Shown here one piece after another: positions 1 through 64,000 of a DNA stretch of 64,000 bases (the first letter of the stretch is position 1; every line of letters starts with the position of its first letter). The notes under the pieces are model-generated. The model did no database searches and was not told the origin of the DNA. It worked only from the letters and a program-made list of their open reading frames with translations. The stretch lies in IMG/VR virus record IMGVR_UViG_3300032312_001958; one strand, 5' to 3'. Origin of the DNA: a virus (taxonomy: Duplodnaviria > Caudoviricetes). The translations under genes and the position numbers were made by a program.

Positions 1-85
1 CTCCACCTTCACTTTTTAACCAAAAATGAAGTAATTTAAATAATTTTTTATTTTCAGGATTTGATATAAATTCTTGTAAAGTCAT
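1..85 (-). CDS. Hypothetical protein, 5' part only (MTLQEFISNPENKKLFKLLHFWLKSEGG...), runs off the window
   Basis: Manual translation; ATG at 85 with TATTTAT 4 nt upstream. Confidence 0.7.
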   Translation of the reverse strand, partial: MTLQEFISNPENKKLFKLLHFWLKSEGG

Positions 86-96
86 ACTGATAAATA

Positions 97-450
97 TTAA
101 TCATTTATTTCTAATTCTAATGTTCTTAACATCCACATAGGTTTTTTTTCATTTTGAATTGCGTCAATCCATTCTTTTGCGGTTGGTATGTACCCATTAC
201 AATCTTCTTTAACATGTTGTTCTCCGACATACCTCGTATATACTACAATATCATCACTATTAATAAATGATGGACCAAACCTTTTCTCCATTTCAAATAT
301 ACCTTCCGAATGATGTCTAAACATTCTATGTGTAGAATGTCCGTACCAAGCCTTGGTTTCATCTAACCATTCATGTAAATGAATATAATCTTCCCATTTA
401 CCTCCAAATTTTTTTACTGAACTTTTTGCATGTAATATTGGATGTGCCAT
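97..450 (-). CDS. DUF6915-like His-rich phage protein
   Basis: MAHPxxHAKSSxKKFGG..EDY..H.W.D..HR..RHHS.GIF..GEQHVKED pattern. Confidence 0.75.
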   Translation of the reverse strand: MAHPILHAKSSVKKFGGKWEDYIHLHEWLDETKAWYGHSTHRMFRHHSEGIFEMEKRFGPSFINSDDIVVYTRYVGEQHVKEDCNGYIPTAKEWIDAIQNEKKPMWMLRTLELEIND

Positions 451-716
451 TATTTTTTAATTGATGTTGTTAATACGTAATCTGTGTCTAAACTTAAAAA
501 TTTCCAAGCATCTAAAATCAAAATTTCTAATGCTTCAGGAAATATCTCTATTGATAAATCATAGTCAGTAGGGATAAGTACTACTGACATATGAATTTTT
601 TTTAGTTGTGTTGAATATCCCATTGTATCAATAACAATAGTTGAACCTGTACCAAAAAAAGAATCAATATCTTTTTTATATAATTTATTTATTAATTTTT
701 CAAAGTATTGATTCAT
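450..716 (-). CDS. Hypothetical protein
   Basis: ORF track; ATG at 716 preferred because it avoids overlap with the divergent gene. Confidence 0.6.
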   Translation of the reverse strand: MNQYFEKLINKLYKKDIDSFFGTGSTIVIDTMGYSTQLKKIHMSVVLIPTDYDLSIEIFPEALEILILDAWKFLSLDTDYVLTTSIKK

Positions 717-731
717 TATATTTATAATAAT

Positions 732-1037
732 ATGACAAACGAACAAAAAGCTAAAGTTTATATTAAAGGATTACGTAAATTTTTAGATAAAATCCCAAAT
801 CTTATAGAGTATAAAATATTGGATGAAAATCAAATTTATGAGGCTATTGTTAATAATAAAGATAAGTGGTTTTGGAGGGTCGATATTGTTATAGAATACT
901 ATATTGAAATGGATAAAAAAGAAGATTCTAATTGGGTCGGAAATCTACACAAATATGTAAATTTACTTTCAAAAAGTTTAGAAATTGAAAATATAATTTT
1001 ACCTGATATTACTTTTAAGGCGAAAGTTAGGGAATAA
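732..1037 (+). CDS. Hypothetical protein
   Basis: ATG at 732 lies 6 nt after TATTTAT (719-725). Confidence 0.65.
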   Translation: MTNEQKAKVYIKGLRKFLDKIPNLIEYKILDENQIYEAIVNNKDKWFWRVDIVIEYYIEMDKKEDSNWVGNLHKYVNLLSKSLEIENIILPDITFKAKVRE

Positions 1038-1371
1038 TATAATACCTCAACTCCAAAGTATTTATTCTATCATTGTAAACAAGTTTAATAAAAGATTTTA
1101 TGTGAGTTCTTATTTCTTTATAATGTGACCCATCTAAATATTTTACAAAATACTCGGATAGGTACCCATCACTTGTTTGTATGATATCTAAAAGTGTTAA
1201 ATTAGAACCTGTCATTTTTAAAAATGTAGGTAATTTAATTTTTACTTCATAGATAACGTCTAATTTATCATCTTTTTTATCTACGGAAATCAAGTTTGCA
1301 TCCTCCAAAAAATCATAATTTTTTAGTAAAAACTTTTTTATAGTTTTTTGAAGAATATCAAACTTGTCCAT
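1027..1371 (-). CDS. Hypothetical protein
   Basis: 114-aa ORF, TATTTAT upstream on the minus strand. Confidence 0.6.
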   Translation of the reverse strand: MDKFDILQKTIKKFLLKNYDFLEDANLISVDKKDDKLDVIYEVKIKLPTFLKMTGSNLTLLDIIQTSDGYLSEYFVKYLDGSHYKEIRTHIKSFIKLVYNDRINTLELRYYIIP

Positions 1372-1400
1372 AGTGTTAATAATAATAAATAAAAAATTAT

Positions 1401-1541
1401 TTATCTACCTTGTCCTCGGTAAGCTTTTTTGTAATTTTTTGACCTTTTATTATTAGTCATTTTTTTAGAAAATCTACCAGATTTTTTCACACCGAAAGTA
1501 ACCTTACTTGATGTGCCCCCTTTTGATACTTTTGCTGCCAT
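1401..1541 (-). CDS. 46-aa very basic protein ending KNYKKAYRGQGR (absent from ORF track)
   Basis: Manual translation MAAKVSKGGTSSKVTFGVKKSGRFSKKMTNNKRSKNYKKAYRGQGR; YRGQG(K/R) end resembles small basic proteins of aquatic T4-like phages. Confidence 0.75.
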   Translation of the reverse strand: MAAKVSKGGTSSKVTFGVKKSGRFSKKMTNNKRSKNYKKAYRGQGR

Positions 1542-1642
1542 TATATATTATTTGCCAATAAGTATTTCATTATTTTATATTTTATGAATATTTATCTTAA
1601 AAGAACTTAGGTTCATAAATTTTAAACCCAAATTAATGGATA

Positions 1643-1846
1643 GTGATGACTTGGAGACAAATATTTCACAGAAATGTTGCAACATATTGTCTAATGGCTG
1701 GAATGTTTTTCAATCCTTTAGGATTCGACATCATTTTCAAAATGATTTTAGATGCCACGAATTCTTATTGGATTACCACAAGTATTTTTTATGGTATATC
1801 ACTATCATTTTTTGGATTATATTTTTTATTTCGTAAAAAACAATGA
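1643..1846 (+). CDS. Small membrane protein with two hydrophobic segments
   Basis: Two hydrophobic stretches, basic C-terminus, ATGA overlap with the next gene. Confidence 0.6.
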   Translation: MMTWRQIFHRNVATYCLMAGMFFNPLGFDIIFKMILDATNSYWITTSIFYGISLSFFGLYFLFRKKQ

Positions 1847-2421
1847 AAAATTCAATTAGTGACGTGACTCCACAAAAAATTTCTGAGGCATTAAATTACC
1901 ATTTAGATAATAATATCCCAATTACTGAAAATGTTTTTAGACCTCATTCTCAATCATTTTTTAATTTAATTAATGAAGTTAGAAGTTTATATATGAATGA
2001 CCAAATTTCTTTAGATGAAGAAGAAATTGAATTAATTGAGACTGAAATTGGTAACACAGCAATCTTACAAGATGGTACTAAAGTTTATTTGGATATTCCA
2101 TTATCTGAGGAGTTTTTAAATGAAGCGGAATATAATGGTAAAAAAGTTGAACTTGGGAAACCAAGAAGAAATACAGGTGGAGGTAAAAAATATGTTGTTT
2201 ACGTTAAAAATCCATCTACAGGAAGAGTTAAGAAAATATCTTTTGGTGACGTTCATGGGGGGTTAACTGCTAAAGTTTCTAATCCAAAAGCACGAAAGGC
2301 ATTTGCGTCAAGACATAATTGTAAGTCTAAAAAAGATAGAATGACTGCTGGTTATTGGGCGTGTCGTTTAAATAGATTCGGTCACTTGTGGGGTGGTAAA
2401 ACTTATCCGGGGTATTGGTAA
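1843..2421 (+). CDS. Conserved phage protein with an acidic N-half and a basic C-terminal module after FLNE
   Basis: KKYVVYVKNP..KKISFGD..ARKAFASRHNC..AGYWAC motif typical of T4-like aquatic phages. Confidence 0.75.
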   Translation: MKNSISDVTPQKISEALNYHLDNNIPITENVFRPHSQSFFNLINEVRSLYMNDQISLDEEEIELIETEIGNTAILQDGTKVYLDIPLSEEFLNEAEYNGKKVELGKPRRNTGGGKKYVVYVKNPSTGRVKKISFGDVHGGLTAKVSNPKARKAFASRHNCKSKKDRMTAGYWACRLNRFGHLWGGKTYPGYW

Positions 2422-2424
2422 TAT

Positions 2425-2697
2425 ATGAAACCTTATATTGATTCTGAGATTACTGAAAATTCTAAAATAAGAGTATTCAATTCTGAAGTTGATTCAGGTG
2501 AACTACATTGGCATAGAGACCGAGAAACACGATTAGTTGAGGTTATTGAGGGTGATGGATGGTTTTTACAATTAGATAACGAATTACCCGTTAAAATGGA
2601 GATAGGTGGTAAGTATCTTATTCCCGAAGGTATTTATCATAGGATAAAAAAGGGTAATGGTGATTTAAAAATAAGAATAATTTTTGATAATGAATGA
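2425..2697 (+). CDS. Cupin-fold protein
   Basis: WHRD.E...V.EG.GW and IPEGIYHRI cupin motifs. Confidence 0.75.
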   Translation: MKPYIDSEITENSKIRVFNSEVDSGELHWHRDRETRLVEVIEGDGWFLQLDNELPVKMEIGGKYLIPEGIYHRIKKGNGDLKIRIIFDNE

Positions 2698-4195
2698 TTA
2701 TAAAGACATATTAATAAAAACAAAACTTCTAATAGAATATGATAGAGGTAAAACTGTTTTAGAAAATAATGTGTTACTTGAACAACAACTTGAGTATGAT
2801 TCTTATTATAAAAAGGAATTTTTATCCAAAAGAATACAATCTTCCCTTTTTGACTCAGTCGGTGTCCCGTATGGGGCCAGACCTAATGAAAGTAGATTCC
2901 GTGTTCAAACTCAAAGTGAGTGGTATGCGGTTTTTGCTTTATGGTATAGTCAAGAAATAGAGTCATTGTTAGCGGCAAAATGGCAATACAAACCTGAGGG
3001 AGCATGTCCTAAAAATTTGAAAATGCCTAAAAAAGAACTTTGTAAAAGTAATATTAAGAAAAGATTAGAGTACAATAGTAAATCTTCTGCAGATTACAAC
3101 GTTCAAACCATCTGTTATGACGAGGAAATTTTTTATAGTAAACCTTTTGATAAGATTAATTATAATAATTTAACTGTTAGTGACGGAAGATTGAGTAGTT
3201 CAAGTATTAATAGATATAATGGACACATACCTAGTTATGCTGATGTAATTGCTTGTTATGGTCCAAACTTTATTGACACATTTAATTTAATTCAAAAAAG
3301 TAATTTGAGTTTATTTTACAATAGAAGTGCTAGAGGTATGAAACCAGGACAACAATCAGTCCAATTATCTGATATAACATATAAAGGATTTACCATGGAT
3401 GATTTACATAATCTATTGATGGTTTTAGAAATAGGGACTGCGTTCATTCCTGTTGCGGGTCCTGTTATATCAGCGGCTTTAGGAACTGTAGATGCCTCAT
3501 TATATTACGCCGAAGGGGATAAGGATATGGGAGTATTCATGTTGTTAGTAACTTTGGTACCTGAACTTAAAGTTGCAAGTAATATAACCAAAAGTGCTAA
3601 ATTAATGAAAGGGCAAAAGGAGATTGAAAAAAGAATATTACAAGGTAAAGGTTTAAAAAACCTCACACAATTTGAGCTTGAATTTATAGAAGGATTAAAA
3701 ACTCTTAATCCAAAACAATTAAATAAAGAATTAACCGAATCTATAGGTAGAAGAGCTGATAATATACTACAAACACAATCTAAAAATTTAACAGAACAAC
3801 AAAAAGCATATTTAAGACAATATTCTAAAATATATAATACTGAATATTTTGCTTTAGATATGTTAACTGCGGCAGTTGCCGCAACCCAAACGAAAATTGG
3901 GAAAGAATTACTAAATAGATTATCTAATTTATTTGTTAAAAACAATATTGAGTTAGATGAAAAAACTGCTCAAAAAATAATTAAATCTTTTGGTGAATTA
4001 GAACCAAAAAATCAGGAAACTTTAGTAACTGTTTTTGAAGAGAACAAAGAAGAATTTGTGGCATTTGCTAATAATCCTGAAGAGATAACTACCGCCCTGA
4101 AAGGACAAATAAAAACAAAATCAAAATCAAAACAATTTGCAACAAAGGATGAGATGAGTCAGATGCTCGAAGTCATACCTGACGATTTTGATTAA
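2690..4195 (+). CDS. Putative virion-internal protein with N-terminal tag and a hydrophobic pre-toxin-TG-like hairpin
   Basis: N-term LLIEYDRGKTVLEN; central LEIGTAFIPVAGPVISAALGTVDA..GD..GVFMLLVTLVP. Confidence 0.55.
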   Translation: MNDYKDILIKTKLLIEYDRGKTVLENNVLLEQQLEYDSYYKKEFLSKRIQSSLFDSVGVPYGARPNESRFRVQTQSEWYAVFALWYSQEIESLLAAKWQYKPEGACPKNLKMPKKELCKSNIKKRLEYNSKSSADYNVQTICYDEEIFYSKPFDKINYNNLTVSDGRLSSSSINRYNGHIPSYADVIACYGPNFIDTFNLIQKSNLSLFYNRSARGMKPGQQSVQLSDITYKGFTMDDLHNLLMVLEIGTAFIPVAGPVISAALGTVDASLYYAEGDKDMGVFMLLVTLVPELKVASNITKSAKLMKGQKEIEKRILQGKGLKNLTQFELEFIEGLKTLNPKQLNKELTESIGRRADNILQTQSKNLTEQQKAYLRQYSKIYNTEYFALDMLTAAVAATQTKIGKELLNRLSNLFVKNNIELDEKTAQKIIKSFGELEPKNQETLVTVFEENKEEFVAFANNPEEITTALKGQIKTKSKSKQFATKDEMSQMLEVIPDDFD

Positions 4196-4225
4196 TTTTA
4201 ATATTTATATAAAAATAACAACTTT

Positions 4226-5386
4226 ATGAAAAAATTTTTTATAACAGAGTCTGAAATAAAACATATTAAATCCTTATATATTACGGAAGATATTTTAAAT
4301 GAGGGAATACCTGGTCTTAGTTCGGCTGTTAAAGTGGGTATGAAACAAGGGTTAGGAGATGCATCCAAAGCCGAATTAAAGAAGATGATTCAAAAATCAT
4401 TTCCTAAAGAGAATGTAGATGATGTATATAAAAGATTTGAATCAGAATTTGTATCCTCTAAAAATCCGGATAAGGTGATTGAAAAATACTTTAAAGGAGC
4501 TCAAGACGACATGTTAGAAGATTTTTGTCAAATTTTGGCAAAAGAAAGTCCAAGTAAATTCTCAAGATATTCTTTAGATGTAATAAGTACTCCTGAAACC
4601 AGTCGTATTATACGATATGCAGTTGAAAATCCTGAAAAATATACTTTAGAACAATTAGAAAAAATTGATGGTGGTTATAGAGATATTTTAGAAACCTTAG
4701 ATGATACTGACCCATTTACTTTAGAAGTTAAAAATAACTTGGAAACACAATATGGGGATAAATTAAAACAAAACATCGAATCAAAAAAAGGAGCATCGTC
4801 ATCCTCCTCCTCCTCATCAAAATTGGATGAATTAGGAATCACGACTCAAATTCAAAATTATTTAAATCCTAATAGATTTGATGGTTTAAATAGACAAGCA
4901 TTTGATGCCCAATTTGTACTTACAAAAAATAATTTATCACGTACATCTGACATATTTTCAAACCAAACATTATTAAATGACTTGTTTGGTACCATTTTTT
5001 CAAAAAACGCAACTGCAGAACAAATCCAAGAGTTACTTAATGCTATGAGTATGAAAATAGCATTTAATAAAGAACAACAAGAAGTTTTTGGTAAATTATT
5101 AAATTATTTTTCAACAGGTAAAAACCCTTCATTTGGAAAATATCAAACCCCATGGTTAAATGACCTTGCGAATATGAGTTCAAGCGCTTGGAACGGTGCT
5201 AAACCTATTGTTGAACCTATAGCAGATAAATTAGTAAAGAAAGGTGTTAAAGCTTTAAAAGTTGCGGGAATTACTGTTGGGATTGTGGTTTTCTTAGTTA
5301 TTGTTTTACTATTTTCGGCAATTTCAGCGTTAAGAGGTGGGGGAAGTAAGAAAGAAAGAAAATATAATTCTAAGTACGAAGATTAA
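4226..5386 (+). CDS. Tagged helical protein with a C-terminal TM segment
   Basis: MKKFFITESEIKHIK..ILNE; C-term VAGITVGIVVFLVIVLLFSAISAL. Confidence 0.6.
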   Translation: MKKFFITESEIKHIKSLYITEDILNEGIPGLSSAVKVGMKQGLGDASKAELKKMIQKSFPKENVDDVYKRFESEFVSSKNPDKVIEKYFKGAQDDMLEDFCQILAKESPSKFSRYSLDVISTPETSRIIRYAVENPEKYTLEQLEKIDGGYRDILETLDDTDPFTLEVKNNLETQYGDKLKQNIESKKGASSSSSSSSKLDELGITTQIQNYLNPNRFDGLNRQAFDAQFVLTKNNLSRTSDIFSNQTLLNDLFGTIFSKNATAEQIQELLNAMSMKIAFNKEQQEVFGKLLNYFSTGKNPSFGKYQTPWLNDLANMSSSAWNGAKPIVEPIADKLVKKGVKALKVAGITVGIVVFLVIVLLFSAISALRGGGSKKERKYNSKYED

Positions 5387-6006
5387 TTAAATTTTTTTAA
5401 TATTTTTTCAAAAATATTTTTTAAAGTTTTAGAAGTAATTATTGTTAATCCCCAAGCGGAGACTCTCTTAGTTAGTTCTAAAATTTCATCATCAGTTATT
5501 GAGTGTGATGTTGAGATTTGTAATAATATAGGAATTATTGGAATTAAAAAAGAATACGCAATAATTCCTGACATTGTGTTAACAGTTATATTTAACCCAC
5601 TTAAAAAATTTAAAAAAGTATTTTTTAAATCTGAGGCCTTTTCTTTAACAATTAAAAAATTTTCATAAAGACCTTTTTCTTTTAATAAATTTTTAATTTT
5701 TTTAAAATTATCAGAATTTTGAAAAATTACTGAAAACACTACACCAATTAAAATTAAGGATTTGTCGGTTGAGGTTAACTCGGGCATTTGTCCGTCAATT
5801 AACTGACTTAAAGGAGTTAAAAACCCGCCAATTGCCGAACTCCATGTTAATAATAATTTAAAATCTAAACTTAAACTACCTTTAACTTCTGAGTATATTT
5901 TTTTTACTAAATTTTCGGAATTATTTTTTACATTTTCTAAATCATTAGAAACTGATTCAATAATCAATAATCGTCTTTGTGATTCACTTAATATTAATGT
6001 TGACAT
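5383..6006 (-). CDS. Tagged multi-helix membrane protein
   Basis: MSTLILSESQRRLLIIE; 3-4 hydrophobic segments. Confidence 0.6.
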   Translation of the reverse strand: MSTLILSESQRRLLIIESVSNDLENVKNNSENLVKKIYSEVKGSLSLDFKLLLTWSSAIGGFLTPLSQLIDGQMPELTSTDKSLILIGVVFSVIFQNSDNFKKIKNLLKEKGLYENFLIVKEKASDLKNTFLNFLSGLNITVNTMSGIIAYSFLIPIIPILLQISTSHSITDDEILELTKRVSAWGLTIITSKTLKNIFEKILKKFN

Positions 6007-6017
6007 ATTTATAAATA
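6006..6017. promoter_or_regulatory. Bidirectional putative late promoter, palindrome TATTTATAAATA
   Basis: Perfect palindrome between divergent ATGs at 6006 and 6019, only 12 nt apart. Confidence 0.7.
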
Positions 6018-6018
6018 T

Positions 6019-6600
6019 ATGAGTAAAAGAATTAAACCTGAATTGAAAATTGGTGACAGGATAGTTTGTCTAGAAATGGAGGATGAACCAAAATATTTTG
6101 GAGAAAGGGGTACAGTTACCAAAATTAATAAAGGACCCGGATTTCTTCAATATAATGTGGAATGGGATAATGGGGGTGGACTTTTTTTACTTGATACCGA
6201 TTCATGGATTTTAGAAAAAGATTTCAAAAAAAAATCAAAAATTAACGAAAATGATGACGTTAATAAACTTGCGGAAAATTCTAAAATATTGAAATATTTC
6301 AAAATGTTGGAAATAAAAAAATATTTGGATTTATTAAGAGAAACAGGTATTGTAAATATGTTTGGAGCATCACCATATCTTTATATTGGGGGTAATATTC
6401 TTAAAAAAGAACATTACGATGTTGAAGACGATAATTTTGAAGATTTGGTAGAACTGGCGGATAACACTAGAAACATAATCATTAGAGGTTCCATGAAAAT
6501 GTTAGAAGATGAGGGTAAAGAAATTACTCCTGAAAATGTTAACAAAGTTATTAGACGTTACTCCCCAAAAATTCTATCTTTTTGGATGACTCATTATTGA
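6019..6600 (+). CDS. Two-domain protein: SH3-like beta domain plus a DUF5049-like domain
   Basis: LKIGDRIV..GERGTV..YNVEWDNG; LRETGIVNMFGA; domains separated by KINE. Confidence 0.55.
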   Translation: MSKRIKPELKIGDRIVCLEMEDEPKYFGERGTVTKINKGPGFLQYNVEWDNGGGLFLLDTDSWILEKDFKKKSKINENDDVNKLAENSKILKYFKMLEIKKYLDLLRETGIVNMFGASPYLYIGGNILKKEHYDVEDDNFEDLVELADNTRNIIIRGSMKMLEDEGKEITPENVNKVIRRYSPKILSFWMTHY

Positions 6601-6836
6601 TGAGTTAAAAATATAGGATTTCTTTCACCAAAGTACCCACCAAGAATATTATAATAATAGTATTCGTAAGCCTCATCTTCAGTCATATCCTCCATCAGTT
6701 TTGTGATGATTTTATCTCGAGAATAAATAACTCTTGGTTCGTTACCAAATTCCTCAGTAATACCTACAATACAATCATCAAATCCATCTAATAAGATTGC
6801 ACCTTCGGCAAATTCATTAACATCGTGAATTATCAT
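6594..6836 (-). CDS. Conserved small acidic phage protein
   Basis: LLDGFDDCIVG..YS..KII..EA.EY..YNI.GGY.GE..PIF. Confidence 0.7.
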   Translation of the reverse strand: MIIHDVNEFAEGAILLDGFDDCIVGITEEFGNEPRVIYSRDKIITKLMEDMTEDEAYEYYYYNILGGYFGERNPIFLTHQ

Positions 6837-7330
6837 AATTCTGAAAAATTAATACCGTCACTATCTTTGTCACTCATTTTTAATTTAAAAGTAAAACCTG
6901 ATGTCATTTTTGTAATTAACTCTCTAACATCTTCAACACTATCCCATTTTATCGAAACTTCATGGTCTGAAGAGTATTCTTCATCGACTAAGTAATTTAC
7001 TATAGTTCCACTTTGTAAAGTTAAAAATCCGTGGGCGTATCCATGAGGTACATAAAGAACATCACCTTCATTCATTATAAAATCAAAAGTTTTACCAAAA
7101 TTTGGGTTTAACTTATCAATACAGACACAAAAATCTAAAATCCGTCCCTGAATGACAGTTAATTGTTTTGCTTGTGATTTTGGGTATTTTTGTAAATGTA
7201 ATCCTCTGAAAACAAAAATATCTTCATTAATACTAATGTTTGATTGAATCCATTTATTGGATAATTTAATTGGTGTGAAAGAACCTCTATGGTCTTTAAA
7301 TACTGGTTGTTTTTTTAATTCAGGAGTCAT
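6833..7330 (-). CDS. rmlC: dTDP-4-dehydrorhamnose 3,5-epimerase family protein
   Basis: F.DHRGSF, Q.N.S, RGLHLQ..QAK, LYVP.GYAHGFLTL; ATG 7330 follows a TAAATTTG promoter. Confidence 0.9.
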   Translation of the reverse strand: MTPELKKQPVFKDHRGSFTPIKLSNKWIQSNISINEDIFVFRGLHLQKYPKSQAKQLTVIQGRILDFCVCIDKLNPNFGKTFDFIMNEGDVLYVPHGYAHGFLTLQSGTIVNYLVDEEYSSDHEVSIKWDSVEDVRELITKMTSGFTFKLKMSDKDSDGINFSEL

Positions 7331-7335
7331 AATAT

Positions 7336-7367
7336 CAAATTTAATAATAATACTTTTTTTTGTCAAA
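7336..7367 (-). promoter_or_regulatory. Bacteroidota-type primary sigma promoter for rmlC
   Basis: TTTG-N20-TAAATTTG on the minus strand. Confidence 0.65.
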
Positions 7368-7402
7368 TGTATATGTCAATATATTTATTGTAAAATCAAA
7401 CT

Positions 7403-7837
7403 ATGAAAGCATATTTTTTAAACATATCTGAAGAAGAAAGAAAACAAATTACTGAAAGACATATTGGTCTATACGATGGTTACAGAACATTACAACCGAA
7501 AGGTAATATGACACCTTTAACTGTTGAGGATTTGGCTGGTGATAAAGATGGGGTAACTGTTTCAAATGAGGGAGAAGTTATGGAATACAGAAACAAGGAT
7601 ATAAATAAAAAAACTAAACAAGTTTGTGAATCTTGTGGTGGGTTATATGAAGGTAAAATGTGTGAACAATGTTCGACTATGAAAGAAGCTGAAGAATGTA
7701 ACGAATGTGGTGATAGTAATAAAGAATACACTATGGAAGAATTAGAGGAAAACGTTAAAGTTAAATCTAAAATTAATTTAATTTCTGAAGAAATTAATAA
7801 ATCAAAAGATTGGTTTAATCGATTAAAAAAATATTGA
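7403..7837 (+). CDS. Tagged protein with three CxxC motifs
   Basis: N-term FLNISEEERKQI, C-term ISEEINKSKDWFNRLKKY; CESC, CEQC, CNEC. Confidence 0.65.
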   Translation: MKAYFLNISEEERKQITERHIGLYDGYRTLQPKGNMTPLTVEDLAGDKDGVTVSNEGEVMEYRNKDINKKTKQVCESCGGLYEGKMCEQCSTMKEAEECNECGDSNKEYTMEELEENVKVKSKINLISEEINKSKDWFNRLKKY

Positions 7838-7838
7838 T

Positions 7839-8159
7839 ATGAACTTGGAATTGGTCGATTTCTACTATAATCAAAAAACTAATATGATTGAGGTCGATTT
7901 CAGAATAGATGACGATTCTGAAGACATGATTCGACACGAGGAATTTGATGTCGATGTTATATTAGAATCAGGATTTCAAATAGTTGATTTTGACGATTTA
8001 AGTGATTCATATTCATCTTATGATGATTTAGAAGATTTTATTTTTGAAAAAGAAGAATCTTCAATTGAACCAACACTCGATGAATATGAATTAAAAAATT
8101 TTCTTATTGAGTATTATTCAAACAATACTGGTAAATTACCTGACACTGAAATATTTTAG
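7839..8159 (+). CDS. Acidic hypothetical protein
   Basis: ORF track; coupled to the upstream gene. Confidence 0.65.
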   Translation: MNLELVDFYYNQKTNMIEVDFRIDDDSEDMIRHEEFDVDVILESGFQIVDFDDLSDSYSSYDDLEDFIFEKEESSIEPTLDEYELKNFLIEYYSNNTGKLPDTEIF

Positions 8160-8662
8160 GGTCCTACTCGTGTAAATTTAATTACAACTGATTCGTAAGG
8201 ACCTGATGACCCAAACGCCCATTGACCCGTACTTCTTAAAGTTAACGATTCTAATGTAACATCAACAATTTTAAATTTCTTAACTGTACCATCAATGTTA
8301 AAACTTAAAATTTCATCACCACCGACTGAAGTTACACGAGACAATACATATTGGTTTAACCAAATTGTTTGTCCAGTTGTAGTTCCAACAGGGTTAAATG
8401 ATATCATTGAATTAGAAATGTGCCATCTTGTAATACCAACTTCGATTGCGTCTAATGGTAATGTACCATTTGGATTTACATACAAATCACCAGTGTAAAA
8501 ATTTTCACCACTTTCATCAGATGATTGGTCTGAAGTCAACAAAGTTACTCTATCAATTACGTATTCTCCACTTATTGATGTGTATTGAGCATTCCATTCG
8601 TCAGTCTTATAACATGAAGTTAAACTGAAAATACAAAGTAAAAATACGATTAATTTGTTCAT
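8156..8662 (-). CDS. Lipoprotein, possibly a lipocalin-like beta-barrel
   Basis: MNKLIVFLLCIFSLTS-C lipobox; upstream TTTG-N18-TATATTTG (8678-8707). Confidence 0.7.
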   Translation of the reverse strand: MNKLIVFLLCIFSLTSCYKTDEWNAQYTSISGEYVIDRVTLLTSDQSSDESGENFYTGDLYVNPNGTLPLDAIEVGITRWHISNSMISFNPVGTTTGQTIWLNQYVLSRVTSVGGDEILSFNIDGTVKKFKIVDVTLESLTLRSTGQWAFGSSGPYESVVIKFTRVGP

Positions 8663-8724
8663 TGGATTATTTTTTTACAAATATACTACTTTTTTTCTAA
8701 TTACAAAAATATTTATAAAGTAAA

Positions 8725-9021
8725 ATGTTGTTTGACTTTGAAACATACATAAACTTATTAAAAAGTTTTGGTGAGGAAAAACTGACTGAGCAAGAATCAA
8801 CTCCCCCGCCTTCAGGTGGTGCATCAGGAGGAGGTTCTACACCTCCAGCGGCATACCCAACAGTTACTAAATGGGAGAGTGGTCTAACAAGAGGTAAAGC
8901 GAATCAAATTGCTAATACTAAATGGGAGAGTGGTCTAACAAGAGGTAAAGCAAATCCAGTTAATAATAAAGAAAAATGGACAACAGGAATTAAACGAGGA
9001 AAGGCAAATACGTTATTATGA
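8725..9021 (+). CDS. Small protein with three KW(ES/TT)G(L/I)xRGKAN repeats
   Basis: Translation; the first two copies are identical over 36 nt. Confidence 0.75.
   Translation: MLFDFETYINLLKSFGEEKLTEQESTPPPSGGASGGGSTPPAAYPTVTKWESGLTRGKANQIANTKWESGLTRGKANPVNNKEKWTTGIKRGKANTLL
8865..8951 (+). repeat. Exact 36-nt in-frame direct repeat (8865-8900, 8916-8951), with a degenerate third copy to ~9010
   Basis: tactaaatgggagagtggtctaacaagaggtaaagc occurs twice. Confidence 0.9.
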
Positions 9022-10601
9022 AAAATACAGATTTAAAAAAAATTGTTAGAAAAGTTTTATTAGAGGCGGTAGATACTTCATTGGTAAATAGAATAATTAA
9101 AAAATTAGATAGTTCTAGTTCTCAGTATAGTTGGACTCTTGGAGGAGGGACTGATGAGGATGCGTACGTTAGTGCGATACAAGAAATACCAAATTTTGAA
9201 ACTGCAAAGGCAATCAACGACAAATTTAATTTAAGAGATTCAATAGACGACGAATTTAATTTTGATAAAGATGATGATTGGGAGTATGTTAGTCAAATTT
9301 TTGACCACATGGAAAGTATTGGGGTTAAAGTGATAAATCCAACTAATCAGGATTCTTTTAATTTTGATTTTTCAAAAAATAGGTCTACTATAGGTGGAGG
9401 TGATTCCACTGACCAAGGTGGGGGACAAAAAACACCTGATAAAGAACAAGAGGTGGTTATTTCAAAAGGAAAATGTAAAGACGCCCCATCTCTTACTAGT
9501 ATATGTTCAGGTTCGGCTTATTTAAAGAGTTGTATGAAAGGTGTTAAAGGTTCTAAAGACGATGCCATATCTAAAGTACAAGAATTTTTAATAAGTAAAG
9601 GTTTTAAAAAAGTTTCAAAAACGGGAGAGGTAGATGCGATTTACGGTCCTTTAACTAAAGAAATGGTTAAACAATATCAAACATCTGTGAATATAAAGGC
9701 CGATGGAATTGCTGGTCCTCAAACTGTCTCAACTATGGGTATTTGTAAAGTTACTAATAATCAACAAGGTGGTACACTACCGGGACCGTCACTACCAGGA
9801 CCATCACTACCAGGACCATCATTACCAAGTCCTGACGGTAGTATACCTACAAAACCTGTTGATGACCCACTTGATGTTAAGGAAACAATATGTAGACCTG
9901 CAGATAAACAAGTTATTACGGCTTATAATTCAATAGTTGATAATATAAAATCTGAAGAACCTAATTTTTTGAGGAGGGAGTGTAGATTAGTAATTAATTA
10001 TCAAATGGAACAAAAAGAACATTGTGATAATTTAGAAGAAGTAATATGTTTTTGTGGGACTAAAGCCAGTTCAGGTGACGATGGGTATTCTTATTTGGGA
10101 GAAAGAAAAAAGTATTTGAAAAATTATGTTAAGACTTACTGTAAATCTGAATTTGTAAAAGATGATAATAAACCAATCACCGTAGATAAAAATAGACCAA
10201 TAATTCCCGGATGTCAAACACCTGGAAGTGTTATTGCAATTCTTCAACAGGAAGATGATAAATTAAGTAAAGAAGATTGTAAAATATTATTTAATGAAGC
10301 GGTTAATTGGTATAACTCATGGAAAAAATGTGAAAGAGGGAAAAACTCTCCAAATCCTGCATACAAAGACAAATGTTTTTCTTGTTTAAATAGATATAAT
10401 TTCAATTGGAAAGATTTAGGTAGTGGGGAAAATAAAGTTATGAAGATGTATAATTTTAATAAAAGAGAGATTAATAAAAAACAAAGAAGAGAACTTACAA
10501 GAATGGAATCAATTGAATCTTTAAACACTGCTCTTTTGTACATGAATTATGATATGAATAAAACTTTAACTGAAAATAAAAATATAATTTTAAAAAAATG
10601 A
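9018..10601 (+). CDS. Tagged multidomain protein: annexin-like GTDE motif, peptidoglycan-binding domain, PGPSL repeats, Cys-rich region
   Basis: GGGTDEDAYVSAI; VQEFL..GF..DAIYGPLT..VKQYQ..ADGIAGPQT (PG_binding_1 pattern). Confidence 0.75.
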   Translation: MKNTDLKKIVRKVLLEAVDTSLVNRIIKKLDSSSSQYSWTLGGGTDEDAYVSAIQEIPNFETAKAINDKFNLRDSIDDEFNFDKDDDWEYVSQIFDHMESIGVKVINPTNQDSFNFDFSKNRSTIGGGDSTDQGGGQKTPDKEQEVVISKGKCKDAPSLTSICSGSAYLKSCMKGVKGSKDDAISKVQEFLISKGFKKVSKTGEVDAIYGPLTKEMVKQYQTSVNIKADGIAGPQTVSTMGICKVTNNQQGGTLPGPSLPGPSLPGPSLPSPDGSIPTKPVDDPLDVKETICRPADKQVITAYNSIVDNIKSEEPNFLRRECRLVINYQMEQKEHCDNLEEVICFCGTKASSGDDGYSYLGERKKYLKNYVKTYCKSEFVKDDNKPITVDKNRPIIPGCQTPGSVIAILQQEDDKLSKEDCKILFNEAVNWYNSWKKCERGKNSPNPAYKDKCFSCLNRYNFNWKDLGSGENKVMKMYNFNKREINKKQRRELTRMESIESLNTALLYMNYDMNKTLTENKNIILKK

Positions 10602-11242
10602 CAAAGACTGAAAAAGAATTTAAAATAGTTTGTGAAAAATTCATACAATCCCCACCAAAATACAGGATGAAGATTGTGTTACCACAATTAATTGAATCTA
10701 TGAATCAAGTAAAACTTGAAAAGTTAAAAATGTTAAGTGAAGATAAAAGTTGGATTGATAGTATAGGTGACACAGTATCAGGTTGGTTTGGTGGTACTGG
10801 TATGAACACTATTTGGGAAAGAGTTATTGACGGTATTTTAGACGGAATGGGATTAGAAGAAGGTATAATGAGAGATACCGTATCTGTAGTTTTAGCGAAT
10901 GCTAAATGGAGTGAAATTCCAGGTATCCTTACTGACTGTGGTAAATTTAGTGATTTAGTTGTTGCTCAAATACCTGAAATTATTACAAAATATGTTGCAA
11001 GGCAATTTGTGGATGAAGACATTTTAACAGTTGCATTAAGAAAAACAATTGTTGACACTCTTGCAACTACTGAATTTGCTCAAAGTATGAAAGGTACCGT
11101 TAGAAAAATTGTTTGTGACGCAATGGGATGGTTAGGAGGATTATTCGGTGGTGGGATGACACAGGAAAAAATAGACCAACGTAAAAAAGAACTTCCCGCA
11201 TATAGTAGAGGGAAAGACACAAAACCAGTAGTATTTAAGTAA
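10598..11242 (+). CDS. Helical hypothetical protein with Gly-rich amphipathic segments
   Basis: ORF track; ATGA overlap; MLSE candidate cleavage site. Confidence 0.65.
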   Translation: MTKTEKEFKIVCEKFIQSPPKYRMKIVLPQLIESMNQVKLEKLKMLSEDKSWIDSIGDTVSGWFGGTGMNTIWERVIDGILDGMGLEEGIMRDTVSVVLANAKWSEIPGILTDCGKFSDLVVAQIPEIITKYVARQFVDEDILTVALRKTIVDTLATTEFAQSMKGTVRKIVCDAMGWLGGLFGGGMTQEKIDQRKKELPAYSRGKDTKPVVFK

Positions 11243-11313
11243 CTTAAAAAATTGATGAACTGAGAAGTTCTCAATATAAACCATATATTTCAAAGGGGGT
11301 ATTTAAATCTACG

Positions 11314-11339
11314 ATAAAGGTGACGAGAGTCACCTTTAT
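11314..11339. terminator. Bidirectional intrinsic terminator
   Basis: ataaaggtgac-GAGA-gtcacctttat between convergent genes. Confidence 0.8.
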
Positions 11340-11344
11340 TGTTT

Positions 11345-11833
11345 TTAAAAACTTTGTAAAAATTCTTCGTAAATTCTTTTTAATTTTTCAGTTGACGAAT
11401 CATAAAAGATATTAGGCTCGGAAGGGAGTGTTATCATTTTTAATCCTGATTCATGAAGTAGTTTATCACCTTTTTTTAAATTACACGGACTACAACAAGT
11501 CACAAGATTTGACCAAGTATTTCCACCACCTTTACTTTTTGGTAAAATGTGGTCAATTGTTAAATTTTTTTTACTTCCACAATAAACGCAAGTGTGTCCA
11601 TCTCGTCTCATAATTCTATGACGGTTAACTCTCATTTTTCTGAATTTGTATTTAACGTAATTATTTAAACGAATTATGATTGGTTTATTGATAATATATA
11701 AACCACAATAAATTAACTCATCAGAACTTTTAACCGCCTCAGCTTTACCTTTATATAATAAATTAAAACCTCTTTTAAAAGAAGTTATATTTATTGGGGT
11801 ATAATCTGAGTTTAAAACTAAAATTGAATTCAT
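11345..11833 (-). CDS. HNH endonuclease (McrA/HNH_5 type)
   Basis: LVLN..Y.P; RDGHTCVYCG..LTIDHILPKSKGG..W.NLV..C..CN..KGD; promoter TTTG-N18-TATATTTG at 11842-11871. Confidence 0.92.
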   Translation of the reverse strand: MNSILVLNSDYTPINITSFKRGFNLLYKGKAEAVKSSDELIYCGLYIINKPIIIRLNNYVKYKFRKMRVNRHRIMRRDGHTCVYCGSKKNLTIDHILPKSKGGGNTWSNLVTCCSPCNLKKGDKLLHESGLKMITLPSEPNIFYDSSTEKLKRIYEEFLQSF

Positions 11834-11899
11834 AATTGATACAAATATAAAAACAATATTTGATTTTCAAAATATACTTATCATTTATATTTATTTGAT

Positions 11900-12670
11900 A
11901 TGGATAAAAATAAATTAATTTCATTAGCCAATAGATTAGGAAAAACTATTCTAAAAAAATATTCAGGTAAAATGTTACCTGGTGATGCGTATAATGAACT
12001 AAGAAAGGATGAACAATATAGTTTTTTATTTAGACAACCAAATGGGGACATTGTTATTATCTGTTTTTTAGTTTCAATACCTGAACATCAAAGAGAATCT
12101 CAGTTTGATAATATAATATCAAATTTATTCACATTTACGTATTATACAATTGAAAGTGACGAGGTTGATGAGGAGTGTTCTGACTGTTACGGTAATGGGA
12201 CGGTCGATTGTAGTAATTGCGATGGTAATGGTAAGGTTGATTGTGATGAATGTGATGGTGATGGTGAAGATTCAGATGGTGATACTTGTGACAGATGTGA
12301 TGGTGAAGGTGATTTTCAATGTGACTATTGTGGTGGTAGTGGACAAGAGACTTGTGACAGATGTGAAGGCCAAGGATACATAAACATTGATGACACTTAT
12401 GAAATTGAACAGTATTATTGTGCGTCATACGACCCAAAAATATTTGAGATTTGCGAAATGTATGAGGAAGATGATGTTGTAACATCAGGAGATATTAATA
12501 CTATTGAGAATAGAAAAAAAACAATAGTATTATACACCGATACGAGAAATATTGTGGAAAACAGTGAGTTATATCGTAACGATATTCATTTTTATGAATA
12601 TAACAGGACTCCTGAATTTTATGGTAATGGTAACTATATTTCTGACACCCACATTAATGATAAAGATTAA
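11900..12670 (+). CDS. Protein with DnaJ-type CxxCxGxG zinc-finger repeats and no J domain
   Basis: Six CxxCxGxG units; no HPD motif. Confidence 0.8.
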   Translation: MDKNKLISLANRLGKTILKKYSGKMLPGDAYNELRKDEQYSFLFRQPNGDIVIICFLVSIPEHQRESQFDNIISNLFTFTYYTIESDEVDEECSDCYGNGTVDCSNCDGNGKVDCDECDGDGEDSDGDTCDRCDGEGDFQCDYCGGSGQETCDRCEGQGYINIDDTYEIEQYYCASYDPKIFEICEMYEEDDVVTSGDINTIENRKKTIVLYTDTRNIVENSELYRNDIHFYEYNRTPEFYGNGNYISDTHINDKD

Positions 12671-12696
12671 AAAAAGAGGACTTTGTCCTCTTTTTT
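12669..12696. terminator. Bidirectional terminator
   Basis: aaaaaagaggac-ttt-gtcctctttttt. Confidence 0.85.
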
Positions 12697-12700
12697 GTTA

Positions 12701-12775
12701 TGGTACCCCCGTCTGGACTCGAACCAGAAATAACTGCTTAGAAGGCAGTGGGTATATCCCTTTACCTACAGGGGC
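12701..12775 (-). tRNA. tRNA-Arg(UCU) with encoded CCA
   Basis: GCCCCTG/CGGGGGT acceptor, ACTGC-CT-TCT-AA-GCAGT anticodon arm, TCTGG-TTCGAGT-CCAGA T arm, ACCA end. Confidence 0.95.
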
Positions 12776-12788
12776 GATTTTATTAATA

Positions 12789-12819
12789 CAAATATAAATA
12801 AAAAAATATAAGTATCAAA
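12789..12819 (-). promoter_or_regulatory. Overlapping host-type (TTTG-N19-TATATTTG) and TATTTAT promoter elements upstream of the tRNA
   Basis: Minus strand tttgatac...TATTTATATTTG. Confidence 0.6.
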
Positions 12820-12988
12820 TTTTTTTAATAGTATACCTATGTCCCGAATCTGAATTCATCTGAAGAATGTTTTTAAAATCTTCAGCTTGTTCACTCGAAT
12901 TAAATTCAAGAACTTCATCCTGAGAATTTAAAATTATTACAGGTAATTCTTTTTTATCAACTTTGATATATTTTACTATACAATACAT
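12815..12988 (-). CDS. 57-aa hypothetical protein (absent from ORF track)
   Basis: Manual translation MYCIVKYIKVDKKELPVIILNSQDEVLEFNS...; fills a gap in a co-directional operon. Confidence 0.65.
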   Translation of the reverse strand: MYCIVKYIKVDKKELPVIILNSQDEVLEFNSSEQAEDFKNILQMNSDSGHRYTIKKI

Positions 12989-12990
12989 AT

Positions 12991-13182
12991 TTAAAAATGT
13001 GTTCCGCTATAATTGTCCCATGGACAAGGGTCCACAGATATTTTTAATTTAGATTTTTTAATAATTTGAATATCTTTATCTTTTAAAAAATCAGAATCAT
13101 TTTTAAAATCTTTCCAAGTATCAAAATCTTTTAAAGATTCTAACACCTCAACAGGTAAAATAACATATTCAGTACTATTCAT
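12991..13182 (-). CDS. Small hypothetical protein
   Basis: ORF track; operon context. Confidence 0.6.
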   Translation of the reverse strand: MNSTEYVILPVEVLESLKDFDTWKDFKNDSDFLKDKDIQIIKKSKLKISVDPCPWDNYSGTHF

Positions 13183-13186
13183 AATT

Positions 13187-13360
13187 CTATCTTGATGGTA
13201 GTATTATCCACATCACAATATAAATAGTAACAACTGGAATACTTGTAGAAAATAACAAATATAAAAAAATTAATCTTACAATAAATGAGGGTATACCAAA
13301 TTTCTCAGAAATTCCTGAACAAATCCCTCCTAATATTTTTCCATATGATGAACGATACAT
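13187..13360 (-). CDS. pspC: PspC-domain membrane protein (absent from ORF track)
   Basis: MYRSSYGKILGGICSGISEKFGIPSFIVRLIF..IYIVMWIILP; TAACTTTG promoter at 13365-13372. Confidence 0.85.
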   Translation of the reverse strand: MYRSSYGKILGGICSGISEKFGIPSFIVRLIFLYLLFSTSIPVVTIYIVMWIILPSR

Positions 13361-13424
13361 ATTACAAAGTTACAAAAAAAAATGAAATACACAACATTTA
13401 TAATGAATAATATATTTATAATAT

Positions 13425-14645
13425 ATGAAATTCAACCAAGTTACAAATGCGGGTGATAAAAAAATTACCAGAGGATATGGTATGAAAATGCACCCTATTC
13501 ATAAAAGAATGAGAATGCACCATGGAATTGACATTCCAGTATCGACAGGTCATGACATTTATGCAATTGCGGATGGTGTAATTATCGATAGTGAAATTAG
13601 AGGAGACGCTTGTGGAGGTACTATAAAAGTTTCTCACGGAGTTGTAAACGGTAAAAAATTATACACTAGATTTTGTCACTGTAGTAAACTTTTAAAAAAC
13701 AAAGGTGACATTGTTAAAAAAGGAGATGTCATTGCAAAATCAGGTGGAGGTAAAGGTGACCCAGGCCGAGGTGGGTCCACGGGTCCACATATTCATTTTG
13801 AAGTTTACGAAAATGGAAGTACTGTTAACCCAATGCCTTATTATAAAAATTCTGTAGGTGGGGAACAAACTGAGTTACCGAGTGAAGTTGATTTGGACAA
13901 ATATAAAGATGAGTTAGATATGGACACAGGTGATACAAAAAAAACATCAAGACAAGTTGCTAAAGATTTAATAAAAAAATTATTTGGAATAGATAAAAAT
14001 TCGTCTATTGAAAATGAGGTTGTAAATGAAATATTTAGAGTTAGAGAAATTATAGAAGAGCAAATTCCGACTTTTAACATTAACACAGGTAGTAATAATA
14101 ATAATAATAATAATGACGGTAAAACTTGCGGACCGTATGACCCTAATTCACTACCCGTTAAACCATGTACTTCAAGAGTTGCAAATGGTAACGTGATTAC
14201 ATATACAGGGTCAGATGTTATTGCTCAAGACACTGGCACTATTACGGGTGTCACTAAAGGAAGTTATACTCAGGCAATAAAAATTGGTAATACCGCTTAT
14301 TATTGGAATGGTAGCTTAGATAAACAAATGGGTGTTAATATAAATAAGGGTGATAAATTAGGTATGACAGGGTCAGATAAAAAATTAATTACCCAACCTT
14401 ATAGTTCACAAACTCCAAATAAGACTCAAACTTCTACTCCTTCTAAAAATGATGGAAAGACAGTAAATCCTTTATCTCAAACCTCAAGTGACTCTAGAGG
14501 TCAGGCTAAAGATTACGTTAAAAATATTATTAACACATTAACAGGTACTCAAACACAAGCCCCAACTACAAAAACGGAATCAATTGAAAAATTAAAACCT
14601 TTAATTGAAAACGAATTAAAAAGTTTTAAAAAATTTATAAAATGA
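13425..14645 (+). CDS. M23 family metallopeptidase followed by tags and a degenerate M23-like domain
   Basis: HHGID (HxxxD), TRFCH, GGSTGPHIHFEV..NP (HxH). Confidence 0.88.
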   Translation: MKFNQVTNAGDKKITRGYGMKMHPIHKRMRMHHGIDIPVSTGHDIYAIADGVIIDSEIRGDACGGTIKVSHGVVNGKKLYTRFCHCSKLLKNKGDIVKKGDVIAKSGGGKGDPGRGGSTGPHIHFEVYENGSTVNPMPYYKNSVGGEQTELPSEVDLDKYKDELDMDTGDTKKTSRQVAKDLIKKLFGIDKNSSIENEVVNEIFRVREIIEEQIPTFNINTGSNNNNNNNDGKTCGPYDPNSLPVKPCTSRVANGNVITYTGSDVIAQDTGTITGVTKGSYTQAIKIGNTAYYWNGSLDKQMGVNINKGDKLGMTGSDKKLITQPYSSQTPNKTQTSTPSKNDGKTVNPLSQTSSDSRGQAKDYVKNIINTLTGTQTQAPTTKTESIEKLKPLIENELKSFKKFIK

Positions 14646-15379
14646 CAGGTAATTACAAAGTTAAAGCCCCGATAGGAGGTGTGGGAATTAGACAAAAGGA
14701 TACTTCAGATAAAGGAATTTTATTTGAGGTTACGGATGGTAATGATTATTCAGTGTACCCATGTTTACCTGGTATTGTGTCAAAAATTGACGATGAAGAA
14801 GTAACAATTAAACATAAAGATTATGTTGGTAAAGACTTTATTTCAATATATGAGATTGATGGTAAAATTAAAGTAAAAGAAAAACAAGAAGTTACTCAGT
14901 CAACTGTAATTGGTAAAACTGATGAAGAAGTAATTTTTAAAGTTAAAGATGGTGGTTCATATACTAGTGCTAAAGATTTCATAGGTAAAGAATTTGGTAA
15001 GGCAAAAGAAACTACATTAACATCAAAACAAAAGGCAAGATGTATTGCTCGAAGTATTGTTGGATTACCGGCTAAAGCCTTTGGTGTTGACGAATACGAC
15101 CCATGCGCTGAGTTTTACGGGGAAAAATCTAAGAAACCATCTGAACCAGTTGATACTGAAATAAAAAAAGATAAGAAAAATAATAATGGGGACAATGATG
15201 GGAGAGAAAAATATAAAGATATTGACCCAAATAAATCATTACCTGACGAGACAGGTGGAGAAGAGGAAGAAGATGAACCAACTTTATTAGATAGAGGAGT
15301 TAAATTGATTGGGTCGGTTACAGAGTCTAAAGAATTAAATGAAGAGATATCAAGGATAAAAGAATTATTAAGACTATAA
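14642..15379 (+). CDS. Degenerate, probably inactive M23-like domain protein with C-terminal tag
   Basis: VYPCLPGIV..VTIKH..SIY..VKEKQEV...IGK without Zn ligands; ends LNEEISRIKELLRL. Confidence 0.6.
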   Translation: MTGNYKVKAPIGGVGIRQKDTSDKGILFEVTDGNDYSVYPCLPGIVSKIDDEEVTIKHKDYVGKDFISIYEIDGKIKVKEKQEVTQSTVIGKTDEEVIFKVKDGGSYTSAKDFIGKEFGKAKETTLTSKQKARCIARSIVGLPAKAFGVDEYDPCAEFYGEKSKKPSEPVDTEIKKDKKNNNGDNDGREKYKDIDPNKSLPDETGGEEEEDEPTLLDRGVKLIGSVTESKELNEEISRIKELLRL

Positions 15380-15385
15380 TTTGTT

Positions 15386-15790
15386 ATGTTTGATAAAGAA
15401 CAAATAAAAAGACTTAAAGAATTATTGTCTCAAATGGGATTTGGTAATGAGGATATTAAATCAGAGATGAGATATTTAAAAAAACATTTATAAAATTTAC
15501 CTGAAGAAATTATATTATATAGAATTATAAGTGTTGATAACAAAGAAGATATTAATACTAAATTACCTGGGTCTCACTACAGTCATTCTAAAAAAGATTT
15601 AATTAGTTCTCATAATTTTACCACAGGGTATGGTGAAAAAAAATTCTTAATAACCGTAAAGGCTAAAAGAAATCAGATTGATTTTTTTTCAACACTTGAA
15701 AATAATATATTGTATCCTAACGAACAAGAAATTACCTTAAAAAATAAAGGTAAGGGTGTTGAGATAACGTCTATAAAAGAAATAAAATAA
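15386..15790 (+). pseudogene. R-S-E-type ADP-ribosyltransferase-like gene interrupted by an in-frame TAA at 15491-15493
   Basis: Manual translation MFDKEQIKRLKELL...KKHL*NLPEEIILYRII...GSHYS...YPNEQEITLK; 135 codons in one frame. Confidence 0.6.
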
Positions 15791-15810
15791 AGGGACCTAA
15801 GTCCCTTTAT
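15787..15810. terminator. Bidirectional terminator between the ART-like gene and tmRNA
   Basis: ataaagggac-ctaa-gtccctttat. Confidence 0.85.
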
Positions 15811-15814
15811 TATT

Positions 15815-16207
15815 TGGTGGAGATGCCGGGGGTCGAACCCGGGTCCAAATAAGTAAGACATAAAACACTACACGTTTAGGTCATTGTTTTTCTAAACAAT
15901 CCGAAACTTCACAATTCCCTTATTTTATAGTGGTTCGGTTTACTGAGAACTAATCCTCCACTTCGTTTCTTTTTGGGTAGAAACCACACCACAACTACGA
16001 CTTCTGTTGCAAGGTTGTATGTCTGCCGACCCCTAGTAGGTTAATTCTAAATTAAGCTACAGATACTTCTTCAGTACGGATTAAACCGATTGTAGAAAGT
16101 TTGTTGATAACGTTGCCGTTTATAATTTGAATCAGTTTAACGGAGTTAACTCAGCTCCGACGTGCGTTTTATGGCGTATCATACCTGTCAAAGCCAAAAA
16201 CATCCCC
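15815..16207 (-). ncRNA. ssrA: tmRNA; predicted tag (A)GNVINKLSTIGLIRTEEVSVA at 16117-16052
   Basis: 5' GGGGATG..GGCTTTGAC pairs with 3' CATCTCCACCA including a G3.U pair; T arm CCGGG-TTCGACC-CCCGG; 393 nt; ATAAAC-GGC resume context. Confidence 0.93.
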
Positions 16208-16276
16208 ATAAATCAAAGAACTATTGTGTAAAGATATAAATATATTCTTACTTATACAAGTATTTATTAAAAAAAT

Positions 16277-17359
16277 ATGAAACTTTACGAAGCATTAAAA
16301 AAATTTATTCAGGGTACGGCCGATGAATGGGACGTAAGGAGGAGTGATGATAACACTAGAATAGGTAGAGTGAATCAAAATAGTTTAGGTAAATCGTTAG
16401 TTACATTAACATTTTATGAAGAGGAATTTGCAAAAATTTTTTTGGGGGACAATTCCGAATCTGATAATAACTCCTATTATTTCAATGTAGCATTTAATAG
16501 AAGGGGATATTATGGAGGTTCAGTATTTGTCGACGCTCATTATTTTGGGGATGATGAGTGGAAATATGGCGCCTGTTGGTGGTATTTTAATGAAGATAAC
16601 AGAAATTTATTTTTATCAATTTTAAAAATACTTAATCCGGGATTAGTTGAACTAGATGATAATGGAAAACCTGATGACGAGGCGTTTCAATTTTTACTAA
16701 ATAAATATACTGATGAAATTGAACAAATTAATTACGAATACGCTGAACTTTATGATGAGGCATTAGTTGTTGGTTTAAGGGAGTATGTTTTAAAAAAAAC
16801 TTGTGATGTATTTTCAGAATTTGGAATTTATGAGAAAGATTGTGCCCGTCAATACTTAACAACAGTTTCGGTATTAATGTCTTTATGGAAAATGACTGGT
16901 ACTGATGAAGACTCAAATGTTTTAGATTTATTACATAATTTAGCAATACAAAGAAATTTAATAATTGATGAAGATTTATATGAAGATTATTACTCATATT
17001 TTGACGAAAAAAACTTTGACTCAGAATCATTTAATAGAACTGTAGAAAGACAATTAGAAAAAATAAAAGACAAAATTGATGAGGAAATAGATGAAGGTAC
17101 ATTACAAGATAGTATTAAAATACATAATCAATTATCAAAATTAGGTTATAAGTTTGGTAGGTGGTATAGTTTACCTGACCAAAAACATTTTAATAAAATT
17201 GGAAAAAAGAACGAAAAATTTAAGTTACTTAACGTAATTGGGGGAAAAATAGTATTCAATAGGTTAAATCCTGACAATGGAATAGCACAGTCCGCAATGG
17301 GACCCGAAGATTTTTTTAATTATTTATACCATCCAGAATTGTTTGAATCAAAAAAATGA
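16277..17359 (+). CDS. Acidic, aromatic-rich hypothetical protein
   Basis: 360-aa ORF, TATTTAT 9 nt upstream. Confidence 0.7.
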   Translation: MKLYEALKKFIQGTADEWDVRRSDDNTRIGRVNQNSLGKSLVTLTFYEEEFAKIFLGDNSESDNNSYYFNVAFNRRGYYGGSVFVDAHYFGDDEWKYGACWWYFNEDNRNLFLSILKILNPGLVELDDNGKPDDEAFQFLLNKYTDEIEQINYEYAELYDEALVVGLREYVLKKTCDVFSEFGIYEKDCARQYLTTVSVLMSLWKMTGTDEDSNVLDLLHNLAIQRNLIIDEDLYEDYYSYFDEKNFDSESFNRTVERQLEKIKDKIDEEIDEGTLQDSIKIHNQLSKLGYKFGRWYSLPDQKHFNKIGKKNEKFKLLNVIGGKIVFNRLNPDNGIAQSAMGPEDFFNYLYHPELFESKK

Positions 17360-17373
17360 TTATCTTTGTCCTT

Positions 17374-18204
17374 ATGGATAAAAATATAGAATTTCTTAAA
17401 ACAGTATTATCAATTCCAACTCACACTTATCATGAAGATAGGATGATTGATTTTTTAATTGATTATTTAAGTGAAAAAAAATACCCTTTTAAAATTGATG
17501 AGTTGGGTAATATATACGTAACAAAAGGACTAATTTCAGAAAACGAATTTTATCCTTGTGTCGTTGCTCATACTGATACTGTACACCCTATTGACACTAT
17601 CAATATTAGAGAAGAACAACGTAAAGATTCCAAAGGGAATTTAAATTTTAGTTTGAAAGCTTATAATGATGAAGGAGAACCTACAGGGATTGGGGGTGAT
17701 GATAAATGTGGAGTATTTGCTTGTTTACAACTTTTAGAAGAATTTGAAGTTTTAAAAGTCGCATTTTTTGTGTCTGAAGAAGTTGGTTGTATTGGCTCAA
17801 AACAGGCTGACCCTGTATTTTTTAATGATGTAGGGTACGCAATTCAATTCGATGCTCCTGATGATTATATGGTTACAGAATATTGTTTTGGTGTAAAAAT
17901 GTTTGAAACTGATTCTCCGTTTCATACTACAGCTAAAACAGTATTAACTGAAAACATGTTATCAGAACCAAGATTTATGCAACATCCTTATACAGATATT
18001 TGGCAATTAAAACAAAAATTTGATTTTTCATGTATCAATCTTTCTGTTGGTTATCACTCGTACCATACAAAACACGAATATGTGGTTGTAGATGAAGTTT
18101 TTGCAGGTATTGAATCAGGTAAAAAATTAATTCAAGAGTTGGGAAATACAAAATATGTTTATAAACATATTCCTCGAGACTTAACAAAAGGATTTTTTAA
18201 TTAA
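17374..18204 (+). CDS. M20/M28/M42-clan zinc peptidase
   Basis: GNIYV.KG, VAHTDTV, GGDDKCG, SEEVGCIGS, QFD, GYHSYHT..E; TATCTTTG promoter at 17361-17368. Confidence 0.88.
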   Translation: MDKNIEFLKTVLSIPTHTYHEDRMIDFLIDYLSEKKYPFKIDELGNIYVTKGLISENEFYPCVVAHTDTVHPIDTINIREEQRKDSKGNLNFSLKAYNDEGEPTGIGGDDKCGVFACLQLLEEFEVLKVAFFVSEEVGCIGSKQADPVFFNDVGYAIQFDAPDDYMVTEYCFGVKMFETDSPFHTTAKTVLTENMLSEPRFMQHPYTDIWQLKQKFDFSCINLSVGYHSYHTKHEYVVVDEVFAGIESGKKLIQELGNTKYVYKHIPRDLTKGFFN

Positions 18205-18207
18205 AAT

Positions 18208-18234
18208 AAAAAAGGGGGTTTATTCCCCCTTTTT
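18208..18234. terminator. Terminator hairpin overlapping the clpC stop codon
   Basis: aaaaaggggg-tttatt-cccccttttt. Confidence 0.7.
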
Positions 18235-20262
18235 CTTTTTCCCTTTTTTAGTTGTTTTATTTTTTGTAAGGATAACATCTTCATCTTTAATTGAAATATT
18301 GTAGGATTCATTAATTTCAATATTATTCTTTAACACTTCATCCGACACAAAATCTTCAATCTTTTCTTGTATTGCTCTTTTTAATGGTCTTGCGCCATAT
18401 ACCTCGTCAAATCCAACTTTAGAAATATATTCAATAACTGAATTATCAAATGTAATATCGTAACCAAGTTTAACTAACCTATTTGTTAATTTTGATACCT
18501 CAACTAAAACAATTTTTTGAATGTCTTCGTCTTGTAATGTGTTGAATATTATAATTTCATCTAACCTATTAATAAACTCAGGGGCAAAATAGTTCTTTAA
18601 CTCTTTAGTAAGAATTCCTTTTTTAGCTTCTTCATTTTTATAGACATTTTTTGATGAATCAAAACCAATTCCAGCCCCAAAGTCTTGTAGTTTTTTAACA
18701 CCAATATTTGAAGTCATAATTATTAAACAATTCTTAAAATTAATCTTACGGCCAAAACTATCAGTCATATATCCTTCGTCTAAAAGTTGAAGTAACGCTG
18801 AAAAAATATCTTTATGTGCTTTCTCAACTTCATCAAACAACACTACTGAATATGGTTTAGTTTTTACTTGTTCAGTTAATTGTCCTCCCTCGTCATAACC
18901 CACATATCCAGGAGGTGAACCAATCAATCGAGATACTGAGTGTTTTTCTTGGAATTCACTCATATCTACCCTTATTAGACTATCTTCACTTCCAAATATT
19001 TGTTTTGCCAATTCTTTGGCCAATAAAGTTTTACCTACACCTGTTGACCCTAAAAATATAAATGAACCAATTGGTTTGTTTGGGTCTTTAATGCCTAATC
19101 GATTTCTACGAATAGACTTTGCAATTTTGATAACCGCTTCTTTTTGACCTATTACAGACTTGTTAAGTTCTTCTTCTAAATTAATTAAAACATTTTTATC
19201 GTCTAAACTTAATTTATTTAATGGGATTTTTGTCATGGTTGAAACCACATCATAAACTAATTCCTCAGGTACGTCTTTTCTATTATGTAACAAATCCTCC
19301 TCAAATAACTTCTTTTCAATGTCTAAAAGATTTAAAACTTTTTTTTCTTTGTCCCTTAAACTAGCGGCTTCTTCATAATTTTGTTTTTTAACAACTGATA
19401 ATTTTTGTTGTTTAATTTCCATCGCTTCTCTTTTTAATTCCTCAATAATCTCAGGGTTTTTAATATCAACTTGAGCTCTTGCTCCGACCTCGTCTAAAAT
19501 GTCAAAAGCTTTATCCGGAAATTCTCTATCCGTAATATATCTCTCCGCTAAATCAACACATATTTGTAATATATTATCTGAAAATATTACTTTGTGGTAG
19601 TTTTCATATTTGTCTTTAACGTTTTTAAGAATTTGAAAAGTCTCCTCTTTAGTTGATGGACTGACTATTACTTTTTGAAATCTTCTATCTAACGCTCCAT
19701 CCTTCTCAATTTGTTTTTTATACTCGTCTAAAGTTGTTGCTCCGATACATTGTATTTCACCTCTTGATAATGCAGGTTTTAATATGTTAGATGCGTCAAG
19801 AGACCCTGAAGCGTTACCGGCACCTACAATTGTATGAATTTCATCAATAAATAAAATCACATTTGGATTAGCTTGAATTTCTTCCAAAATGACTTTTAAT
19901 CTTTCTTCAAATTGTCCACGATACTTGGTACCCGCAACAATTGAATTGATTTCTAGAGATAGAATTCGTTTATCTAAAAGATTTCTTGGGCAGTCGCCCT
20001 CAAATATTTTCATAGCCAATCCCTCAACAATTGCAGTTTTACCACAACCAGGTTCACCTATGATTATTGGGTTATTTTTCTTTCTTCGAGATAAAATTTG
20101 AGCAATTCTAATAATTTCGTTTTCTCGACCAACCACAGGGTCTAATTTACCTTCCTCTGCCAATTTAATTAAATCTCGACTAAAATTATCTAAAACAGGA
20201 GTATTACTATTAGTCTCCACTTTTTTTGGATTTTTCATCCCGTCATCAACTGAATCTGTCAT
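18220..20262 (-). CDS. clpC: ClpC-like AAA+ ATPase lacking the Clp N-domain
   Basis: GKLDPVVGRE, GEPGCGKT, AGTKYRGQFEER, UVR-like QNYEEAASLRD, GSTGVGKT, GSPPGYVGY, GIGF loop, GARPL. Confidence 0.92.
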   Translation of the reverse strand: MTDSVDDGMKNPKKVETNSNTPVLDNFSRDLIKLAEEGKLDPVVGRENEIIRIAQILSRRKKNNPIIIGEPGCGKTAIVEGLAMKIFEGDCPRNLLDKRILSLEINSIVAGTKYRGQFEERLKVILEEIQANPNVILFIDEIHTIVGAGNASGSLDASNILKPALSRGEIQCIGATTLDEYKKQIEKDGALDRRFQKVIVSPSTKEETFQILKNVKDKYENYHKVIFSDNILQICVDLAERYITDREFPDKAFDILDEVGARAQVDIKNPEIIEELKREAMEIKQQKLSVVKKQNYEEAASLRDKEKKVLNLLDIEKKLFEEDLLHNRKDVPEELVYDVVSTMTKIPLNKLSLDDKNVLINLEEELNKSVIGQKEAVIKIAKSIRRNRLGIKDPNKPIGSFIFLGSTGVGKTLLAKELAKQIFGSEDSLIRVDMSEFQEKHSVSRLIGSPPGYVGYDEGGQLTEQVKTKPYSVVLFDEVEKAHKDIFSALLQLLDEGYMTDSFGRKINFKNCLIIMTSNIGVKKLQDFGAGIGFDSSKNVYKNEEAKKGILTKELKNYFAPEFINRLDEIIIFNTLQDEDIQKIVLVEVSKLTNRLVKLGYDITFDNSVIEYISKVGFDEVYGARPLKRAIQEKIEDFVSDEVLKNNIEINESYNISIKDEDVILTKNKTTKKGKKKKGE

Positions 20263-20339
20263 AAGTTTTTTTTATAAGATTAAGTCTATTTTATTTAAAA
20301 TTCAATAATTTGATGTTATGATTTAAAAAAAACAATATT

Positions 20340-20582
20340 ATGTCGATTAAAAGTGAAAAAATTGAAGGGACTAAAATAATTTGTGAGATAGAATCATCTA
20401 ATCTTTCTAAGACAGACTATGACACAATAAGTAAAAAATTAATTGTGGAATTTAAAAATGGTGCGTTATATGAATACGAAAATGTTCCCCATGAATTATA
20501 CACACAGTTCAGAATGTCAGAATCTCAAGGTAGTTTCTTCAATAAAAGTATTTCAAAAAAATTTAAATATAAAAAATTGTAA
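20340..20582 (+). CDS. KTSC domain protein
   Basis: SSN....YD....L.VEFKNG..YEY.NVP...Y......S.G.FFNK.I. Confidence 0.9.
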   Translation: MSIKSEKIEGTKIICEIESSNLSKTDYDTISKKLIVEFKNGALYEYENVPHELYTQFRMSESQGSFFNKSISKKFKYKKL

Positions 20583-20603
20583 AATTTTAAGTATTTATTA
20601 TTT

Positions 20604-21353
20604 GTGAAATTAGATAAAGAAATACTTCAAAGTTTTAATGTGAAAGATGAATTATGTCCTGACATTTGGGAGGGACAAGGTGAATCTGCAAAATTAAAAC
20701 CTAACGTAAGAAAAAAACTACTTCAAATTGCCGAATTATTTAGAGAATTTGTTGGAGTTAATTTTTTTGTTGACGACATTGTTCTAATGGGTTCATTGGT
20801 TAATTATAATTGGTCTAAATTTTCAGATGCCGATTTACATATAATAGTCGACTTTAGTGAGTTTGACCAAGATAAATTAGATGTTTATCAAGAATTATTT
20901 GAGGTTAAGAAAAAAATATTTGCACAGATTCATAATATAAAAATTTACGGTTATGACGTTGAATTGTACATTCAAGACAAATCTACTGAGGCAGTAAGTT
21001 CAGGTGTCTATTCAGTCTTGAATGATGAATGGATATCTTTCCCCAAAAAAGAAGGGTTTCAACTCGATAAGAAATTATTAAAACAAAAAATATCACAGTG
21101 GGTTAACATTATTGATGGTGTTGAGGATATTGTAAAAGATTTAGACGATGAAGAAGCAATTGAATTAGTTAAAAGTTACAAGAAAAAACTAAAAAAATTT
21201 AGAACTTGTGGTTTAGAAAAGGGAGGGGAGTATTCATATGAAAATATAGTATTTAAATATTTGAGACGTTCTGGTCACATCGGTAAATTACACAATTTAC
21301 AAACAAAAATTGAAGACGAATCTCTGTCTTTAAAAGAAAATTTAAAATTTTAA
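20604..21353 (+). CDS. Pol-beta superfamily nucleotidyltransferase-like protein
   Basis: LMGSLVNYNWSKFSDADLHI (GS..DxD) and VELY; GTG start 5 nt after TATTTAT. Confidence 0.7.
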   Translation: MKLDKEILQSFNVKDELCPDIWEGQGESAKLKPNVRKKLLQIAELFREFVGVNFFVDDIVLMGSLVNYNWSKFSDADLHIIVDFSEFDQDKLDVYQELFEVKKKIFAQIHNIKIYGYDVELYIQDKSTEAVSSGVYSVLNDEWISFPKKEGFQLDKKLLKQKISQWVNIIDGVEDIVKDLDDEEAIELVKSYKKKLKKFRTCGLEKGGEYSYENIVFKYLRRSGHIGKLHNLQTKIEDESLSLKENLKF

Positions 21354-21435
21354 TCAATTTACATAATTCAAAGTATTTATTTATAAAACACTAAATAAAA
21401 CAGCATTTTACTGCCTTATTAAAAAGTAAAAAAAT

Positions 21436-22617
21436 ATGAGTAAGTTAAAACCGGTTGGTAGCGAAAAATTAGAAGGGTTGGATAAAATCCAACGTATTAT
21501 GGAAATCGCTAGATATAAAGAGGTTATCCCACAATCAATAAATGAAGTATCATCTCGCGAATATCAAATAGTATTAGCAGATGGTGAAACGTATTCTATC
21601 GACAAAGAAAAATTGGGATACGTAATCAAGAAAAAAGTTAATGAAAGTTTTGATTATGTTGACCCTATGAAAAATAGGTCTCATTATAAATCTTATTCCC
21701 AAGCATTTAAAAAACTTAACTTGATTGCTCAAGAAGTTAACAGATTAACCGAGACTGAAGAAAATATTTCTTTATTTCATGAGGATAAAAAATATTTGTT
21801 AAAAACCCCAAAACCAAAAGTGGAGGACGAACCTCAAGGTCCAGCACCTATGGGGCCACCATCAGCAGTTGCGGAACCATCACCTGTACCGTCACCTGAA
21901 CCTGAAATGGGAGGAGAAGATATGGGACCTGAAATGGGTGGAGAAGATATGGGGTCTGAAATGGGAGGAGAAAACGGAGAAGATATGGGGTCTGAAATGG
22001 GAGGAGAAGAAACTTCTTTTAAGGACATTCAAAAATTGACAGGAAAACTATCTCAAAAAATTAGAGAAATTGAAGACGAACAACCTTTAACAGGTAAAGA
22101 TGTTAAGTACGTAATTAATTCAATTTTGTCGGCTTTAAATTTGGATGAGTTATCAAGCGATGATAAAGAAGAAATTGTATCTAGATTTGAAGAAGAGGAT
22201 GAGGATAATATGCCATCAGACGATATGGATTTTTCATCAAGTGAGGAAGATATGGGACCTGAAATGGGGTCTGAGGATGAGGAAGAACAGACTCAACCTG
22301 AAATGGGGGAATCGGCTCCGGTTCACAAATCGTCAATTGCGTCGGACAATTTTGAAATGTACAATATGAATGAATCTAAAATTGAAAACATTCTTAAAAG
22401 TTATTTCTTTGAGTCTAAAAATGAAAAACAATACAAAAAAAATAGATTTTCATATGTTACAGATTTTGCTGTGACAAAAAAACAAGCTAATGTTGCTAAA
22501 AATTTACTGGAGGCGGCACCAAGTTTACATTTTGTTGGTAGAACAACAAAGAAAAATTTAATATTTGAAAATAACGGACAACAAGTAAAAATTACTCCTA
22601 ACGGTAATATTTTATGA
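21436..22617 (+). CDS. Putative prohead core protein with GGEDMG(P/S)EM repeats
   Basis: Acidic low-complexity repeats, many xNE/xE-S sites, upstream of the terminase. Confidence 0.6.
   Translation: MSKLKPVGSEKLEGLDKIQRIMEIARYKEVIPQSINEVSSREYQIVLADGETYSIDKEKLGYVIKKKVNESFDYVDPMKNRSHYKSYSQAFKKLNLIAQEVNRLTETEENISLFHEDKKYLLKTPKPKVEDEPQGPAPMGPPSAVAEPSPVPSPEPEMGGEDMGPEMGGEDMGSEMGGENGEDMGSEMGGEETSFKDIQKLTGKLSQKIREIEDEQPLTGKDVKYVINSILSALNLDELSSDDKEEIVSRFEEEDEDNMPSDDMDFSSSEEDMGPEMGSEDEEEQTQPEMGESAPVHKSSIASDNFEMYNMNESKIENILKSYFFESKNEKQYKKNRFSYVTDFAVTKKQANVAKNLLEAAPSLHFVGRTTKKNLIFENNGQQVKITPNGNIL
21904..22011 (+). repeat. Tandem coding repeats, EMGGEDMG(P/S) units
   Basis: gaaatgggaggagaagatatggg(a/g) units; similar unit recurs at ~22245-22310. 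Confidence 0.85.
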
Positions 22618-22994
22618 GTTATTTAGTTTTTATAAATGGTCTTGGACCAAATTATAAAGGGGAAATGAGATATGAATTCGTTTTCTCAAAAAATTTAGAA
22701 GTGTGGGGAGAGGATTGGGAACACGAACCAGCAAACTCATATCCAAAACCACCTGAACTTGAGGACATAGAAAGTGTTGGGGTATTATCTGAAGGGGGGA
22801 TAGAATTAGAATTAATACAAAATTCAGATTATTTCTCAATGAAAGATGCGGTGGATGGAGTTGTTTGTTTAGGATGGGAAAGTGATAAAGAAAAAGACGA
22901 AAGGTTAGTGTTTAGATTTGGGGAAAAAGAAGAAGAAACAAAAAATAAATTATACTCCCAAGATTTAATTTTGGGTTTTGAAAAAGTATTGTAA
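22614..22994 (+). CDS. Conserved hypothetical protein
   Basis: ORF track; ATGA overlap. Confidence 0.7.
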   Translation: MSYLVFINGLGPNYKGEMRYEFVFSKNLEVWGEDWEHEPANSYPKPPELEDIESVGVLSEGGIELELIQNSDYFSMKDAVDGVVCLGWESDKEKDERLVFRFGEKEEETKNKLYSQDLILGFEKVL

Positions 22995-22995
22995 A

Positions 22996-23787
22996 ATGAG
23001 CTTAGTCAACAAAAAACAAGTATTAACAAAAATGGGATTCAGTCCAAAAACATTGTCCCTTATGACTGAGTCTGAAATATCAAAATTATTCAAGACTTTC
23101 TTAATTGAAACAAAAAAAGAAAATAAAGAAGCAGTTCAGGTAACTAAAACTGTGTTGGATAAAAATAATCCTACGGACGTTAAAACTGCGAATTTTTGTT
23201 TACAAAATCCTTCAGACTCAAAATGTAAAAATGTTGAGATGAAAGAAGGTAAAAAAACAAAGAAAAAAAATCCATGGGCTATTTGTACTTCTGTAATGGG
23301 TGCTGAATTTGGTACGAAAGAAAGAAGTGATTGGACAAAAAAACAAATGGATAAATATGAAAAATGTGTGGTTGGTGTAAAAAAATCAATTAAAGAAGGA
23401 AAAAATCCTATAGAAGTTTTGTTAGAAGATAAATTTAGAGGTATTATTGTAGAAAATTTAAGACCAAAAATAACAAAATCTGATATAATCAAAATGATTT
23501 TTGAAAATGTAGAAATGGCTGACCCGGCAGTTAAACCAAAAACAAAACCTGGAGTTAAACCCGATACGGATTATGACCCATTCATATCACCTGACCCTGA
23601 TGACCAACCTGAAGCTAATACACCTGAACCAAAAACAAAACCAAAACCTGGTGTAAAACCTGATGTTGATTTTGACCCATTTATCTCTCCCGACCCAGAT
23701 GACCAACCTGAGGCAGGTGCTAGAGGTTTAGAGAGTTTTATGTCGGCAGTTAAAAAAATGGGAATGTTAAAAAAAGGTAAGAGATGA
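22996..23787 (+). CDS. Putative head-associated protein with a duplicated KPKTKPGVKPDxDxDPFISPDPDDQPEA unit
   Basis: Translation; internal MTESEISKLF tag-like motif; KKKNPWAICT module between MKE and IKE sites. Confidence 0.7.
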   Translation: MSLVNKKQVLTKMGFSPKTLSLMTESEISKLFKTFLIETKKENKEAVQVTKTVLDKNNPTDVKTANFCLQNPSDSKCKNVEMKEGKKTKKKNPWAICTSVMGAEFGTKERSDWTKKQMDKYEKCVVGVKKSIKEGKNPIEVLLEDKFRGIIVENLRPKITKSDIIKMIFENVEMADPAVKPKTKPGVKPDTDYDPFISPDPDDQPEANTPEPKTKPKPGVKPDVDFDPFISPDPDDQPEAGARGLESFMSAVKKMGMLKKGKR

Positions 23788-25319
23788 ACAACAAAAAAAT
23801 TTTAATAGAACGAGTTAAAAAACTACTCAATGAGGCACCACCTATGAGTTTTGGTCCTGAATTAGGAGGGGCTAGACCAAGTAAAGATTTACAATCAAAG
23901 ATTGAAGGTGGTAAATTACCATTAAGTCAATTTGGATTAACTCAAGCTCAAGTAGATTTCTTTACATCACAAGCATTTAAAGAATCTGTTTTGAATTTAG
24001 AAAGATTAATGGACAGAAGTTCAGGAGTTATTCCTCGACTAACAAGAGGTAATCAAAATTTAAAGAAGGACGCTCAAACCGCCTTTAGAGAATTATACTC
24101 TTTAGTAAGTGACCTATTAGGTGAGTTAATCCAACTACAAGGAAGAAATCAAGAAGAATTAGAACAAATCGCCAATGAGTCAGTTGAAAAGGCGATGGGT
24201 ATTGACAGAAAGTTTTTTGACAATAAGTTAACACTAGATGGTAAGTTTACTCAGGGAGCATTACGTCAACTACAAGGAATGAAAGCAAAAGTTCAAAAAA
24301 TTTCTGATGAAGAAATTATGAAAAAATTTGCAAGTGTTGATGAAGAGAAAAAAGAAAAACTTGAACAAATGAGACAGGAGTTTGAAAGTATGGGTGTCGA
24401 GTTTGATGAGGAGCAAGCTAAAAAGGCGATAGATTCTACTTTTAAAATGTCCCCTGAAGCGATTCAGGCGGCTAAAAAATCATTCTCAGATGAAGTTTCT
24501 AGAAGAATGATTATTAACTTATTCAGACGTGGTATGTCACTTTATTATGTAAACGCTTATGAAATATGTAAAGATAAGATAGAGAGTTTACCTGGTGGTG
24601 ATAGAATTATCGAATTATCTAACGTGTTACAACCGATAATGTTACATATGTATTGGTTATTCCCTGATATTGGTTCTATGGGAACGACAGGAGGAGGACA
24701 AATCGGTCAGATTGAGGTTGTACCACCTAAGAGCGGAAACCAAGGTCAAAATGACGATGAAGAAGAGGATGAAGAAGAGGATGAAACACCAAAACCAACA
24801 CAGCAACAATCATCATCACAACAACCGACAGGACCATTTATTATTAGAGCAAGGGCAATGACTTTACCATTATTAGTTCATGAATTAGTAAAAGGTGTTG
24901 CAATGTTCTTCACGTCAGCAGGTGGTGAAAAAACTGAACAAGGTAGATTGGCAAAACAACAAGCAAGTTCATTAGAAATTGAAGCGTACGATTTAGTTTA
25001 TGGTGAAAAATTCTTTATGGAATTTTACAAAGTTTTTAATAAATTAGTACCCGATAAACAAGAACAAAGAGATTTAACACCATTTGTACTTAAATTTTTA
25101 TCTGAAGAAAAATATGAAGTTTTGGTTGAATTAGCTAAATCATTATTCACTTTAGGATTAACTGACCAAAATTTCGCTGAAAATTTTATAACACAGTTAG
25201 TTGAAAAATCTAAAAAATTAGTAAATAAAATGCAACAAAACCCATCGTATGTTGAAAAGAAAAAATACGGTGAAGAACAGTTTGACGATGAAGATTTTCT
25301 ATCAGGATTAGGATTCTAA
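23784..25319 (+). CDS. Hypothetical helical protein with N-terminal tag
   Basis: ILIERVKKLLNEA; HELVKG motif. Confidence 0.7.
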   Translation: MNNKKILIERVKKLLNEAPPMSFGPELGGARPSKDLQSKIEGGKLPLSQFGLTQAQVDFFTSQAFKESVLNLERLMDRSSGVIPRLTRGNQNLKKDAQTAFRELYSLVSDLLGELIQLQGRNQEELEQIANESVEKAMGIDRKFFDNKLTLDGKFTQGALRQLQGMKAKVQKISDEEIMKKFASVDEEKKEKLEQMRQEFESMGVEFDEEQAKKAIDSTFKMSPEAIQAAKKSFSDEVSRRMIINLFRRGMSLYYVNAYEICKDKIESLPGGDRIIELSNVLQPIMLHMYWLFPDIGSMGTTGGGQIGQIEVVPPKSGNQGQNDDEEEDEEEDETPKPTQQQSSSQQPTGPFIIRARAMTLPLLVHELVKGVAMFFTSAGGEKTEQGRLAKQQASSLEIEAYDLVYGEKFFMEFYKVFNKLVPDKQEQRDLTPFVLKFLSEEKYEVLVELAKSLFTLGLTDQNFAENFITQLVEKSKKLVNKMQQNPSYVEKKKYGEEQFDDEDFLSGLGF

Positions 25320-25330
25320 AAAAATATTTA

Positions 25331-25352
25331 AAAACCCCTCAATGAGGGGTTT
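25331..25352 (+). terminator. Terminator hairpin
   Basis: aaacccctc-aat-gaggggttt. Confidence 0.75.
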
Positions 25353-25384
25353 CTTATTTAATATCATTTCAGATATTTATTATT

Positions 25385-27133
25385 ATGAATTTAACTAAAG
25401 AACAAGTTATTTTGGAATATACCAAGTGTATGAAATCAACTCCATACGCATTAAAGACATATTTACAAACTTACGACAACACCGTTCAAAAATATGTACC
25501 ATTAGAATTATTTCCTGACCAAGTTGGTTTAGTAAATGATTATGAAAACTATAATGAAAACATTGCTTTAAAATATAGACAAGCAGGGGTCTCAACTGTA
25601 ACTGCAGCATGGGCATCAAAAAAATTAATATTTGCATCTAAAAACAAACCTGAAAAAATATTGATTATTGCAAACAAATTAGATACCGCAGTTGAGGTTG
25701 CAAATAAAATTAGAGGATTTACAGAACAATGGCCTTCTTGGGTTGGGGTTACTTTCTCATCTGAAAAAAATTCACAAAGACACTTTAAACTAACTAATGG
25801 GTGTGAAGTTAAGGCCGTTGCAACATCCAAAGATGCGTTACGTGGATACACTCCAACTATTCTAGTATTTGATGAAGCCGCGTACATTGAGGCTGACGGA
25901 GATTTTTGGGCGGCTTGTATGGCGTCATTATCCACAGGAGGTAAAGTTATTGTGGTATCAACTCCTAATGGATTTGACCCAATTTATTATGAAATTTATG
26001 ACCAAGCTTTAAAAGGAATGAATGAGTTTAAAATTTCAGAAATGGTTTGGTGGAAGGACCCAAGATACGCCAAAGATTTACAACTATTAAACGTTAAAGA
26101 CATAATTCATTACTATCTAAATCGTAACGAATACCAAGATGTTGAAATAATTGATTACTCCAATAAAGACAAGGACTTTGACGAAATACGTAAATTAGTT
26201 AATGATGGATACAGACCTAGTTCTTCATGGTACGAATCAATGGTTAAAAAATTAAAGTACGATAAAAGAAAAGTTAACCAAGAATTGGAATGTGCGTTTT
26301 TAGGTTCGGGTGACAACGTAATTGATTCAAACATTATTGAAAATATTAAATCTACAATGATTAAAAACCCTGTAAATAAGATGATTGGAGGGTCTTTATG
26401 GATATGGAAGGAACCTGAAATTGGACATAAATACATTATGGGTGTTGACGTTTCAAGAGGGGATAGTGAGGATTACTCAACATTTCAAATTTTAGATTTT
26501 ACAACACGAGAACAAGTTGCTGAATATGTTGGTAAGATACCTCCTGATATTCTTGCTGAAATATGTTACAAGTGGGGAATGATGTATTCTGCTTTTATTG
26601 TTGTCGATATCACTGGTGGTATGGGTGTCACAACATCTCGTAAATTACAGGAATTAGGGTATAAAGATTTATATACTGATGGGTTAGACGCGACAAATAG
26701 ATGGAAATGGGACCCTAAGACTCAAGATAAAATACCAGGACTAAACTTTAACAATAAAAGGGTACAAATTATTGCCATGTTTGAAGAATATTTAAGACAT
26801 GGATTGATTATAAGGTCTAATAGATTACTTAATGAAATGAATACGTTCATTTATATTAATGGTCGACCTGACCACCAAAAAGGACAACATGATGATTTAA
26901 TTATGTCAATCGCCATGGCGGTTTACGTTGGGGAATCTTCATTTGCATCGATAACAAAAGTTAGTGAACAAGCAAAAGTAATGATTGAAGCTTGGCAGGT
27001 TAATAATAATGAACCTACTTATAGGACACAATTTTTTGACCCAATGACTGATGTGAATAAAGGACAACAAAAAAATCAACCAACTAAAAGTGATTATCAG
27101 AATTACGGATGGTTATTTGGAGGTATGAGATAA
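25385..27133 (+). CDS. Terminase large subunit (T4 gp17-like)
   Basis: LKYRQAGVST Walker A, LVFDEAA Walker B, VSTPNG, QELEC.F, MGVDVSRG, HDDLIM. Confidence 0.95.
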   Translation: MNLTKEQVILEYTKCMKSTPYALKTYLQTYDNTVQKYVPLELFPDQVGLVNDYENYNENIALKYRQAGVSTVTAAWASKKLIFASKNKPEKILIIANKLDTAVEVANKIRGFTEQWPSWVGVTFSSEKNSQRHFKLTNGCEVKAVATSKDALRGYTPTILVFDEAAYIEADGDFWAACMASLSTGGKVIVVSTPNGFDPIYYEIYDQALKGMNEFKISEMVWWKDPRYAKDLQLLNVKDIIHYYLNRNEYQDVEIIDYSNKDKDFDEIRKLVNDGYRPSSSWYESMVKKLKYDKRKVNQELECAFLGSGDNVIDSNIIENIKSTMIKNPVNKMIGGSLWIWKEPEIGHKYIMGVDVSRGDSEDYSTFQILDFTTREQVAEYVGKIPPDILAEICYKWGMMYSAFIVVDITGGMGVTTSRKLQELGYKDLYTDGLDATNRWKWDPKTQDKIPGLNFNNKRVQIIAMFEEYLRHGLIIRSNRLLNEMNTFIYINGRPDHQKGQHDDLIMSIAMAVYVGESSFASITKVSEQAKVMIEAWQVNNNEPTYRTQFFDPMTDVNKGQQKNQPTKSDYQNYGWLFGGMR

Positions 27134-27142
27134 TTATTCAAT

Positions 27143-28696
27143 ATGGGAGTAGAAGAATTACCAAGTAGCGGAAATAAATTTACAGGTTCAAGAATGATTG
27201 TACCTGGTGTTGGTTTAAATACCTATAGAGTTCAAAAGAATGATAAATTCTCAATTAGAAGAAACCCATTTGCTAATTCAATAAATGCGTCGCCAACACC
27301 AACACCAAGTGTTACACCAACAAATACTCCAACACCAAGTGTTACACCTACACAAACACCCACTCCGTCATCTTCACCACTTCCATCACCTCAAACATTT
27401 ATATTCTCAGGGTCTTCTTTAGATGAAATTAATATTTCTTTATCATTTGACTCAGTAAGCTTCTACGCTGGTGGTGTTATAAATTGGGGGGATGGTAATA
27501 CAAGTAATATCTCAAGTTCATCAGTAACCTCATATTCGAACAATTACGGGTCCTTATACACCGGTAATATCACAATAACTTACTATGGAGATATTAAAAG
27601 TATAGAATGTTCTAGCGGAACTTTACCTGCGGTATCAACCTCAGTAGTTTTTAATACTACGGAAATTTCAAATTTAACCGAATTACAAACTTTAAGATTA
27701 ACATCTAATGCCACAAGATTAATCGGACAAATGAGTAATATTTCTGCTTTAAATAATTTAACAACATTAACCATTAGAAACGATTATACAACCTTATCAA
27801 ATTTAAGTTATATACCAATTAGTGTAACTAATTTTTCTATAGGCTCATCAGGATATTCAATCATAACTGGTGATATTTTATCATTATCCGGAAACAACTT
27901 AACAAGTTTAACTATTGCTGGAACAAATACAGTCTATGGTGACATTTCCACACTACCATCAACATTGTCAACAATGATAATTCAAGGTAATAATACTTTA
28001 AGTGGTAATACTTCTGACTTTAATTTCCCAAGTTTATTAAGTTTAACACTTACAGGTAACAATACTATTGACGGAGATGTTGTTAATTTACCTCCAAATG
28101 TTACATCCATTACAATTTTAGGTGACAATACTTTATACGGGAATTTATCTGATTTTCCGCCATCTATTAGAAGTATTAATCTTGGGTCTCAACCTGGAGG
28201 ACTAATTACCGGTGATTTATCTGATTTACCTAACGCCTCATATAATACATTACAAATGACATCAGACAACTATTCAATTAGTGCCAATACTGCAACTATA
28301 CCACTAATGACCGGAGCAACATTTAACGTTAAAATTGATGGTTCTTTGTCAGGTGATTTGTCAGATATATTTAATGGTGGAGCAGATTTTCCAATTTGTA
28401 GTTTTATTTTAAATGGTTTAAATGCGTCACCATGTTCTCTTACATATACCTCAGGAGTATTTCCATGGGGTTCACTAAGTGCAACTATAATCACAATCTA
28501 CACATCAACAAATTTAACAAATACTGAAATTGATAATTTATTAATTGACCTTGATTCATATGGCGGTGGAGTTACGTGGGTTTCGTGCGCCGGAGGAGCT
28601 AATCAATTACAACTCAAAGGGGCTAGAACATCCGCATCAAATGCTGCGTTAGCAAGTTTAATAGGTAAAGGAGTTACAGTTACAATTACTCCTTAA
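27143..28696 (+). CDS. Surface or decoration protein: basic N-peptide, PT linker, PKD-like segment and LRR-like solenoid
   Basis: SPTPTPSVTPTNTPTPS; INWGDG; ~21-23-aa repeats LxxLxIxGxNTxxGDxSxLP. Confidence 0.7.
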   Translation: MGVEELPSSGNKFTGSRMIVPGVGLNTYRVQKNDKFSIRRNPFANSINASPTPTPSVTPTNTPTPSVTPTQTPTPSSSPLPSPQTFIFSGSSLDEINISLSFDSVSFYAGGVINWGDGNTSNISSSSVTSYSNNYGSLYTGNITITYYGDIKSIECSSGTLPAVSTSVVFNTTEISNLTELQTLRLTSNATRLIGQMSNISALNNLTTLTIRNDYTTLSNLSYIPISVTNFSIGSSGYSIITGDILSLSGNNLTSLTIAGTNTVYGDISTLPSTLSTMIIQGNNTLSGNTSDFNFPSLLSLTLTGNNTIDGDVVNLPPNVTSITILGDNTLYGNLSDFPPSIRSINLGSQPGGLITGDLSDLPNASYNTLQMTSDNYSISANTATIPLMTGATFNVKIDGSLSGDLSDIFNGGADFPICSFILNGLNASPCSLTYTSGVFPWGSLSATIITIYTSTNLTNTEIDNLLIDLDSYGGGVTWVSCAGGANQLQLKGARTSASNAALASLIGKGVTVTITP

Positions 28697-28731
28697 TCTT
28701 TAATTTAATTTGAAAGTATTTATATTTAAGT

Positions 28732-30549
28732 ATGGCAGAAAAAAATTTTACAGTTTGGCAAAGATTAACTCAGGCTTTTGGTCCAAATTCTTTATTGAAT
28801 CAAGATTATCCTAGTTTAAAATTTGACAAAAAAGAACTTCTAAAAACAACTTCAAAAAGAGAGTATGAAAAAGAGTTGTTACAAGCTCAACAAACTTTTT
28901 ATCTTTCGAATCAATGGACTAAAATTGAAAATAATTTATATACTCAAGCAACATATTATGAGCCAACAAGATTGTCGGCCTTTTATGATTATGAGTCTAT
29001 GGAATTTACTCCTGAAATATCAGCTGCATTAGATATCTACGCTGAGGAGTCAACAACTGTAAATGAGGATGGTTTTATGTTACAAATTTATTCTGAATCA
29101 AACAGAATTAAATCAATATTGGCCGATTTGTTTAATAATATTTTAGATATCAATACAAACTTACCGATGTGGACAAGAAACACATGTAAGTATGGTGATA
29201 ACTTTGTATATATCAAATTAGACCCAGAAAAAGGTGTAATTGGTTGTATGCAATTACCAATCGTTGAAATCGAAAGATTAGAAAGAGGTATGACGGCTAA
29301 AGGTAAATCAATTGACGAGGACCCAACTAAAAAGCATTTGAAATTTACATGGAAAAATAAAGACATGGAATTCAATACATGGGAAATTGCTCATTTTAGA
29401 TTATTGGGCGATGACAGAAGATTACCTTATGGTACATCCATGTTAGAAAAAGCTCGTCGTATTTGGAAACAATTATTGTTATCTGAGGACGCTATGTTAA
29501 TTTATAGAACTTCAAGAGCACCTGAAAGACGTGTGTTTAAAGTATTTGTTGGAAACATGGATGATAAAGACGTTGAACCATATATCCAAAGAGTTGCAAA
29601 TAAGTTTAAAAGAGACCAAGTTGTTGATTCTAAAACAGGTAATGTTGATATGAGATTTAATCAAATGGCGGTTGACCAAGATTATTTTATTCCTGTTAGA
29701 GACCCCGCAGCTGCCAATCCAATTGAGACTTTACCAGGGGCTCAAAACCTTTCTGAAATTGCAGATATCGAATACATTCAAAAGAAATTATTAACTGCGT
29801 TACGTGTACCTAAAGCTTTCTTAGGATTTGAGGAAGTTGTGGGTGATGGTAAAAACTTGGCATTACAAGATATTCGTTTTGCAAGAACAATCAACAGAAT
29901 CCAAAAGAGTATGTTGCAAGAACTTAACAAAATTTGTATTATTCACTTGTTTATGTTAGGGTTTGAGGACGAATTATCCAATTTTAGGTTATCGTTAACA
30001 AACCCATCCAAACAGGCCGACTTGTTAATGGTAGATATTTGGAAAGAAAAAATACTTCTTTACAAAGATATGGTTGCAGACCCTGGTTCAGGAATTGCCG
30101 CAGTATCACAGTCTTGGGCTAAAAAACATATACTTGGATTTTCTGACGAAGAAATCAAACTTGACATCCAACAACAACGTATTGAAAAGGCGGTTGGTGA
30201 AGAGCTTAAGAAAACTGCTGAAGTTATTGTTAAAACAGGTTTATTTGATAATATTGATAAACTATACGGTAAAAAAGAAGGTGAACCTGCAGGGGCTCCA
30301 TCTACACCGTCTGAGGGTGGAGCACCTTCAGATATTGGAGGAGGGGGACCAATTGGAGGAGAAACCCCACCACCACCACCCCCACCTGGAGGAGAATCTC
30401 CCCCAACGGTACCTGAAAATTTAAATCCTAATAATAAAGATTTAATTCTTGAAAAAATTCTTAGAGATGATGATGAGTTTGTGGACTTTGAAAAAAACAA
30501 AGATTCTATGAAAGAAATAAATGACACTTTGGAAAGATTACTAAAGTAA
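28732..30549 (+). CDS. Portal protein (T4 gp20-like)
   Basis: PEISAALDI, EDAMLIYRTSRAPERRVFKV.VGNM, DYFIPVR, IETLPG.QNL..I.DI.Y.QKKL..ALRVP. Confidence 0.95.
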   Translation: MAEKNFTVWQRLTQAFGPNSLLNQDYPSLKFDKKELLKTTSKREYEKELLQAQQTFYLSNQWTKIENNLYTQATYYEPTRLSAFYDYESMEFTPEISAALDIYAEESTTVNEDGFMLQIYSESNRIKSILADLFNNILDINTNLPMWTRNTCKYGDNFVYIKLDPEKGVIGCMQLPIVEIERLERGMTAKGKSIDEDPTKKHLKFTWKNKDMEFNTWEIAHFRLLGDDRRLPYGTSMLEKARRIWKQLLLSEDAMLIYRTSRAPERRVFKVFVGNMDDKDVEPYIQRVANKFKRDQVVDSKTGNVDMRFNQMAVDQDYFIPVRDPAAANPIETLPGAQNLSEIADIEYIQKKLLTALRVPKAFLGFEEVVGDGKNLALQDIRFARTINRIQKSMLQELNKICIIHLFMLGFEDELSNFRLSLTNPSKQADLLMVDIWKEKILLYKDMVADPGSGIAAVSQSWAKKHILGFSDEEIKLDIQQQRIEKAVGEELKKTAEVIVKTGLFDNIDKLYGKKEGEPAGAPSTPSEGGAPSDIGGGGPIGGETPPPPPPPGGESPPTVPENLNPNNKDLILEKILRDDDEFVDFEKNKDSMKEINDTLERLLK

Positions 30550-30563
30550 TAATATTTATAGTT

Positions 30564-31280
30564 ATGAAATTTGGACTTTATAAAACGGCAATAGAAAAAA
30601 AATTAGTTAACTCATTTGTTAGTGAGAATTTAACTAAAGACATGAAACAATTCAAAGATTTAGTTTTGAATTCTGAAGAAACTAAAACTTTATTTTTTAT
30701 TTATGATAAATTAAATGAAAATTTAGGTTTAGATAAAGACAGTGCTAATATTCTTGTTGATGAAGTTATCAAAGAAACTAAAGACATCATTATTCCAAAT
30801 AATCATTTAGAAAAATTAAATAAATGGTTAAATAATGAATTATCTGAGTCAGAATATTCTCACATAGATAAAATTTTAAACACAAATATTAATAAAATTG
30901 AAGATAGGATTGAAAGTAGAAAAATTGTTGTTGAAAATCTAATGAAAGAAAAACAAACAAAAAAAACTACTCCTAAATTACCTATATCATCTTTAAAGAA
31001 AATTGCAAACTCAGTAGCTTCAAAATATCTATCTAACTTAGACGAATCAACTCAAAAAGAAGTTATCTCATTACTTAAAGAAAATGAAGACGTTTTAAAA
31101 ATTAAATTTAATGAGGAAAAAGAACAAGTCATATCTAAATTAAATTCCCTTATTGAGTCAGAAACAGAAGAAGAGACTAAGAAAAAAATAAATGAGACTA
31201 AAGAAAAAGTCACATCTACAATTTTTTCAGTTAACGAATTAATTAAAATTAAAGAACTAAATTCACATTTGGTTCTCTAA
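30564..31280 (+). CDS. Conserved helical hypothetical protein of the head cluster
   Basis: 238 aa; TATTTAT 4 nt upstream. Confidence 0.7.
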   Translation: MKFGLYKTAIEKKLVNSFVSENLTKDMKQFKDLVLNSEETKTLFFIYDKLNENLGLDKDSANILVDEVIKETKDIIIPNNHLEKLNKWLNNELSESEYSHIDKILNTNINKIEDRIESRKIVVENLMKEKQTKKTTPKLPISSLKKIANSVASKYLSNLDESTQKEVISLLKENEDVLKIKFNEEKEQVISKLNSLIESETEEETKKKINETKEKVTSTIFSVNELIKIKELNSHLVL

Positions 31281-31451
31281 TTTTGATTGTAAGTAAATAG
31301 CCTTTCTTTTTTCCTCTCTTTTAATTGTACTTTTCTTAGCAAAATACTTTCTTTTAGTTAATTCTTTAACTTGTTTAACTTTGATAACTTTACTTTTAAG
31401 TTCTTTCAAAGCCTTTTCAATGTTTTGATTTTTTACTTTTACAATTAGCAT
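31263..31451 (-). CDS. rpsU: Ribosomal protein bS21
   Basis: MLIVKVKNQNIEKALKELKSKV....VKEL..RKYF.KKS..KR matches the bS21 pattern; TTTG-N20-TATTTTTG promoter at 31465-31496. Confidence 0.9.
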   Translation of the reverse strand: MLIVKVKNQNIEKALKELKSKVIKVKQVKELTKRKYFAKKSTIKREEKRKAIYLQSKLENQM

Positions 31452-31522
31452 TTTTTCTTTTTGACAAAAATATTAAAGTTTATTATATTTTCCAAAAATA
31501 AACGTATGAATTATGAACACAA

Positions 31523-31981
31523 ATGAAGAAGGGAAAATCGGTATCTGTCAAAGGGTACAAAAAATTCAAGGCAAATTATGGAACAGTAGATTCTAAAAAT
31601 TTAAAATCTTTTTATATAAATATACAATCATGGTTAACTCCAAAGAAAGATGAGGAAAATTGGGAAAGAATTGTTATGAATTTTAACAGGTCAATTAGAC
31701 ACACAATTTATGAAATACTAAATTTTGAGTTTATTGATACTAATTTTATAGTTGATACGGATTTAAGAAGTAGTGGACTTTCAGTCAATAAAAGTTCTTT
31801 TATGAACTTAGAAATAACTTTCTATATTAAAAATATAAATGATTTTAAATCTCCAATAATTAAAGATTTTGTTAAAACAATTATTGATTTAATTGATTCG
31901 GAAAATTTTAAAAACAACAAAAATTTTGTTTTTAACTTAACTAAAACAAACAAAACAAAAGTGAATAATATTTATTTATAA
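31523..31981 (+). CDS. Conserved hypothetical protein
   Basis: 152-aa ORF between bS21 and the protease. Confidence 0.7.
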   Translation: MKKGKSVSVKGYKKFKANYGTVDSKNLKSFYINIQSWLTPKKDEENWERIVMNFNRSIRHTIYEILNFEFIDTNFIVDTDLRSSGLSVNKSSFMNLEITFYIKNINDFKSPIIKDFVKTIIDLIDSENFKNNKNFVFNLTKTNKTKVNNIYL

Positions 31982-31989
31982 AATTCACA

Positions 31990-32709
31990 ATGCAAGATTT
32001 GAAAATTTTAGGTCCAAAAGATTCAGGTAAAGGAATACTGATAGAAATGGATGCGGGATATATCTCACCGACAGAGTCTCGTAACTTGGCGGTAATACAA
32101 GAAAGTAAATTGGCTTTAGACTATTCAAAACCTTTTGAGTTCTATGCTGTTTTACAAAAATATAATACACCAAACAGAAATGGTAGAATTTATCCTGAAA
32201 AAATATTAAAAAGAGAAGTTGAAAATTATAAAAAAAATTATATATCAAAAGGAACCGCTCTTTCGGAATTAAACCATCCTGAATCATCATTAATCGATTT
32301 AGATAGAGTTTCTCATATTATCACTGAAATGTGGTGGGATGGACATATACTACTTGGTAAATTAAAACTTTTAACATCCCCTGGATTTCACGAAAGAGGA
32401 ATTGTGTCAACAAAGGGTGACCAAGCGGCCAATCTTTTAAGACAAGGAGTTACATTAGGAATATCATCAAGAGGTGTCGGTTCATTAGTTAAAAAAGGTG
32501 AACAGAATGAAGTACAAGAAGATTTTGAATTAATTTGTTTTGATTTAGTTTCATCACCATCTACTCCAGGAGCATATCTTTTCCAAGACATGGCTGATAA
32601 ACACAAGTACGAAGAAAATTTACAAGAAGAACAATTACAAAAAGCTGAAAGGTCAACAACAAAATCACTTGATTTAATGAAAAAACTTAACGATTATTTA
32701 TCAAAATAA
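31990..32709 (+). CDS. Prohead core protease (T4 gp21-like)
   Basis: NRNGRIYP, ELNHP...IDLDRVSH, LGISSRGVGS, DLVSSPSTPGA. Confidence 0.95.
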   Translation: MQDLKILGPKDSGKGILIEMDAGYISPTESRNLAVIQESKLALDYSKPFEFYAVLQKYNTPNRNGRIYPEKILKREVENYKKNYISKGTALSELNHPESSLIDLDRVSHIITEMWWDGHILLGKLKLLTSPGFHERGIVSTKGDQAANLLRQGVTLGISSRGVGSLVKKGEQNEVQEDFELICFDLVSSPSTPGAYLFQDMADKHKYEENLQEEQLQKAERSTTKSLDLMKKLNDYLSK

Positions 32710-32715
32710 TTTATT

Positions 32716-32931
32716 ATGGAAATGGACGAAAAATATTTTGTTGCAAAAATTCAGTACGATTTACCCGATGAAAATTCAGGTAAAATAAAAAAAGTAAGAG
32801 AAGAGAAATTAGTTAAAGGTTACAACGTCACAGATGTTGAGGCTAAAGTTACTAAAGCTTATGAATCATTCTCTTATGATTGGAGAATTACATCAGTCGC
32901 TGAAAGTAAGATTGATGAAATTTTCGAATAA
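32716..32931 (+). CDS. DUF4494-like protein
   Basis: YF.AKIQY....GK.KKV.E..LV.....T..EAKV ... I..V.ESKI.E. Confidence 0.6.
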   Translation: MEMDEKYFVAKIQYDLPDENSGKIKKVREEKLVKGYNVTDVEAKVTKAYESFSYDWRITSVAESKIDEIFE

Positions 32932-32952
32932 GTATTAATTTTTAAAGTTTAC

Positions 32953-32978
32953 AAAAAGGAGGGGAAACCCTCCTTTTT
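32953..32978 (+). terminator. Intrinsic terminator
   Basis: aaaaaggaggg-GAAA-ccctccttttt. Confidence 0.85.
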
Positions 32979-33034
32979 TATTTTATTTACATAATGTTGT
33001 GAATTTTTCTAAAGTGCCGAATATTTATCAAAAA

Positions 33035-34618
33035 ATGCAAAAAATGGCAGAAAATAAAAACTTAGTTGAAGAAGCGGTAATCCAATTAAAAAATTTGGAA
33101 GAAGCTATCAATGAAAACGCAAAAGAAATACTTGAGTCAACAATGAAGCAAGAAATTAGCGAGCTAGTAAAGGAGTCTTTAAAAGAGGCTGACGAAGAGG
33201 AAACTGAAGATTTTGAAGAAGAGGATTTCGAAGAATCCGAAGAATCAGAAGAAGAATCTGATGAATTTGAAATGGATGATGAAGAAGATTCTGAAGAAGA
33301 ATTTGATGAGTTTGAAATGGAAGATGAAGAAGATTTTGAAGATGAAATGGGACAAGATGATGAAGTTATTGACTTCACACAAATGCCTGATTCTGAAGAA
33401 ACTCAAGATTTATTATTAACAGTTTTCAAAAAAATGAAACCAGAAGATGAGGTTGAAATCCAAAAAGACGGGGAGTACGCACATTTGAAAGACGGTGACG
33501 ATGAGTACCTTATTTCAATGAACGAATCTCGTGAAGAAGAAGACGATGATGACGATGAAGAATTCGAATCAGAGTTGGAAGAAACTATCTATGAAATTTC
33601 TATGGACGACGAAACAGGCGAAATGGAAGAACAATGGCAAGCTTTGGCGGCTGATATGGCAATTGCCGCAGCACCAGTCATCGCTGACAAAATGTTTGGA
33701 GACGATGAAGAAGAATTGGAAGAAACTATTTATGAACTTCACATGGATGATGAAGATGATGAACTTCCTTCTCCTCCAAAAGAAGAAAGACCTGGTGGAA
33801 TGTTCTATGAAAGAGACATGGATTTTGAGTATGAGGAAGAAGAAGAAGACGACGACGAATACGGAGAATTACCTATGGACGATTTAGAAGAAATGGATTA
33901 TCAATCTGAAGAATATACAGAAGAAATGATGCATGAAACTACTAAACCAAAAGTTGGTAAGGGTGGTAAAATCGGAAAACCAAAATTCTCTTACAAGAAA
34001 ACTGCTGGTGGATTTAAAGAAAAAATGAAAGCCGCTAATCCTACAAAAGGTACAGGTAAACCAAAGTTTGAATACAAAGAATCAACTGGAAAGATGAAGA
34101 AAGGTGAATTTAAAGAAGCTTCTCGTACATTAGGTTCAGGTTCAAAATTCAGAAAAGGTGGTCTACCAAAACCAAAAGCTCATTCAGCATTCAATATTAA
34201 TATTGAAGAACATTATTCTTTGATGGAAGAAGTAGAAATGTTGAGAACTAAAAATGAAGAGTACAGAAAAGCTTTGAATATTTTCAGAGACAAACTTAAC
34301 GAAGTTGCTGTGTTCAATTCAAATTTAGCCTACACTACAAGATTATTTACTGAACACACAACATCAAAACAAGAAAAAATAAATGTTTTGAGAAGATTTG
34401 ATTCTGTGGAAACACTTAAAGAATCTAAAAATCTATACAAAACTATTAAGGACGAATTATCATCAACTACTAAAGGAAAAATAACTGAGTCAATAGAAAA
34501 AGTTATGGACAACGAACCAGTAATTACAGGGTCGGCTCAAAACTTAATTGAATCTAAGACTTACGAAAATCCTCAGTTTATGAGAATGAAAGACTTAATG
34601 ACAAAAATAATAAAATAA
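33035..34618 (+). CDS. Prohead core scaffolding protein (T4 gp22-like)
   Basis: Very acidic, coiled-coil ends, between protease and MCP; ATG 33035 (or 33044) follows TATTTAT. Confidence 0.85.
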   Translation: MQKMAENKNLVEEAVIQLKNLEEAINENAKEILESTMKQEISELVKESLKEADEEETEDFEEEDFEESEESEEESDEFEMDDEEDSEEEFDEFEMEDEEDFEDEMGQDDEVIDFTQMPDSEETQDLLLTVFKKMKPEDEVEIQKDGEYAHLKDGDDEYLISMNESREEEDDDDDEEFESELEETIYEISMDDETGEMEEQWQALAADMAIAAAPVIADKMFGDDEEELEETIYELHMDDEDDELPSPPKEERPGGMFYERDMDFEYEEEEEDDDEYGELPMDDLEEMDYQSEEYTEEMMHETTKPKVGKGGKIGKPKFSYKKTAGGFKEKMKAANPTKGTGKPKFEYKESTGKMKKGEFKEASRTLGSGSKFRKGGLPKPKAHSAFNINIEEHYSLMEEVEMLRTKNEEYRKALNIFRDKLNEVAVFNSNLAYTTRLFTEHTTSKQEKINVLRRFDSVETLKESKNLYKTIKDELSSTTKGKITESIEKVMDNEPVITGSAQNLIESKTYENPQFMRMKDLMTKIIK

Positions 34619-34644
34619 ACAATTAATAAAAAACCAAAAATAAA

Positions 34645-36474
34645 ATGGGAGCATTATTAGAATCAGGTCTTGTTGGTAACATCGGTCTTAAGCACCTTAA
34701 AGTTATCAAAGAAGATACTATTAACAAATGGGACAAATTAGGGTTCCTTGAAGGTCTTCGTGGCCACCTAAAAGAAAACGTAGCGCAATTATATGAGAAC
34801 CAAGCGTCTCAATTAATTAACGAAGCTACTGCAGACGGAGCATCAGGTTCTTTTGAAACTGTTGTATTCCCGATTATCAGACGTGTATTCTCTAAATTAT
34901 TAGCGAATGAAATCGTTTCTGTACAAGCTATGAACTTACCAATCGGTAAATTATTCTACTTTGTACCTAAAATCCAAGGATATACAGGTGGTACAGCTAA
35001 CCAATCAGGTGAGCACTATGCACCTGTAGGAGCACCTGGTAACTACCCTGGTGACCCAAATGCGGGATACACAGGAGCAAATGCTTACGCTAAAAACCTT
35101 TACGATTTATTCTACGAAGGTAATGAAGCGGCTCTTGACCCACCTGGATTATTTGACTATTCAAAAGGTCGTTGGACAGCGATTACTGCAACTACTGCGG
35201 TTCAAGTTTGGTCTAACGGAGCTTTAACTGATTCAGCTATTGTTGCTGGTGAAAACAGAAGAGTTATCTTAAAAATTACAGGTTTCCAAATGAGTGGTGT
35301 TGGTAAATTAATCGCTCCTGATGGCTCTGAAGTTGATTCTGAGACATTCTTGTCTGATTTAAGAATTTTCCCAAGAGGATTAAACACTGCAGGTTCAAAT
35401 GGTTTATCTGCGTCTACAAACTGTGCAATTACTAACGCTACTACACCATTGTTGTTTAGATTAGTAACTCAACAATATGGTAAAGGTATTGTTAGCCCAA
35501 CTTCTACATTACAAGGAACTACATGGCCTTCAAACGGTGGTGGTTCTTATGACAACATTTGTGACCAAACAGGTGCTATGTTTATTGAAGTTGACTTACA
35601 GTGTCCAGTATGTGTAAACTGTGGTCAAACAACTCCTGATGGATATTCAGGTACTACTTTATTCTCAGGAAGTTCAGGTTCTTCATTCTTGTCTATCTAT
35701 AGAAGATATGAAGAGTTAGAATTTGAAGACAAAATTGGTGAAGTTTCTTTTGATTTAGAATCTGTAACAGTTTCTGTAACTGAAAGAAAGTTAAGAGCAC
35801 AATGGTCTCCTGAATTAGCTCAAGACGTTGCGGCATTCCACAACATCGACGCTGAGGCGGAATTAACAGCATTGTTATCTGAACAAGTTGCGGCTGAAAT
35901 TGACCGTGAAATCTTACGTGATTTACGTAAAGGTGCGGCTTGGAACTTACGTTGGGATTACAATGGATGGAGAAGAATTGCTAACACAACTTCTTACACT
36001 CAAAAGGATTGGAATCAAACATTGATTACTGCAATTAACCAATTGTCGGCTCAAATTCACAAGTCAACACTTCGTGGTGGAGCTAACTGGATTGTAGTTT
36101 CTTCTGAAGTTTCAGCAATTTTTGATGACTTGGAATACTTCCACGTATCAAATGCGTCTCCTGAACAAGACCAATACAACATGGGTATTGAAAGAGTAGG
36201 TACTTTAGCTGGTCGTTACCAAGTTTATCGTGACCCATACTTCCCAGCAAACCAAGTGTTGATTGGACATAAAGGTACATCTTTATTGGATACTGGATAC
36301 ATCTACGCTCCATACGTACCACTTCAGTTGACTCCAACTATGTACAACCCATTCAACTTCACACCTATCAAAGGTATCATGACACGTTACGCTAAGAAGA
36401 TGGTTAACAACCGTTTCTACGGACGTATTACAGTTGACGGTGTACGTACATTCGACTTACAAGAACTTAGATAA
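34645..36474 (+). CDS. Major capsid protein (T4 gp23-like)
   Basis: PIIRRV...LANEIVSVQAM..P.G, RKLRAQWSPELAQD..AFH.IDAEAEL, G.IYAPYVPL, F.P.KG.MTRYA. Confidence 0.97.
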   Translation: MGALLESGLVGNIGLKHLKVIKEDTINKWDKLGFLEGLRGHLKENVAQLYENQASQLINEATADGASGSFETVVFPIIRRVFSKLLANEIVSVQAMNLPIGKLFYFVPKIQGYTGGTANQSGEHYAPVGAPGNYPGDPNAGYTGANAYAKNLYDLFYEGNEAALDPPGLFDYSKGRWTAITATTAVQVWSNGALTDSAIVAGENRRVILKITGFQMSGVGKLIAPDGSEVDSETFLSDLRIFPRGLNTAGSNGLSASTNCAITNATTPLLFRLVTQQYGKGIVSPTSTLQGTTWPSNGGGSYDNICDQTGAMFIEVDLQCPVCVNCGQTTPDGYSGTTLFSGSSGSSFLSIYRRYEELEFEDKIGEVSFDLESVTVSVTERKLRAQWSPELAQDVAAFHNIDAEAELTALLSEQVAAEIDREILRDLRKGAAWNLRWDYNGWRRIANTTSYTQKDWNQTLITAINQLSAQIHKSTLRGGANWIVVSSEVSAIFDDLEYFHVSNASPEQDQYNMGIERVGTLAGRYQVYRDPYFPANQVLIGHKGTSLLDTGYIYAPYVPLQLTPTMYNPFNFTPIKGIMTRYAKKMVNNRFYGRITVDGVRTFDLQELR

Positions 36475-36493
36475 TCTTATCTAATGTGAATAT

Positions 36494-36522
36494 AAAAAGG
36501 TCAGATTTCTCTGACCTTTTTT
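36494..36522 (+). terminator. Terminator after MCP
   Basis: aaaaaggtcaga-tttc-tctgacctttttt. Confidence 0.85.
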
Positions 36523-36549
36523 ATTATACAAAATTTTATAAACGGACAT

Positions 36550-36571
36550 AAAAAAAGGGACAAAGTCCCTT
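36550..36571 (-). terminator. Terminator after the lysozyme gene
   Basis: aagggac-aaa-gtccctt with an A-run, giving a U-tract on the minus strand. Confidence 0.75.
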
Positions 36572-36592
36572 AAATTTTATTAATTAATTATT

Positions 36593-37351
36593 TTAAGATA
36601 AACTGTTCATAATGTTTTCAATTTTAGAAGCACTTCCTGAAACCGCACTATTTCTTCTGGATTGAATTGCCACTTTTTTAAGTTCAGATATGGATGTATT
36701 ACCTTTTGCCACTTCCTCATTAATCTCATTTGCAAATTTTTGAAAGAATCCTGAGCCGTTCCAAGACGCATATATAAAATGAAATAATAATGAATTACTT
36801 TTCATAACAATATTTTTAGCCTCCGGAGATAAGTATTTATCTGCAAGTTTGTTAAAATGAGGTTCCATAATTTTAACTACTAAATCTATTAATCTTTGTT
36901 CTAAATTACCCCCTCTGTAATAACGTTTCCAAACTCTTCTATCTTTATTTTTATCTATTAAATTCCAAAATTCAATACCAGAATTACTGGTATTTAATGT
37001 TCCTCCGTGTTTCCTATCAATTCCAAACATAGTTTCACCTGAGTCACCCATTCCTGACGATTTGTGCCATTGTGGGTTAAAGTACCCACCTTCTAATTTA
37101 TTAATAACTAATTCAGTCATTTTTTTAAAATCACCTGATATAGTTCCAAATGAATTATCTGAACCATTATTGGTAAATGTGTCAGAAGAATTATCCCCAT
37201 CTTTTTTTGCAAATCTACCCCCAATTCTTTTCTTTACTCTATCAAGCATTGCTTGTATGAACGAGTCACCAACAATGTTACTATCATTTTGTTCAGTGAT
37301 ATTATAATTGACAATTTTTTTTAATTGTTCTTCTGTGACTTTAATTTTCAT
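36593..37351 (-). CDS. Tagged lysozyme-fold peptidoglycan hydrolase (GH108-like)
   Basis: VINKLEGGY....GETMFGID; N-term MKIKVTEEQLKKIV..ITEQ. Confidence 0.65.
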   Translation of the reverse strand: MKIKVTEEQLKKIVNYNITEQNDSNIVGDSFIQAMLDRVKKRIGGRFAKKDGDNSSDTFTNNGSDNSFGTISGDFKKMTELVINKLEGGYFNPQWHKSSGMGDSGETMFGIDRKHGGTLNTSNSGIEFWNLIDKNKDRRVWKRYYRGGNLEQRLIDLVVKIMEPHFNKLADKYLSPEAKNIVMKSNSLLFHFIYASWNGSGFFQKFANEINEEVAKGNTSISELKKVAIQSRRNSAVSGSASKIENIMNSLS

Positions 37352-37418
37352 ATCTTATCTCCAAATTTTTCATAGAAATATCATTTTTTTCAGATTCTGA
37401 AATAATTAACTTTTCCAT
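37341..37418 (-). pseudogene. Tag-only mini-ORF, probable internal-deletion remnant of a tagged gene
   Basis: MEKLIISESEKNDISMKNLEIRYEN*; TATTTAT 5 nt upstream; another frame reads FYEKFGDKI* ending in an ATGA overlap with the lysozyme start. Confidence 0.55.
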
Positions 37419-37421
37419 TAT

Positions 37422-37634
37422 TTATAAATATCTAATAAGTACAGAAATAAATTCCGACTCTGATAAATTATAAATACCTTGTTTGTAGGAATAATTTAGT
37501 ATACGTTTAACTAAATCTTTTTTTTGAGAATCAGTTAAGTTCCGAATTAAAGGAGATAAATCTTCATTTGGATTATAATTTATTGTATCAAAAATTGTTT
37601 GATTTGATGTGTTTTCTTCATGAGTATTATCCAT
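37422..37634 (-). CDS. Small hypothetical protein
   Basis: ATG 37634 downstream of a palindromic promoter element. Confidence 0.6.
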   Translation of the reverse strand: MDNTHEENTSNQTIFDTINYNPNEDLSPLIRNLTDSQKKDLVKRILNYSYKQGIYNLSESEFISVLIRYL

Positions 37635-37642
37635 ATATGATA

Positions 37643-37656
37643 TATTTATATAAATA
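37643..37656. promoter_or_regulatory. Bidirectional putative late promoter TATTTATATAAATA
   Basis: Perfect palindrome between divergent genes 37634(-) and 37673(+). Confidence 0.65.
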
Positions 37657-37672
37657 GTAATATTACTTAACA

Positions 37673-38977
37673 ATGAAAGAAACCTATTTAATAAAAAAAA
37701 TCAGGGAAGTTTTAAAAGAAACTAGTTCAAGTTCGGCAGCAGGAATTTATAATATGCCATTAAGCCCCGGTTTAAGAATATGGAAAAAGAAACAAATGGG
37801 TGCGTTCACAGAAAAATTAAATGGGTATCATAACGCTGAGTTATATGTTGACGCATTGGATGGTAATATCGATACTAAAAATGCTGAAGAAAAAGAAAAA
37901 GTATCTGAAAAAATATCTAAATATTATGGGATACACTCATCTCAAAATGATGAAGATGGTGATATATTAAATGATTTTTCAGGTGACATAAAAGAGGCAA
38001 CTGCGGGATATGAAGGTGAATATACTCCTCCGTTGACTTTTGGTAATATCGATTGGGACAACCACGTGTTGGCTCCATTTATTGACCACTCAGGACATCA
38101 TCACAATACTAAAGTAATTAAAAAAGAAGTTAAAGGTAAAATCAAATCCAAAAATAGTGGGTATGTTGAAAAAGACCATCCAAATAAAGGAAAACATAGT
38201 CGAATAATTACACCTAAACAAAATGTTGTTAATGAAGACTTAGCCGTTTGGTTTGGTAAAAAAAAGAAACCAAAAGGTAGTAAACAACCTAAAGGTCCTT
38301 GGGTGAATATATGTAAGAAGGTTGATGGTAAACACCCTCCTTGTGGAAGACCTAAAGCGAGTGACAAAGCGTACCCAAAATGTAGGGCAGCGGGAGTTGC
38401 TGGTAAAATGTCCGATTCAGAAAAAAGAAACGCGTGTCAACAAAAAAGAAGAGCTGAAAAAACACATCCTAAAACAGGTACTGGAAACAAACCTAAAATG
38501 GTTTCTCACAAAACAAATGAAAGTATGTCAAAAAAAATTAAAATAACAGAATCCCAATTAAAAAATTTAGTAAATTTTCTTAACGAACAAACCACATTAC
38601 CAATAACTCTTTCATGTATGGAACCCGATAATCCGAGCTCACCAGGTGTACAATTTAAAAACCTAAGTTTTGTAAATAAATCAACAAAACAAGTTGGGGA
38701 CAAACAAGAAACAACTTTTATTTTTGATAAAACAAGTATGGAAGTTTATAAACAAGAATCAGGACAACAAAAATTCACATTAATTAAAATTGAAAATCCT
38801 GAGTTATCAGATGTACTTGAAAAAAAAGGGTTTAAAAATGCCTCAAGTTTTAATTTCTTAAAAACATACCACTTAAATAGAAAGTTTTATTGCGGGGTTT
38901 TCTTTAATAAAGATAATGATTCGTCAGATACTTTTGCTAAAACAAATAATCTTGTTTCAATTAAAACAACGAAATAA
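37673..38977 (+). CDS. Putative polyprotein of tags and modules separated by xxE sites
   Basis: VLKE/TSSSSAAGIYNMPL; DIKE/ATAGYEGEYTPPL; VVNE/DLAVWF + basic Cys module; TNE/SMSKKIKITESQLKNLVNFLNE/Q. Confidence 0.7.
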   Translation: MKETYLIKKIREVLKETSSSSAAGIYNMPLSPGLRIWKKKQMGAFTEKLNGYHNAELYVDALDGNIDTKNAEEKEKVSEKISKYYGIHSSQNDEDGDILNDFSGDIKEATAGYEGEYTPPLTFGNIDWDNHVLAPFIDHSGHHHNTKVIKKEVKGKIKSKNSGYVEKDHPNKGKHSRIITPKQNVVNEDLAVWFGKKKKPKGSKQPKGPWVNICKKVDGKHPPCGRPKASDKAYPKCRAAGVAGKMSDSEKRNACQQKRRAEKTHPKTGTGNKPKMVSHKTNESMSKKIKITESQLKNLVNFLNEQTTLPITLSCMEPDNPSSPGVQFKNLSFVNKSTKQVGDKQETTFIFDKTSMEVYKQESGQQKFTLIKIENPELSDVLEKKGFKNASSFNFLKTYHLNRKFYCGVFFNKDNDSSDTFAKTNNLVSIKTTK

Positions 38978-38979
38978 TA

Positions 38980-39240
38980 TTATTTAGTTGTTAAAGAATC
39001 TAATTTTTGTAAATCTTCATCACTTACAAAATACAGACCGACAAACTTGTCAAATTCACTCTTAGGTAAGTTTTTAAGATACCTTGCCAATGTTTGTTGA
39101 GAATACCAATCATCTGAATGTACTTCTTGTGGTTGAGTTACACACGTTTTTGTGTTCTTAGAACATTCTTTGTTTGTAACACAAGAAGATAAAAATACTA
39201 TTGATAATAAAACAAAAAAGAATTTGATTGATGATTTCAT
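38980..39240 (-). CDS. Small lipoprotein, possibly o-spanin-like
   Basis: MKSSIKFFFVLLSIVFLSS-C lipobox; TATTTAT 4 nt upstream. Confidence 0.65.
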   Translation of the reverse strand: MKSSIKFFFVLLSIVFLSSCVTNKECSKNTKTCVTQPQEVHSDDWYSQQTLARYLKNLPKSEFDKFVGLYFVSDEDLQKLDSLTTK

Positions 39241-39312
39241 ACTTATAAATATTTAAGTTTATATTGTAAAGTTACATCAAAATTATTGTTCTACAAAATA
39301 TTTATTAAAAAA

Positions 39313-39705
39313 ATGAAAGTCTGTTTAAAATACCCAAAGAAAACTTTAACTAATAAAGAACTAACAATCCTTGGCGACTTTATAAATTTATTGCAAAAAA
39401 TCATGCCACTTTCAGGTGAAATAAAAATCATGTTATTAAATAAAAGGGTTGGTAAAATGACAACAGGTTCTTATAAAAAAAGTAACCATATTATTAAAGT
39501 TTTAATTAAAAATAGATTACTTGCAGATATGTTAAGAACCTTGTCACATGAATGGGGACACGCTTTTGATAATGAACATATTAATTTTGAAGATAGGAGA
39601 GAGGTTGGAGGTAAGTCTGAAAATTTTGCAAATGCAATATCAGGAGCCGTAACCAAACACTTCATCAAAAAAAATCCTCAAGTTGAGGATATTATTTTTG
39701 AGTAA
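39313..39705 (+). CDS. Zincin-like HExxH metallopeptidase
   Basis: RTLSHEWGH ... ENFANA. Confidence 0.75.
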   Translation: MKVCLKYPKKTLTNKELTILGDFINLLQKIMPLSGEIKIMLLNKRVGKMTTGSYKKSNHIIKVLIKNRLLADMLRTLSHEWGHAFDNEHINFEDRREVGGKSENFANAISGAVTKHFIKKNPQVEDIIFE

Positions 39706-40104
39706 TTAATTACAAATTTTAGAATAGATAGTCTCTAAAGAATGTTTGATTTGTACATCTAAATCTTTTTCCATCTGTAAAGCCCTTTCTTCCATCTCTT
39801 TTTTGAAAAAGTCTTTTAATTTTGACCAATCAACATCAGGTAGTTTAATAAAATAACTATAAGTATGGTTAGTAATTGTTACCTCACCATCTTCCATAGT
39901 GATAAAAATACCATATTGCTCGTTTTTAATATATTTTTTACGAGAAATCGGGGCAATTAACAACTCAGAATTAGGATTGTGAATCAATCTTCGACAAATT
40001 GCGGTACATTGATTTATACGTGTCCTTTGAAGTTTTCTAAGTTCACTTTCATTGATACTTCTAACAAAAATTTTGTAACGGGCAATTAATCTTTTTAGTG
40101 ACAT
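39706..40104 (-). CDS. Hypothetical protein
   Basis: ORF track; TATCTTTG promoter at 40125-40132. Confidence 0.7.
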   Translation of the reverse strand: MSLKRLIARYKIFVRSINESELRKLQRTRINQCTAICRRLIHNPNSELLIAPISRKKYIKNEQYGIFITMEDGEVTITNHTYSYFIKLPDVDWSKLKDFFKKEMEERALQMEKDLDVQIKHSLETIYSKICN

Positions 40105-40148
40105 TTTTTATTTATTTATGTCTACAAAGATATTACAAAAATTTTAAT

Positions 40149-40667
40149 TTAACAATAAGGTGATGAACATTTTTTCTTACCATCTAAACCTGGCATTCTT
40201 CCTTTACATACTTGTACGGCATAACCGTTAGCGTATGCTGATGGATAAACTTTAAATTTAGATTTTGCGGCTGATTTACCACGAGAACAAAGTTTTGTTC
40301 CTGACTTTTTACGACCTTCATTCATTTGATATAACGCCAAGGCTTCATCAGGGTTATCAATCGCCATTGACATGTCGTCTAAAACATTGTCATTTTCCAT
40401 CATATCGCCATCATCTATATTCATAGACAATTCCATACCATCTTTTTTCGTTTCATTCATTAGAAAGTCAAATACTTGGTCCATATTGTTTTTTGCCTCA
40501 GCAATATGGTCTTGAGCCCAATCATGACCATTAGATAGAATCTCTTCAACCATGTTACGGTCTAAATCTAATAATAAGTCACATTGTCTTCTCATTTGTT
40601 CTAAATTACTGAAAAACATATATCTTTCAGATTCTTCTTTTAAAATTTTTTTAATTAATTTTTCCAT
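40149..40667 (-). CDS. Tagged protein with a basic C-terminal module (DUF5872-like)
   Basis: MEKLIKKILKEE; QMNE/GRKKSGTKLC..AKSKFKVYPSAYANG. Confidence 0.7.
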   Translation of the reverse strand: MEKLIKKILKEESERYMFFSNLEQMRRQCDLLLDLDRNMVEEILSNGHDWAQDHIAEAKNNMDQVFDFLMNETKKDGMELSMNIDDGDMMENDNVLDDMSMAIDNPDEALALYQMNEGRKKSGTKLCSRGKSAAKSKFKVYPSAYANGYAVQVCKGRMPGLDGKKKCSSPYC

Positions 40668-40668
40668 A

Positions 40669-41175
40669 TTATCCTTTTAATTCTTCTTTTAATTGGTCAC
40701 AAATTATTGATAAAAAAGATTCGATTTCCCTTTCGAGTCCTTCATATTTTTCAAACAAATTCTCGCCTTCTTCAGACTCAAAATTACATACTGAATAATC
40801 ACCATCAGATGTACAATATATTTCACCGTAAAACTCATCATTACCTATTGTAAAATAACCTGTATGAATAATCTCATCTAATTTTTGTTCTGTAACTTCA
40901 TATTTAAATGACATTTTTGGTATGTTTGGGGCTCCGTCAAAATTCCAAACTTCACCTGTTTGTACCAATTCTTTTGATGATGTCAATTCCTTATCATCTA
41001 AAAATTCGTTAGTTAATGAATAATGGTCTAAATATTTTTTTTCTTTATCTGTTAAAGATTTCATACCTGAAGAATTAATCTTATCAAGTATTGCATCTAT
41101 TTCTTCCATACCTTCATTTAAAAAGTTATCAATTATAAATTTTAACTGAGATTCTTTTAATATTAATTTTTTCAT
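40669..41175 (-). CDS. Tagged protein with a DUF6576-like helical motif
   Basis: MKKLILKESQLKFII..FLNE; EIDAILDKI..SGM.SLT..EK..L. Confidence 0.65.
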   Translation of the reverse strand: MKKLILKESQLKFIIDNFLNEGMEEIDAILDKINSSGMKSLTDKEKKYLDHYSLTNEFLDDKELTSSKELVQTGEVWNFDGAPNIPKMSFKYEVTEQKLDEIIHTGYFTIGNDEFYGEIYCTSDGDYSVCNFESEEGENLFEKYEGLEREIESFLSIICDQLKEELKG

Positions 41176-42665
41176 TTTTTATTAACTATTTGAAACTTTA
41201 ATGTTCTTTTATAAGTATCTACCTCACCCGATGTTAATACTTTAATATCTACAAAATACTCATTTGGTATTTTATCTCTTGTATCAAAAATAAAATAATA
41301 TTCATTTGAAGTTCGGTTAATTTGAGTCCAATCTTGTACTTGTACTTCGGTTTGACCTTCTCTTACGTATATTCTATAATAAGCGTTAACTTTTTGTAAT
41401 AATTCATTTGTCGAATAAGCCTTTTTAATTATTACACCTACCTTTCTTATATCGGTATTTAATATTTTTTCATCCTGTTTAATTCCGTAAAAATCAAATC
41501 CAAATAACTCAGGGTCTTTACTCTGTATACCTATTTGAAAAGATTGAGAAAATGGTAATACAATAAAATCATTGGTAATTGAAGGTAAAATATTATTATC
41601 GTATTCTAAATTCTTCCAAACATCATTGTATGTACAAGGATTTGTAATTACAATAGAAGGAACTTCAACTTTATATACCCCTTTAGTAACTAAACAAGTT
41701 GATAAATCTTGAAATAAAACTGTTCCAGTGTTACTAACTATATCAACCAAAGGAGTTGTATCTAAATTTGTAAAATCACCATTAATATAAGAGTATAGGT
41801 ATAAATTGTTTGTTGTGTTACCATAAAAAGAATTCCTGTCATCTTTAATTAAATCATTATAGTTAGTTTCTAAATATGGTTCATAAAAAGTTTGAGTGTG
41901 TCTTGTAAAAAATCCAACAACATAGTTTTCAGTTAAACCTGTTAGTGTTTCTAAATCAGGTAAGAACGCAATTCCCCAACCAGCAATTTGAGTACCATTT
42001 AAGACCGCATTTATTTCTGAAGTCATGTTAAATTCAATATCTTCATTACCAAATTCAAAATGTTGAGTATCAACAATTGTTATTGCGGAGTAATTAATTC
42101 CTCCACCTATTGCGGAATTGGTATTGTCGTATATGCCGGGAGTTTCCCAAGCCGTAGTTGTTGTTAAATTGTACCAATTTGACGGTCTTTCAGAAAATGC
42201 TTTGTCGTTAATTTCTTCACTCGGAGTTAACACTCCTGTTGGAGTGTTAGATGTTTTGTTTGTTGGATAGTAATCGTATCCAACCCCTTCGTCCCAATTA
42301 ACAAAATTATTATTACTATCGTATGTGGAAGGTATTCTAAATAAAATTAAATCAAACGAAGTTGCTCTTTTTACTCCTTCAGAATCTTTAGTATTTAATA
42401 ACTCCTCATCAAAAGATGAGGTATTTGTCATTCGTAATGTATGAGTTATTTGACCATTACAGTCAGTTGTGATTATTCCATTATTGTATTTTTGTATTAA
42501 ACCACTTAAATCTAAATTAAAAATAAATCTTGAATAAGACGTATTTGTGAATGACTCTGAAGTTGGTCCAAAATAAAGTTGTGTTACAGGATTTCTACCT
42601 GTATTAGTATAACTATTGTATAATAATGTATTATTCTTGCTAAAATAAGATTTATGAACTGACAT
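41172..42665 (-). CDS. Putative structural (tail or baseplate) protein
   Basis: 497 aa, T/N/aromatic beta-rich, WDEG.G.DY; palindromic TATTTATAAATA at 42678-42689. Confidence 0.55.
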   Translation of the reverse strand: MSVHKSYFSKNNTLLYNSYTNTGRNPVTQLYFGPTSESFTNTSYSRFIFNLDLSGLIQKYNNGIITTDCNGQITHTLRMTNTSSFDEELLNTKDSEGVKRATSFDLILFRIPSTYDSNNNFVNWDEGVGYDYYPTNKTSNTPTGVLTPSEEINDKAFSERPSNWYNLTTTTAWETPGIYDNTNSAIGGGINYSAITIVDTQHFEFGNEDIEFNMTSEINAVLNGTQIAGWGIAFLPDLETLTGLTENYVVGFFTRHTQTFYEPYLETNYNDLIKDDRNSFYGNTTNNLYLYSYINGDFTNLDTTPLVDIVSNTGTVLFQDLSTCLVTKGVYKVEVPSIVITNPCTYNDVWKNLEYDNNILPSITNDFIVLPFSQSFQIGIQSKDPELFGFDFYGIKQDEKILNTDIRKVGVIIKKAYSTNELLQKVNAYYRIYVREGQTEVQVQDWTQINRTSNEYYFIFDTRDKIPNEYFVDIKVLTSGEVDTYKRTLKFQIVNKK

Positions 42666-42689
42666 TTATAAATGGTTTATTTATAAATA

Positions 42690-44225
42690 TCAATTAATAC
42701 GAATATTTTGGTTTAAAACAGTATTTCTAGCGTCAGCTAAAGCATCTCTTAACTTTTGTTTAGTTAATTTTCTAACACCATATGGACCTTCATCAGGAGA
42801 TTCATTCGGGTTATGTACGTGGTCAGTAACAAAATCAACTATCAGGTCTAATAAGTCTAACAATTTTTCTCCTCTAACTGAAGAGTTAGTTTTATCAACA
42901 AAAGATTCTAAATCTTCAATATTTAATGTGTCAATAGTATTTGATAAATTTACTTCTTCAGTACCAATTGATTGTAAATGACTTAATAAAAATATTGTGT
43001 CGGCACCTATTGTCGTATAAGTCTCATCTATTTTTTCAACTTCTTTTTCAAATACTTCTTCTTTTTTAGGTTTTGGTGGTTGTACCAATAAATTTTTACC
43101 ATAAACTATAGATGATTCTGAAGATGTAAAATATTTTACAAAATTTTTAAAATCGTTAGAATTTTTATTTATAATTGGATTGGAATTTCTCAACCCATTT
43201 GTAATATTTGGCCCAAAACAAAAGAAAGATGGGTATCTAGGTTCTTTAATTTGAAAATTTGGCATCGGGGGCATATTAATTAATCCCAAATCGCCAAATG
43301 ATTTTTCTAAAAATGTGTTAATTAATGTAGTTGCGGACACCAACGATAGAGAGTTAAAAGTGTATTCAAATAATGTACTACCTATAGAATCTGAAAAATC
43401 AGTGTCTTGAGTAATGTTGGTCGATAAAGTTTTTTCACTTTCTAATAGTTCATAAATTTTTACACTTCCTGTAAAAGTACCATTAATCGGAGGATTTGGA
43501 TTACTTTCTAAATTATCGACATCGTAAATAATTAATTTCTTAACAGGAATAGAATCAGTTTGATTATACAAAAAAATTGTAGGTTCCGGATTTGTGGTTA
43601 TTTTTTCTTTAAAGTGTGATAAGTTTACGAATGCTCTGTTAAAATTTCTTTTTGGAATTTGGTTAGGTACAAATTCATAAACTTTACCGGCCCTTAATAA
43701 TAAACTATTTTGTCCTAAAACCACATCTGAGGTTCCTCTTCCCATAACCGCAACTTCTGAATTTTTAGGAAAAACCCCTTCGATGTTTTGGTTAATTAAT
43801 TTTGGAGACCCGTAATTAAACGGTTTACCTTTTGTATTTGATGATGGACCAACTAAAGATTTTGGTTGAGCTATATTATCTCCCTGTCCTGTATTCGCTA
43901 AAGTTTGTTCATATGTCTCACCTCCAATATTCAAAATGTTTGACGGAGAAAATTGTATCCAATATTGGTCTTGAAAAGTACTCTCAAATGGATTAGCGTA
44001 AAACAATAAAACAGTCTCACCTTCTTGAGGTGCTTGATTAAAAAAAATAGGTAATAATGAAACAAAAACGTATGGGTCATTATCCGACCATTTTGTAAAT
44101 GATGTTTTATTTAATGCCGTCTCATCAATTCCTTGTGGGTATGCTCTTATTTTAAGTGTGCCTGGTTGAGACGCTCCGTCAACGTTTAATACCTTACCTA
44201 ATTTTATTATTTTTTTATTTACCAT
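42690..44225 (-). CDS. Putative baseplate hub/spike protein (gp5-like OB-fold N-terminus, HxH C-terminus)
   Basis: GKV..VD...G.LK.R..P..GE.V; GRG.SD..L; RGEKL..LL..I....HVH. Confidence 0.55.
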   Translation of the reverse strand: MVNKKIIKLGKVLNVDGASQPGTLKIRAYPQGIDETALNKTSFTKWSDNDPYVFVSLLPIFFNQAPQEGETVLLFYANPFESTFQDQYWIQFSPSNILNIGGETYEQTLANTGQGDNIAQPKSLVGPSSNTKGKPFNYGSPKLINQNIEGVFPKNSEVAVMGRGTSDVVLGQNSLLLRAGKVYEFVPNQIPKRNFNRAFVNLSHFKEKITTNPEPTIFLYNQTDSIPVKKLIIYDVDNLESNPNPPINGTFTGSVKIYELLESEKTLSTNITQDTDFSDSIGSTLFEYTFNSLSLVSATTLINTFLEKSFGDLGLINMPPMPNFQIKEPRYPSFFCFGPNITNGLRNSNPIINKNSNDFKNFVKYFTSSESSIVYGKNLLVQPPKPKKEEVFEKEVEKIDETYTTIGADTIFLLSHLQSIGTEEVNLSNTIDTLNIEDLESFVDKTNSSVRGEKLLDLLDLIVDFVTDHVHNPNESPDEGPYGVRKLTKQKLRDALADARNTVLNQNIRIN

Positions 44226-44430
44226 TTCTAGTCTGATATTCTTCTAAGATTCTATTGTATAATGACTCAACTTCATCAAAATGATTAGTCATTTTTAAAA
44301 TAATTTGTTTCGTAGTTTCAAAGTTTTCTTTTAGAAAATCCATTGCGGTCTCTAATTCTTTATTATTTTTATTTTTATAATCTTTGATTATCTCCAAAAT
44401 TTTTTCCGAGTTCTTATCTGTTTGTATCAT
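44215..44430 (-). CDS. Small coiled-coil protein
   Basis: ORF track; operon context. Confidence 0.65.
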   Translation of the reverse strand: MIQTDKNSEKILEIIKDYKNKNNKELETAMDFLKENFETTKQIILKMTNHFDEVESLYNRILEEYQTRNGK

Positions 44431-44432
44431 AA

Positions 44433-46394
44433 TTAAAACTTTTTACCGTATGCTGATGATGGTATAGTTGTACCTCCACCAAATGCCGCGACAGCGAGTG
44501 CAGGTATTGCAATCTGTACTTTACCATTTGCTGCTTCTTCTTCCGCCATAGATTTCATTTGCGCCAATTTTGCCAATACAAATTTATTTGGAGCTCCACT
44601 TGGTAAAGAACCTGTTGGTATTCCTAATTTTTGTAATTCTTCTAATGTATTTAAAAATGCTCTAGTGTAAGAATATCCATCTAAAGCCTGTGACGCAAAA
44701 AGTAAAGGTAATGGTATTGAACTACCCAAACCAGTTGTTGCGATTTTGAATAATTTTAATAATTCATCAATCACTGATTTACATTGCCTATAATCAGATA
44801 TAAAACTTGCAACAACAATTAATAATTGAACTAGTTTAGTTATCATTATAATTTTTGTAGATGCTTTTTCTTTTGCCAAATCTTTTACAATGACTTGTAA
44901 CAATTCAAAAATATCTTTTTTTATTTGTTCAAATAATTCTTTAATAAAAATGGAGACAATTTTTGAAATTAAATTAACCACCAATTTTTTAAATTTTTTA
45001 AAAAAATCCCCAACATTATCAATTAAATAATCAATATTCTCACCAGCGGCTTGAGTTAATGATTTAATCATTATCATCAGTGGTAATATTACTTTAGGTG
45101 ATAAAACAGACATTACTAAACCTATTGGTAAATTTTTTAAAAAATCGGTATTTAAACTTAATTGGTATGCAGGTAAATTAACTGATGAATTAATATATTT
45201 ATCTTTTTCTAAATTACTTAATATAGAATCTGTTAAATTTTGTATTAGTTCAAGTTCATCATTTTTACTTGTACCACTCAAAATTTGTTCTAAATTTTGA
45301 AATATTAATTCACTATCAATTGGTAATTGCACATTATCACAATCAGTTAATTCAATTATACCATTTAGAAATTTAGTTCTCTCTTCTTCAATTTGACGTA
45401 AATTTAAAGATGTTAGTTCAAAAAAATCTTCATCAATACCATCTAATTCAGGTATTTTTGATGACCCCTGAACATCAATTTCAGTTGCTGAGTCAAAACA
45501 TAAACCTAAAATTCTTGTAATAAATTTATTCATTTTAAGACTTGCGTCCAAAGTATTTGTACCCGCTTGTACTGATAATGCTCCAGTAAGTAAATCCGTT
45601 ATTTTACCAGCATATAAGTGGGACTCGATAATATCTATACTTTGATAATAATCGACAATAAAACTTGATACTTTGTTTGCAATAGGACCTGAATTATCTT
45701 GTAACCTATTAGATAACTCAACTTTAAAAAATTGACCACTATTACCTTGTCCGTCAGTCTCTACAAAGGTTATATTAAATAAATCTTGACCTGATGCACC
45801 TTTATATAATAAACCTTGGTTATTTGGAGAATTTTGATACGACTCATTAATATTTTGAGTCCTGTTGTATAATTCTTTGTTTAAACTTTTTTTAGTATCT
45901 GACGAGTTAAATGATTTTTTTTCGTAATAAATTTTACCTCTTTTTGTGTTTGGGTCTATTTGTAACTGTTTAAAAAAATCAATTGAATTAACATTAATAT
46001 ATACTGGTTCGTTTGAAATGAATTCTTGTTCTGAATCACAATTAATTGCATTTATAATTTCTTGTATTATTAAATTACGTATTTCAGGTTTTTTCTTTTC
46101 AATTGTTTGAATAAATTTATTTTTTAAATAATTAACAGTATTTTTACCTTTACCCTTAGTTAAGGTATTAATGTCAAATAACTGAGAAAATTGATTTTTA
46201 GTATCCTGTTTAATTTTTTCAGCATTTTTTTTAAGTTCGTCTAACCCTACTTGACCTTTGGATAATAATGATTCTAAATTATCCCCTTGATTCTTTAAAA
46301 CTTCTTGCAAAGAAGTTTTGGCTTCCGTGTAAGATTTAACGGAGCTAATTTCAGATTTTAAATTCTCATAACTATCGTCTAAATCTATAACCAT
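44433..46394 (-). CDS. Large helical hypothetical protein, probably structural
   Basis: 653-aa ORF in a late operon. Confidence 0.7.
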   Translation of the reverse strand: MVIDLDDSYENLKSEISSVKSYTEAKTSLQEVLKNQGDNLESLLSKGQVGLDELKKNAEKIKQDTKNQFSQLFDINTLTKGKGKNTVNYLKNKFIQTIEKKKPEIRNLIIQEIINAINCDSEQEFISNEPVYINVNSIDFFKQLQIDPNTKRGKIYYEKKSFNSSDTKKSLNKELYNRTQNINESYQNSPNNQGLLYKGASGQDLFNITFVETDGQGNSGQFFKVELSNRLQDNSGPIANKVSSFIVDYYQSIDIIESHLYAGKITDLLTGALSVQAGTNTLDASLKMNKFITRILGLCFDSATEIDVQGSSKIPELDGIDEDFFELTSLNLRQIEEERTKFLNGIIELTDCDNVQLPIDSELIFQNLEQILSGTSKNDELELIQNLTDSILSNLEKDKYINSSVNLPAYQLSLNTDFLKNLPIGLVMSVLSPKVILPLMIMIKSLTQAAGENIDYLIDNVGDFFKKFKKLVVNLISKIVSIFIKELFEQIKKDIFELLQVIVKDLAKEKASTKIIMITKLVQLLIVVASFISDYRQCKSVIDELLKLFKIATTGLGSSIPLPLLFASQALDGYSYTRAFLNTLEELQKLGIPTGSLPSGAPNKFVLAKLAQMKSMAEEEAANGKVQIAIPALAVAAFGGGTTIPSSAYGKKF

Positions 46395-46756
46395 TATAAT
46401 TTTAAATTAATGTTAGTATCAGAATCAATGTCCTTTTCAATCAGACCTTTTAAAACCTCATCATCAAATTCAGACAAACTAAAAGATTCTGTTTGTGAAT
46501 TTTTTTCCCAAATATTTGCTTGTAACTTTGAAAGACTTAATTTTTTTTCAACACACTCGTTAATTATTTTTTGTTGTTTTTCTATAACAGGTCCAATTAA
46601 AGTCATGTCTTCAGGTTCTTTCATCATAGAAATCATTTTATTTTGAATTCTTAAAGCGGTTGACCTCTGTTCAACTAATTCGTTGTAAATTTCTTGCATA
46701 AGCGCTTGTAGAGAATCTTTGGTAAAATTAATTTCTTTTTTTCTTGGTTTGGTCAT
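46394..46756 (-). CDS. Conserved hypothetical coiled-coil protein
   Basis: ORF track; TATTTAT 4 nt upstream. Confidence 0.7.
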   Translation of the reverse strand: MTKPRKKEINFTKDSLQALMQEIYNELVEQRSTALRIQNKMISMMKEPEDMTLIGPVIEKQQKIINECVEKKLSLSKLQANIWEKNSQTESFSLSEFDDEVLKGLIEKDIDSDTNINLKL

Positions 46757-46784
46757 ATAAATAAATATAAAATTAACTATTTTA

Positions 46785-47531
46785 TTAATCTTCTTCAGTT
46801 TTGATTATATTATCATAAAGTATTTTATATTTTTTCATACTTGTTCTAATTTCTTTAGTTGAAAGATTTGTCATTTCCCTTAGAGATAATAAAATTAAAT
46901 TTTTATTAAATTTATTATTATCAGAAGTTTGAAAAATTTGTTTGTAGTTTTCTAAAATATCACATAACGCAACTCCTAATTTATATTCATTGGTACTTTC
47001 ATGGAACTCATTTGATTTTTCCTTAACTATTTCTAATAGTTTAATTAAAATATTTTCTTTATTATCCTCGTCTTCGTCTATGTAGTAGGCCATACTCGGG
47101 TTATTTTCTAAATCACCTGATATATCTTCGTATGAAATTTTTCTGTTCTGTTCTTTTTGGTCTTTTAAAATTTGACCCATTAAATAATTTTTACAGATAG
47201 TACCAAAATACGAGTATGCTTTCTTTTCTTTTGACGGACTAAACTTTTCAATTTTAGTCATTAAAAAAGAATGTGTGTCAGTATGAATTTCATAAAAATC
47301 CATATCTTTTCGATATAATTTATACCTTCGTATAATTGAAGATATCATTTTATCTAAAGGGTGTCTTAAATAATCATTATAAATCTTGTTCTTTTCGTCA
47401 AAAGTAGAGGCGGTTAAAAACATTCTAACCGCCATCTCTTCTCGTTGGTCAAAGTAATTCTCATTTTCAGATTTACCTTTTTTACCCTTTTGAATGATTA
47501 TTGTTGTTTGTCCTGAATAATCATTGGTCAT
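46785..47531 (-). CDS. Phage late sigma factor (T4 gp55-like)
   Basis: NYF...E; II.RY; KF.P.K..KAYSYFGTICKNYL matches the sigma region-2 pattern of gp55-like proteins. Confidence 0.7.
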   Translation of the reverse strand: MTNDYSGQTTIIIQKGKKGKSENENYFDQREEMAVRMFLTASTFDEKNKIYNDYLRHPLDKMISSIIRRYKLYRKDMDFYEIHTDTHSFLMTKIEKFSPSKEKKAYSYFGTICKNYLMGQILKDQKEQNRKISYEDISGDLENNPSMAYYIDEDEDNKENILIKLLEIVKEKSNEFHESTNEYKLGVALCDILENYKQIFQTSDNNKFNKNLILLSLREMTNLSTKEIRTSMKKYKILYDNIIKTEED

Positions 47532-48337
47532 TAAACTTCTTGTGGTTCGTATTTTATGTTTCGGTCTTCAATAAAAAAGTATTCTTTTTTCGCGGAATTA
47601 ATCCAAAACTTAACCTCATCCTCCGATAATACGTTATCACCATTTTTGTAATTCCAAAAAATTCCTCCTTTTCGTAAATTCATATGTTTGTAACCTAATT
47701 TAGGTATTGTCATAATTTTTACTGAATTATATGTTAAACGTAAAAATAATTCGTACACAAAAGTTAATTTCATTGATGGTTTAAATCCTCCAAAATCAAT
47801 AAAAGTATCTTTTTTGATTACCATTCCTGATGTTTGAAAATTTTGGTAATTTTGTAAAGTTTCATTTGTTAAAAATCCCATTTCTTGACTGAAATTTGCT
47901 GCGAATGTTGCTTCATTAGTAAACCCCGCAAAAACCCCTTTATCATCAACATCAACAACAATAGGTAAAAAACAATTTACATCATCATAAACTTTTGAAT
48001 ATTTCTCAACATTTTTGAACCAAATTTTAGAATATTCATCGTCAAATTCAGCAATTGTTACCCATTTTGTTTTTGACTCTGCAACCCCTAAATTTACTTG
48101 TTCACAAAAATTAGGTTCTAAGTTCCATTCAATTTTTCTAACATTTAATGAACCAAAATCAAAAGATTTTAAATGTTCTACTAAAAGTGTTTCAGGGGTG
48201 TGTATAATTATTAATTCTTCGGGTTGAACTTCCTGATTCTGAATAGACTGTATTGATTTTTCAAAAAATTCAGTGAAAAAGGGAGAAACCGCTGATTTGA
48301 TTGGTAAAATTACCGTTAAGTCAATTTTGTTTTCCAT
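47531..48337 (-). CDS. GT2 (GT-A fold) glycosyltransferase
   Basis: LTVILP, SIQNQ..P.ELII, N.G, EFDD, GGF. Confidence 0.8.
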   Translation of the reverse strand: MENKIDLTVILPIKSAVSPFFTEFFEKSIQSIQNQEVQPEELIIIHTPETLLVEHLKSFDFGSLNVRKIEWNLEPNFCEQVNLGVAESKTKWVTIAEFDDEYSKIWFKNVEKYSKVYDDVNCFLPIVVDVDDKGVFAGFTNEATFAANFSQEMGFLTNETLQNYQNFQTSGMVIKKDTFIDFGGFKPSMKLTFVYELFLRLTYNSVKIMTIPKLGYKHMNLRKGGIFWNYKNGDNVLSEDEVKFWINSAKKEYFFIEDRNIKYEPQEV

Positions 48338-48338
48338 A

Positions 48339-49397
48339 TTATGCTTCTACTTTAAATTTATTAATTTGTTGTGAAAAATACTCTTCTCTAGCTCCCAAAT
48401 ACCTATCAAAAAGGTCAATTACAGTAGTACTGAATTTTTTATGGTCTTGGTAAGATTTAGAAGTTTCTAACCCATTAGAATATAATTTTTCAGAAATATT
48501 ATCCTCAATCCAATTTTGGATGTAATCTGCAGTGTAATCAATTAGTTTATCTGATTCAGTAACCCATATTCCATTATCTTGATTTAACCAACTTGGAGTA
48601 ATACTAGGTAAAAGCCCAATTACTGGACAATTTGAAGCCATAGATTCTAAAGGATATGTCCCAAAAGAACTTTGATTGTCTATCCAAACCGAAAGACAAG
48701 ACTCTTTTAATGTGTTTGAAAATTCTTCTTCAGATAATGCTCTCATATCTCTAAAAGTTACCCATCTGAATTGTGGGAATTTTAAATAGAATTTTTTAAT
48801 AAAATTCACACCATCTCTTTGTTCTCTCGAATGTACCGCGACAATAGGTTTTGCGGGGAATTTAGATACTGAGAATTTTTCAGAAATAACAGGCTCAATA
48901 ATATCGTATGATACATTTTTCATTATTGGAGAGATGTAATCTTTTAACCACTCACTAGTGATAATACATTTAGGAAATCCTAAAGATGACCAAGATTGTC
49001 CTGGTGATAATGTTTCAGTAATCCAATCCGCTGATTGACATAAAACAATTTTAGCACAAGGTAATTTTGTTATTTGAGGCATTATGTACCCAAAAATTTC
49101 AGGAATAATAACAAAATCTTCAGGAGAAATCTCCAATTGTTGTCCTTCTACTGATGTATGGGGTAATTCCATAAATTCGGAACCTAACCATTCTGAAACA
49201 CCAATGTAATCTTTTTGTTCATGTAAAATAATAGGATTATAACCATTATTTTTTAACGTCATAGCGATTCTATAAGTGTGGGCAACCGACGCTTTAGCGT
49301 TCCCTTTGGTGTCTTGAACAAAAAAATAAATTCTAACTGATTTATTTTTTAGGTTCTCAACAGACTTTTGTAATTTTTCTAAATTTGTTTGTTCCAT
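48339..49397 (-). CDS. GT-B fold (GT4-like) glycosyltransferase
   Basis: DFVIIPE; SFGTYPLESMASNCPVIG. Confidence 0.75.
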   Translation of the reverse strand: MEQTNLEKLQKSVENLKNKSVRIYFFVQDTKGNAKASVAHTYRIAMTLKNNGYNPIILHEQKDYIGVSEWLGSEFMELPHTSVEGQQLEISPEDFVIIPEIFGYIMPQITKLPCAKIVLCQSADWITETLSPGQSWSSLGFPKCIITSEWLKDYISPIMKNVSYDIIEPVISEKFSVSKFPAKPIVAVHSREQRDGVNFIKKFYLKFPQFRWVTFRDMRALSEEEFSNTLKESCLSVWIDNQSSFGTYPLESMASNCPVIGLLPSITPSWLNQDNGIWVTESDKLIDYTADYIQNWIEDNISEKLYSNGLETSKSYQDHKKFSTTVIDLFDRYLGAREEYFSQQINKFKVEA

Positions 49398-49410
49398 ATT
49401 TTATTTATTA

Positions 49411-49677
49411 TTAATATTTTTTTAATATTCCGATGTTTAATAACGTATTCCAAGCGAGTTTGTACGGAATACTTACCGCACTTTTAGGTCCCAACGCTTC
49501 ATCCGCGTCTTCTCTTTCAGTAATTAAAACATCAATCATAGTTTTAATCATTTCATATTTTACAACAGAAATATGTTGTTCAGTCTTACCCGACTCATCT
49601 GTAGTTGGTGCTAAATTTACTTGATTTTCAATAGATGAAATATCTAAGTAATAATGTTCATTAAATAAGGTCAACAT
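49411..49677 (-). CDS. Conserved hypothetical protein
   Basis: ORF track; operon context. Confidence 0.7.
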   Translation of the reverse strand: MLTLFNEHYYLDISSIENQVNLAPTTDESGKTEQHISVVKYEMIKTMIDVLITEREDADEALGPKSAVSIPYKLAWNTLLNIGILKKY

Positions 49678-50329
49678 ATTTTATGTCCTCAATTTTTTTA
49701 ATTAAATTTTTTATTGTATCTATCTCACAATTTGCAATTACATCTTTGTTATATGAAGTTTTAAATTTTACACATTTTTTAGGGTATAATTTAATTAATT
49801 CAGGATTTGAAGTAATAACTACATCATAGTTAGAAAGTTTTTTTTGTAAATTGTTATTATTGTAAAAAATAACCGAATCAATCAAACAACCAAACTTAGA
49901 AATAAAAAAAAGTGACGCTGGTTTTGATTTACCGGCACCTTTAGAAAAAATAGAAAACTCGTAATTTTCTTTATTACTCTCAATTAATTCATTCAAAACT
50001 ACAAACGTATCCATCTCAGTTGACGGAGCGTGACCAAAAATTTGCATTACAAAATCTTCGTACAAAAAATTATAAAAATCATACTCCGTTGGAAATTTAA
50101 AATGTTCTTTTAAATCTAAATTATTTATAGGATATGTCATTTCGTACCTAAATTCTTCTGTTAACTCGTTAAGTTCGGTATTACCTGATTCATCTAAAGT
50201 ATATGTTTTAATAGGTTCTGAAAACTCATCAGAAAAATTTTCTAAATAATTTTTTTCATATACTTGAGATATTTTTAAAAATGTATCTCTTAAAACTCCA
50301 TCTAAATCTACCCCAACTTTAGTTTTCAT
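49661..50329 (-). CDS. HAD-superfamily 5'(3')-nucleotidase-like protein
   Basis: VGVDLDGVLRD motif I; C-terminal SYN. Confidence 0.7.
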   Translation of the reverse strand: MKTKVGVDLDGVLRDTFLKISQVYEKNYLENFSDEFSEPIKTYTLDESGNTELNELTEEFRYEMTYPINNLDLKEHFKFPTEYDFYNFLYEDFVMQIFGHAPSTEMDTFVVLNELIESNKENYEFSIFSKGAGKSKPASLFFISKFGCLIDSVIFYNNNNLQKKLSNYDVVITSNPELIKLYPKKCVKFKTSYNKDVIANCEIDTIKNLIKKIEDIKYVDLI

Positions 50330-51056
50330 ATCTTTTTAAAATTTTAGAAATTATAGGGTTTCGAACAATGTCTTCGTCCCCAAAAACATGAATTGCAATA
50401 TCGTCAACGTCTTTAAATTTATCCAACGCGTCAAATAACCCCGAATGTTTTTTATCTTTATATCTATCAGTCTGTTCAATATCACCTGATATAAAAAATT
50501 TACTACTAAACCCAATACGAGTTAATAATAATTTCATTTGACTTGGGGATGAGTTTTGAGCCTCTTCAAATATAAGAATTGAGTTGTCAATGTTCATCCC
50601 TCTCATGTAAGCCAAAGCAAACACTTCAATTACTTCTATTTGTTTTAATTTTTCTCTTTGTTCTTTACCAATTATTTTATTTAATAAATAAAAAGATGGG
50701 AAAATATAAGGGTCTAATTTTTCTTCTAAATTTCCTGGTAAAGAACCTAATTTTTCCTCAGCTTCAACCGCCGGTCTTACTATGATTATTTTTTCATATG
50801 GACTTCTTGGGTCTTGTAACAAATCAACCGCACATTTCATTGCAATAAAACTTTTACCAACACCTGCCGGACCTGAACAAATTGTAATTTGATTGTTAAC
50901 TAATTTATCGTAATATTCTTCTTGTCCTTTTGATAAGAATTTATTTTTAGTCTTACCTTTAATAATTTGGCTAATTTGTTCCTTTTTACTAATCTTTGGT
51001 TTTACCTCTGTTTGAAAAGTTTGAGGTTCTTTAAGGGTTGTTTTTCTTCTAGTCAT
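50319..51056 (-). CDS. phoH: PhoH family ATPase
   Basis: GPAGVGKS, RPAVEA.EKLG.LPG, AYMRG, EEAQN, LLTRIG, GD..Q.D, DIVRNP. Confidence 0.95.
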   Translation of the reverse strand: MTRRKTTLKEPQTFQTEVKPKISKKEQISQIIKGKTKNKFLSKGQEEYYDKLVNNQITICSGPAGVGKSFIAMKCAVDLLQDPRSPYEKIIIVRPAVEAEEKLGSLPGNLEEKLDPYIFPSFYLLNKIIGKEQREKLKQIEVIEVFALAYMRGMNIDNSILIFEEAQNSSPSQMKLLLTRIGFSSKFFISGDIEQTDRYKDKKHSGLFDALDKFKDVDDIAIHVFGDEDIVRNPIISKILKRYEN

Positions 51057-52030
51057 ATTTTAATTGTATAATATTCCATCCAGTAGTCAATCATTTCATC
51101 TAACATACTTTCAAAAGTGTATTCATGTGACCAACTTGTTTTTTCTATCAATTTTGATGAGTCCCCTTTTAAGTCATGTAATTCTTCAGGTCTTAAAAAT
51201 TTCTCATCCTGAGTTACATACTCTCTATAGTCTAAACCTAAAGATGAGAATACGTAATCACAAAGTTCTCTTACTGAGTGTGATACCCCTGTCGAGCAAA
51301 CAAAATCATCTGAATTATCTAATTGTAATATTTGCCACATTGCTTTAACGTAATCTTTAGCATGACCCCAATCACGAGTCGCGTCAAGGTTACCTAATTT
51401 TAATTCATTAGAAAAACCTAATTTTATTTTAACCGCTTCTTTACAAACTTTATTAGTTACAAAATTAGTTCCTCGTCTTGGTGATTCGTGATTAAATAAG
51501 ATTCCATTAGATATGAACATACCATAAGAATTTCTATAATTACGACAAATGTTATAACTAAATACTTTTGCACATCCGTAAGGTGATACTGGATTCATTG
51601 GGGTAGTTTCTCTTTGATAACCATCAGAATCAATTGAATTACCAAACATTTCGGATGATGATGCTTGATAAATTTTAGTATTAGGTTTAATTAATTTCAC
51701 GGATTCAAGTAGATTTAAAGTACCTAAACCAGTAACATTAGATGTGTAGATTGGTTGGTCAAAAGAAATTCTAACGTGAGATTGTGCCGCTAAATTATAT
51801 ATTTCATCAGGCATTACTTTTTGTATTACAGATATTAAAGATGAAATATCAGTTAAATCCGCATAATGTAATTTAACCTTATCATAAACATTCTCTAATC
51901 TTGAGGTTTGATTTTCCGCAACAGAGTTTCTTTTTAATGTACCATGGACTTCGTATCCCTTCTCAAGTAATAGTTCGGATAGGTAAGACCCATCTTGTCC
52001 ATTTATACCTGTTATTAGTGCTTTTTTCAT
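51053..52030 (-). CDS. gmd: GDP-mannose 4,6-dehydratase
   Basis: ITGINGQDGSYL, YNLAAQSHV, QASSSEMFG, SPYGCAK, LFNHESPRRG, RDWGHAKDYV. Confidence 0.97.
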   Translation of the reverse strand: MKKALITGINGQDGSYLSELLLEKGYEVHGTLKRNSVAENQTSRLENVYDKVKLHYADLTDISSLISVIQKVMPDEIYNLAAQSHVRISFDQPIYTSNVTGLGTLNLLESVKLIKPNTKIYQASSSEMFGNSIDSDGYQRETTPMNPVSPYGCAKVFSYNICRNYRNSYGMFISNGILFNHESPRRGTNFVTNKVCKEAVKIKLGFSNELKLGNLDATRDWGHAKDYVKAMWQILQLDNSDDFVCSTGVSHSVRELCDYVFSSLGLDYREYVTQDEKFLRPEELHDLKGDSSKLIEKTSWSHEYTFESMLDEMIDYWMEYYTIKI

Positions 52031-52117
52031 ATTTAAATTATTTTATAACCACCAAATTGAGGTTTTCCATTCTTCTCTATCAGGATGTTCGTGTACTGAA
52101 AGTTTATCTAAAAATAA

Positions 52118-52726
52118 TTATTTATTTTTTTCGAAAACAGAAAATCCATTTCTTTCGTCTAGTTTATCATAAAGGGTAGTGAAATTATTACTATCTAATA
52201 TTTCTTGTCTTATTTTATTTGTTTTTAAAATATTACTATCATCTAAAACAACAATTCGAGTTCTATCTTTTAACTTTACCCATTCAGGGTAAGTTGTATA
52301 TTCCCCACCATCTAAAATTAATAAATCAATTTTTTCAGGTAATTTATCCAATATATTCTCAGCAGTTTTTAAATAATTCAAATCTTTTTCGTAGTATAGT
52401 TGAGCGTGGGCATCTGATTGAAAATCAATCGTTGAGTGGTCAAACCAATACACGTCGTCTAAATCTATAATTCTACCATTTAATAAATTAACATAAGATG
52501 AATATGGTTCTAAAAATTTTTTAGCAATTTCGTACATTTCTGGATACAATTCTAAGGAATAGAATTCTTTAGTTTCACTTTTATCAATTAAAGACTGTAT
52601 AACGCACATTGTTGAACCTTCTCCATTCCATGTACCTATTTCTACAATTGTTTTAACGTCTTCCCTACTTGATAGATTATATATTAAGTCTCCCCAAGGT
52701 GTGCCTATATTAATTTGACCTGCCAT
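52118..52726 (-). CDS. Class I SAM-dependent methyltransferase
   Basis: IVEIGTWNG.GST; IDLLILDGG; VLDD. Confidence 0.8.
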   Translation of the reverse strand: MAGQINIGTPWGDLIYNLSSREDVKTIVEIGTWNGEGSTMCVIQSLIDKSETKEFYSLELYPEMYEIAKKFLEPYSSYVNLLNGRIIDLDDVYWFDHSTIDFQSDAHAQLYYEKDLNYLKTAENILDKLPEKIDLLILDGGEYTTYPEWVKLKDRTRIVVLDDSNILKTNKIRQEILDSNNFTTLYDKLDERNGFSVFEKNK

Positions 52727-52744
52727 TTTTTAGTATATATTTTT

Positions 52745-53437
52745 TTATTCATTGGATAAGAATTGAGAATACTCATCTTGATTGTCTTTAATCCAATTAT
52801 GTTTGAAATTAAATATAGGATTTTCAGGTAATTCAATTCCTAAGATTGGATAAAATTCTTTTCTTACAAATATCATATTTCCGGTATGACAGACAAATTC
52901 ATATCCTTTTTGCTTCCCTAAATTATACATCGCATAAAAAGATGTATTGAATTCTTTGTCATAGTTATCGTTATTTTGATAATTTTTGAGTGGATTTATT
53001 CCTGAGTTTATTTCAATAATAACAATAATTGGTTTATAATTTTTTAGTGAGTCCCAATATTTATAATCTTCTGAATCAGTATCAATAGATAGTAATGTAA
53101 ATTCTTCAGGTATTGTAGTTTCAGAAAGAATTTGGTCTAAACTATTATTATTTAAATCCACGTATTTATTTATAGGGATTATATTTGGGTATTCTTTTGA
53201 GGTTTCTAATAATTCAATAAATTTACTTTCATCACCTTCAATCATCACAGAATTGAATCCTTCTTTTACTAATTTTAGAGTGTTACTAGCATTTTTTCCG
53301 TCCCAAGCACCAAACTCACAACACCACTTATCTTCTAAATTCAATCGTTTCAAAAGTTCTTCAATAACCCCATCTTCACCGTTTTGAGAGTTTATATTTT
53401 TATTATAGAGTTCATAAAAAAAATTTTCGTATTTCAT
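52745..53437 (-). CDS. FkbM-like methyltransferase
   Basis: SQNGEDG, EFGAWDG..SNT, LLSID.D..D, P.IVIIE.N. Confidence 0.8.
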   Translation of the reverse strand: MKYENFFYELYNKNINSQNGEDGVIEELLKRLNLEDKWCCEFGAWDGKNASNTLKLVKEGFNSVMIEGDESKFIELLETSKEYPNIIPINKYVDLNNNSLDQILSETTIPEEFTLLSIDTDSEDYKYWDSLKNYKPIIVIIEINSGINPLKNYQNNDNYDKEFNTSFYAMYNLGKQKGYEFVCHTGNMIFVRKEFYPILGIELPENPIFNFKHNWIKDNQDEYSQFLSNE

Positions 53438-53451
53438 AAGTCATCAATTAA

Positions 53452-54072
53452 TTATTTTTTTTTAAAAAAACCTTCACCAAAGTTACCTCCCCACCAAAAT
53501 TGGTCAATACAGGTAAATCCATTGTCATTTAAGAACCTTTGGATATCCTCAAACAAAGGACACCCTTGATATAGTTCATCGGAGTTTATCTCAACAACCA
53601 AATAATCAATATTTTTTAATGTTTTAATTGAGCCTTTAAGTACCTCTAATTCGTAACCCTGAACATCGATATTCATCATATTATATAGAGAATAATCAAA
53701 ATCCAAATCATCCAATCTATCCATCTCAACAACTTCTTTTTTATCAAAAACTATACTCGGAAATTGTCTTGTGTGTAGTTTCGGTTCCAAAATAGATGAC
53801 GACATCCCATTATTATTCGATTCAACGAACATCTCAATTTGTTTTTTTTCATTACCTAAAGCCTTTTTAACTAAAATGGTTCCGTCTTCATTACCAACTT
53901 TTTCAACTAAAGTTCTAAAATTAGAGTTTAGTGGTTCAAAAAAAATTTTATTCTTCGCACCTAATTCATTATATAATTCATTTTCTTGCCCAAAATGGGC
54001 ACCAACGTGAATTACACCTTTTATTTGCACATCGTGTTTCATAATGAAACCTTTAAATTCTAAGTTATTCAT
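53452..54072 (-). CDS. FkbM family methyltransferase
   Basis: IHVGAHFGQE, FEP, SSSILEP, NIDVQGYELEVLKG. Confidence 0.9.
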   Translation of the reverse strand: MNNLEFKGFIMKHDVQIKGVIHVGAHFGQENELYNELGAKNKIFFEPLNSNFRTLVEKVGNEDGTILVKKALGNEKKQIEMFVESNNNGMSSSILEPKLHTRQFPSIVFDKKEVVEMDRLDDLDFDYSLYNMMNIDVQGYELEVLKGSIKTLKNIDYLVVEINSDELYQGCPLFEDIQRFLNDNGFTCIDQFWWGGNFGEGFFKKK

Positions 54073-54107
54073 ACCATCTTTTTTTTGTTATTTTATTTTT
54101 TTTGATA

Positions 54108-54881
54108 TTAGATTAATTTTCTATCTTCTAAAAATTTATTTCCATAAAGAATATCTTTATGCTTTTCTAAGATTTTCGCAGCATTAGTATACATCAAGTC
54201 ACTATGTAAGTTATGATTTTTCTGTCTTGAGGTCCCCCAATTTAAGTCTGATTCATAATCTATCCAATACAAACCTGAAACTTTATTTAATTCTTTAAAC
54301 GCTCTCATTGAGATGTCCATATCATCATAATGTAACGGGGCGAAATATTCATCTAAATAATTTAATTTAACTACGTCACTATAATCATACATTAAAGGAC
54401 CTCTGTTACCATATTCTCTTGCATAAAAAATATCTCTTTGAGATGAACTTTTTGGTGAGACATCTATATAATTAATTTGTTTTGTATCCTCATTATATAT
54501 GTTATTATGGGCAACAAAAGAAGTAACTGCAAAAACGTCATTAAAATTTTGAAATGGTTTTAACATCCTCAAGTCAAAATCTTTTTCTTTTACAACCATG
54601 TCATCTTGAATTAAAATAACGTAATCGTTTTCAACTAATTTTAATCCTGCGTTATTTGCTTTAGTTTCAAAAACGTCGTCCGTATAAACGTAATCAACCT
54701 TTTTATTATATTTTTTTAAAATATTTTTGGATAAACTTTCACTATTATCCGTACAACCATCAAACACAACAATTATTTGTTCGTTTTTATCCGACAAGTT
54801 ATCTACCAATCCTTGACAAACTTTTTCAATTAAAAAGTCTTTATTATGAACTGTTAATACAGTTGTAATTTTTTTACTCAT
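54108..54881 (-). CDS. GT2 glycosyltransferase
   Basis: DGCTDNS, ANNAG, QDD, DD.D...RA. Confidence 0.85.
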   Translation of the reverse strand: MSKKITTVLTVHNKDFLIEKVCQGLVDNLSDKNEQIIVVFDGCTDNSESLSKNILKKYNKKVDYVYTDDVFETKANNAGLKLVENDYVILIQDDMVVKEKDFDLRMLKPFQNFNDVFAVTSFVAHNNIYNEDTKQINYIDVSPKSSSQRDIFYAREYGNRGPLMYDYSDVVKLNYLDEYFAPLHYDDMDISMRAFKELNKVSGLYWIDYESDLNWGTSRQKNHNLHSDLMYTNAAKILEKHKDILYGNKFLEDRKLI

Positions 54882-55549
54882 GGTTTGTATATATTATAAC
54901 TAATTTGATTATCAAAGTAATTAGAAAAATTTAATTTATGTTTAATTATTAAATTTGTTAAAATACTTTGGTCATGTCTGTGGAATTGCCAATTTTCAAA
55001 ATTTTTACCTAATTTAGAATCTTCATCATCTACAATCTGTTTTACACTACAATATTTCAAATATTCATTCATTAAATTAGTGTTATCATCAGTTTTTTTA
55101 ACAATAAAAAACCCAGCTTCAATTTGTGCGGTATTATGGTAGATTTCTGAATCACAATCCATCAATATAAAACAATCTCTTTTAGTGTGATATTTCTGAG
55201 GAGTTCTGTAACCACCCCAGTTACTAAAATAATAATCGTTACTTTGAAAAAAGTCTAAAACATCATTATAGTTTATATTAAGTATGTCTCCCGCGTCAGT
55301 GTAAATTACTATGTCATTTTGTTCTATAATATTAAAAGTATCTAAAATAATCTTAGGTTTCCAAAGCCAATATCCATCACCTACTTTACAATCTAAAACT
55401 TCTTTATTTTCCTCATAAAATTTATCTTTTTTTATATTTTCAGAATGGTATGGTAATACTATAAAACCTTTTTCTTCGTAGTATTTTTTTAAAAAATTTT
55501 CACGAACTCTAAATTTTTCGTTAGTGTAAAAACAAATATATACTTTCAT
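54878..55549 (-). CDS. Putative GT-A nucleotide-diphospho-sugar transferase
   Basis: GYWLWKPKII, YTDAG, HRHDQSIL. Confidence 0.7.
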   Translation of the reverse strand: MKVYICFYTNEKFRVRENFLKKYYEEKGFIVLPYHSENIKKDKFYEENKEVLDCKVGDGYWLWKPKIILDTFNIIEQNDIVIYTDAGDILNINYNDVLDFFQSNDYYFSNWGGYRTPQKYHTKRDCFILMDCDSEIYHNTAQIEAGFFIVKKTDDNTNLMNEYLKYCSVKQIVDDEDSKLGKNFENWQFHRHDQSILTNLIIKHKLNFSNYFDNQISYNIYKP

Positions 55550-55553
55550 ATTT

Positions 55554-56483
55554 TTAATATTTCATTTCGTTTAATAAAAATTTTACAGCGTTATCATACG
55601 TAGATGTAAAATTATTGTAAAGGTCATAAGATTGTTGAATGTTAAAATTATCCAAGTATTTTTTAATTTCGTACATAAATGAGTCAAAGTCTGACGTATA
55701 TGTATGTTCAGGAATTAACTCATTTTCAGTTTTAATTGGTAAATGTTCATATAAAAATAATCTACACCCATTGGCAGTAGATTCCCCCAACCTAACAGGG
55801 TATTCTAACCAAACAGGAGTGGCGGATTCCGATAAAGTTATTTTACTATTTTTATAATAGTTAAAACATTGTTCGGGACTAATAACTCCAACACTATCCC
55901 AACAATTAGTTAGTACGTTATATTTTTGACTAAGAATACCTAGTGCTCTGTTTACATTAGGTCTATTATTGATGGTACCAAAATAACAAATATCAATATT
56001 TTTTTCAGAAACAAATTCTTCAGGTTTTTCTGATAATGAACAAGGTAAATAACAAAATTTTAAATTTTCAATTGGTTCTGACGAAAAATTTAATAAATTA
56101 ACTCCTTCTTCACCTGACCTCATGTATTCAGGTCCATGATTTGTTACAAAATCATTAACTATTTTTTCATCAAAAATGTTACTTTTATAAGCGCAAATAA
56201 AATTAACATCTCTTCTTTTTTCAGATAATTCCTTCAATTTTGGTATATCAAAACATCCCCAAATAATGTGATGTTTAATATTTATTGTGTTATAGTAATC
56301 TATATTTGATATTAAATAATTTAATGATAACTCTCCAAAAACTATATCGTATGATTTTTTAGTACATTTAGTTATATCTAAAACCCATTCCGTTTCTCCT
56401 ATTTTTGAAAATGCGTTATAAAACCCTTCAATCTTTCTATGATTGAAATTTTCTTTACCTTCACCTAAAATTAATATATTCAT
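55554..56483 (-). CDS. Putative GT-B (CgeB-like) glycosyltransferase
   Basis: DICYFG...NR; Y..SKI.L; R..E..A.G. Confidence 0.65.
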   Translation of the reverse strand: MNILILGEGKENFNHRKIEGFYNAFSKIGETEWVLDITKCTKKSYDIVFGELSLNYLISNIDYYNTINIKHHIIWGCFDIPKLKELSEKRRDVNFICAYKSNIFDEKIVNDFVTNHGPEYMRSGEEGVNLLNFSSEPIENLKFCYLPCSLSEKPEEFVSEKNIDICYFGTINNRPNVNRALGILSQKYNVLTNCWDSVGVISPEQCFNYYKNSKITLSESATPVWLEYPVRLGESTANGCRLFLYEHLPIKTENELIPEHTYTSDFDSFMYEIKKYLDNFNIQQSYDLYNNFTSTYDNAVKFLLNEMKY

Positions 56484-57712
56484 ATTTTTTCTGATATTTT
56501 TTTTGATTGTATTACATTATCTTCTATTGAACAATAGGTCCATGAACCATACCTACCTATTGAATAAATTCCGTTTGGATTCCACTCGTTTGACCACTTT
56601 TCATATTTTTCATTTGAGTATTTGTTAATATGTACATATGCGGGATTTAAAACCAACATTTTATGTTCTAAAACATTGTGTCCATTAATCAACCCTACTT
56701 TGTTTAAATCGGATAAAACTGACTCAAATAATATTTCTTCATTAACTTCCTCATGTGAGGGTAAGCCAATTTCAACATATATACTCATCTTATCTGTTGA
56801 CATGATATTGTCGTAAAATCCAACTCTGTAAAAAATTTCATCTCCCGGATAATAAATCCAGTGACTATTAACCACTGACGGTTTATCAAACCCTATGTTA
56901 AAAACAACAACTTTGTTATGGTTAAAGTTTTCTGTACTTTCTCCATTAATTTCTAACAATTTTTTAAATGGTATTGTAGATACCAATTTATCAAAGGTGT
57001 ACGAGTTATTATTTGTTTTTAAAATTTTATTTTTTAAATCTATACGATTTACTCTTTCATTAATTTTAATTTTATCTTCAGGAATATCTTTAAGAATTGA
57101 TTTAATAAATTCAAACGCCCCTTCTTTTGGGTAGATAAAATTATCGTTATAAGATTTAAATGATTTACCACCTAATCCACTCATAAATTCATTAAAATTT
57201 ATGTTTGGAAAAAATCTTTTCATACAATCATAATCCAATAAATCTAAATTACATGAATATAATTTTTCATTATATGGGATTATAAATTTGTTTGAAATTG
57301 ATTCTCCTAAGTTACTATAGACATAATCTTTAAAGTTATTCACTTCTTTACTTTTTTCACAAAAAAATAAATCCTTTAAACAATCTATAAATTCTTTTTT
57401 CTCTAATTGATGTATGTTGTATTGAAACGGGAAATCAATGTAACTATTATTATAAAAAATTTTAGATATTTTTTTAACACTTAAAATTTCACATTCAATA
57501 TTTGAAGTTAATTTGTCTTTTATTTCTTCATTATTAAAGTGAAAAAAATGACCTGAGTAATCCCAAACAAAGTTCTCAGTTTTTATTGTTCTACAGTAAC
57601 CCCCAACCTCTTCTTCTGATTCTAAAACTAAATAATCTCTGTCTTTTAAATATGATGCTAAAGATAATCCTGAAATACCTCCACCAATTATTATAATTTC
57701 TTTATGTGTCAT
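56480..57712 (-). CDS. FAD-dependent oxidoreductase (UDP-galactopyranose mutase/HemY-like)
   Basis: IIGGGISGL, E....GG.CR, D..GHF, PYNEK, F.YP..G, GRYG.W.Y. Confidence 0.85.
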   Translation of the reverse strand: MTHKEIIIIGGGISGLSLASYLKDRDYLVLESEEEVGGYCRTIKTENFVWDYSGHFFHFNNEEIKDKLTSNIECEILSVKKISKIFYNNSYIDFPFQYNIHQLEKKEFIDCLKDLFFCEKSKEVNNFKDYVYSNLGESISNKFIIPYNEKLYSCNLDLLDYDCMKRFFPNINFNEFMSGLGGKSFKSYNDNFIYPKEGAFEFIKSILKDIPEDKIKINERVNRIDLKNKILKTNNNSYTFDKLVSTIPFKKLLEINGESTENFNHNKVVVFNIGFDKPSVVNSHWIYYPGDEIFYRVGFYDNIMSTDKMSIYVEIGLPSHEEVNEEILFESVLSDLNKVGLINGHNVLEHKMLVLNPAYVHINKYSNEKYEKWSNEWNPNGIYSIGRYGSWTYCSIEDNVIQSKKISEKI

Positions 57713-57713
57713 T

Positions 57714-58487
57714 TTATATTATAATCCAATTTTTATTATAAATGTCTTCAATATCTTTTGGACCTGATGGACCAAACCAAAAACTAGGAGCAATAATTAA
57801 TCCATTATTTTGATTGAGGTAAGACCCCCACCAACTAAAACTACTATTAGATATTATATTATTATCACTTTGTACCATTAAATTTAAATCAAAAATTTCA
57901 GAATTAAACTCAGAAAAAAATATATTGTCTCCTTTAAATTTTTTTTTACACCATTCAATATCATCTGAAATTATAACAAAGATTGAATCCTCAATTTTAT
58001 TCATTGAGACATTATAGTACCCTAAAGGACAAGAAATATGATAGTTAGGATTGTTTAAATAATCTCCTCGTCTAACGTGAACAGATGTTATTTTTTTATT
58101 ATTTCTAATACTATTCAAAAATGAGGTAACTTGGTTTTTGACATCTTCATCAAAATAAAATAGATTTTTAATATCATCTTTATATTCTTCAAAATATTTT
58201 TCACTTTGGAAATATCCGTCTAAATATATATTATTTTTGATTGGTAATTTTGTATAACTAAATTTTGGTTCAAGGTACCCTTCTAATTCTGAAAAATTAA
58301 TTTTTTTGTTAGGTATTTTTTTAAAAAAATTATCTTTATACCTATTTGACTCAAATCCTTGAGCTGGAGTATAACAGTCCTCAAAGTCAAAAAAACAATC
58401 AGTATTTACATCTTTACTTAACGCAAAAGTTGCGGCGATTTGAAACATTTGGTTACCTAATCCACCCTTTAATTTACAACTTATCAT
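57714..58487 (-). CDS. Alpha-1,2-fucosyltransferase (GT11)
   Basis: GGLGNQMFQ, GYFQSEKYF, HVRRGDY, SDD..WC, NSSFSWWG. Confidence 0.93.
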   Translation of the reverse strand: MISCKLKGGLGNQMFQIAATFALSKDVNTDCFFDFEDCYTPAQGFESNRYKDNFFKKIPNKKINFSELEGYLEPKFSYTKLPIKNNIYLDGYFQSEKYFEEYKDDIKNLFYFDEDVKNQVTSFLNSIRNNKKITSVHVRRGDYLNNPNYHISCPLGYYNVSMNKIEDSIFVIISDDIEWCKKKFKGDNIFFSEFNSEIFDLNLMVQSDNNIISNSSFSWWGSYLNQNNGLIIAPSFWFGPSGPKDIEDIYNKNWIII

Positions 58488-59187
58488 ATTTAGTCTTACT
58501 TCTAATTTTTAGGGCAATATCATTAACTAATGATAAATCTATTTTATGGTCATTTAAAGGATTTGTGTCATTATATATGTAATTTATCTCAGGCATAAAA
58601 TGGTAATGTTCTTCCCCTGACATTTCAAGCATCGGAAACATAAATGATAAATCTCCAGTTACTTTCCAATAATTTCCATTCTCATCTTTTAAATCTTCTT
58701 GTTTTATTTTTCTCCATAAAAACGCTCTCCAAGTTCTCATATGAGTCGCGGTAAATCTTGAGTTTCTTAAATCATTAAAATTCTCTTGTCTTTGTGAAAA
58801 ACCGTTAACTCCATTCGGATATTTAAATGACCCGTTTGCAATCCAAACATTTTCATTTTTATATACATTATTAACTCGCTCAAACACTTTAGAATCGGGT
58901 AACCAATCATCACCATCAACCTCTATTACTATTTCATTATCTCCAATATTTGTATAATTTCTTAAAACATTATCGTAATTACCAGGTTGATATAACTTTG
59001 TTTTATTTTCAATCAGAATAAATCTATCATCATTTTTTATTATTTCTTTTATAATATTAACTGAATTATCCGTAGATAAATCATCAGTAATATAACATTT
59101 AAAATCTTTGAAAGATTGTGACATTATACTAAATAGAGATTTTTGAATATAGTTCTCACAATTGTATACAGTTGTTAATATAACCAT
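58474..59187 (-). CDS. GT2 glycosyltransferase
   Basis: YN.E.YI...L.S..Q, DD.STD.S, VDGDDW. Confidence 0.88.
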   Translation of the reverse strand: MVILTTVYNCENYIQKSLFSIMSQSFKDFKCYITDDLSTDNSVNIIKEIIKNDDRFILIENKTKLYQPGNYDNVLRNYTNIGDNEIVIEVDGDDWLPDSKVFERVNNVYKNENVWIANGSFKYPNGVNGFSQRQENFNDLRNSRFTATHMRTWRAFLWRKIKQEDLKDENGNYWKVTGDLSFMFPMLEMSGEEHYHFMPEINYIYNDTNPLNDHKIDLSLVNDIALKIRSKTKYDKL

Positions 59188-59189
59188 AA

Positions 59190-59936
59190 TTAAAAAACTT
59201 TAACTCGTTTATTTAAATAGGATTTGTAATCCTCAATATGTTCATTTTCACTCATTAACACATAAAGGGTTAATCCATTTTTTTTATTAAAATCACTTAG
59301 TCTTTCGGCCCTTAATTTTTGTTTGTATAGATGTAAATTAATACCTAAAAATTTATAATGTAACATTTTTAAATCTTCTCCATTATATATTTTTACTTCA
59401 CCAATTGGGTTACAGGTATGGGCTCCAAAAGAATAATTTATTTCTTTTATTTTATTACAGTCAAACATCATCATTTTATCTAACACAGAAGTTCTGACCC
59501 CATATTTAATTTTTTCTAAAAAGTTATCTTCTGAATTTGGACTATACTCTAAATCTGCGACCATATGAAAACCATTTGGTTTAAACAGAGTAAATCCTTC
59601 GTTTTTAGATTTTATTAAAAAATCATTCATATTTGGATGGTATAGGAACTCATCAGAGTCCCCAATAATTACGTAATCTGCAACACCAACACTATTTTTC
59701 CAAACTTGATTTTTAACTAAAACATGTATTCCATCATTAAATTGATTATTAGTTTCAAAGTTAACGACTTCGACATTATTAAATGATTTGGCAACTAAAA
59801 TGCTATTGTCTGTCGAACCATTATCAACAATTGTTATTTTTTCACAAAATGTTGAGTAGTATTTTATTAAATGAGGTAAAATTTCCTCTTCATTAAAACA
59901 TAAAAAAAATGCGTGTACTATAGGTTTTTTATTCAT
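59190..59936 (-). CDS. GT2 glycosyltransferase
   Basis: NE...L...I.YY, VDNGSTD, D.DEFL, LHYK. Confidence 0.85.
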   Translation of the reverse strand: MNKKPIVHAFFLCFNEEEILPHLIKYYSTFCEKITIVDNGSTDNSILVAKSFNNVEVVNFETNNQFNDGIHVLVKNQVWKNSVGVADYVIIGDSDEFLYHPNMNDFLIKSKNEGFTLFKPNGFHMVADLEYSPNSEDNFLEKIKYGVRTSVLDKMMMFDCNKIKEINYSFGAHTCNPIGEVKIYNGEDLKMLHYKFLGINLHLYKQKLRAERLSDFNKKNGLTLYVLMSENEHIEDYKSYLNKRVKVF

Positions 59937-61929
59937 TATTCATTAATTTAATCCATTTATCTAAAATTTCTTTGTTTGTTAGAGTTACATCAGGATTATT
60001 AGTTACTTCATTTCCGTAAAATTTAACACCTGTTAACTCACATTCATCTTTAACTAAAGTTGCAACTTCACTGTTAGATGACAAGTATGCTCTACCTATC
60101 ATATCATATATTTCTTGTTTATTTTCTAAAAATCCTTTTAAAACTACTTTATCACTTAATAATGGTCTAACTTTATTTTCAAAATATTCGGTATTAGGTT
60201 CCCCAAAAAGATAAACTTTTTGACACCCATCAGATAACGCCCTTTCAATTGAAACGTGAGTTTGTTTATTTTCATCAAATGAGCCAATAACTCCAGCAAT
60301 TAATTCTAATCCTTTTTTATCTTTTTTAATTAATTTTTGCTTTAAATTAGGGATTATTGAGTATTCTCCATTATATAAGTTATGGTATTCTCTATGACTA
60401 TCATTCAAAAATACCACTTCGTCCCAAAATTGGGTAATTTTTCCAACTTCAAATAAATCCTTTTCGTGACAAGAAAGTATTACTTTTCTTACATTAGGTC
60501 TTGACGGTAAATTTATAAAATGTGTAATTAATATGTCACTTGTGTCAAGTTTTAAATTATCTAATTTATCTGATTTACATTTATTTAAGTGCCAATCATG
60601 GGGACCATAAAATGTTACATCGTAACCTAATTTATTTAATTCGTTTGTTAGATTAATAAAAGCAACTGTAGAACCACCTCGATTAGACCACCCACTTACA
60701 ATTTTTATTTTTTTTATTTTTGGTCTTGGTACGTTAATCGATAACTCTGGAATTTCTATTTTTTCAATATCAATTGAGTAGTATTTAGATAGACTATCTT
60801 TTATCATCTCATCAAATACTACATATTTAATGACACTTGGGTCAATGACAGGAGTTTCTAAAATTTCTTGAAAATCAGTTATTACAGGTATTAATTCAGT
60901 ATTTTGATAAAGTCTACTAATATGATTGTATACTTCTTTTTTATTAAAAATAATTAAGTCAAAACTAACATCTTTAATTTTATATAATGTATTTGGTTTT
61001 GAAACTTCTTTAACATTTCCTGAATTAAAAATCCATTTCCCGTCCCCAATTCTTAAACCTGGAGGTTCATTAATTGAGGTAAAATTAATCTTATTTCTTA
61101 AAGTTTCCTCTATGGTTTCTGGTTTAATATTTGAAGAAACTGTTATGTTATAATTGTCATTTAGTAATTGATTAACAACTAAATAAAAATACTTTTCAAA
61201 ATCTTTAGACTCAAAAGTGTCAAAACATATAATGGCCCTTAAAATTTCTCCTTTTCTTCTTACTTTTTGTAAAGTTACAGGTAAATTATCTTTATATTTT
61301 TCAGAAAATTGAATTCTGTTTTTTTCCCATTTGTCATTTGTCATTCCAATTGATTTGTGGTTAACCCTAATTAAAGTAGTTACACCATTTTTCACTCCCG
61401 ATATAAAATTTTCAAAACAAAAAGACACGTCATAAAAATGAAACCCCTCAAATTCAATATCAAATTCTTTTTTAATTTTTGTTTTGTCAATACCAAAAAA
61501 TAATCCATCAACAACTATAGTCTCTTCAATAACTTGATTTAAATCAGGTGAATATTCTGATAACCAAGTTTTACCTTCATGGGTATGTAAAACTTTACCA
61601 TACATTTTTGACCTATCTTCCCACCACATACCACTTTGAGGAATGTGTTTAGTACCGGCAACTCCAATAATACCAAATTCAGGGTTTCTTAAAAATAACT
61701 TAACTAATTTTTGTCCCCATTGTTTTGTTTCAACTGTAATATCATCATGACAAAAAACGATAATATCATTTTCTGATTCTTGTAAGATTTCGTTATAAAC
61801 AGTTGTTAAACCCTTTTCACCATTATTAACCTTTTCAATAATTTGAGCCTTAGGAAACCCACAAGATTTTTTAAGATATTCTTGAAATTCAGGGTCACTT
61901 TTTCTTGTACTATATCCAATTGTTATCAT
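59929..61929 (-). CDS. Bifunctional glycosyltransferase (GT-A N-domain fused to GT-B-like C-domains)
   Basis: YN..L......VFCHDD..GIIGVAG..VDG.F..FD..F.GFHFYD; C-part GGS.VA..NL..EL...G.DV. Confidence 0.8.
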   Translation of the reverse strand: MITIGYSTRKSDPEFQEYLKKSCGFPKAQIIEKVNNGEKGLTTVYNEILQESENDIIVFCHDDITVETKQWGQKLVKLFLRNPEFGIIGVAGTKHIPQSGMWWEDRSKMYGKVLHTHEGKTWLSEYSPDLNQVIEETIVVDGLFFGIDKTKIKKEFDIEFEGFHFYDVSFCFENFISGVKNGVTTLIRVNHKSIGMTNDKWEKNRIQFSEKYKDNLPVTLQKVRRKGEILRAIICFDTFESKDFEKYFYLVVNQLLNDNYNITVSSNIKPETIEETLRNKINFTSINEPPGLRIGDGKWIFNSGNVKEVSKPNTLYKIKDVSFDLIIFNKKEVYNHISRLYQNTELIPVITDFQEILETPVIDPSVIKYVVFDEMIKDSLSKYYSIDIEKIEIPELSINVPRPKIKKIKIVSGWSNRGGSTVAFINLTNELNKLGYDVTFYGPHDWHLNKCKSDKLDNLKLDTSDILITHFINLPSRPNVRKVILSCHEKDLFEVGKITQFWDEVVFLNDSHREYHNLYNGEYSIIPNLKQKLIKKDKKGLELIAGVIGSFDENKQTHVSIERALSDGCQKVYLFGEPNTEYFENKVRPLLSDKVVLKGFLENKQEIYDMIGRAYLSSNSEVATLVKDECELTGVKFYGNEVTNNPDVTLTNKEILDKWIKLMNNE

Positions 61930-62525
61930 ATCCCTGTACTCCCAAACCCGTTTTCTCCACGGTCTTTATCATTTATTTTTTCAACCTTAACTAAATTAAC
62001 ATTTCTGCCGGGGTAACATTTTGACAAAACTGCCTGAGCAATTTTCATACCCTTATTTATTTTAAACTGTTCTTTATTTGTGTTAAAAATTATGACCTGA
62101 ACTTCACCAGTATAACCCTCGTCAACAGTTCCAGGACTATTAAGTACCATTAGACCTTGTTTAAGTGCCAAGCCACTTTTAGACCTTACTTGAATCTCAA
62201 AACCTTCAGGAATTTCAAATCTAATTCCGGTAGGTACCAAAGACCTACCAAATCCTTCTATCAAAATATCCTGAGTTGAATATAAATCAAATCCACTATC
62301 TGAAATGTAATTATAATTTAAATCTAAATTAGACTCAGAAGAATACGACAAATCAACTTTATTCATTGATTCTGCCATATGATTTTCAAAATCTTTTAAG
62401 TCAATACCATAATCATCATAAATCTGTTTATATAAATTTATATCTGATTCTTTATCTAAAGAATCTTGAATTTTTTTCATTTCTTTATACAAATCAAAAT
62501 CCTCGTCGTTAATATCTAAACTCAT
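61926..62525 (-). CDS. dut: Trimeric dUTPase with an N-terminal extension
   Basis: SGFDL, VPTG, RSKSGLA, NSPGTVDEGYTGE, IAQ, RG..GFGSTG. Confidence 0.95.
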   Translation of the reverse strand: MSLDINDEDFDLYKEMKKIQDSLDKESDINLYKQIYDDYGIDLKDFENHMAESMNKVDLSYSSESNLDLNYNYISDSGFDLYSTQDILIEGFGRSLVPTGIRFEIPEGFEIQVRSKSGLALKQGLMVLNSPGTVDEGYTGEVQVIIFNTNKEQFKINKGMKIAQAVLSKCYPGRNVNLVKVEKINDKDRGENGFGSTGI

Positions 62526-63223
62526 TTTAAATTTTTAATTTTTTTAACAACATTTATTAATACCTCAACGTCTTTTTCACAATAATCTTGTATTTCTTGG
62601 TATTTGTTTTCATTCCAAAAATAATAATGTACTTTATTTCCGGTCACTTCCATATTTTTAGAAGATTCGACCCCTAAAGAAATGCACATTAATTCTAAAG
62701 AACTAATTGCTCCAAATTGACCAAACTGCCAAATATCTTTAGTGTCAACCGCTTTAATTTCCCATGGCTTAGTATCGGGAGTTGGTAAAATTGATGATGG
62801 TAATATACCATTAATAATCATTCTTTTACCTAACACAGGAATATCAAAATTTTTGATGTTATGACCACAAAGTACAAACCCTAATTTGTCAACACGATTT
62901 AATAGTGTGTTTACATCCTTCAATAGTTGAGTTTCATCTGAATTAAAAAAAGTTTGTTTTTTAATTGTGTCATCAGGTCCTACAAATCCTACTGAAACAC
63001 AAATTATTTTACAAAATTCAGGTACTAAAGCAGCTCGGTTAACAAATATATCTTCTTTTGATTTATCTGAATCTTCAGTAAATCTTTTTTGAAACCAATC
63101 TAAATAATTATCAAATTGATAACAAAGAGACGGGTAGTCTCTTTTGAAAGTATCGTAATTACTTGAAACCCCGACAGTCTCAATATCTATAAATAATAGT
63201 TTGTTTAATGGGTACTGTATCAT
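62522..63223 (-). CDS. DEDD 3'-5' exonuclease (PolB-exo-like)
   Basis: LFIDIETV, GHNIKNFDIP, DT...W.FG, YCEKDV. Confidence 0.88.
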   Translation of the reverse strand: MIQYPLNKLLFIDIETVGVSSNYDTFKRDYPSLCYQFDNYLDWFQKRFTEDSDKSKEDIFVNRAALVPEFCKIICVSVGFVGPDDTIKKQTFFNSDETQLLKDVNTLLNRVDKLGFVLCGHNIKNFDIPVLGKRMIINGILPSSILPTPDTKPWEIKAVDTKDIWQFGQFGAISSLELMCISLGVESSKNMEVTGNKVHYYFWNENKYQEIQDYCEKDVEVLINVVKKIKNLK

Positions 63224-63226
63224 AAA

Positions 63227-64000
63227 TTATTTTAATAAACTGAAATAAAGTTCTTTTCTATCTTTTGTTACGTTATTTAAATCGTATGTTTTTGAAACTG
63301 TCTCGTATAATCTTTCACCTAAATCAACAATCATATTTGGATTATCGACTAATTTTTTGATGTGTTTTGACCAATCAGAATGGTTACGAGTCTCTTCAAC
63401 CAATAAAGCATTACCGTCAACAAATTCACCATTTTTAAGAGCGTGTTTTAAATCAATTGTGTAAGGACCAATATTAGATGCGATTAAAGCTTTCTTATAG
63501 AACCCTGCTTCAATAACCTTCAACTGTGACTTAACTCTATTAAAAATATGGTTTTTAATTGGCGCTAAAGATATATCAAATTTAGAATAATTCTTAGCAT
63601 AAGATGTTGTTGGTAAGGTCCAAACTCTTCTATAACCCTCATTTAATTCGTTGAAGTAAGACTCATCTTTGAATTTCATAAGATGTGTTTTATACTCATC
63701 ACCTACAGTCTTATAATTGTTTGTGAAAATTTCTTCATATTTCACCCAAACTGTTTCGTCAGGTCTAATAGGTCTGACTTTTTTCTCACCTGTGTCTTTA
63801 TTATACTCGGTCATACTACCACGTGTGTCAAATCCGCACAAGACATATTGAATTTTATCATTTAAACTACCTAATTTACTTACCATTCCGTCTAAAAGAT
63901 ATAAGTCATGTAAGTGAGATGAACCTCCAAGCCACCCAACTCTGATTCTGTCCGATTCTAAAGTTTTTTCTTTAAACTGTGGTTCATTAGGGTCAATTGC
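63227..64000 (-). CDS. GT-B (GT4-like) glycosyltransferase, 5' end outside the window
   Basis: Frame open to 64000: AIDP..RVGWLGGSSH..DL; DISLAP....FN..KS.LK.IEAG..KALIAS. Confidence 0.85.
   Translation of the reverse strand, partial: AIDPNEPQFKEKTLESDRIRVGWLGGSSHLHDLYLLDGMVSKLGSLNDKIQYVLCGFDTRGSMTEYNKDTGEKKVRPIRPDETVWVKYEEIFTNNYKTVGDEYKTHLMKFKDESYFNELNEGYRRVWTLPTTSYAKNYSKFDISLAPIKNHIFNRVKSQLKVIEAGFYKKALIASNIGPYTIDLKHALKNGEFVDGNALLVEETRNHSDWSKHIKKLVDNPNMIVDLGERLYETVSKTYDLNNVTKDRKELYFSLLK

Follow-up and report, generated by a model that had tools for sequence, protein, structure and literature searches.

The window, the whole 64,000-nt stretch of DNA that was analysed, comes from an uncultured T4-like jumbo phage. 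A few common short leaders head about ten otherwise different proteins, and the ends of the leaders are the cutting motif of the head protease (Table 1). Common tags had been noticed in a first-pass annotation, which counted about 15 tagged proteins and interpreted the tags as portable, scaffold-mimicking signals for cargo. The observation is partly confirmed and the interpretation is partly supported. All the quoted motif strings were located where they had been placed. About nine window proteins are supported as tagged and about three more are possible, and the total of 15 is not reached.

Table 1. Positions of leaders, tags and head genes in the window
Positions	Strand	Feature	Evidence
2690..2782	+	D leader of ~500-aa protein ending at 4195	alignment A5/A6
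4226..4303	+	A-type leader of 386-aa protein 4226-5386	relatives-only A1 HMM 13.3 bits at N-terminus
5956..6006	-	possible A-like leader of 207-aa protein 5383-6006	rank 5 of 19,196, window-only matrix
7403..7474	+	A1-like leader of 144-aa protein 7403-7837	A1 HMM 9.2 bits at N-terminus
10530..10598	+	C-terminal D copy on 527-aa PG_binding_1 protein 9018-10601	pairwise matches
23053..23109	+	possible A2-like tag ~20 residues into protein probably starting at 22996	HMM E 1.7
23784..23834	+	short (B) leader of conserved 511-aa protein 23784-25319	junction Leu-Leu-Asn-Glu/Ala
31990..32709	+	prohead protease, T4 gp21 family, proposed tag-clipping enzyme	phrog_207, E 4.6e-49
33044..34618	+	putative scaffold between protease and capsid genes	position and conservation
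34645..34824	+	proposed major capsid protein propeptide (gene 34645-36474), ends Leu-Ile-Asn-Glu/Ala	phrog_138, E 1.7e-66
37292..37351	-	A-type leader of 252-aa protein 36593-37351	A2 HMM 7.0 bits
37341..37418	-	25-codon mini-ORF, A1-type leader and nothing else	A1 HMM 15.1 bits, window's best
37673..37720	+	short (B) leader of 434-aa protein 37673-38977	B leaders in orthologues
38525..38587	+	internal A2 tag in 37673-38977 protein	relatives-only A2 HMM 16.5 bits, E 3.4e-4 over six frames
40635..40667	-	short (B) A2 leader of 172-aa protein 40149-40667	A2 HMM 9.0 bits
41113..41175	-	A2 leader of 168-aa protein 40669-41175	alignment A3 first row; orthologue L001

The prohead protease is 37% identical to T4 gp21 over 138 amino acids, most of the protease domain (E 2e-25). 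Across 80 relatives the major capsid protein hardly varies over its N-terminal ~90 residues, and its Leu-Ile-Asn-Glu/Ala sequence is invariant. BLAST aligns this N-terminus with the start of T4 gp23. The T4 cut site, however, falls at the second x-x-Glu, 11 residues further, and the cut site of the capsid protein itself is therefore uncertain. The putative scaffold probably starts at the Met at 33044. Its N-terminal helix is conserved, its middle is long and acidic, and its C-terminal peptide is nearly invariant; no family match was found for it. The proposal that the tags mimic this protein is not upheld. No model links them to it, and the Glu/Ala junction of its internal site, the proposed scaffold cut site, is not conserved.

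The element TATTTAT occurs no more than 35 nt upstream of 22 of the 82 genes, as against 1.5 expected. Among the 22 are the genes for terminase, portal and protease as well as tagged genes or the leaders of their operons.

Forms of the leader and their junction

Judged by sequence, three leader forms are real in the window phage: the long form A1 (alignment A1), the second form A2 (alignment A3), which has a short form B, and D. The full leader in relatives runs from a Thr-Glu-Ser core through a Lys-Lys-hydrophobic-hydrophobic-x-Glu end (alignment A3). B, a truncated A2, corresponds to the second half of this leader, and A and B are therefore one family. In the 15 proteins of alignment A3, Glu8, Leu11 and Glu21 are invariant and the sequences diverge completely beyond the leader.

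The leaders were scored with HMMs trained on relatives only, the window being excluded, at an N-terminal threshold of at least 7 bits. It is reached at the N-terminus by five ORFs of the window (the 37341 mini-ORF, 4226, 7403, 40149 and 36593), compared with none of 120 shuffled proteomes. A search of 1.84 billion proteins with the A1 profile gave 1,458 clusters (50% identity) at E <= 1e-3 and 363 at E <= 1e-10, and in about 146 of the best 150 global matches A1 starts at residue 1 or 2. The sequences of relatives (1 Mb) contain 95 tagged proteins. In 80 of them the tag begins no more than 12 residues from the called start, and several of the other 15 are over-extended ORF calls. Three nearly complete relatives (93-100% complete) have 13, 15 and 20 tag matches each. 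A1 and A2 stand in tandem on one public protein. No cultured phage with these tags was found.

The A, B and D leaders close with hydrophobic-x-Glu, usually followed by Gln. The A1 junction has hydrophobic-x-Glu in 144 of 150 sequences, with Gln next in 98; the A2 junction has Glu in 18 of 19 rows and is invariant in alignment A3; the D junction has hydrophobic-x-Glu in nearly all of 25 and Glu-Gln in 22. The first-pass annotation had described most of the tags as bounded in this way, like the propeptide of the major capsid protein, and the junction is indeed common to A1, A2 and D, three classes that are unrelated in sequence.

The 4226 leader has two hydrophobic-x-Glu sites at its end and TATTTAT at -24. 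The 7403 leader, with TATTTAT at -21, is kept in the 75%-identical orthologues L084 and L085. The 36593 leader came first of 19,196 windows with a window-only matrix built without it; the body behind it has no sequence match in Pfam or PDB. TATTTAT lies directly upstream of the 37341 mini-ORF. In the 40669 protein the leader is followed by DUF6576 at residues 24-53 (Pfam). Most orthologues of its neighbour, 40149, have the full A2 leader, the short form being found in the window, L021 and L074 (alignment A7). Both forms also occur in the family of 23784, a gene that precedes the one for the terminase. Its junction and the residues after it are identical in 10 of 10 orthologues examined, and orthologues L097 and L098 have the long form (A2 HMM, 6.8-7.2 bits). 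The window leader of 37673 is not significant with the B HMM, and the orthologue L072 has a short A1 leader instead of B. The internal tag of this protein, also present in orthologues L020, L039, L059 and L075, is opened by an in-frame Met and thus has the look of a fused downstream gene.

Four further sites (5383, 22978, the N-terminus of 9018 and the internal site of the scaffold) are, on sequence grounds, weak or unproven members. The 5383 leader scores < 3 bits with the relatives-only models, is kept in orthologues and has TATTTAT at -11. Orthologues of the 22996 protein have a Thr-Glu-Ser ... hydrophobic-x-Glu stretch at the matching place. The 9018 N-terminus scores 2.7 bits, within noise.

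In public data the D leader heads three body families without a BLAST link. Its C-terminal copy on the 9018 protein is 52% identical over 23 aa to the L083 leader (pairwise E 0.005) and 42.9% identical over 21 aa to the 2684 leader (E 0.34). The D model matches the C-terminus of the 9018 orthologue in an 84-kb relative (E 2.2e-4), and the copy is kept in L084 and L085. Scaffold-like C-termini, which made up class C, were found by pattern at 4 non-scaffold sites as against about 2.4 expected. The HMM of the scaffold C-terminus matched no other protein, and class C pairs were absent among the top similar C-terminal pairs. Of the four motif classes that had been listed, D is real, A and B are both real but not separate, long and short forms being found among the orthologues of 40149 and of 23784, and C is at chance level. 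Use of the tags at either terminus or internally had also been proposed. The N-terminal position stands, but general use elsewhere does not, there being one C-terminal D copy and internal tags that resemble gene fusions.

Exchange of leaders and bodies

The tags are portable, as had been proposed. About 36 bodies without BLAST links lie behind tags in the loci of relatives; orthologous bodies carry different tag classes, and different bodies stand behind the same tag in near-identical strains. The body behind the D leader is exchanged between strains with 97-99% identical flanks, the 2690 gene being replaced in these 97-99%-identical strains by one for a 616-aa protein that is similar only in the leader (28 aa, E 5e-5). 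In strain L083 (97% identical), a segment with a typical A1 leader takes the place of the N-terminal ~130-170 aa of the 4226 protein, leader included.

Where the bodies can be identified, most are domains that bind or cut peptidoglycan. A PG_binding-like module is common to many A1-tagged proteins (74-88 of 115 are linked), and "unrelated" is therefore an overstatement for the A1 class. This linkage, which takes in most of the top A1-tagged proteins, would suit an explanation without any address tags, in which the leader is the first helix inherited in a fast-evolving mosaic family, or a residue of cassette recombination, and Thr/Ser-Glu-Glu is an ordinary helix cap. The window-only signal is modest as well. 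There are 18 similar N-terminal pairs as against 7.3 expected, the C-termini have a comparable generic excess such as amphipathic ends give, and the window-only matrix also scores 12-15 at internal sites in a peptidase and the Clp ATPase. However, 46% of same-residue codon pairs in the A1 core differ in codon, and hence selection acts on the peptide and recent DNA exchange is not the source. The bodies comprise several unrelated Pfam domains and dozens of unlinked groups, tag classes are swapped among orthologues, and the tag stands strictly at residue 1, followed by a variable or low-complexity linker. Inheritance or recombination without an address function is accordingly considered very unlikely.

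Proposed capsid targeting and its alternatives

The best explanation, given somewhat better than even chances, is that the tags are capsid-targeting propeptides in the style of T4, which the prohead protease removes. The N-terminal leader (A1, A2/B or D; 11-33 residues) would bind a component of the assembling prohead core, and shell formation would enclose the tagged protein. The gp21-type protease would then cut after the closing hydrophobic-x-Glu, leaving Gln as the new N-terminal residue in most cases. The cargo, made up of cell-wall-binding and cell-wall-cutting modules as far as its domains are identifiable, would ride in the head and presumably be released into the host envelope at infection.

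Targeting to the capsid is favoured because of the N-terminal position of the tags, their scale and portability, the selection on the peptide, the junction, the gp21 homologue and TATTTAT, and because of the clustering of tagged genes behind the capsid gene in relatives. Another point for it comes from Flavobacterium phage immuto, in which a 73-aa homologue of the B-tagged 37673 module is encoded between the portal and protease genes, the place of the prohead-core genes 67 and 68 in T4. Several points count against it. Gln after Glu is not among the cut-site preferences stated for the protease family in the cited papers, where only a preference of SPN3US for Ser is given (PMC10052503). The tag arrays of complete genomes are dispersed, at distances of tens to ~100 kb from the head genes. 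Wall-active head cargo is not an obvious need either, since a baseplate lysozyme normally opens the cell wall for T4-type tails.

The leaders could instead address other parts of the virion, the tail-tube lumen or the baseplate, from which the tail would deliver the wall-active cargo. Such leaders would be comparable to the N-terminal packing signals that payloads of extracellular contractile injection systems (eCIS) carry. The tagged bodies include, besides the peptidoglycan modules, Tlde1, TseH and YkuD domains, which are also used by type VI secretion effectors, and the operon 41172 -> 40669 -> 40149 lies outside the head block. Delivery by the tail is nevertheless quite improbable, as a conserved head-protease motif would be purposeless in a tail, the tagged genes of relatives cluster just downstream of the capsid gene, directly following it, and the gene order in immuto places a B-tagged module among head genes.

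Recognition by another machine with many clients (a modifying enzyme, a chaperone, the ClpC-like unfoldase or an export route) is also unlikely. The window does encode this unfoldase, a Clp-type ATPase (18220-20262), with a peptidase and tmRNA nearby. On the other hand, a search of five related records, of which three are 93-100% complete, gave no radical-SAM gene although every control genome scored, and no modifying enzyme adjoins the tagged genes in the window. The leaders are hydrophilic helices rather than signal peptides, and their junction resembles the end of the propeptide of the capsid protein.

Comparison with known systems

In phage P1 about 30 N-terminal residues of DarB suffice for a foreign protein to be taken into the capsid. 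Unlike the tags described here, the Dar proteins have no common consensus and no protease-site logic is described for them; P1 has no separate scaffold (PMC9024508).

In the giant phages phiKZ, 201phi2-1 and SPN3US a gp21-related protease cuts many internal head proteins after x-x-Glu, and the paralogues gp53 and gp54 have an identical 15-residue N-terminus containing the motif (PMC5694885, PMC10052503). The propeptides of these phages are mostly > 100 residues with Ala, Ser or Gly at P3, whereas those proposed here are short with a hydrophobic P3, and the head genes here are of T4 type.

In sequence, the tags match the established capsid-targeting logic of T4, in which IPI-III and Alt carry a capsid targeting sequence, and gp24, gp67 and gp68 short propeptides, all removed by gp21 (PMC3012670, PMC5694885). 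The gp21 family cuts after x-x-Glu, and T4 leaders have 10-20 residues (PMC5694885, PMC10052503) compared with 11-33 here. As in T4, a short leader at the extreme N-terminus of diverse, highly variable proteins ends at an x-x-Glu site of a gp21-family protease, and, as in the order of T4 genes 21-22-23, the protease gene is closely followed by those for the putative scaffold and the gp23-type capsid protein. Unlike T4, this phage group has at least three sequence classes per genome, interchangeable between orthologues, 13-20 tagged genes per genome, and mostly Gln after the Glu. The identifiable cargo here acts on the cell wall, whereas that of T4 acts against restriction.

Head genes and their relatives

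The window has a G+C content of about 29% and carries a head block of the T4 type, in which the genes of the portal, the protease, the putative scaffold and the gp23-type capsid protein follow one another in this order. A gp21-family prohead protease is encoded together with the scaffold and major capsid genes, as is characteristic of a T4-type propeptide system. The closest sequenced phages in INPHARED, of which two are cultured isolates and one is a huge phage known without culture, have a capsid identity of only 41-43%. More than 590 capsid-gene relatives at 73-83% are found in IMG/VR, on contigs of up to 321 kb. The comparison covered the loci of 80 of these relatives, 1 Mb in sum, as well as five closer strains and the surroundings of gene 23784 in 14 loci. 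The hosts of the clade are probably Bacteroidota.

Features of the head block and other mapped elements of the window
Feature	Position	Strand	Basis or remark
Large terminase	25385-27133		
Portal	28732-30549		phrog_213
Prohead protease	31990-32709	+	phrog_207, E 4.6e-49; 37% identity to T4 gp21, E 2e-25
Putative scaffold	ends 34618		500-odd residues, acidic
Major capsid protein, gp23-type	34645-36474		phrog_138
tmRNA	15815-16207	-	21-residue tag; ARAGORN
tRNA-Arg	12701-12775	-	anticodon TCT; ARAGORN
TATTTAT examples	4202, 6006/6011, 25374, 28717, 31969		window-wide

The reading frame of the putative scaffold (32999-34618, plus strand) is probably over-extended, the Met at 33044 being the start in relatives, and its middle consists of about 265 residues of nearly pure Asp/Glu followed by a Lys/Gly-rich stretch. 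Capsid-binding tails are common to protease and scaffold in other phages. Protease and portal are alike in their C-terminal peptides (pair-test score 37, not significant), and the C-terminal end of the protease has a weak likeness, likewise not significant, to that of the scaffold.

Leader classes

The first-pass annotation described four classes of short tags, A to D, on some 15 unrelated proteins. All of the strings it quoted are found in the window; leaders A1, A2 and D hold up as classes, B is the second half of A2 rather than a class of its own, and C occurs at chance frequency. In the window itself the signal is modest: an unbiased all-against-all comparison of the N-terminal 24-mers yields 18 pairs with a score of at least 30, where shuffles give 7.3, and the highest-scoring ones include pairs of classes A and B. 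A similar, generic excess of alike pairs is found at the C-termini, among unrelated metabolic proteins, and internal sites in the Clp ATPase and a peptidase are picked up as well by a matrix built from the window.

The relatives strengthen the case for A/B and D considerably. An iterated HMM detects 95 tagged proteins in them, 80 of which carry the tag at the very N-terminus, and which fall into about 36 groups unlinked by BLAST plus one likely false-positive group. HMMs trained on the relatives only give N-terminal matches of at least 7 bits in five window proteins and in none of 120 shuffled proteomes. As in T4, the same leader stands at the very N-terminus of several proteins that are otherwise unrelated; "unrelated" is too strong a word for the A1 bodies, however, because many of them are mosaics around one PG_binding-like module through which 74-88 of 115 are linked. 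A family of 226-252 aa whose N-terminal region is helix-turn-helix-like, drawn in as tagged by the iterated HMM, is probably a false positive. It adjoins the capsid gene directly 3' in many relatives (e.g. L025:11896-12585 and L006:3173-3862), a position occupied in T4 by the homing endonuclease gene segD.

The A1 leader is about 31 residues long (alignment A1). The A2 leader comprises about 21 residues, of which Glu8, Leu11 and Glu21 are invariant, with complete divergence beyond (alignment A3); its long form and its short form, B, both occur in the families of window proteins 40149 and 23784. Protein 40149 alone is scored by the B-type HMM in the window (11.2 bits), the N-termini of 9018 and 37673 reaching 2.7 bits, which is within noise, and less than 2 bits, respectively. 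Flavobacterium phage immuto encodes, between its portal and protease genes, a 73-aa homologue of the first, B-tagged module of 37673. The third leader, D, is found on three unlinked body families in public data. In the 503-aa window gene with the called start 2684 it begins at the ATG at 2690, and in strains whose flanks are 97-99% identical this gene is replaced by one for a 616-aa protein that has the leader alone in common with it. The D model also matches the C-terminal end of the 9018 orthologue in an 84-kb relative (E 2.2e-4). Internal tags start with an in-frame Met, as fused genes would. Single short HMM matches deserve limited trust, since the A1 model matches an antisense frame at about 16538 with E 4.6e-4.

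Scaffold-like C-termini on cargo, proposed as class C, were not found beyond chance in three tests: the pattern matches four non-scaffold sites in 343,610 residues, where about 2.4 are expected, an HMM of the scaffold C-terminus matched no other protein, and no class C pairs are among the top C-terminal pairs. The only real part of this class is the C-terminal peptide of the scaffold itself, which is nearly invariant across relatives. Mimicry of the scaffold by the tags is rejected, as no tag model matches the scaffold. A "tag" within the scaffold was also discarded; its helix is conserved, its proposed Glu/Ala junction is not, and no tag model matches it.

In 1.84 billion proteins the A1 profile matches, at E <= 1e-3, 1,458 clusters formed at 50% identity, and about 146 of the best 150 matches begin at residue 1 or 2. 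Codon pairs encoding the same residue of the A1 core differ in 46% of cases, which shows that selection acts on the peptide. Three relatives that are 93-100% complete contain 13, 15 and 20 tag matches, mostly in arrays of ORFs of 100-180 codons. The proposed portability of the tags is borne out by orthologues that exchange tag classes, and in one public protein (P0024, 264 aa) an A2 leader comes immediately after an A1 leader. In the 84-kb relative, ORFs with A1 and A2 tags form another array at 4300-18200, just upstream of the start of the window, so that the window holds only part of the phage's tagged set.

No match to the A1 or A2 leaders was found by tblastn in 50,697 phage genomes, a search in which the low-complexity filter may hide short ones; the tag-core strings were not found in the literature, and one A1-tagged public protein is on a 2-kb contig with no informative neighbours. 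The tag HMMs have no significant match in immuto. By eye, the proteins at 10712, 11713 and 18322 of immuto, a cultured distant relative, have a similar N-terminal motif of their own ending in Leu-Lys-Glu, possibly what corresponds to the tags in that lineage; two of them are directly upstream of the terminase gene and one is directly after the protease gene.

Leader junction, cargo and gene setting

The three leaders are unrelated in sequence, yet they have a common hydrophobic-x-Glu end. It closes A1 in 144 of 150 proteins (with Gln following in 98), A2 in 18 of 19 and D in nearly all of 25, where Glu-Gln is found in 22. Cleavage after x-x-Glu is characteristic of gp21-family proteases (PMC5694885, PMC10052503), and the leaders end in this recognition motif. 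The N-terminal region of the capsid protein contains Leu-Ile-Asn-Glu/Ala at residue 60, invariant in 80 relatives; in a BLAST alignment with T4 gp23, the T4 cut site falls on a second x-x-Glu 11 residues downstream. Protein 23784 has Leu-Leu-Asn-Glu/Ala, kept in 10 of the 10 orthologues examined.

Recognition of the leaders by a co-encoded radical-SAM enzyme is not supported: PF04055 is found in none of five related records, three of them 93-100% complete, while all 14 control genomes match, and no radical-SAM gene adjoins the tagged genes in the window. Less probably, the leaders would load cargo into the tail lumen, in the manner of the N-terminal packing signals that load eCIS payloads into a contractile tube, would serve another client-handling machine, or would reflect mere family conservation. 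Each of these three explanations fits the junction and the portability less well than loading into the capsid does.

Two tagged bodies of the window have a domain match, PG_binding_1 (9018) and DUF6576 (40669), and the remaining ones have none. Tagged proteins of relatives and A1-tagged public proteins contain PG_binding_1, PG_binding_3, glycine zippers, YkuD, Tlde1, TseH and DUF6861, and an SLT-like match below threshold. Protein 36593 gives the impression of carrying a candidate lysozyme-like motif; a PDB sequence search with it found no match. The AlphaFold model of the 40149 family (mean pLDDT 57.7) consists of a short tag helix and then a low-confidence linker, and its quality is too poor for a fold search.

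The heptamer TATTTAT occurs within 35 nt upstream of 22 of the 82 genes, at distances of 11-30 nt from the start codon, against 1.5 expected, its total count in the window not being enriched (67 vs 58). It precedes, among others, the genes of the terminase, portal and protease, and also the tagged genes or the leaders of their operons. A Shine-Dalgarno-like sequence is not evident. The element is probably a late promoter or a start-site element.

At 15386-15793 (plus strand) one frame of about 135 codons is broken by TAA at codon 36, where a 97%-identical strain has Glu in an intact 134-aa gene; the TAA is a nonsense mutation, a sequencing error or a read-through codon. Close to the tmRNA gene are those of a peptidase (17356-18204) and a Clp-type ATPase (18220-20262). 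In two small proteins (8156-8662 and 38980-39240, both minus strand) the signal peptides are alike and of the lipoprotein type, with Cys after a hydrophobic run.

Proposed capsid loading and known systems

The best available reading of the tags, drawn by analogy and on this analysis one that we somewhat favour, is that they would direct cargo into the capsid. A fuller proposal is made more tentatively, and we consider it rather doubtful as a whole. A widespread clade of uncultured jumbo phages with T4-type heads would use at least three interchangeable, sequence-unrelated leaders ending in hydrophobic-x-Glu-Gln to bring 13-20 proteins of each genome into the capsid, from which they would be delivered to the host envelope. 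Peptidoglycan-binding or -cutting modules, together with domains known also from type VI effectors, would make up most of the cargo, and the leaders would function in tandem, when genes have fused and, in the case of D, at the C-terminus, in a plug-and-play system far larger than that of T4. In a T4-type myovirus, cargo that acts on the cell wall would be out of the ordinary, and it may be asked how head-borne enzymes would reach the periplasm. Should the tags be capsid addresses, sequence alone would reveal the arsenal of injected proteins of an abundant uncultured clade, for which public data hold over 590 capsid-gene relatives and over 1,400 tagged protein clusters, and the leaders could serve as short peptides of natural origin with which to pack foreign proteins into large capsids.

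The propeptides of phiKZ and SPN3US are mostly longer than 100 residues and have Ala, Ser or Gly at P3 (PMC5694885, PMC10052503), unlike the leaders described here, which have 11-33 residues and a hydrophobic P3. The T4-type capsid-targeting and propeptide system is closer: a gp21-family protease, a shared leader at the extreme N-terminus and the junction motif are found in both. T4 leaders have 10-20 residues (PMC5694885, PMC10052503), and the comparison of the present ones with T-even leaders was one of length. The internal proteins of T-even phages are a diverse set in which the targeting sequence is the only common part (PMC3012670). Loading into the capsid by these leaders would not be a system of a new kind but an expansion of the T4 one, whose "target and clip" device would have grown into a multi-tag, swappable one.

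What the first reader, a model, noticed from the sequence alone, without database searches (positions are those of the whole stretch)
15815..20262. tmRNA with a long non-canonical tag next to an N-domain-less ClpC and a peptidase: a private tag-and-degrade module?
The predicted tag is (A)GNVINKLSTIGLIRTEEVSVA, 21 encoded aa ending VSVA, whereas typical bacterial tags are about 10 aa ending (Y/F)ALAA. Within 4.5 kb lie a ClpC-like ATPase that keeps the ClpP-docking GIGF loop but lacks the adaptor-binding N-domain, and an M20/M28-clan peptidase. Inference: the phage rescues stalled ribosomes (for example after host tRNA or mRNA cleavage defences) and routes products to its own unfoldase, or away from host ClpXP. 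No smpB or clpP is visible in this window.
Basis: partly seen in the sequence, partly recalled or inferred. Interest (0 to 1): 0.7.

Follow-up and report, generated by a model that had tools for sequence, protein, structure and literature searches.

The report
Phage tmRNA with a private tag
A large freshwater phage of Bacteroidota carries its own ribosome-rescue RNA (tmRNA) whose 22-residue tag is conserved in this phage family, is found in no bacterial genome searched and is unlike the host's tag. It always lies beside a trimmed ClpC unfoldase and an aminopeptidase, but nothing yet shows that these two read the tag.

Summary
Window 15815-16207(-) is a full-length tmRNA (Rfam 128.5 bits against a cut-off of 47; ARAGORN agrees) that encodes (A)GNVINKLSTIGLIRTEEVSVA. 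Next to it lie a 680-aa ClpC with no N-domain that keeps the ClpP-docking FGAGIGF loop, and a clan-MH aminopeptidase-like enzyme. The window has no smpB or clpP.

New results:
- The phage belongs to the published bS21-encoding freshwater jumbo phages of Bacteroidetes. The main text of that paper does not mention tmRNA.
- The tag frame is conserved in 51 related loci (18 peptide variants, 21-22 aa). Substitutions are codon-periodic (pN/pS 0.40 in frame, 0.70 and 2.15 out of frame).
- Two patterns built from the tag match 0 of 185,579 bacterial species genomes; the looser one matches 65 viral contigs.
- Flavobacterium tmRNAs encode GENNYALAA.
- tmRNA and ClpC are neighbours in every relative with enough flank, whether the search starts from ClpC (52/52) or from the tag (31/32 within 6 kb).

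Limits on the "private module" reading:
- The pair sits at the edge of a roughly 15-kb collinear core block.
- Other huge phages carry ClpC-type ATPases without tmRNA, or with it 360 kb away.
- The tag's VA end resembles known ClpX degrons.

Verdict: a real phage tmRNA, a new variant of a known kind. ClpC coupling is plausible, unproven and testable. The scan had also noted this stretch in an overlapping window.

The parts
15815..16207 (-). tmRNA (ssrA) gene, one-piece, 393 nt, CCA encoded
   Evidence: ARAGORN. Rfam RF00023 at 128.5 bits over model positions 1-374. Acceptor stem pairs 7/7 with G3-U70. Relatives show compensatory changes in the acceptor and T stems.
16052..16117 (-). Tag reading frame: resume codon GGC, 21 codons (GNVINKLSTIGLIRTEEVSVA) and TAA
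   Evidence: ARAGORN places the coding part at positions 91-156 of the gene. The frame is conserved in 51 loci with 18 peptide variants. pN/pS is 0.40 in frame against 0.70 and 2.15 in the other frames; variable sites by codon position are 14/9/20. The bases before the resume codon are shared with Flavobacterium tmRNA.
15786..15811 (-). Intrinsic-terminator-like hairpin plus T run, 3 nt after the CCA end
   Evidence: 11 pairs followed by TTATTTCTTT. The sequence is shown.
16208..16243 (-). Conserved upstream region of the tmRNA (candidate promoter), with TATTTAT at 16236-16242
   Evidence: A near-identical ~36-nt stretch lies upstream of the tmRNA in most relatives. TATTTAT sits 27-31 nt before the 5' end in 38 of 50 loci. 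Promoter function is inferred, not shown.
16277..17359 (+). 360-aa protein of unknown function, transcribed divergently from the tmRNA
   Evidence: No Pfam, PHROG or NCBIfam hit. Present next to the tmRNA in most relatives at 23-97% identity. Not detected in some of the more diverged relatives (ClpC 67-69%). The AF2 model has pLDDT 86.5 but no fold match. The family has 465 clusters at 50% identity.
17356..18204 (+). Single-domain clan-MH (M42/M20-like) metallo-exopeptidase candidate, 282 aa
   Evidence: phrog_4191 'peptidase' at 8e-36. Sub-threshold M20 and M42 hits. H72, D74, D115, E141, E142, D166 and H237 are invariant in 54 relatives. Foldseek probability 1.00 to TET aminopeptidases and PepT.
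18220..20262 (-). ClpC-type double-ring AAA+ unfoldase lacking the N-domain, 680 aa
   Evidence: One-stretch alignment to ClpC residues ~151-785. Walker A/B motifs and pore loops are invariant in 55 unique relatives, all 674-687 aa. Its best cellular match found is Flavobacterium ClpC, at 56-58% identity, in open frames of 849-882 aa.
18661..18681 (-). ClpP-docking loop FGAGIGF (residues 528-534)
   Evidence: It aligns with the ClpP loop region of S. aureus ClpC. FGxG[VIL]GF is invariant in 55 relatives.
20340..21353 (+). Conserved neighbours on the other side of ClpC: an 80-aa ORF and a 249-aa Pol-beta-type nucleotidyltransferase
   Evidence: Both are present in 26/26 full-flank relatives. 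The GS...D.D motif is invariant. There is a weak profile hit to the DrrA AMPylation domain, E 0.02. Any role with the tmRNA is unknown.

Best explanation
This is a working phage-encoded tmRNA of a roughly 300-kb freshwater myophage that infects Bacteroidota (the bS21-phage family).

Shown:
- The RNA has every sequence feature of a one-piece tmRNA.
- It is conserved across the family with structure-preserving changes.
- Its tag frame evolves like a translated, constrained peptide.

Inferred mechanism:
1. The RNA is transcribed from its own conserved promoter region and charged with alanine by the host AlaRS through G3-U70.
2. It is delivered by SmpB, which is host-supplied in this lineage and phage-encoded in some relatives.
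3. It enters ribosomes stalled on broken or stop-less mRNAs, which should be plentiful during infection, and frees them.
4. It adds the 22-residue tag AGNVINKLSTIGLIRTEEVSVA.
5. The tag most likely acts as a degron that feeds ClpP-based proteolysis. Its hydrophobic V-A-COOH end is of the type ClpX-class enzymes read. The conserved inner part (KLSxxGLIRTEE) suggests a second contact, either an adaptor or another unfoldase.

The neighbouring ClpC without N-domain would dock on host ClpP, and the aminopeptidase fits a protein-turnover and amino-acid-recycling role. They may take part, but exclusive coupling to the tag is not shown.
For: - tmRNA identity and integrity.
- Family-wide conservation of the gene and of its upstream region.
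- Peptide-level constraint on the tag: 18 variants, all 21-22 aa and in one frame, with conservative replacements; pN/pS 0.40 in frame against 0.70 and 2.15 out of frame.
- Phage-specific tag: 0 hits in 185,579 bacterial species genomes for two degenerate patterns, 65 viral contigs for the looser one.
- Predicted hosts are Bacteroidetes (PMC9723584). Their tmRNAs encode GENNYALAA and share the pre-resume sequence with the phage RNA.
- SmpB is encoded by two of three complete relatives.
- Flavobacterium genomes each carry one ClpP.
- The ClpC motifs and the ClpP loop are invariant.
- Precedents: phage tmRNAs occur in 2.3% of phage genomes, with 'tag and recycle host proteins' already proposed (PMC9004378). 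Huge phages carry tmRNA and SmpB (PMC7162821). A long divergent tag matches a different protease in Mycoplasma (PMC8403727).
Against: - There is no expression, tagging or degradation data for this RNA.
- The closest complete relative (G005, 294 kb) and the window lack SmpB, so function depends on the host SmpB accepting the phage tRNA-like domain. This was not tested.
- A 22-residue tag with a conserved interior is more than a simple ClpX degron needs, so the degron reading may be incomplete.
- The tmRNA region contains other constrained RNA elements, so part of the conservation could be RNA-level. The codon periodicity argues against this for the tag.
Confidence: 0.55

Rival explanations
1. 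Private tag-and-degrade module. The phage tag is a specificity switch read mainly by the phage ClpC without N-domain, docked on host ClpP or on phage ClpP in some relatives. The clan-MH aminopeptidase trims the resulting peptides to amino acids. Stalled products, largely host proteins, are thereby recycled outside host ClpXP control.
For: - The tag is unlike the host tag and is phage-only.
- Its interior is conserved at the peptide level.
- tmRNA, peptidase and ClpC are neighbours in 52/52 loci (search seeded from ClpC) and 31/32 loci (seeded from the tag), down to 67% ClpC identity and despite insertions.
- ClpC is the only AAA_2-family ATPase in five large relatives, which also have no Lon_C domain.
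- The FGxG[VIL]GF loop is invariant.
- One relative encodes ClpP.
- The peptidase's nearest folds are all exopeptidases acting on short peptides.
- The Mycoplasma tag-Lon switch is a precedent.
Against: - The linkage is confounded by general synteny: the block continues for about 10 kb of core genes beyond ClpC.
- A ClpC without N-domain, 58% identical, occurs in LR745206.1 with no tmRNA and a different gene context.
- Of five further jumbo or huge phages with Clp ATPases, only one has a tmRNA, 360 kb away.
- Published bS21 phages often carry Clp genes near the head genes, in a study that does not mention tmRNA.
- In B. subtilis, ClpC needs its N-domain and an adaptor for activity (established knowledge). 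Autonomous activity of this form is therefore not assured.
- There is no recognition data.
Confidence: 0.25
2. The tag is not a degron. The phage needs only ribosome release. The long tag either keeps rescued products away from host ClpXP, to avoid saturating it or to spare phage proteins, or gives them another fate such as aggregation, membrane association or a signal. ClpC and the peptidase serve unrelated proteostasis or assembly roles.
For: - The tag differs from GENNYALAA in length and lacks the YALAA end.
- It is moderately hydrophobic (GRAVY +0.50) with no net charge.
- ClpC-type genes in jumbo phages mostly occur without tmRNA.
Against: - Strong conservation of the last two residues (V-A invariant) and of the interior is not expected for a mere spacer.
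- A hydrophobic alanine-terminated C-terminus is the classic degron type.
- All characterised tmRNA tags are degrons (established knowledge).
Confidence: 0.15
3. The element is a non-functional relic, an integration-site fragment, or a decoy that only titrates SmpB.
For: Phages often carry ssrA fragments as attachment sites. A molecule consisting only of the tRNA-like domain exists in mycobacteriophage DS6A (PMC4131195).
Against: - The gene is full length, with all model positions matched.
- The tag ORF is intact in all 51 loci.
- The stems show compensatory changes.
- It shares only ~65% mean column identity in a mixed alignment with Flavobacterium tmRNAs, so it is not a copied attB.
- Some relatives keep it even when it is interrupted by a group I intron.
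Confidence: 0.03

Closest known systems
Bacterial one-piece tmRNA (SsrA, Rfam RF00023), in particular Flavobacterium tmRNA
   Same: Same length class (393 nt against 395-397 nt). Shared features are the tRNA-like domain with G3-U70, the GGC resume codon preceded by TTATAAAC, and a full-length Rfam match.
   Different: The tag has 21 encoded residues ending VSVA, against 9 residues ending ALAA. The mixed phage/host alignment shows only ~65% mean column identity. CCA is encoded. The gene is carried by a phage.
Known phage tmRNAs: mycobacteriophage Bxz1 group, Bacillus phage G, the two-piece tmRNA of Methylophilales phage Melnitz and pelagimyophages, huge phages of Al-Shayeb et al. 2020
   Same: A phage-borne ssrA in large phages, in some cases with phage SmpB. 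The idea of tagging proteins to recycle amino acids is already published (PMC4131195, PMC9004378, PMC7162821).
   Different: This one is a one-piece tmRNA in Bacteroidota phages. Its tag matches no bacterial genome searched and is shown here to be under peptide-level constraint. Its position next to ClpC is fixed across the family. The main text of the paper that describes this phage family does not mention tmRNA.
Mycoplasma/Mesoplasma long ssrA tag paired with Lon (Gur and Sauer 2008; PMC8403727)
   Same: A long (27-aa), divergent tag co-evolved with a protease other than ClpXP. This is the logical template for a 'specificity switch'.
   Different: That pairing was shown by experiment and arose because ClpXP was lost. 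Here the host keeps ClpP, and no protease-tag pairing has been tested.
ClpC of Firmicutes (S. aureus, B. subtilis; PDB 6em9, 3j3s) and Flavobacterium ClpC
   Same: D1, a short coiled-coil M-domain, D2 and the ClpP-docking loop all align in one stretch. Identity to Flavobacterium ClpC is 56-58%.
   Different: It lacks the ~150-residue N-domain that binds MecA/McsB-type adaptors and phospho-arginine. All 55 family members share this truncation.
M42 TET aminopeptidases and M20 peptidase T
   Same: The catalytic-domain fold matches (Foldseek probability 1.00, TM by query 0.53-0.68). The order of metal-ligand motifs H.D / D / EE / D / H is the same.
   Different: It has only 282 aa and no inserted dimerisation/lid (PDZ-like) domain. 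It scores below the Pfam gathering cut-offs.

Membership tests
tmRNA (RF00023) | Full-length match to the covariance model above the curated score | tested here: met
   128.5 bits against 47, model positions 1-374, E 6.7e-50.
tmRNA (RF00023) | tRNA-like domain: 7-bp acceptor stem with the G3-U70 alanine identity pair, a T-arm and a 3' CCA | tested here: met
   GGGGATG pairs with CATCTCC at 7/7 positions. G3-U70 is invariant in 19 sequences. The T-stem is 5/5 paired, with four compensated variants.
tmRNA (RF00023) | Internal short open frame that starts at a resume codon and ends in a stop | tested here: met
   GGC plus 20 codons plus TAA. The frame is conserved and codon-periodic in relatives. 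The upstream context is shared with host-type tmRNA.
tmRNA (RF00023) | SmpB partner available | tested here: inconclusive
   There is none in the window or in the 84-kb near-identical contig. Two of three complete relatives encode SmpB. Host SmpB is presumed.
tmRNA (RF00023) | Alanylation and trans-translation activity | not testable with these tools
   Needs biochemistry or in vivo tagging.
ClpC (class I Hsp100/Clp ATPase) | Two AAA+ modules with intact Walker A/B motifs and pore loops | tested here: met
   Pfam AAA, AAA_lid_9, AAA_2 and ClpB_D2-small. The motifs are invariant in 55 relatives.
ClpC (class I Hsp100/Clp ATPase) | Short ClpC-type middle (coiled-coil) domain rather than the long ClpB one | tested here: met
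   It aligns to ClpC as a single ungapped stretch, but to ClpB as two split stretches. The motif QNYEEAASLRDKE is conserved.
ClpC (class I Hsp100/Clp ATPase) | N-terminal Clp_N repeat domain (adaptor and phospho-arginine binding) | tested here: not met
   The alignment starts at ClpC residue ~151. There is no PF02861 hit. No upstream frame is available. All relatives are 672-702 aa.
ClpC (class I Hsp100/Clp ATPase) | ClpP-docking (I/V/L)GF loop in D2 | tested here: met
   FGAGIGF at residues 528-534. FGxG[VIL]GF is invariant.
Clan MH metallopeptidases (M20/M28/M42) | Catalytic-domain fold | tested here: met
   The model (pLDDT 79.9) matches TET aminopeptidases, PepT and deblocking aminopeptidase at probability 1.00.
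Clan MH metallopeptidases (M20/M28/M42) | Co-catalytic metal ligands and the Glu-Glu motif, in order | tested here: met
   H72/D74, D115, E141-E142, D166 and H237 are invariant in 54 relatives. Assignment of each residue to a metal site is inferred from motif order.
Clan MH metallopeptidases (M20/M28/M42) | Score above the Pfam family cut-off (M20 or M42) | tested here: not met
   22.8 bits against 24.6 (M20) and 21.3 bits against 23.2 (M42). It is therefore filed at clan level only.

The most novel reading that the evidence does not exclude
The bS21 jumbo phages of Bacteroidota run an orthogonal degradation channel. Their tmRNA writes a phage-only 22-residue degron. A ClpC stripped of its N-domain, and so free of adaptor control, reads it on the host's ClpP, and a dedicated aminopeptidase finishes the job. 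Translation products stranded by infection would thus become amino acids for the phage, outside host ClpXP control.
Probability: 0.25. Interest if true: 0.75.

Novelty: new variant of a known kind. Interest (0 to 1): 0.5.

Why it matters
Phage tmRNAs are known, but what their tags do is essentially unstudied. Here the tag is clearly not the host's. It is conserved as a peptide across a widespread and abundant group of lake phages, and it sits beside the only unfoldase those phages encode. That turns a vague idea, that phages tag and recycle stalled products, into a concrete pair of components that can be tested with reporter fusions and purified proteins. If the pairing holds, it would be a viral case of tag-protease co-evolution, and a compact orthogonal degron-unfoldase pair of possible use in Bacteroidota genetics. 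If it does not hold, the finding remains an ordinary though well-characterised phage tmRNA.

Tried and rejected
- Alternative tag frames. The other two frames are closed or do not end in LAA.
- Hidden SmpB or ClpP in the window. tblastn with phage-family SmpB and ClpP found nothing. Pfam profile searches of the near-identical 84-kb contig found nothing.
- ORF360 as a disguised SmpB, adaptor or enzyme. It has no family hits. The Atlas feature search gave nothing. The confident model matches no fold (Foldseek: none at E<=1e-3; VIA best Z 5.5 on generic helices; Atlas TM <0.3). Its function stays unknown.
- An apparent ORF360-peptidase fusion in some relatives. This was an artefact of my ORF-extension script; they are two separate ORFs.
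- Origin of ClpC through genome contigs. The pattern-based retrieval returned mostly Actinobacteria at 44-50% identity and was uninformative. A direct search of Flavobacterium genomes gave 56-58%.
- Host handle through bS21. The protein is too short and nothing was confirmed.
- A guessed 5' ClpC DNA pattern gave no match; this was a wasted call.
- TATTTAT as a genome-wide enriched motif. Its count is not above shuffles (67 against 58 +/- 7). Only its fixed position upstream of the tmRNA is conserved.
- The 'phages' database has no DNA-level relative of the window apart from the ClpC region.

Full report
**Observation.** ARAGORN finds a tmRNA at window 15815-16207 on the minus strand with tag GNVINKLSTIGLIRTEEVSVA*. 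Rfam's tmRNA model matches the same coordinates over its full length at 128.5 bits, against a gathering score of 47, E 6.7e-50. The gene starts GGGGATG and ends CATCTCCACCA. This gives a 7/7 acceptor stem with the G3-U70 pair that specifies alanine charging, and an encoded CCA. A hairpin plus T-run terminator follows 3 nt later.

- ClpC, 18220-20262(-), 680 aa. It aligns in one stretch to S. aureus and B. subtilis ClpC residues ~151-785, E ~1e-212. It has both AAA+ rings, the short ClpC-type M-domain and the loop FGAGIGF, but no N-domain. There is no Clp_N hit, and no room upstream for one.
- Peptidase, 17356-18204(+), 282 aa. It is a clan-MH enzyme, described below.
- A 360-aa ORF at 16277-17359(+), between the peptidase and the tmRNA. 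It has no database hit.

**Tag frame.** Four lines of evidence fix the frame.
1. The Rfam alignment puts the consensus resume codon on GGC.
2. Flavobacterium tmRNAs have the same TTATAAAC|GGC context, and there GGC opens GENNYALAA.
3. The other two frames are closed.
4. Fifty-one related loci hold 25 distinct tag DNAs encoding 18 peptides, all 21-22 residues long and in this frame.

Changes among those tags fall mainly on third codon positions: variable sites by codon position are 14/9/20. pN/pS is 0.40 in frame, against 0.70 and 2.15 in the other two frames. G1, N2, G11, R14 and the terminal V-A never change, and the replacements elsewhere are conservative. The tag is therefore translated and its sequence matters.

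**What phage this is.** The window has ~30% G+C. It has no close DNA relative among deposited phages, but IMG/VR holds hundreds of related contigs. Complete relatives are 294-322 kb. The window carries a bS21 gene on the opposite strand among the head genes. This is the hallmark of the freshwater bS21 jumbo myophages predicted to infect Bacteroidetes, such as Flavobacteriia, described by Chen et al. 2022 (PMC9723584). That paper mentions 'chaperones and Clp protease', but the word tmRNA does not occur in its main text.

**Is the tag private?** Two degenerate patterns built from the tag, NKLS[TA]xGLIRTEE and GLIRTEExxVA-stop, match nothing in one genome each of 185,579 bacterial and archaeal species. 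The second pattern matches 65 viral contigs. By contrast, the pattern for GENNYALAA-stop hits at least 120 genomes, nearly all Bacteroidota. ARAGORN confirms that tag in five Flavobacterium and two Sphingobacteriia tmRNAs. The phage tag is therefore phage-specific and unlike that of the predicted host phylum. Length alone is not unprecedented: Mycoplasma tags have 27 residues and are read by Lon (PMC8403727). The phage tag's V-A-COOH end is close to the LVA variant of the E. coli tag, which ClpXP degrades well (established knowledge). It is thus less 'non-canonical' than it first looks.

**Linkage.**
- Seeded from ClpC, all 52 related loci with at least 4.5 kb beyond clpC contain the tmRNA. 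The order is NTase, orf80, ClpC, peptidase, orf360, tmRNA.
- Seeded from the tag, 31 of 32 loci with enough flank have ClpC within 6 kb, and the last has it at 6.6 kb. This holds down to 67% ClpC identity, in loci where extra genes are inserted and orf360 is no longer detectable.
- The same test on neighbouring genes shows that the collinear block runs on rightwards through at least window 30549, towards the head genes, and breaks only to the left of the tmRNA. The linkage therefore cannot be told apart from core-genome synteny.
- Outside the family it fails. LR745206.1 (635 kb) has an N-domain-less ClpC 58% identical to this one, in a different gene context and with no tmRNA. Of five further jumbo or huge phages with Clp ATPases, only LR756508.1 has a tmRNA, 360 kb from the ATPase.

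**ClpC.** All 55 unique family members are 674-687 aa. Walker A/B motifs, pore loops, the M-domain motif and FGxG[VIL]GF are invariant. The 120 nearest proteins in a 5.8-billion-protein set are 597-702 aa, all but two of them 672-702 aa, and none has Clp_N among its precomputed domains. The best cellular match found is Flavobacterium ClpC: 56-58% identity over residues ~10-660, in open frames of 849-882 aa. The phage gene thus looks like a host-type ClpC that has lost its N-domain. It is the only AAA_2-family ATPase in five large relatives, and they encode no Lon_C domain. ClpP is encoded by only one of those five relatives, whereas each of five Flavobacterium genomes has one. If the phage ClpC acts as a protease, it would therefore dock on host ClpP.

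**Peptidase.** H72xD74, D115, E141-E142, D166 and H237 are invariant in 54 relatives. The AlphaFold model (pLDDT 79.9) matches M42 TET aminopeptidases, peptidase T and deblocking aminopeptidase at Foldseek probability 1.00. All of these are exopeptidases that act on short peptides. The phage enzyme lacks their inserted lid/dimerisation domain and scores just below the Pfam cut-offs, so it is filed at clan level only.

**ORF360.** The family is diverse, with 465 clusters at 50% identity. The model is confident (pLDDT 86.5) but matches no known fold. Longer members carry no recognisable domain either. Its function is unknown. An apparent fusion to the peptidase was a script artefact.

**SmpB.** The window and its 97%-identical 84-kb contig have none. 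Two complete relatives (322 and 321 kb) encode a typical SmpB far from the tmRNA, and a third complete relative (294 kb) does not.

**Interpretation.** The secure part is a functional phage tmRNA with a phage-specific, peptide-constrained tag. This is a new variant of a known kind. Phage tmRNAs occur in 2.3% of phage genomes, and the 'tag and recycle' idea is already published (PMC9004378; PMC7162821; PMC4131195).

The most likely mechanism is ribosome rescue during infection plus a degron that feeds ClpP-based proteolysis (confidence 0.55). The stronger claim, that the phage ClpC is the dedicated reader and the aminopeptidase completes a private recycling line, fits every observation. But it rests on linkage that general synteny also explains, and on analogy with Mycoplasma. 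I put it at about 0.25. A non-degron role for the tag gets about 0.15, and a relic or decoy about 0.03.

**Earlier notes of this scan.** The same stretch had been noted in an overlapping window. Notes on bS21 and on a TATTTAT motif gave useful leads. The bS21 note led to the published phage family. The TATTTAT motif is not enriched genome-wide, but it holds a fixed position 27-31 nt upstream of the tmRNA in 38 of 50 relatives.

Noticed in passing
L044:12103-12333 and L030:10061-10291 (relatives; not in the window): In some relatives the tmRNA gene is interrupted in the T-loop by a ~230-nt group I intron (Rfam Intron_gpI, 72.6 and 70.7 bits against a cut-off of 50). BLAST breaks at tmRNA position 372 suggest the same in L016, L017, L043 and L052.
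   Followed up: partly
L060:16465-16858 and L076:18310-18709 (relatives): A full-length GOLLD RNA (RF02032, 317 and 330 bits) lies 0.8-1.6 kb beyond the tmRNA on the opposite strand in two relatives, and L060 also has tRNA genes there. The window has no GOLLD match at the gathering threshold.
   Followed up: partly
L096 (G004:187024-187425), L097 (G003:6823-7203), L098 (G007:167371-167898): Two complete 321-322-kb relatives encode a typical SmpB, and one 209-kb relative encodes a 241-aa ClpP. All three genes lie far from the tmRNA-ClpC block.
   Followed up: partly
window 20604-21353 (+): A 249-aa Pol-beta-type nucleotidyltransferase with an invariant GS...D.D motif. It gives a weak profile hit to the DrrA/SidM AMPylation domain (E 0.02). 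It always lies next to ClpC, and its target is unknown.
   Followed up: partly
window 16277-17359 (+): The 360-aa protein has a confident model (pLDDT 86.5) but no fold or family match. The family has 465 clusters at 50% identity, and some members carry 100-260-residue N-terminal extensions.
   Followed up: yes
LR756508.1 414804-414915 (record coordinates) and L001:20260-20347: Two short tRNA-sized elements in other huge phages match only the ends of the tmRNA model. One is 112 nt at 58 bits, over the cut-off. The other is 88 nt at 22.8 bits, and ARAGORN calls it a tRNA with a 2-nt anticodon. They may be molecules made only of the tRNA-like domain, like the one in mycobacteriophage DS6A.
   Followed up: no
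window 12701-12775 (-): tRNA-Arg(TCT), 3 kb from the tmRNA (ARAGORN; Rfam 56.3 bits). It is also present in the near-identical IMG/VR contig.
   Followed up: no
window 13425-15379 (+): An M23 peptidase (E 3e-25), followed by a 245-aa protein with a degenerate M23-like hit. Both lie in the variable region to the left of the tmRNA and are conserved in only a few relatives.
   Followed up: no
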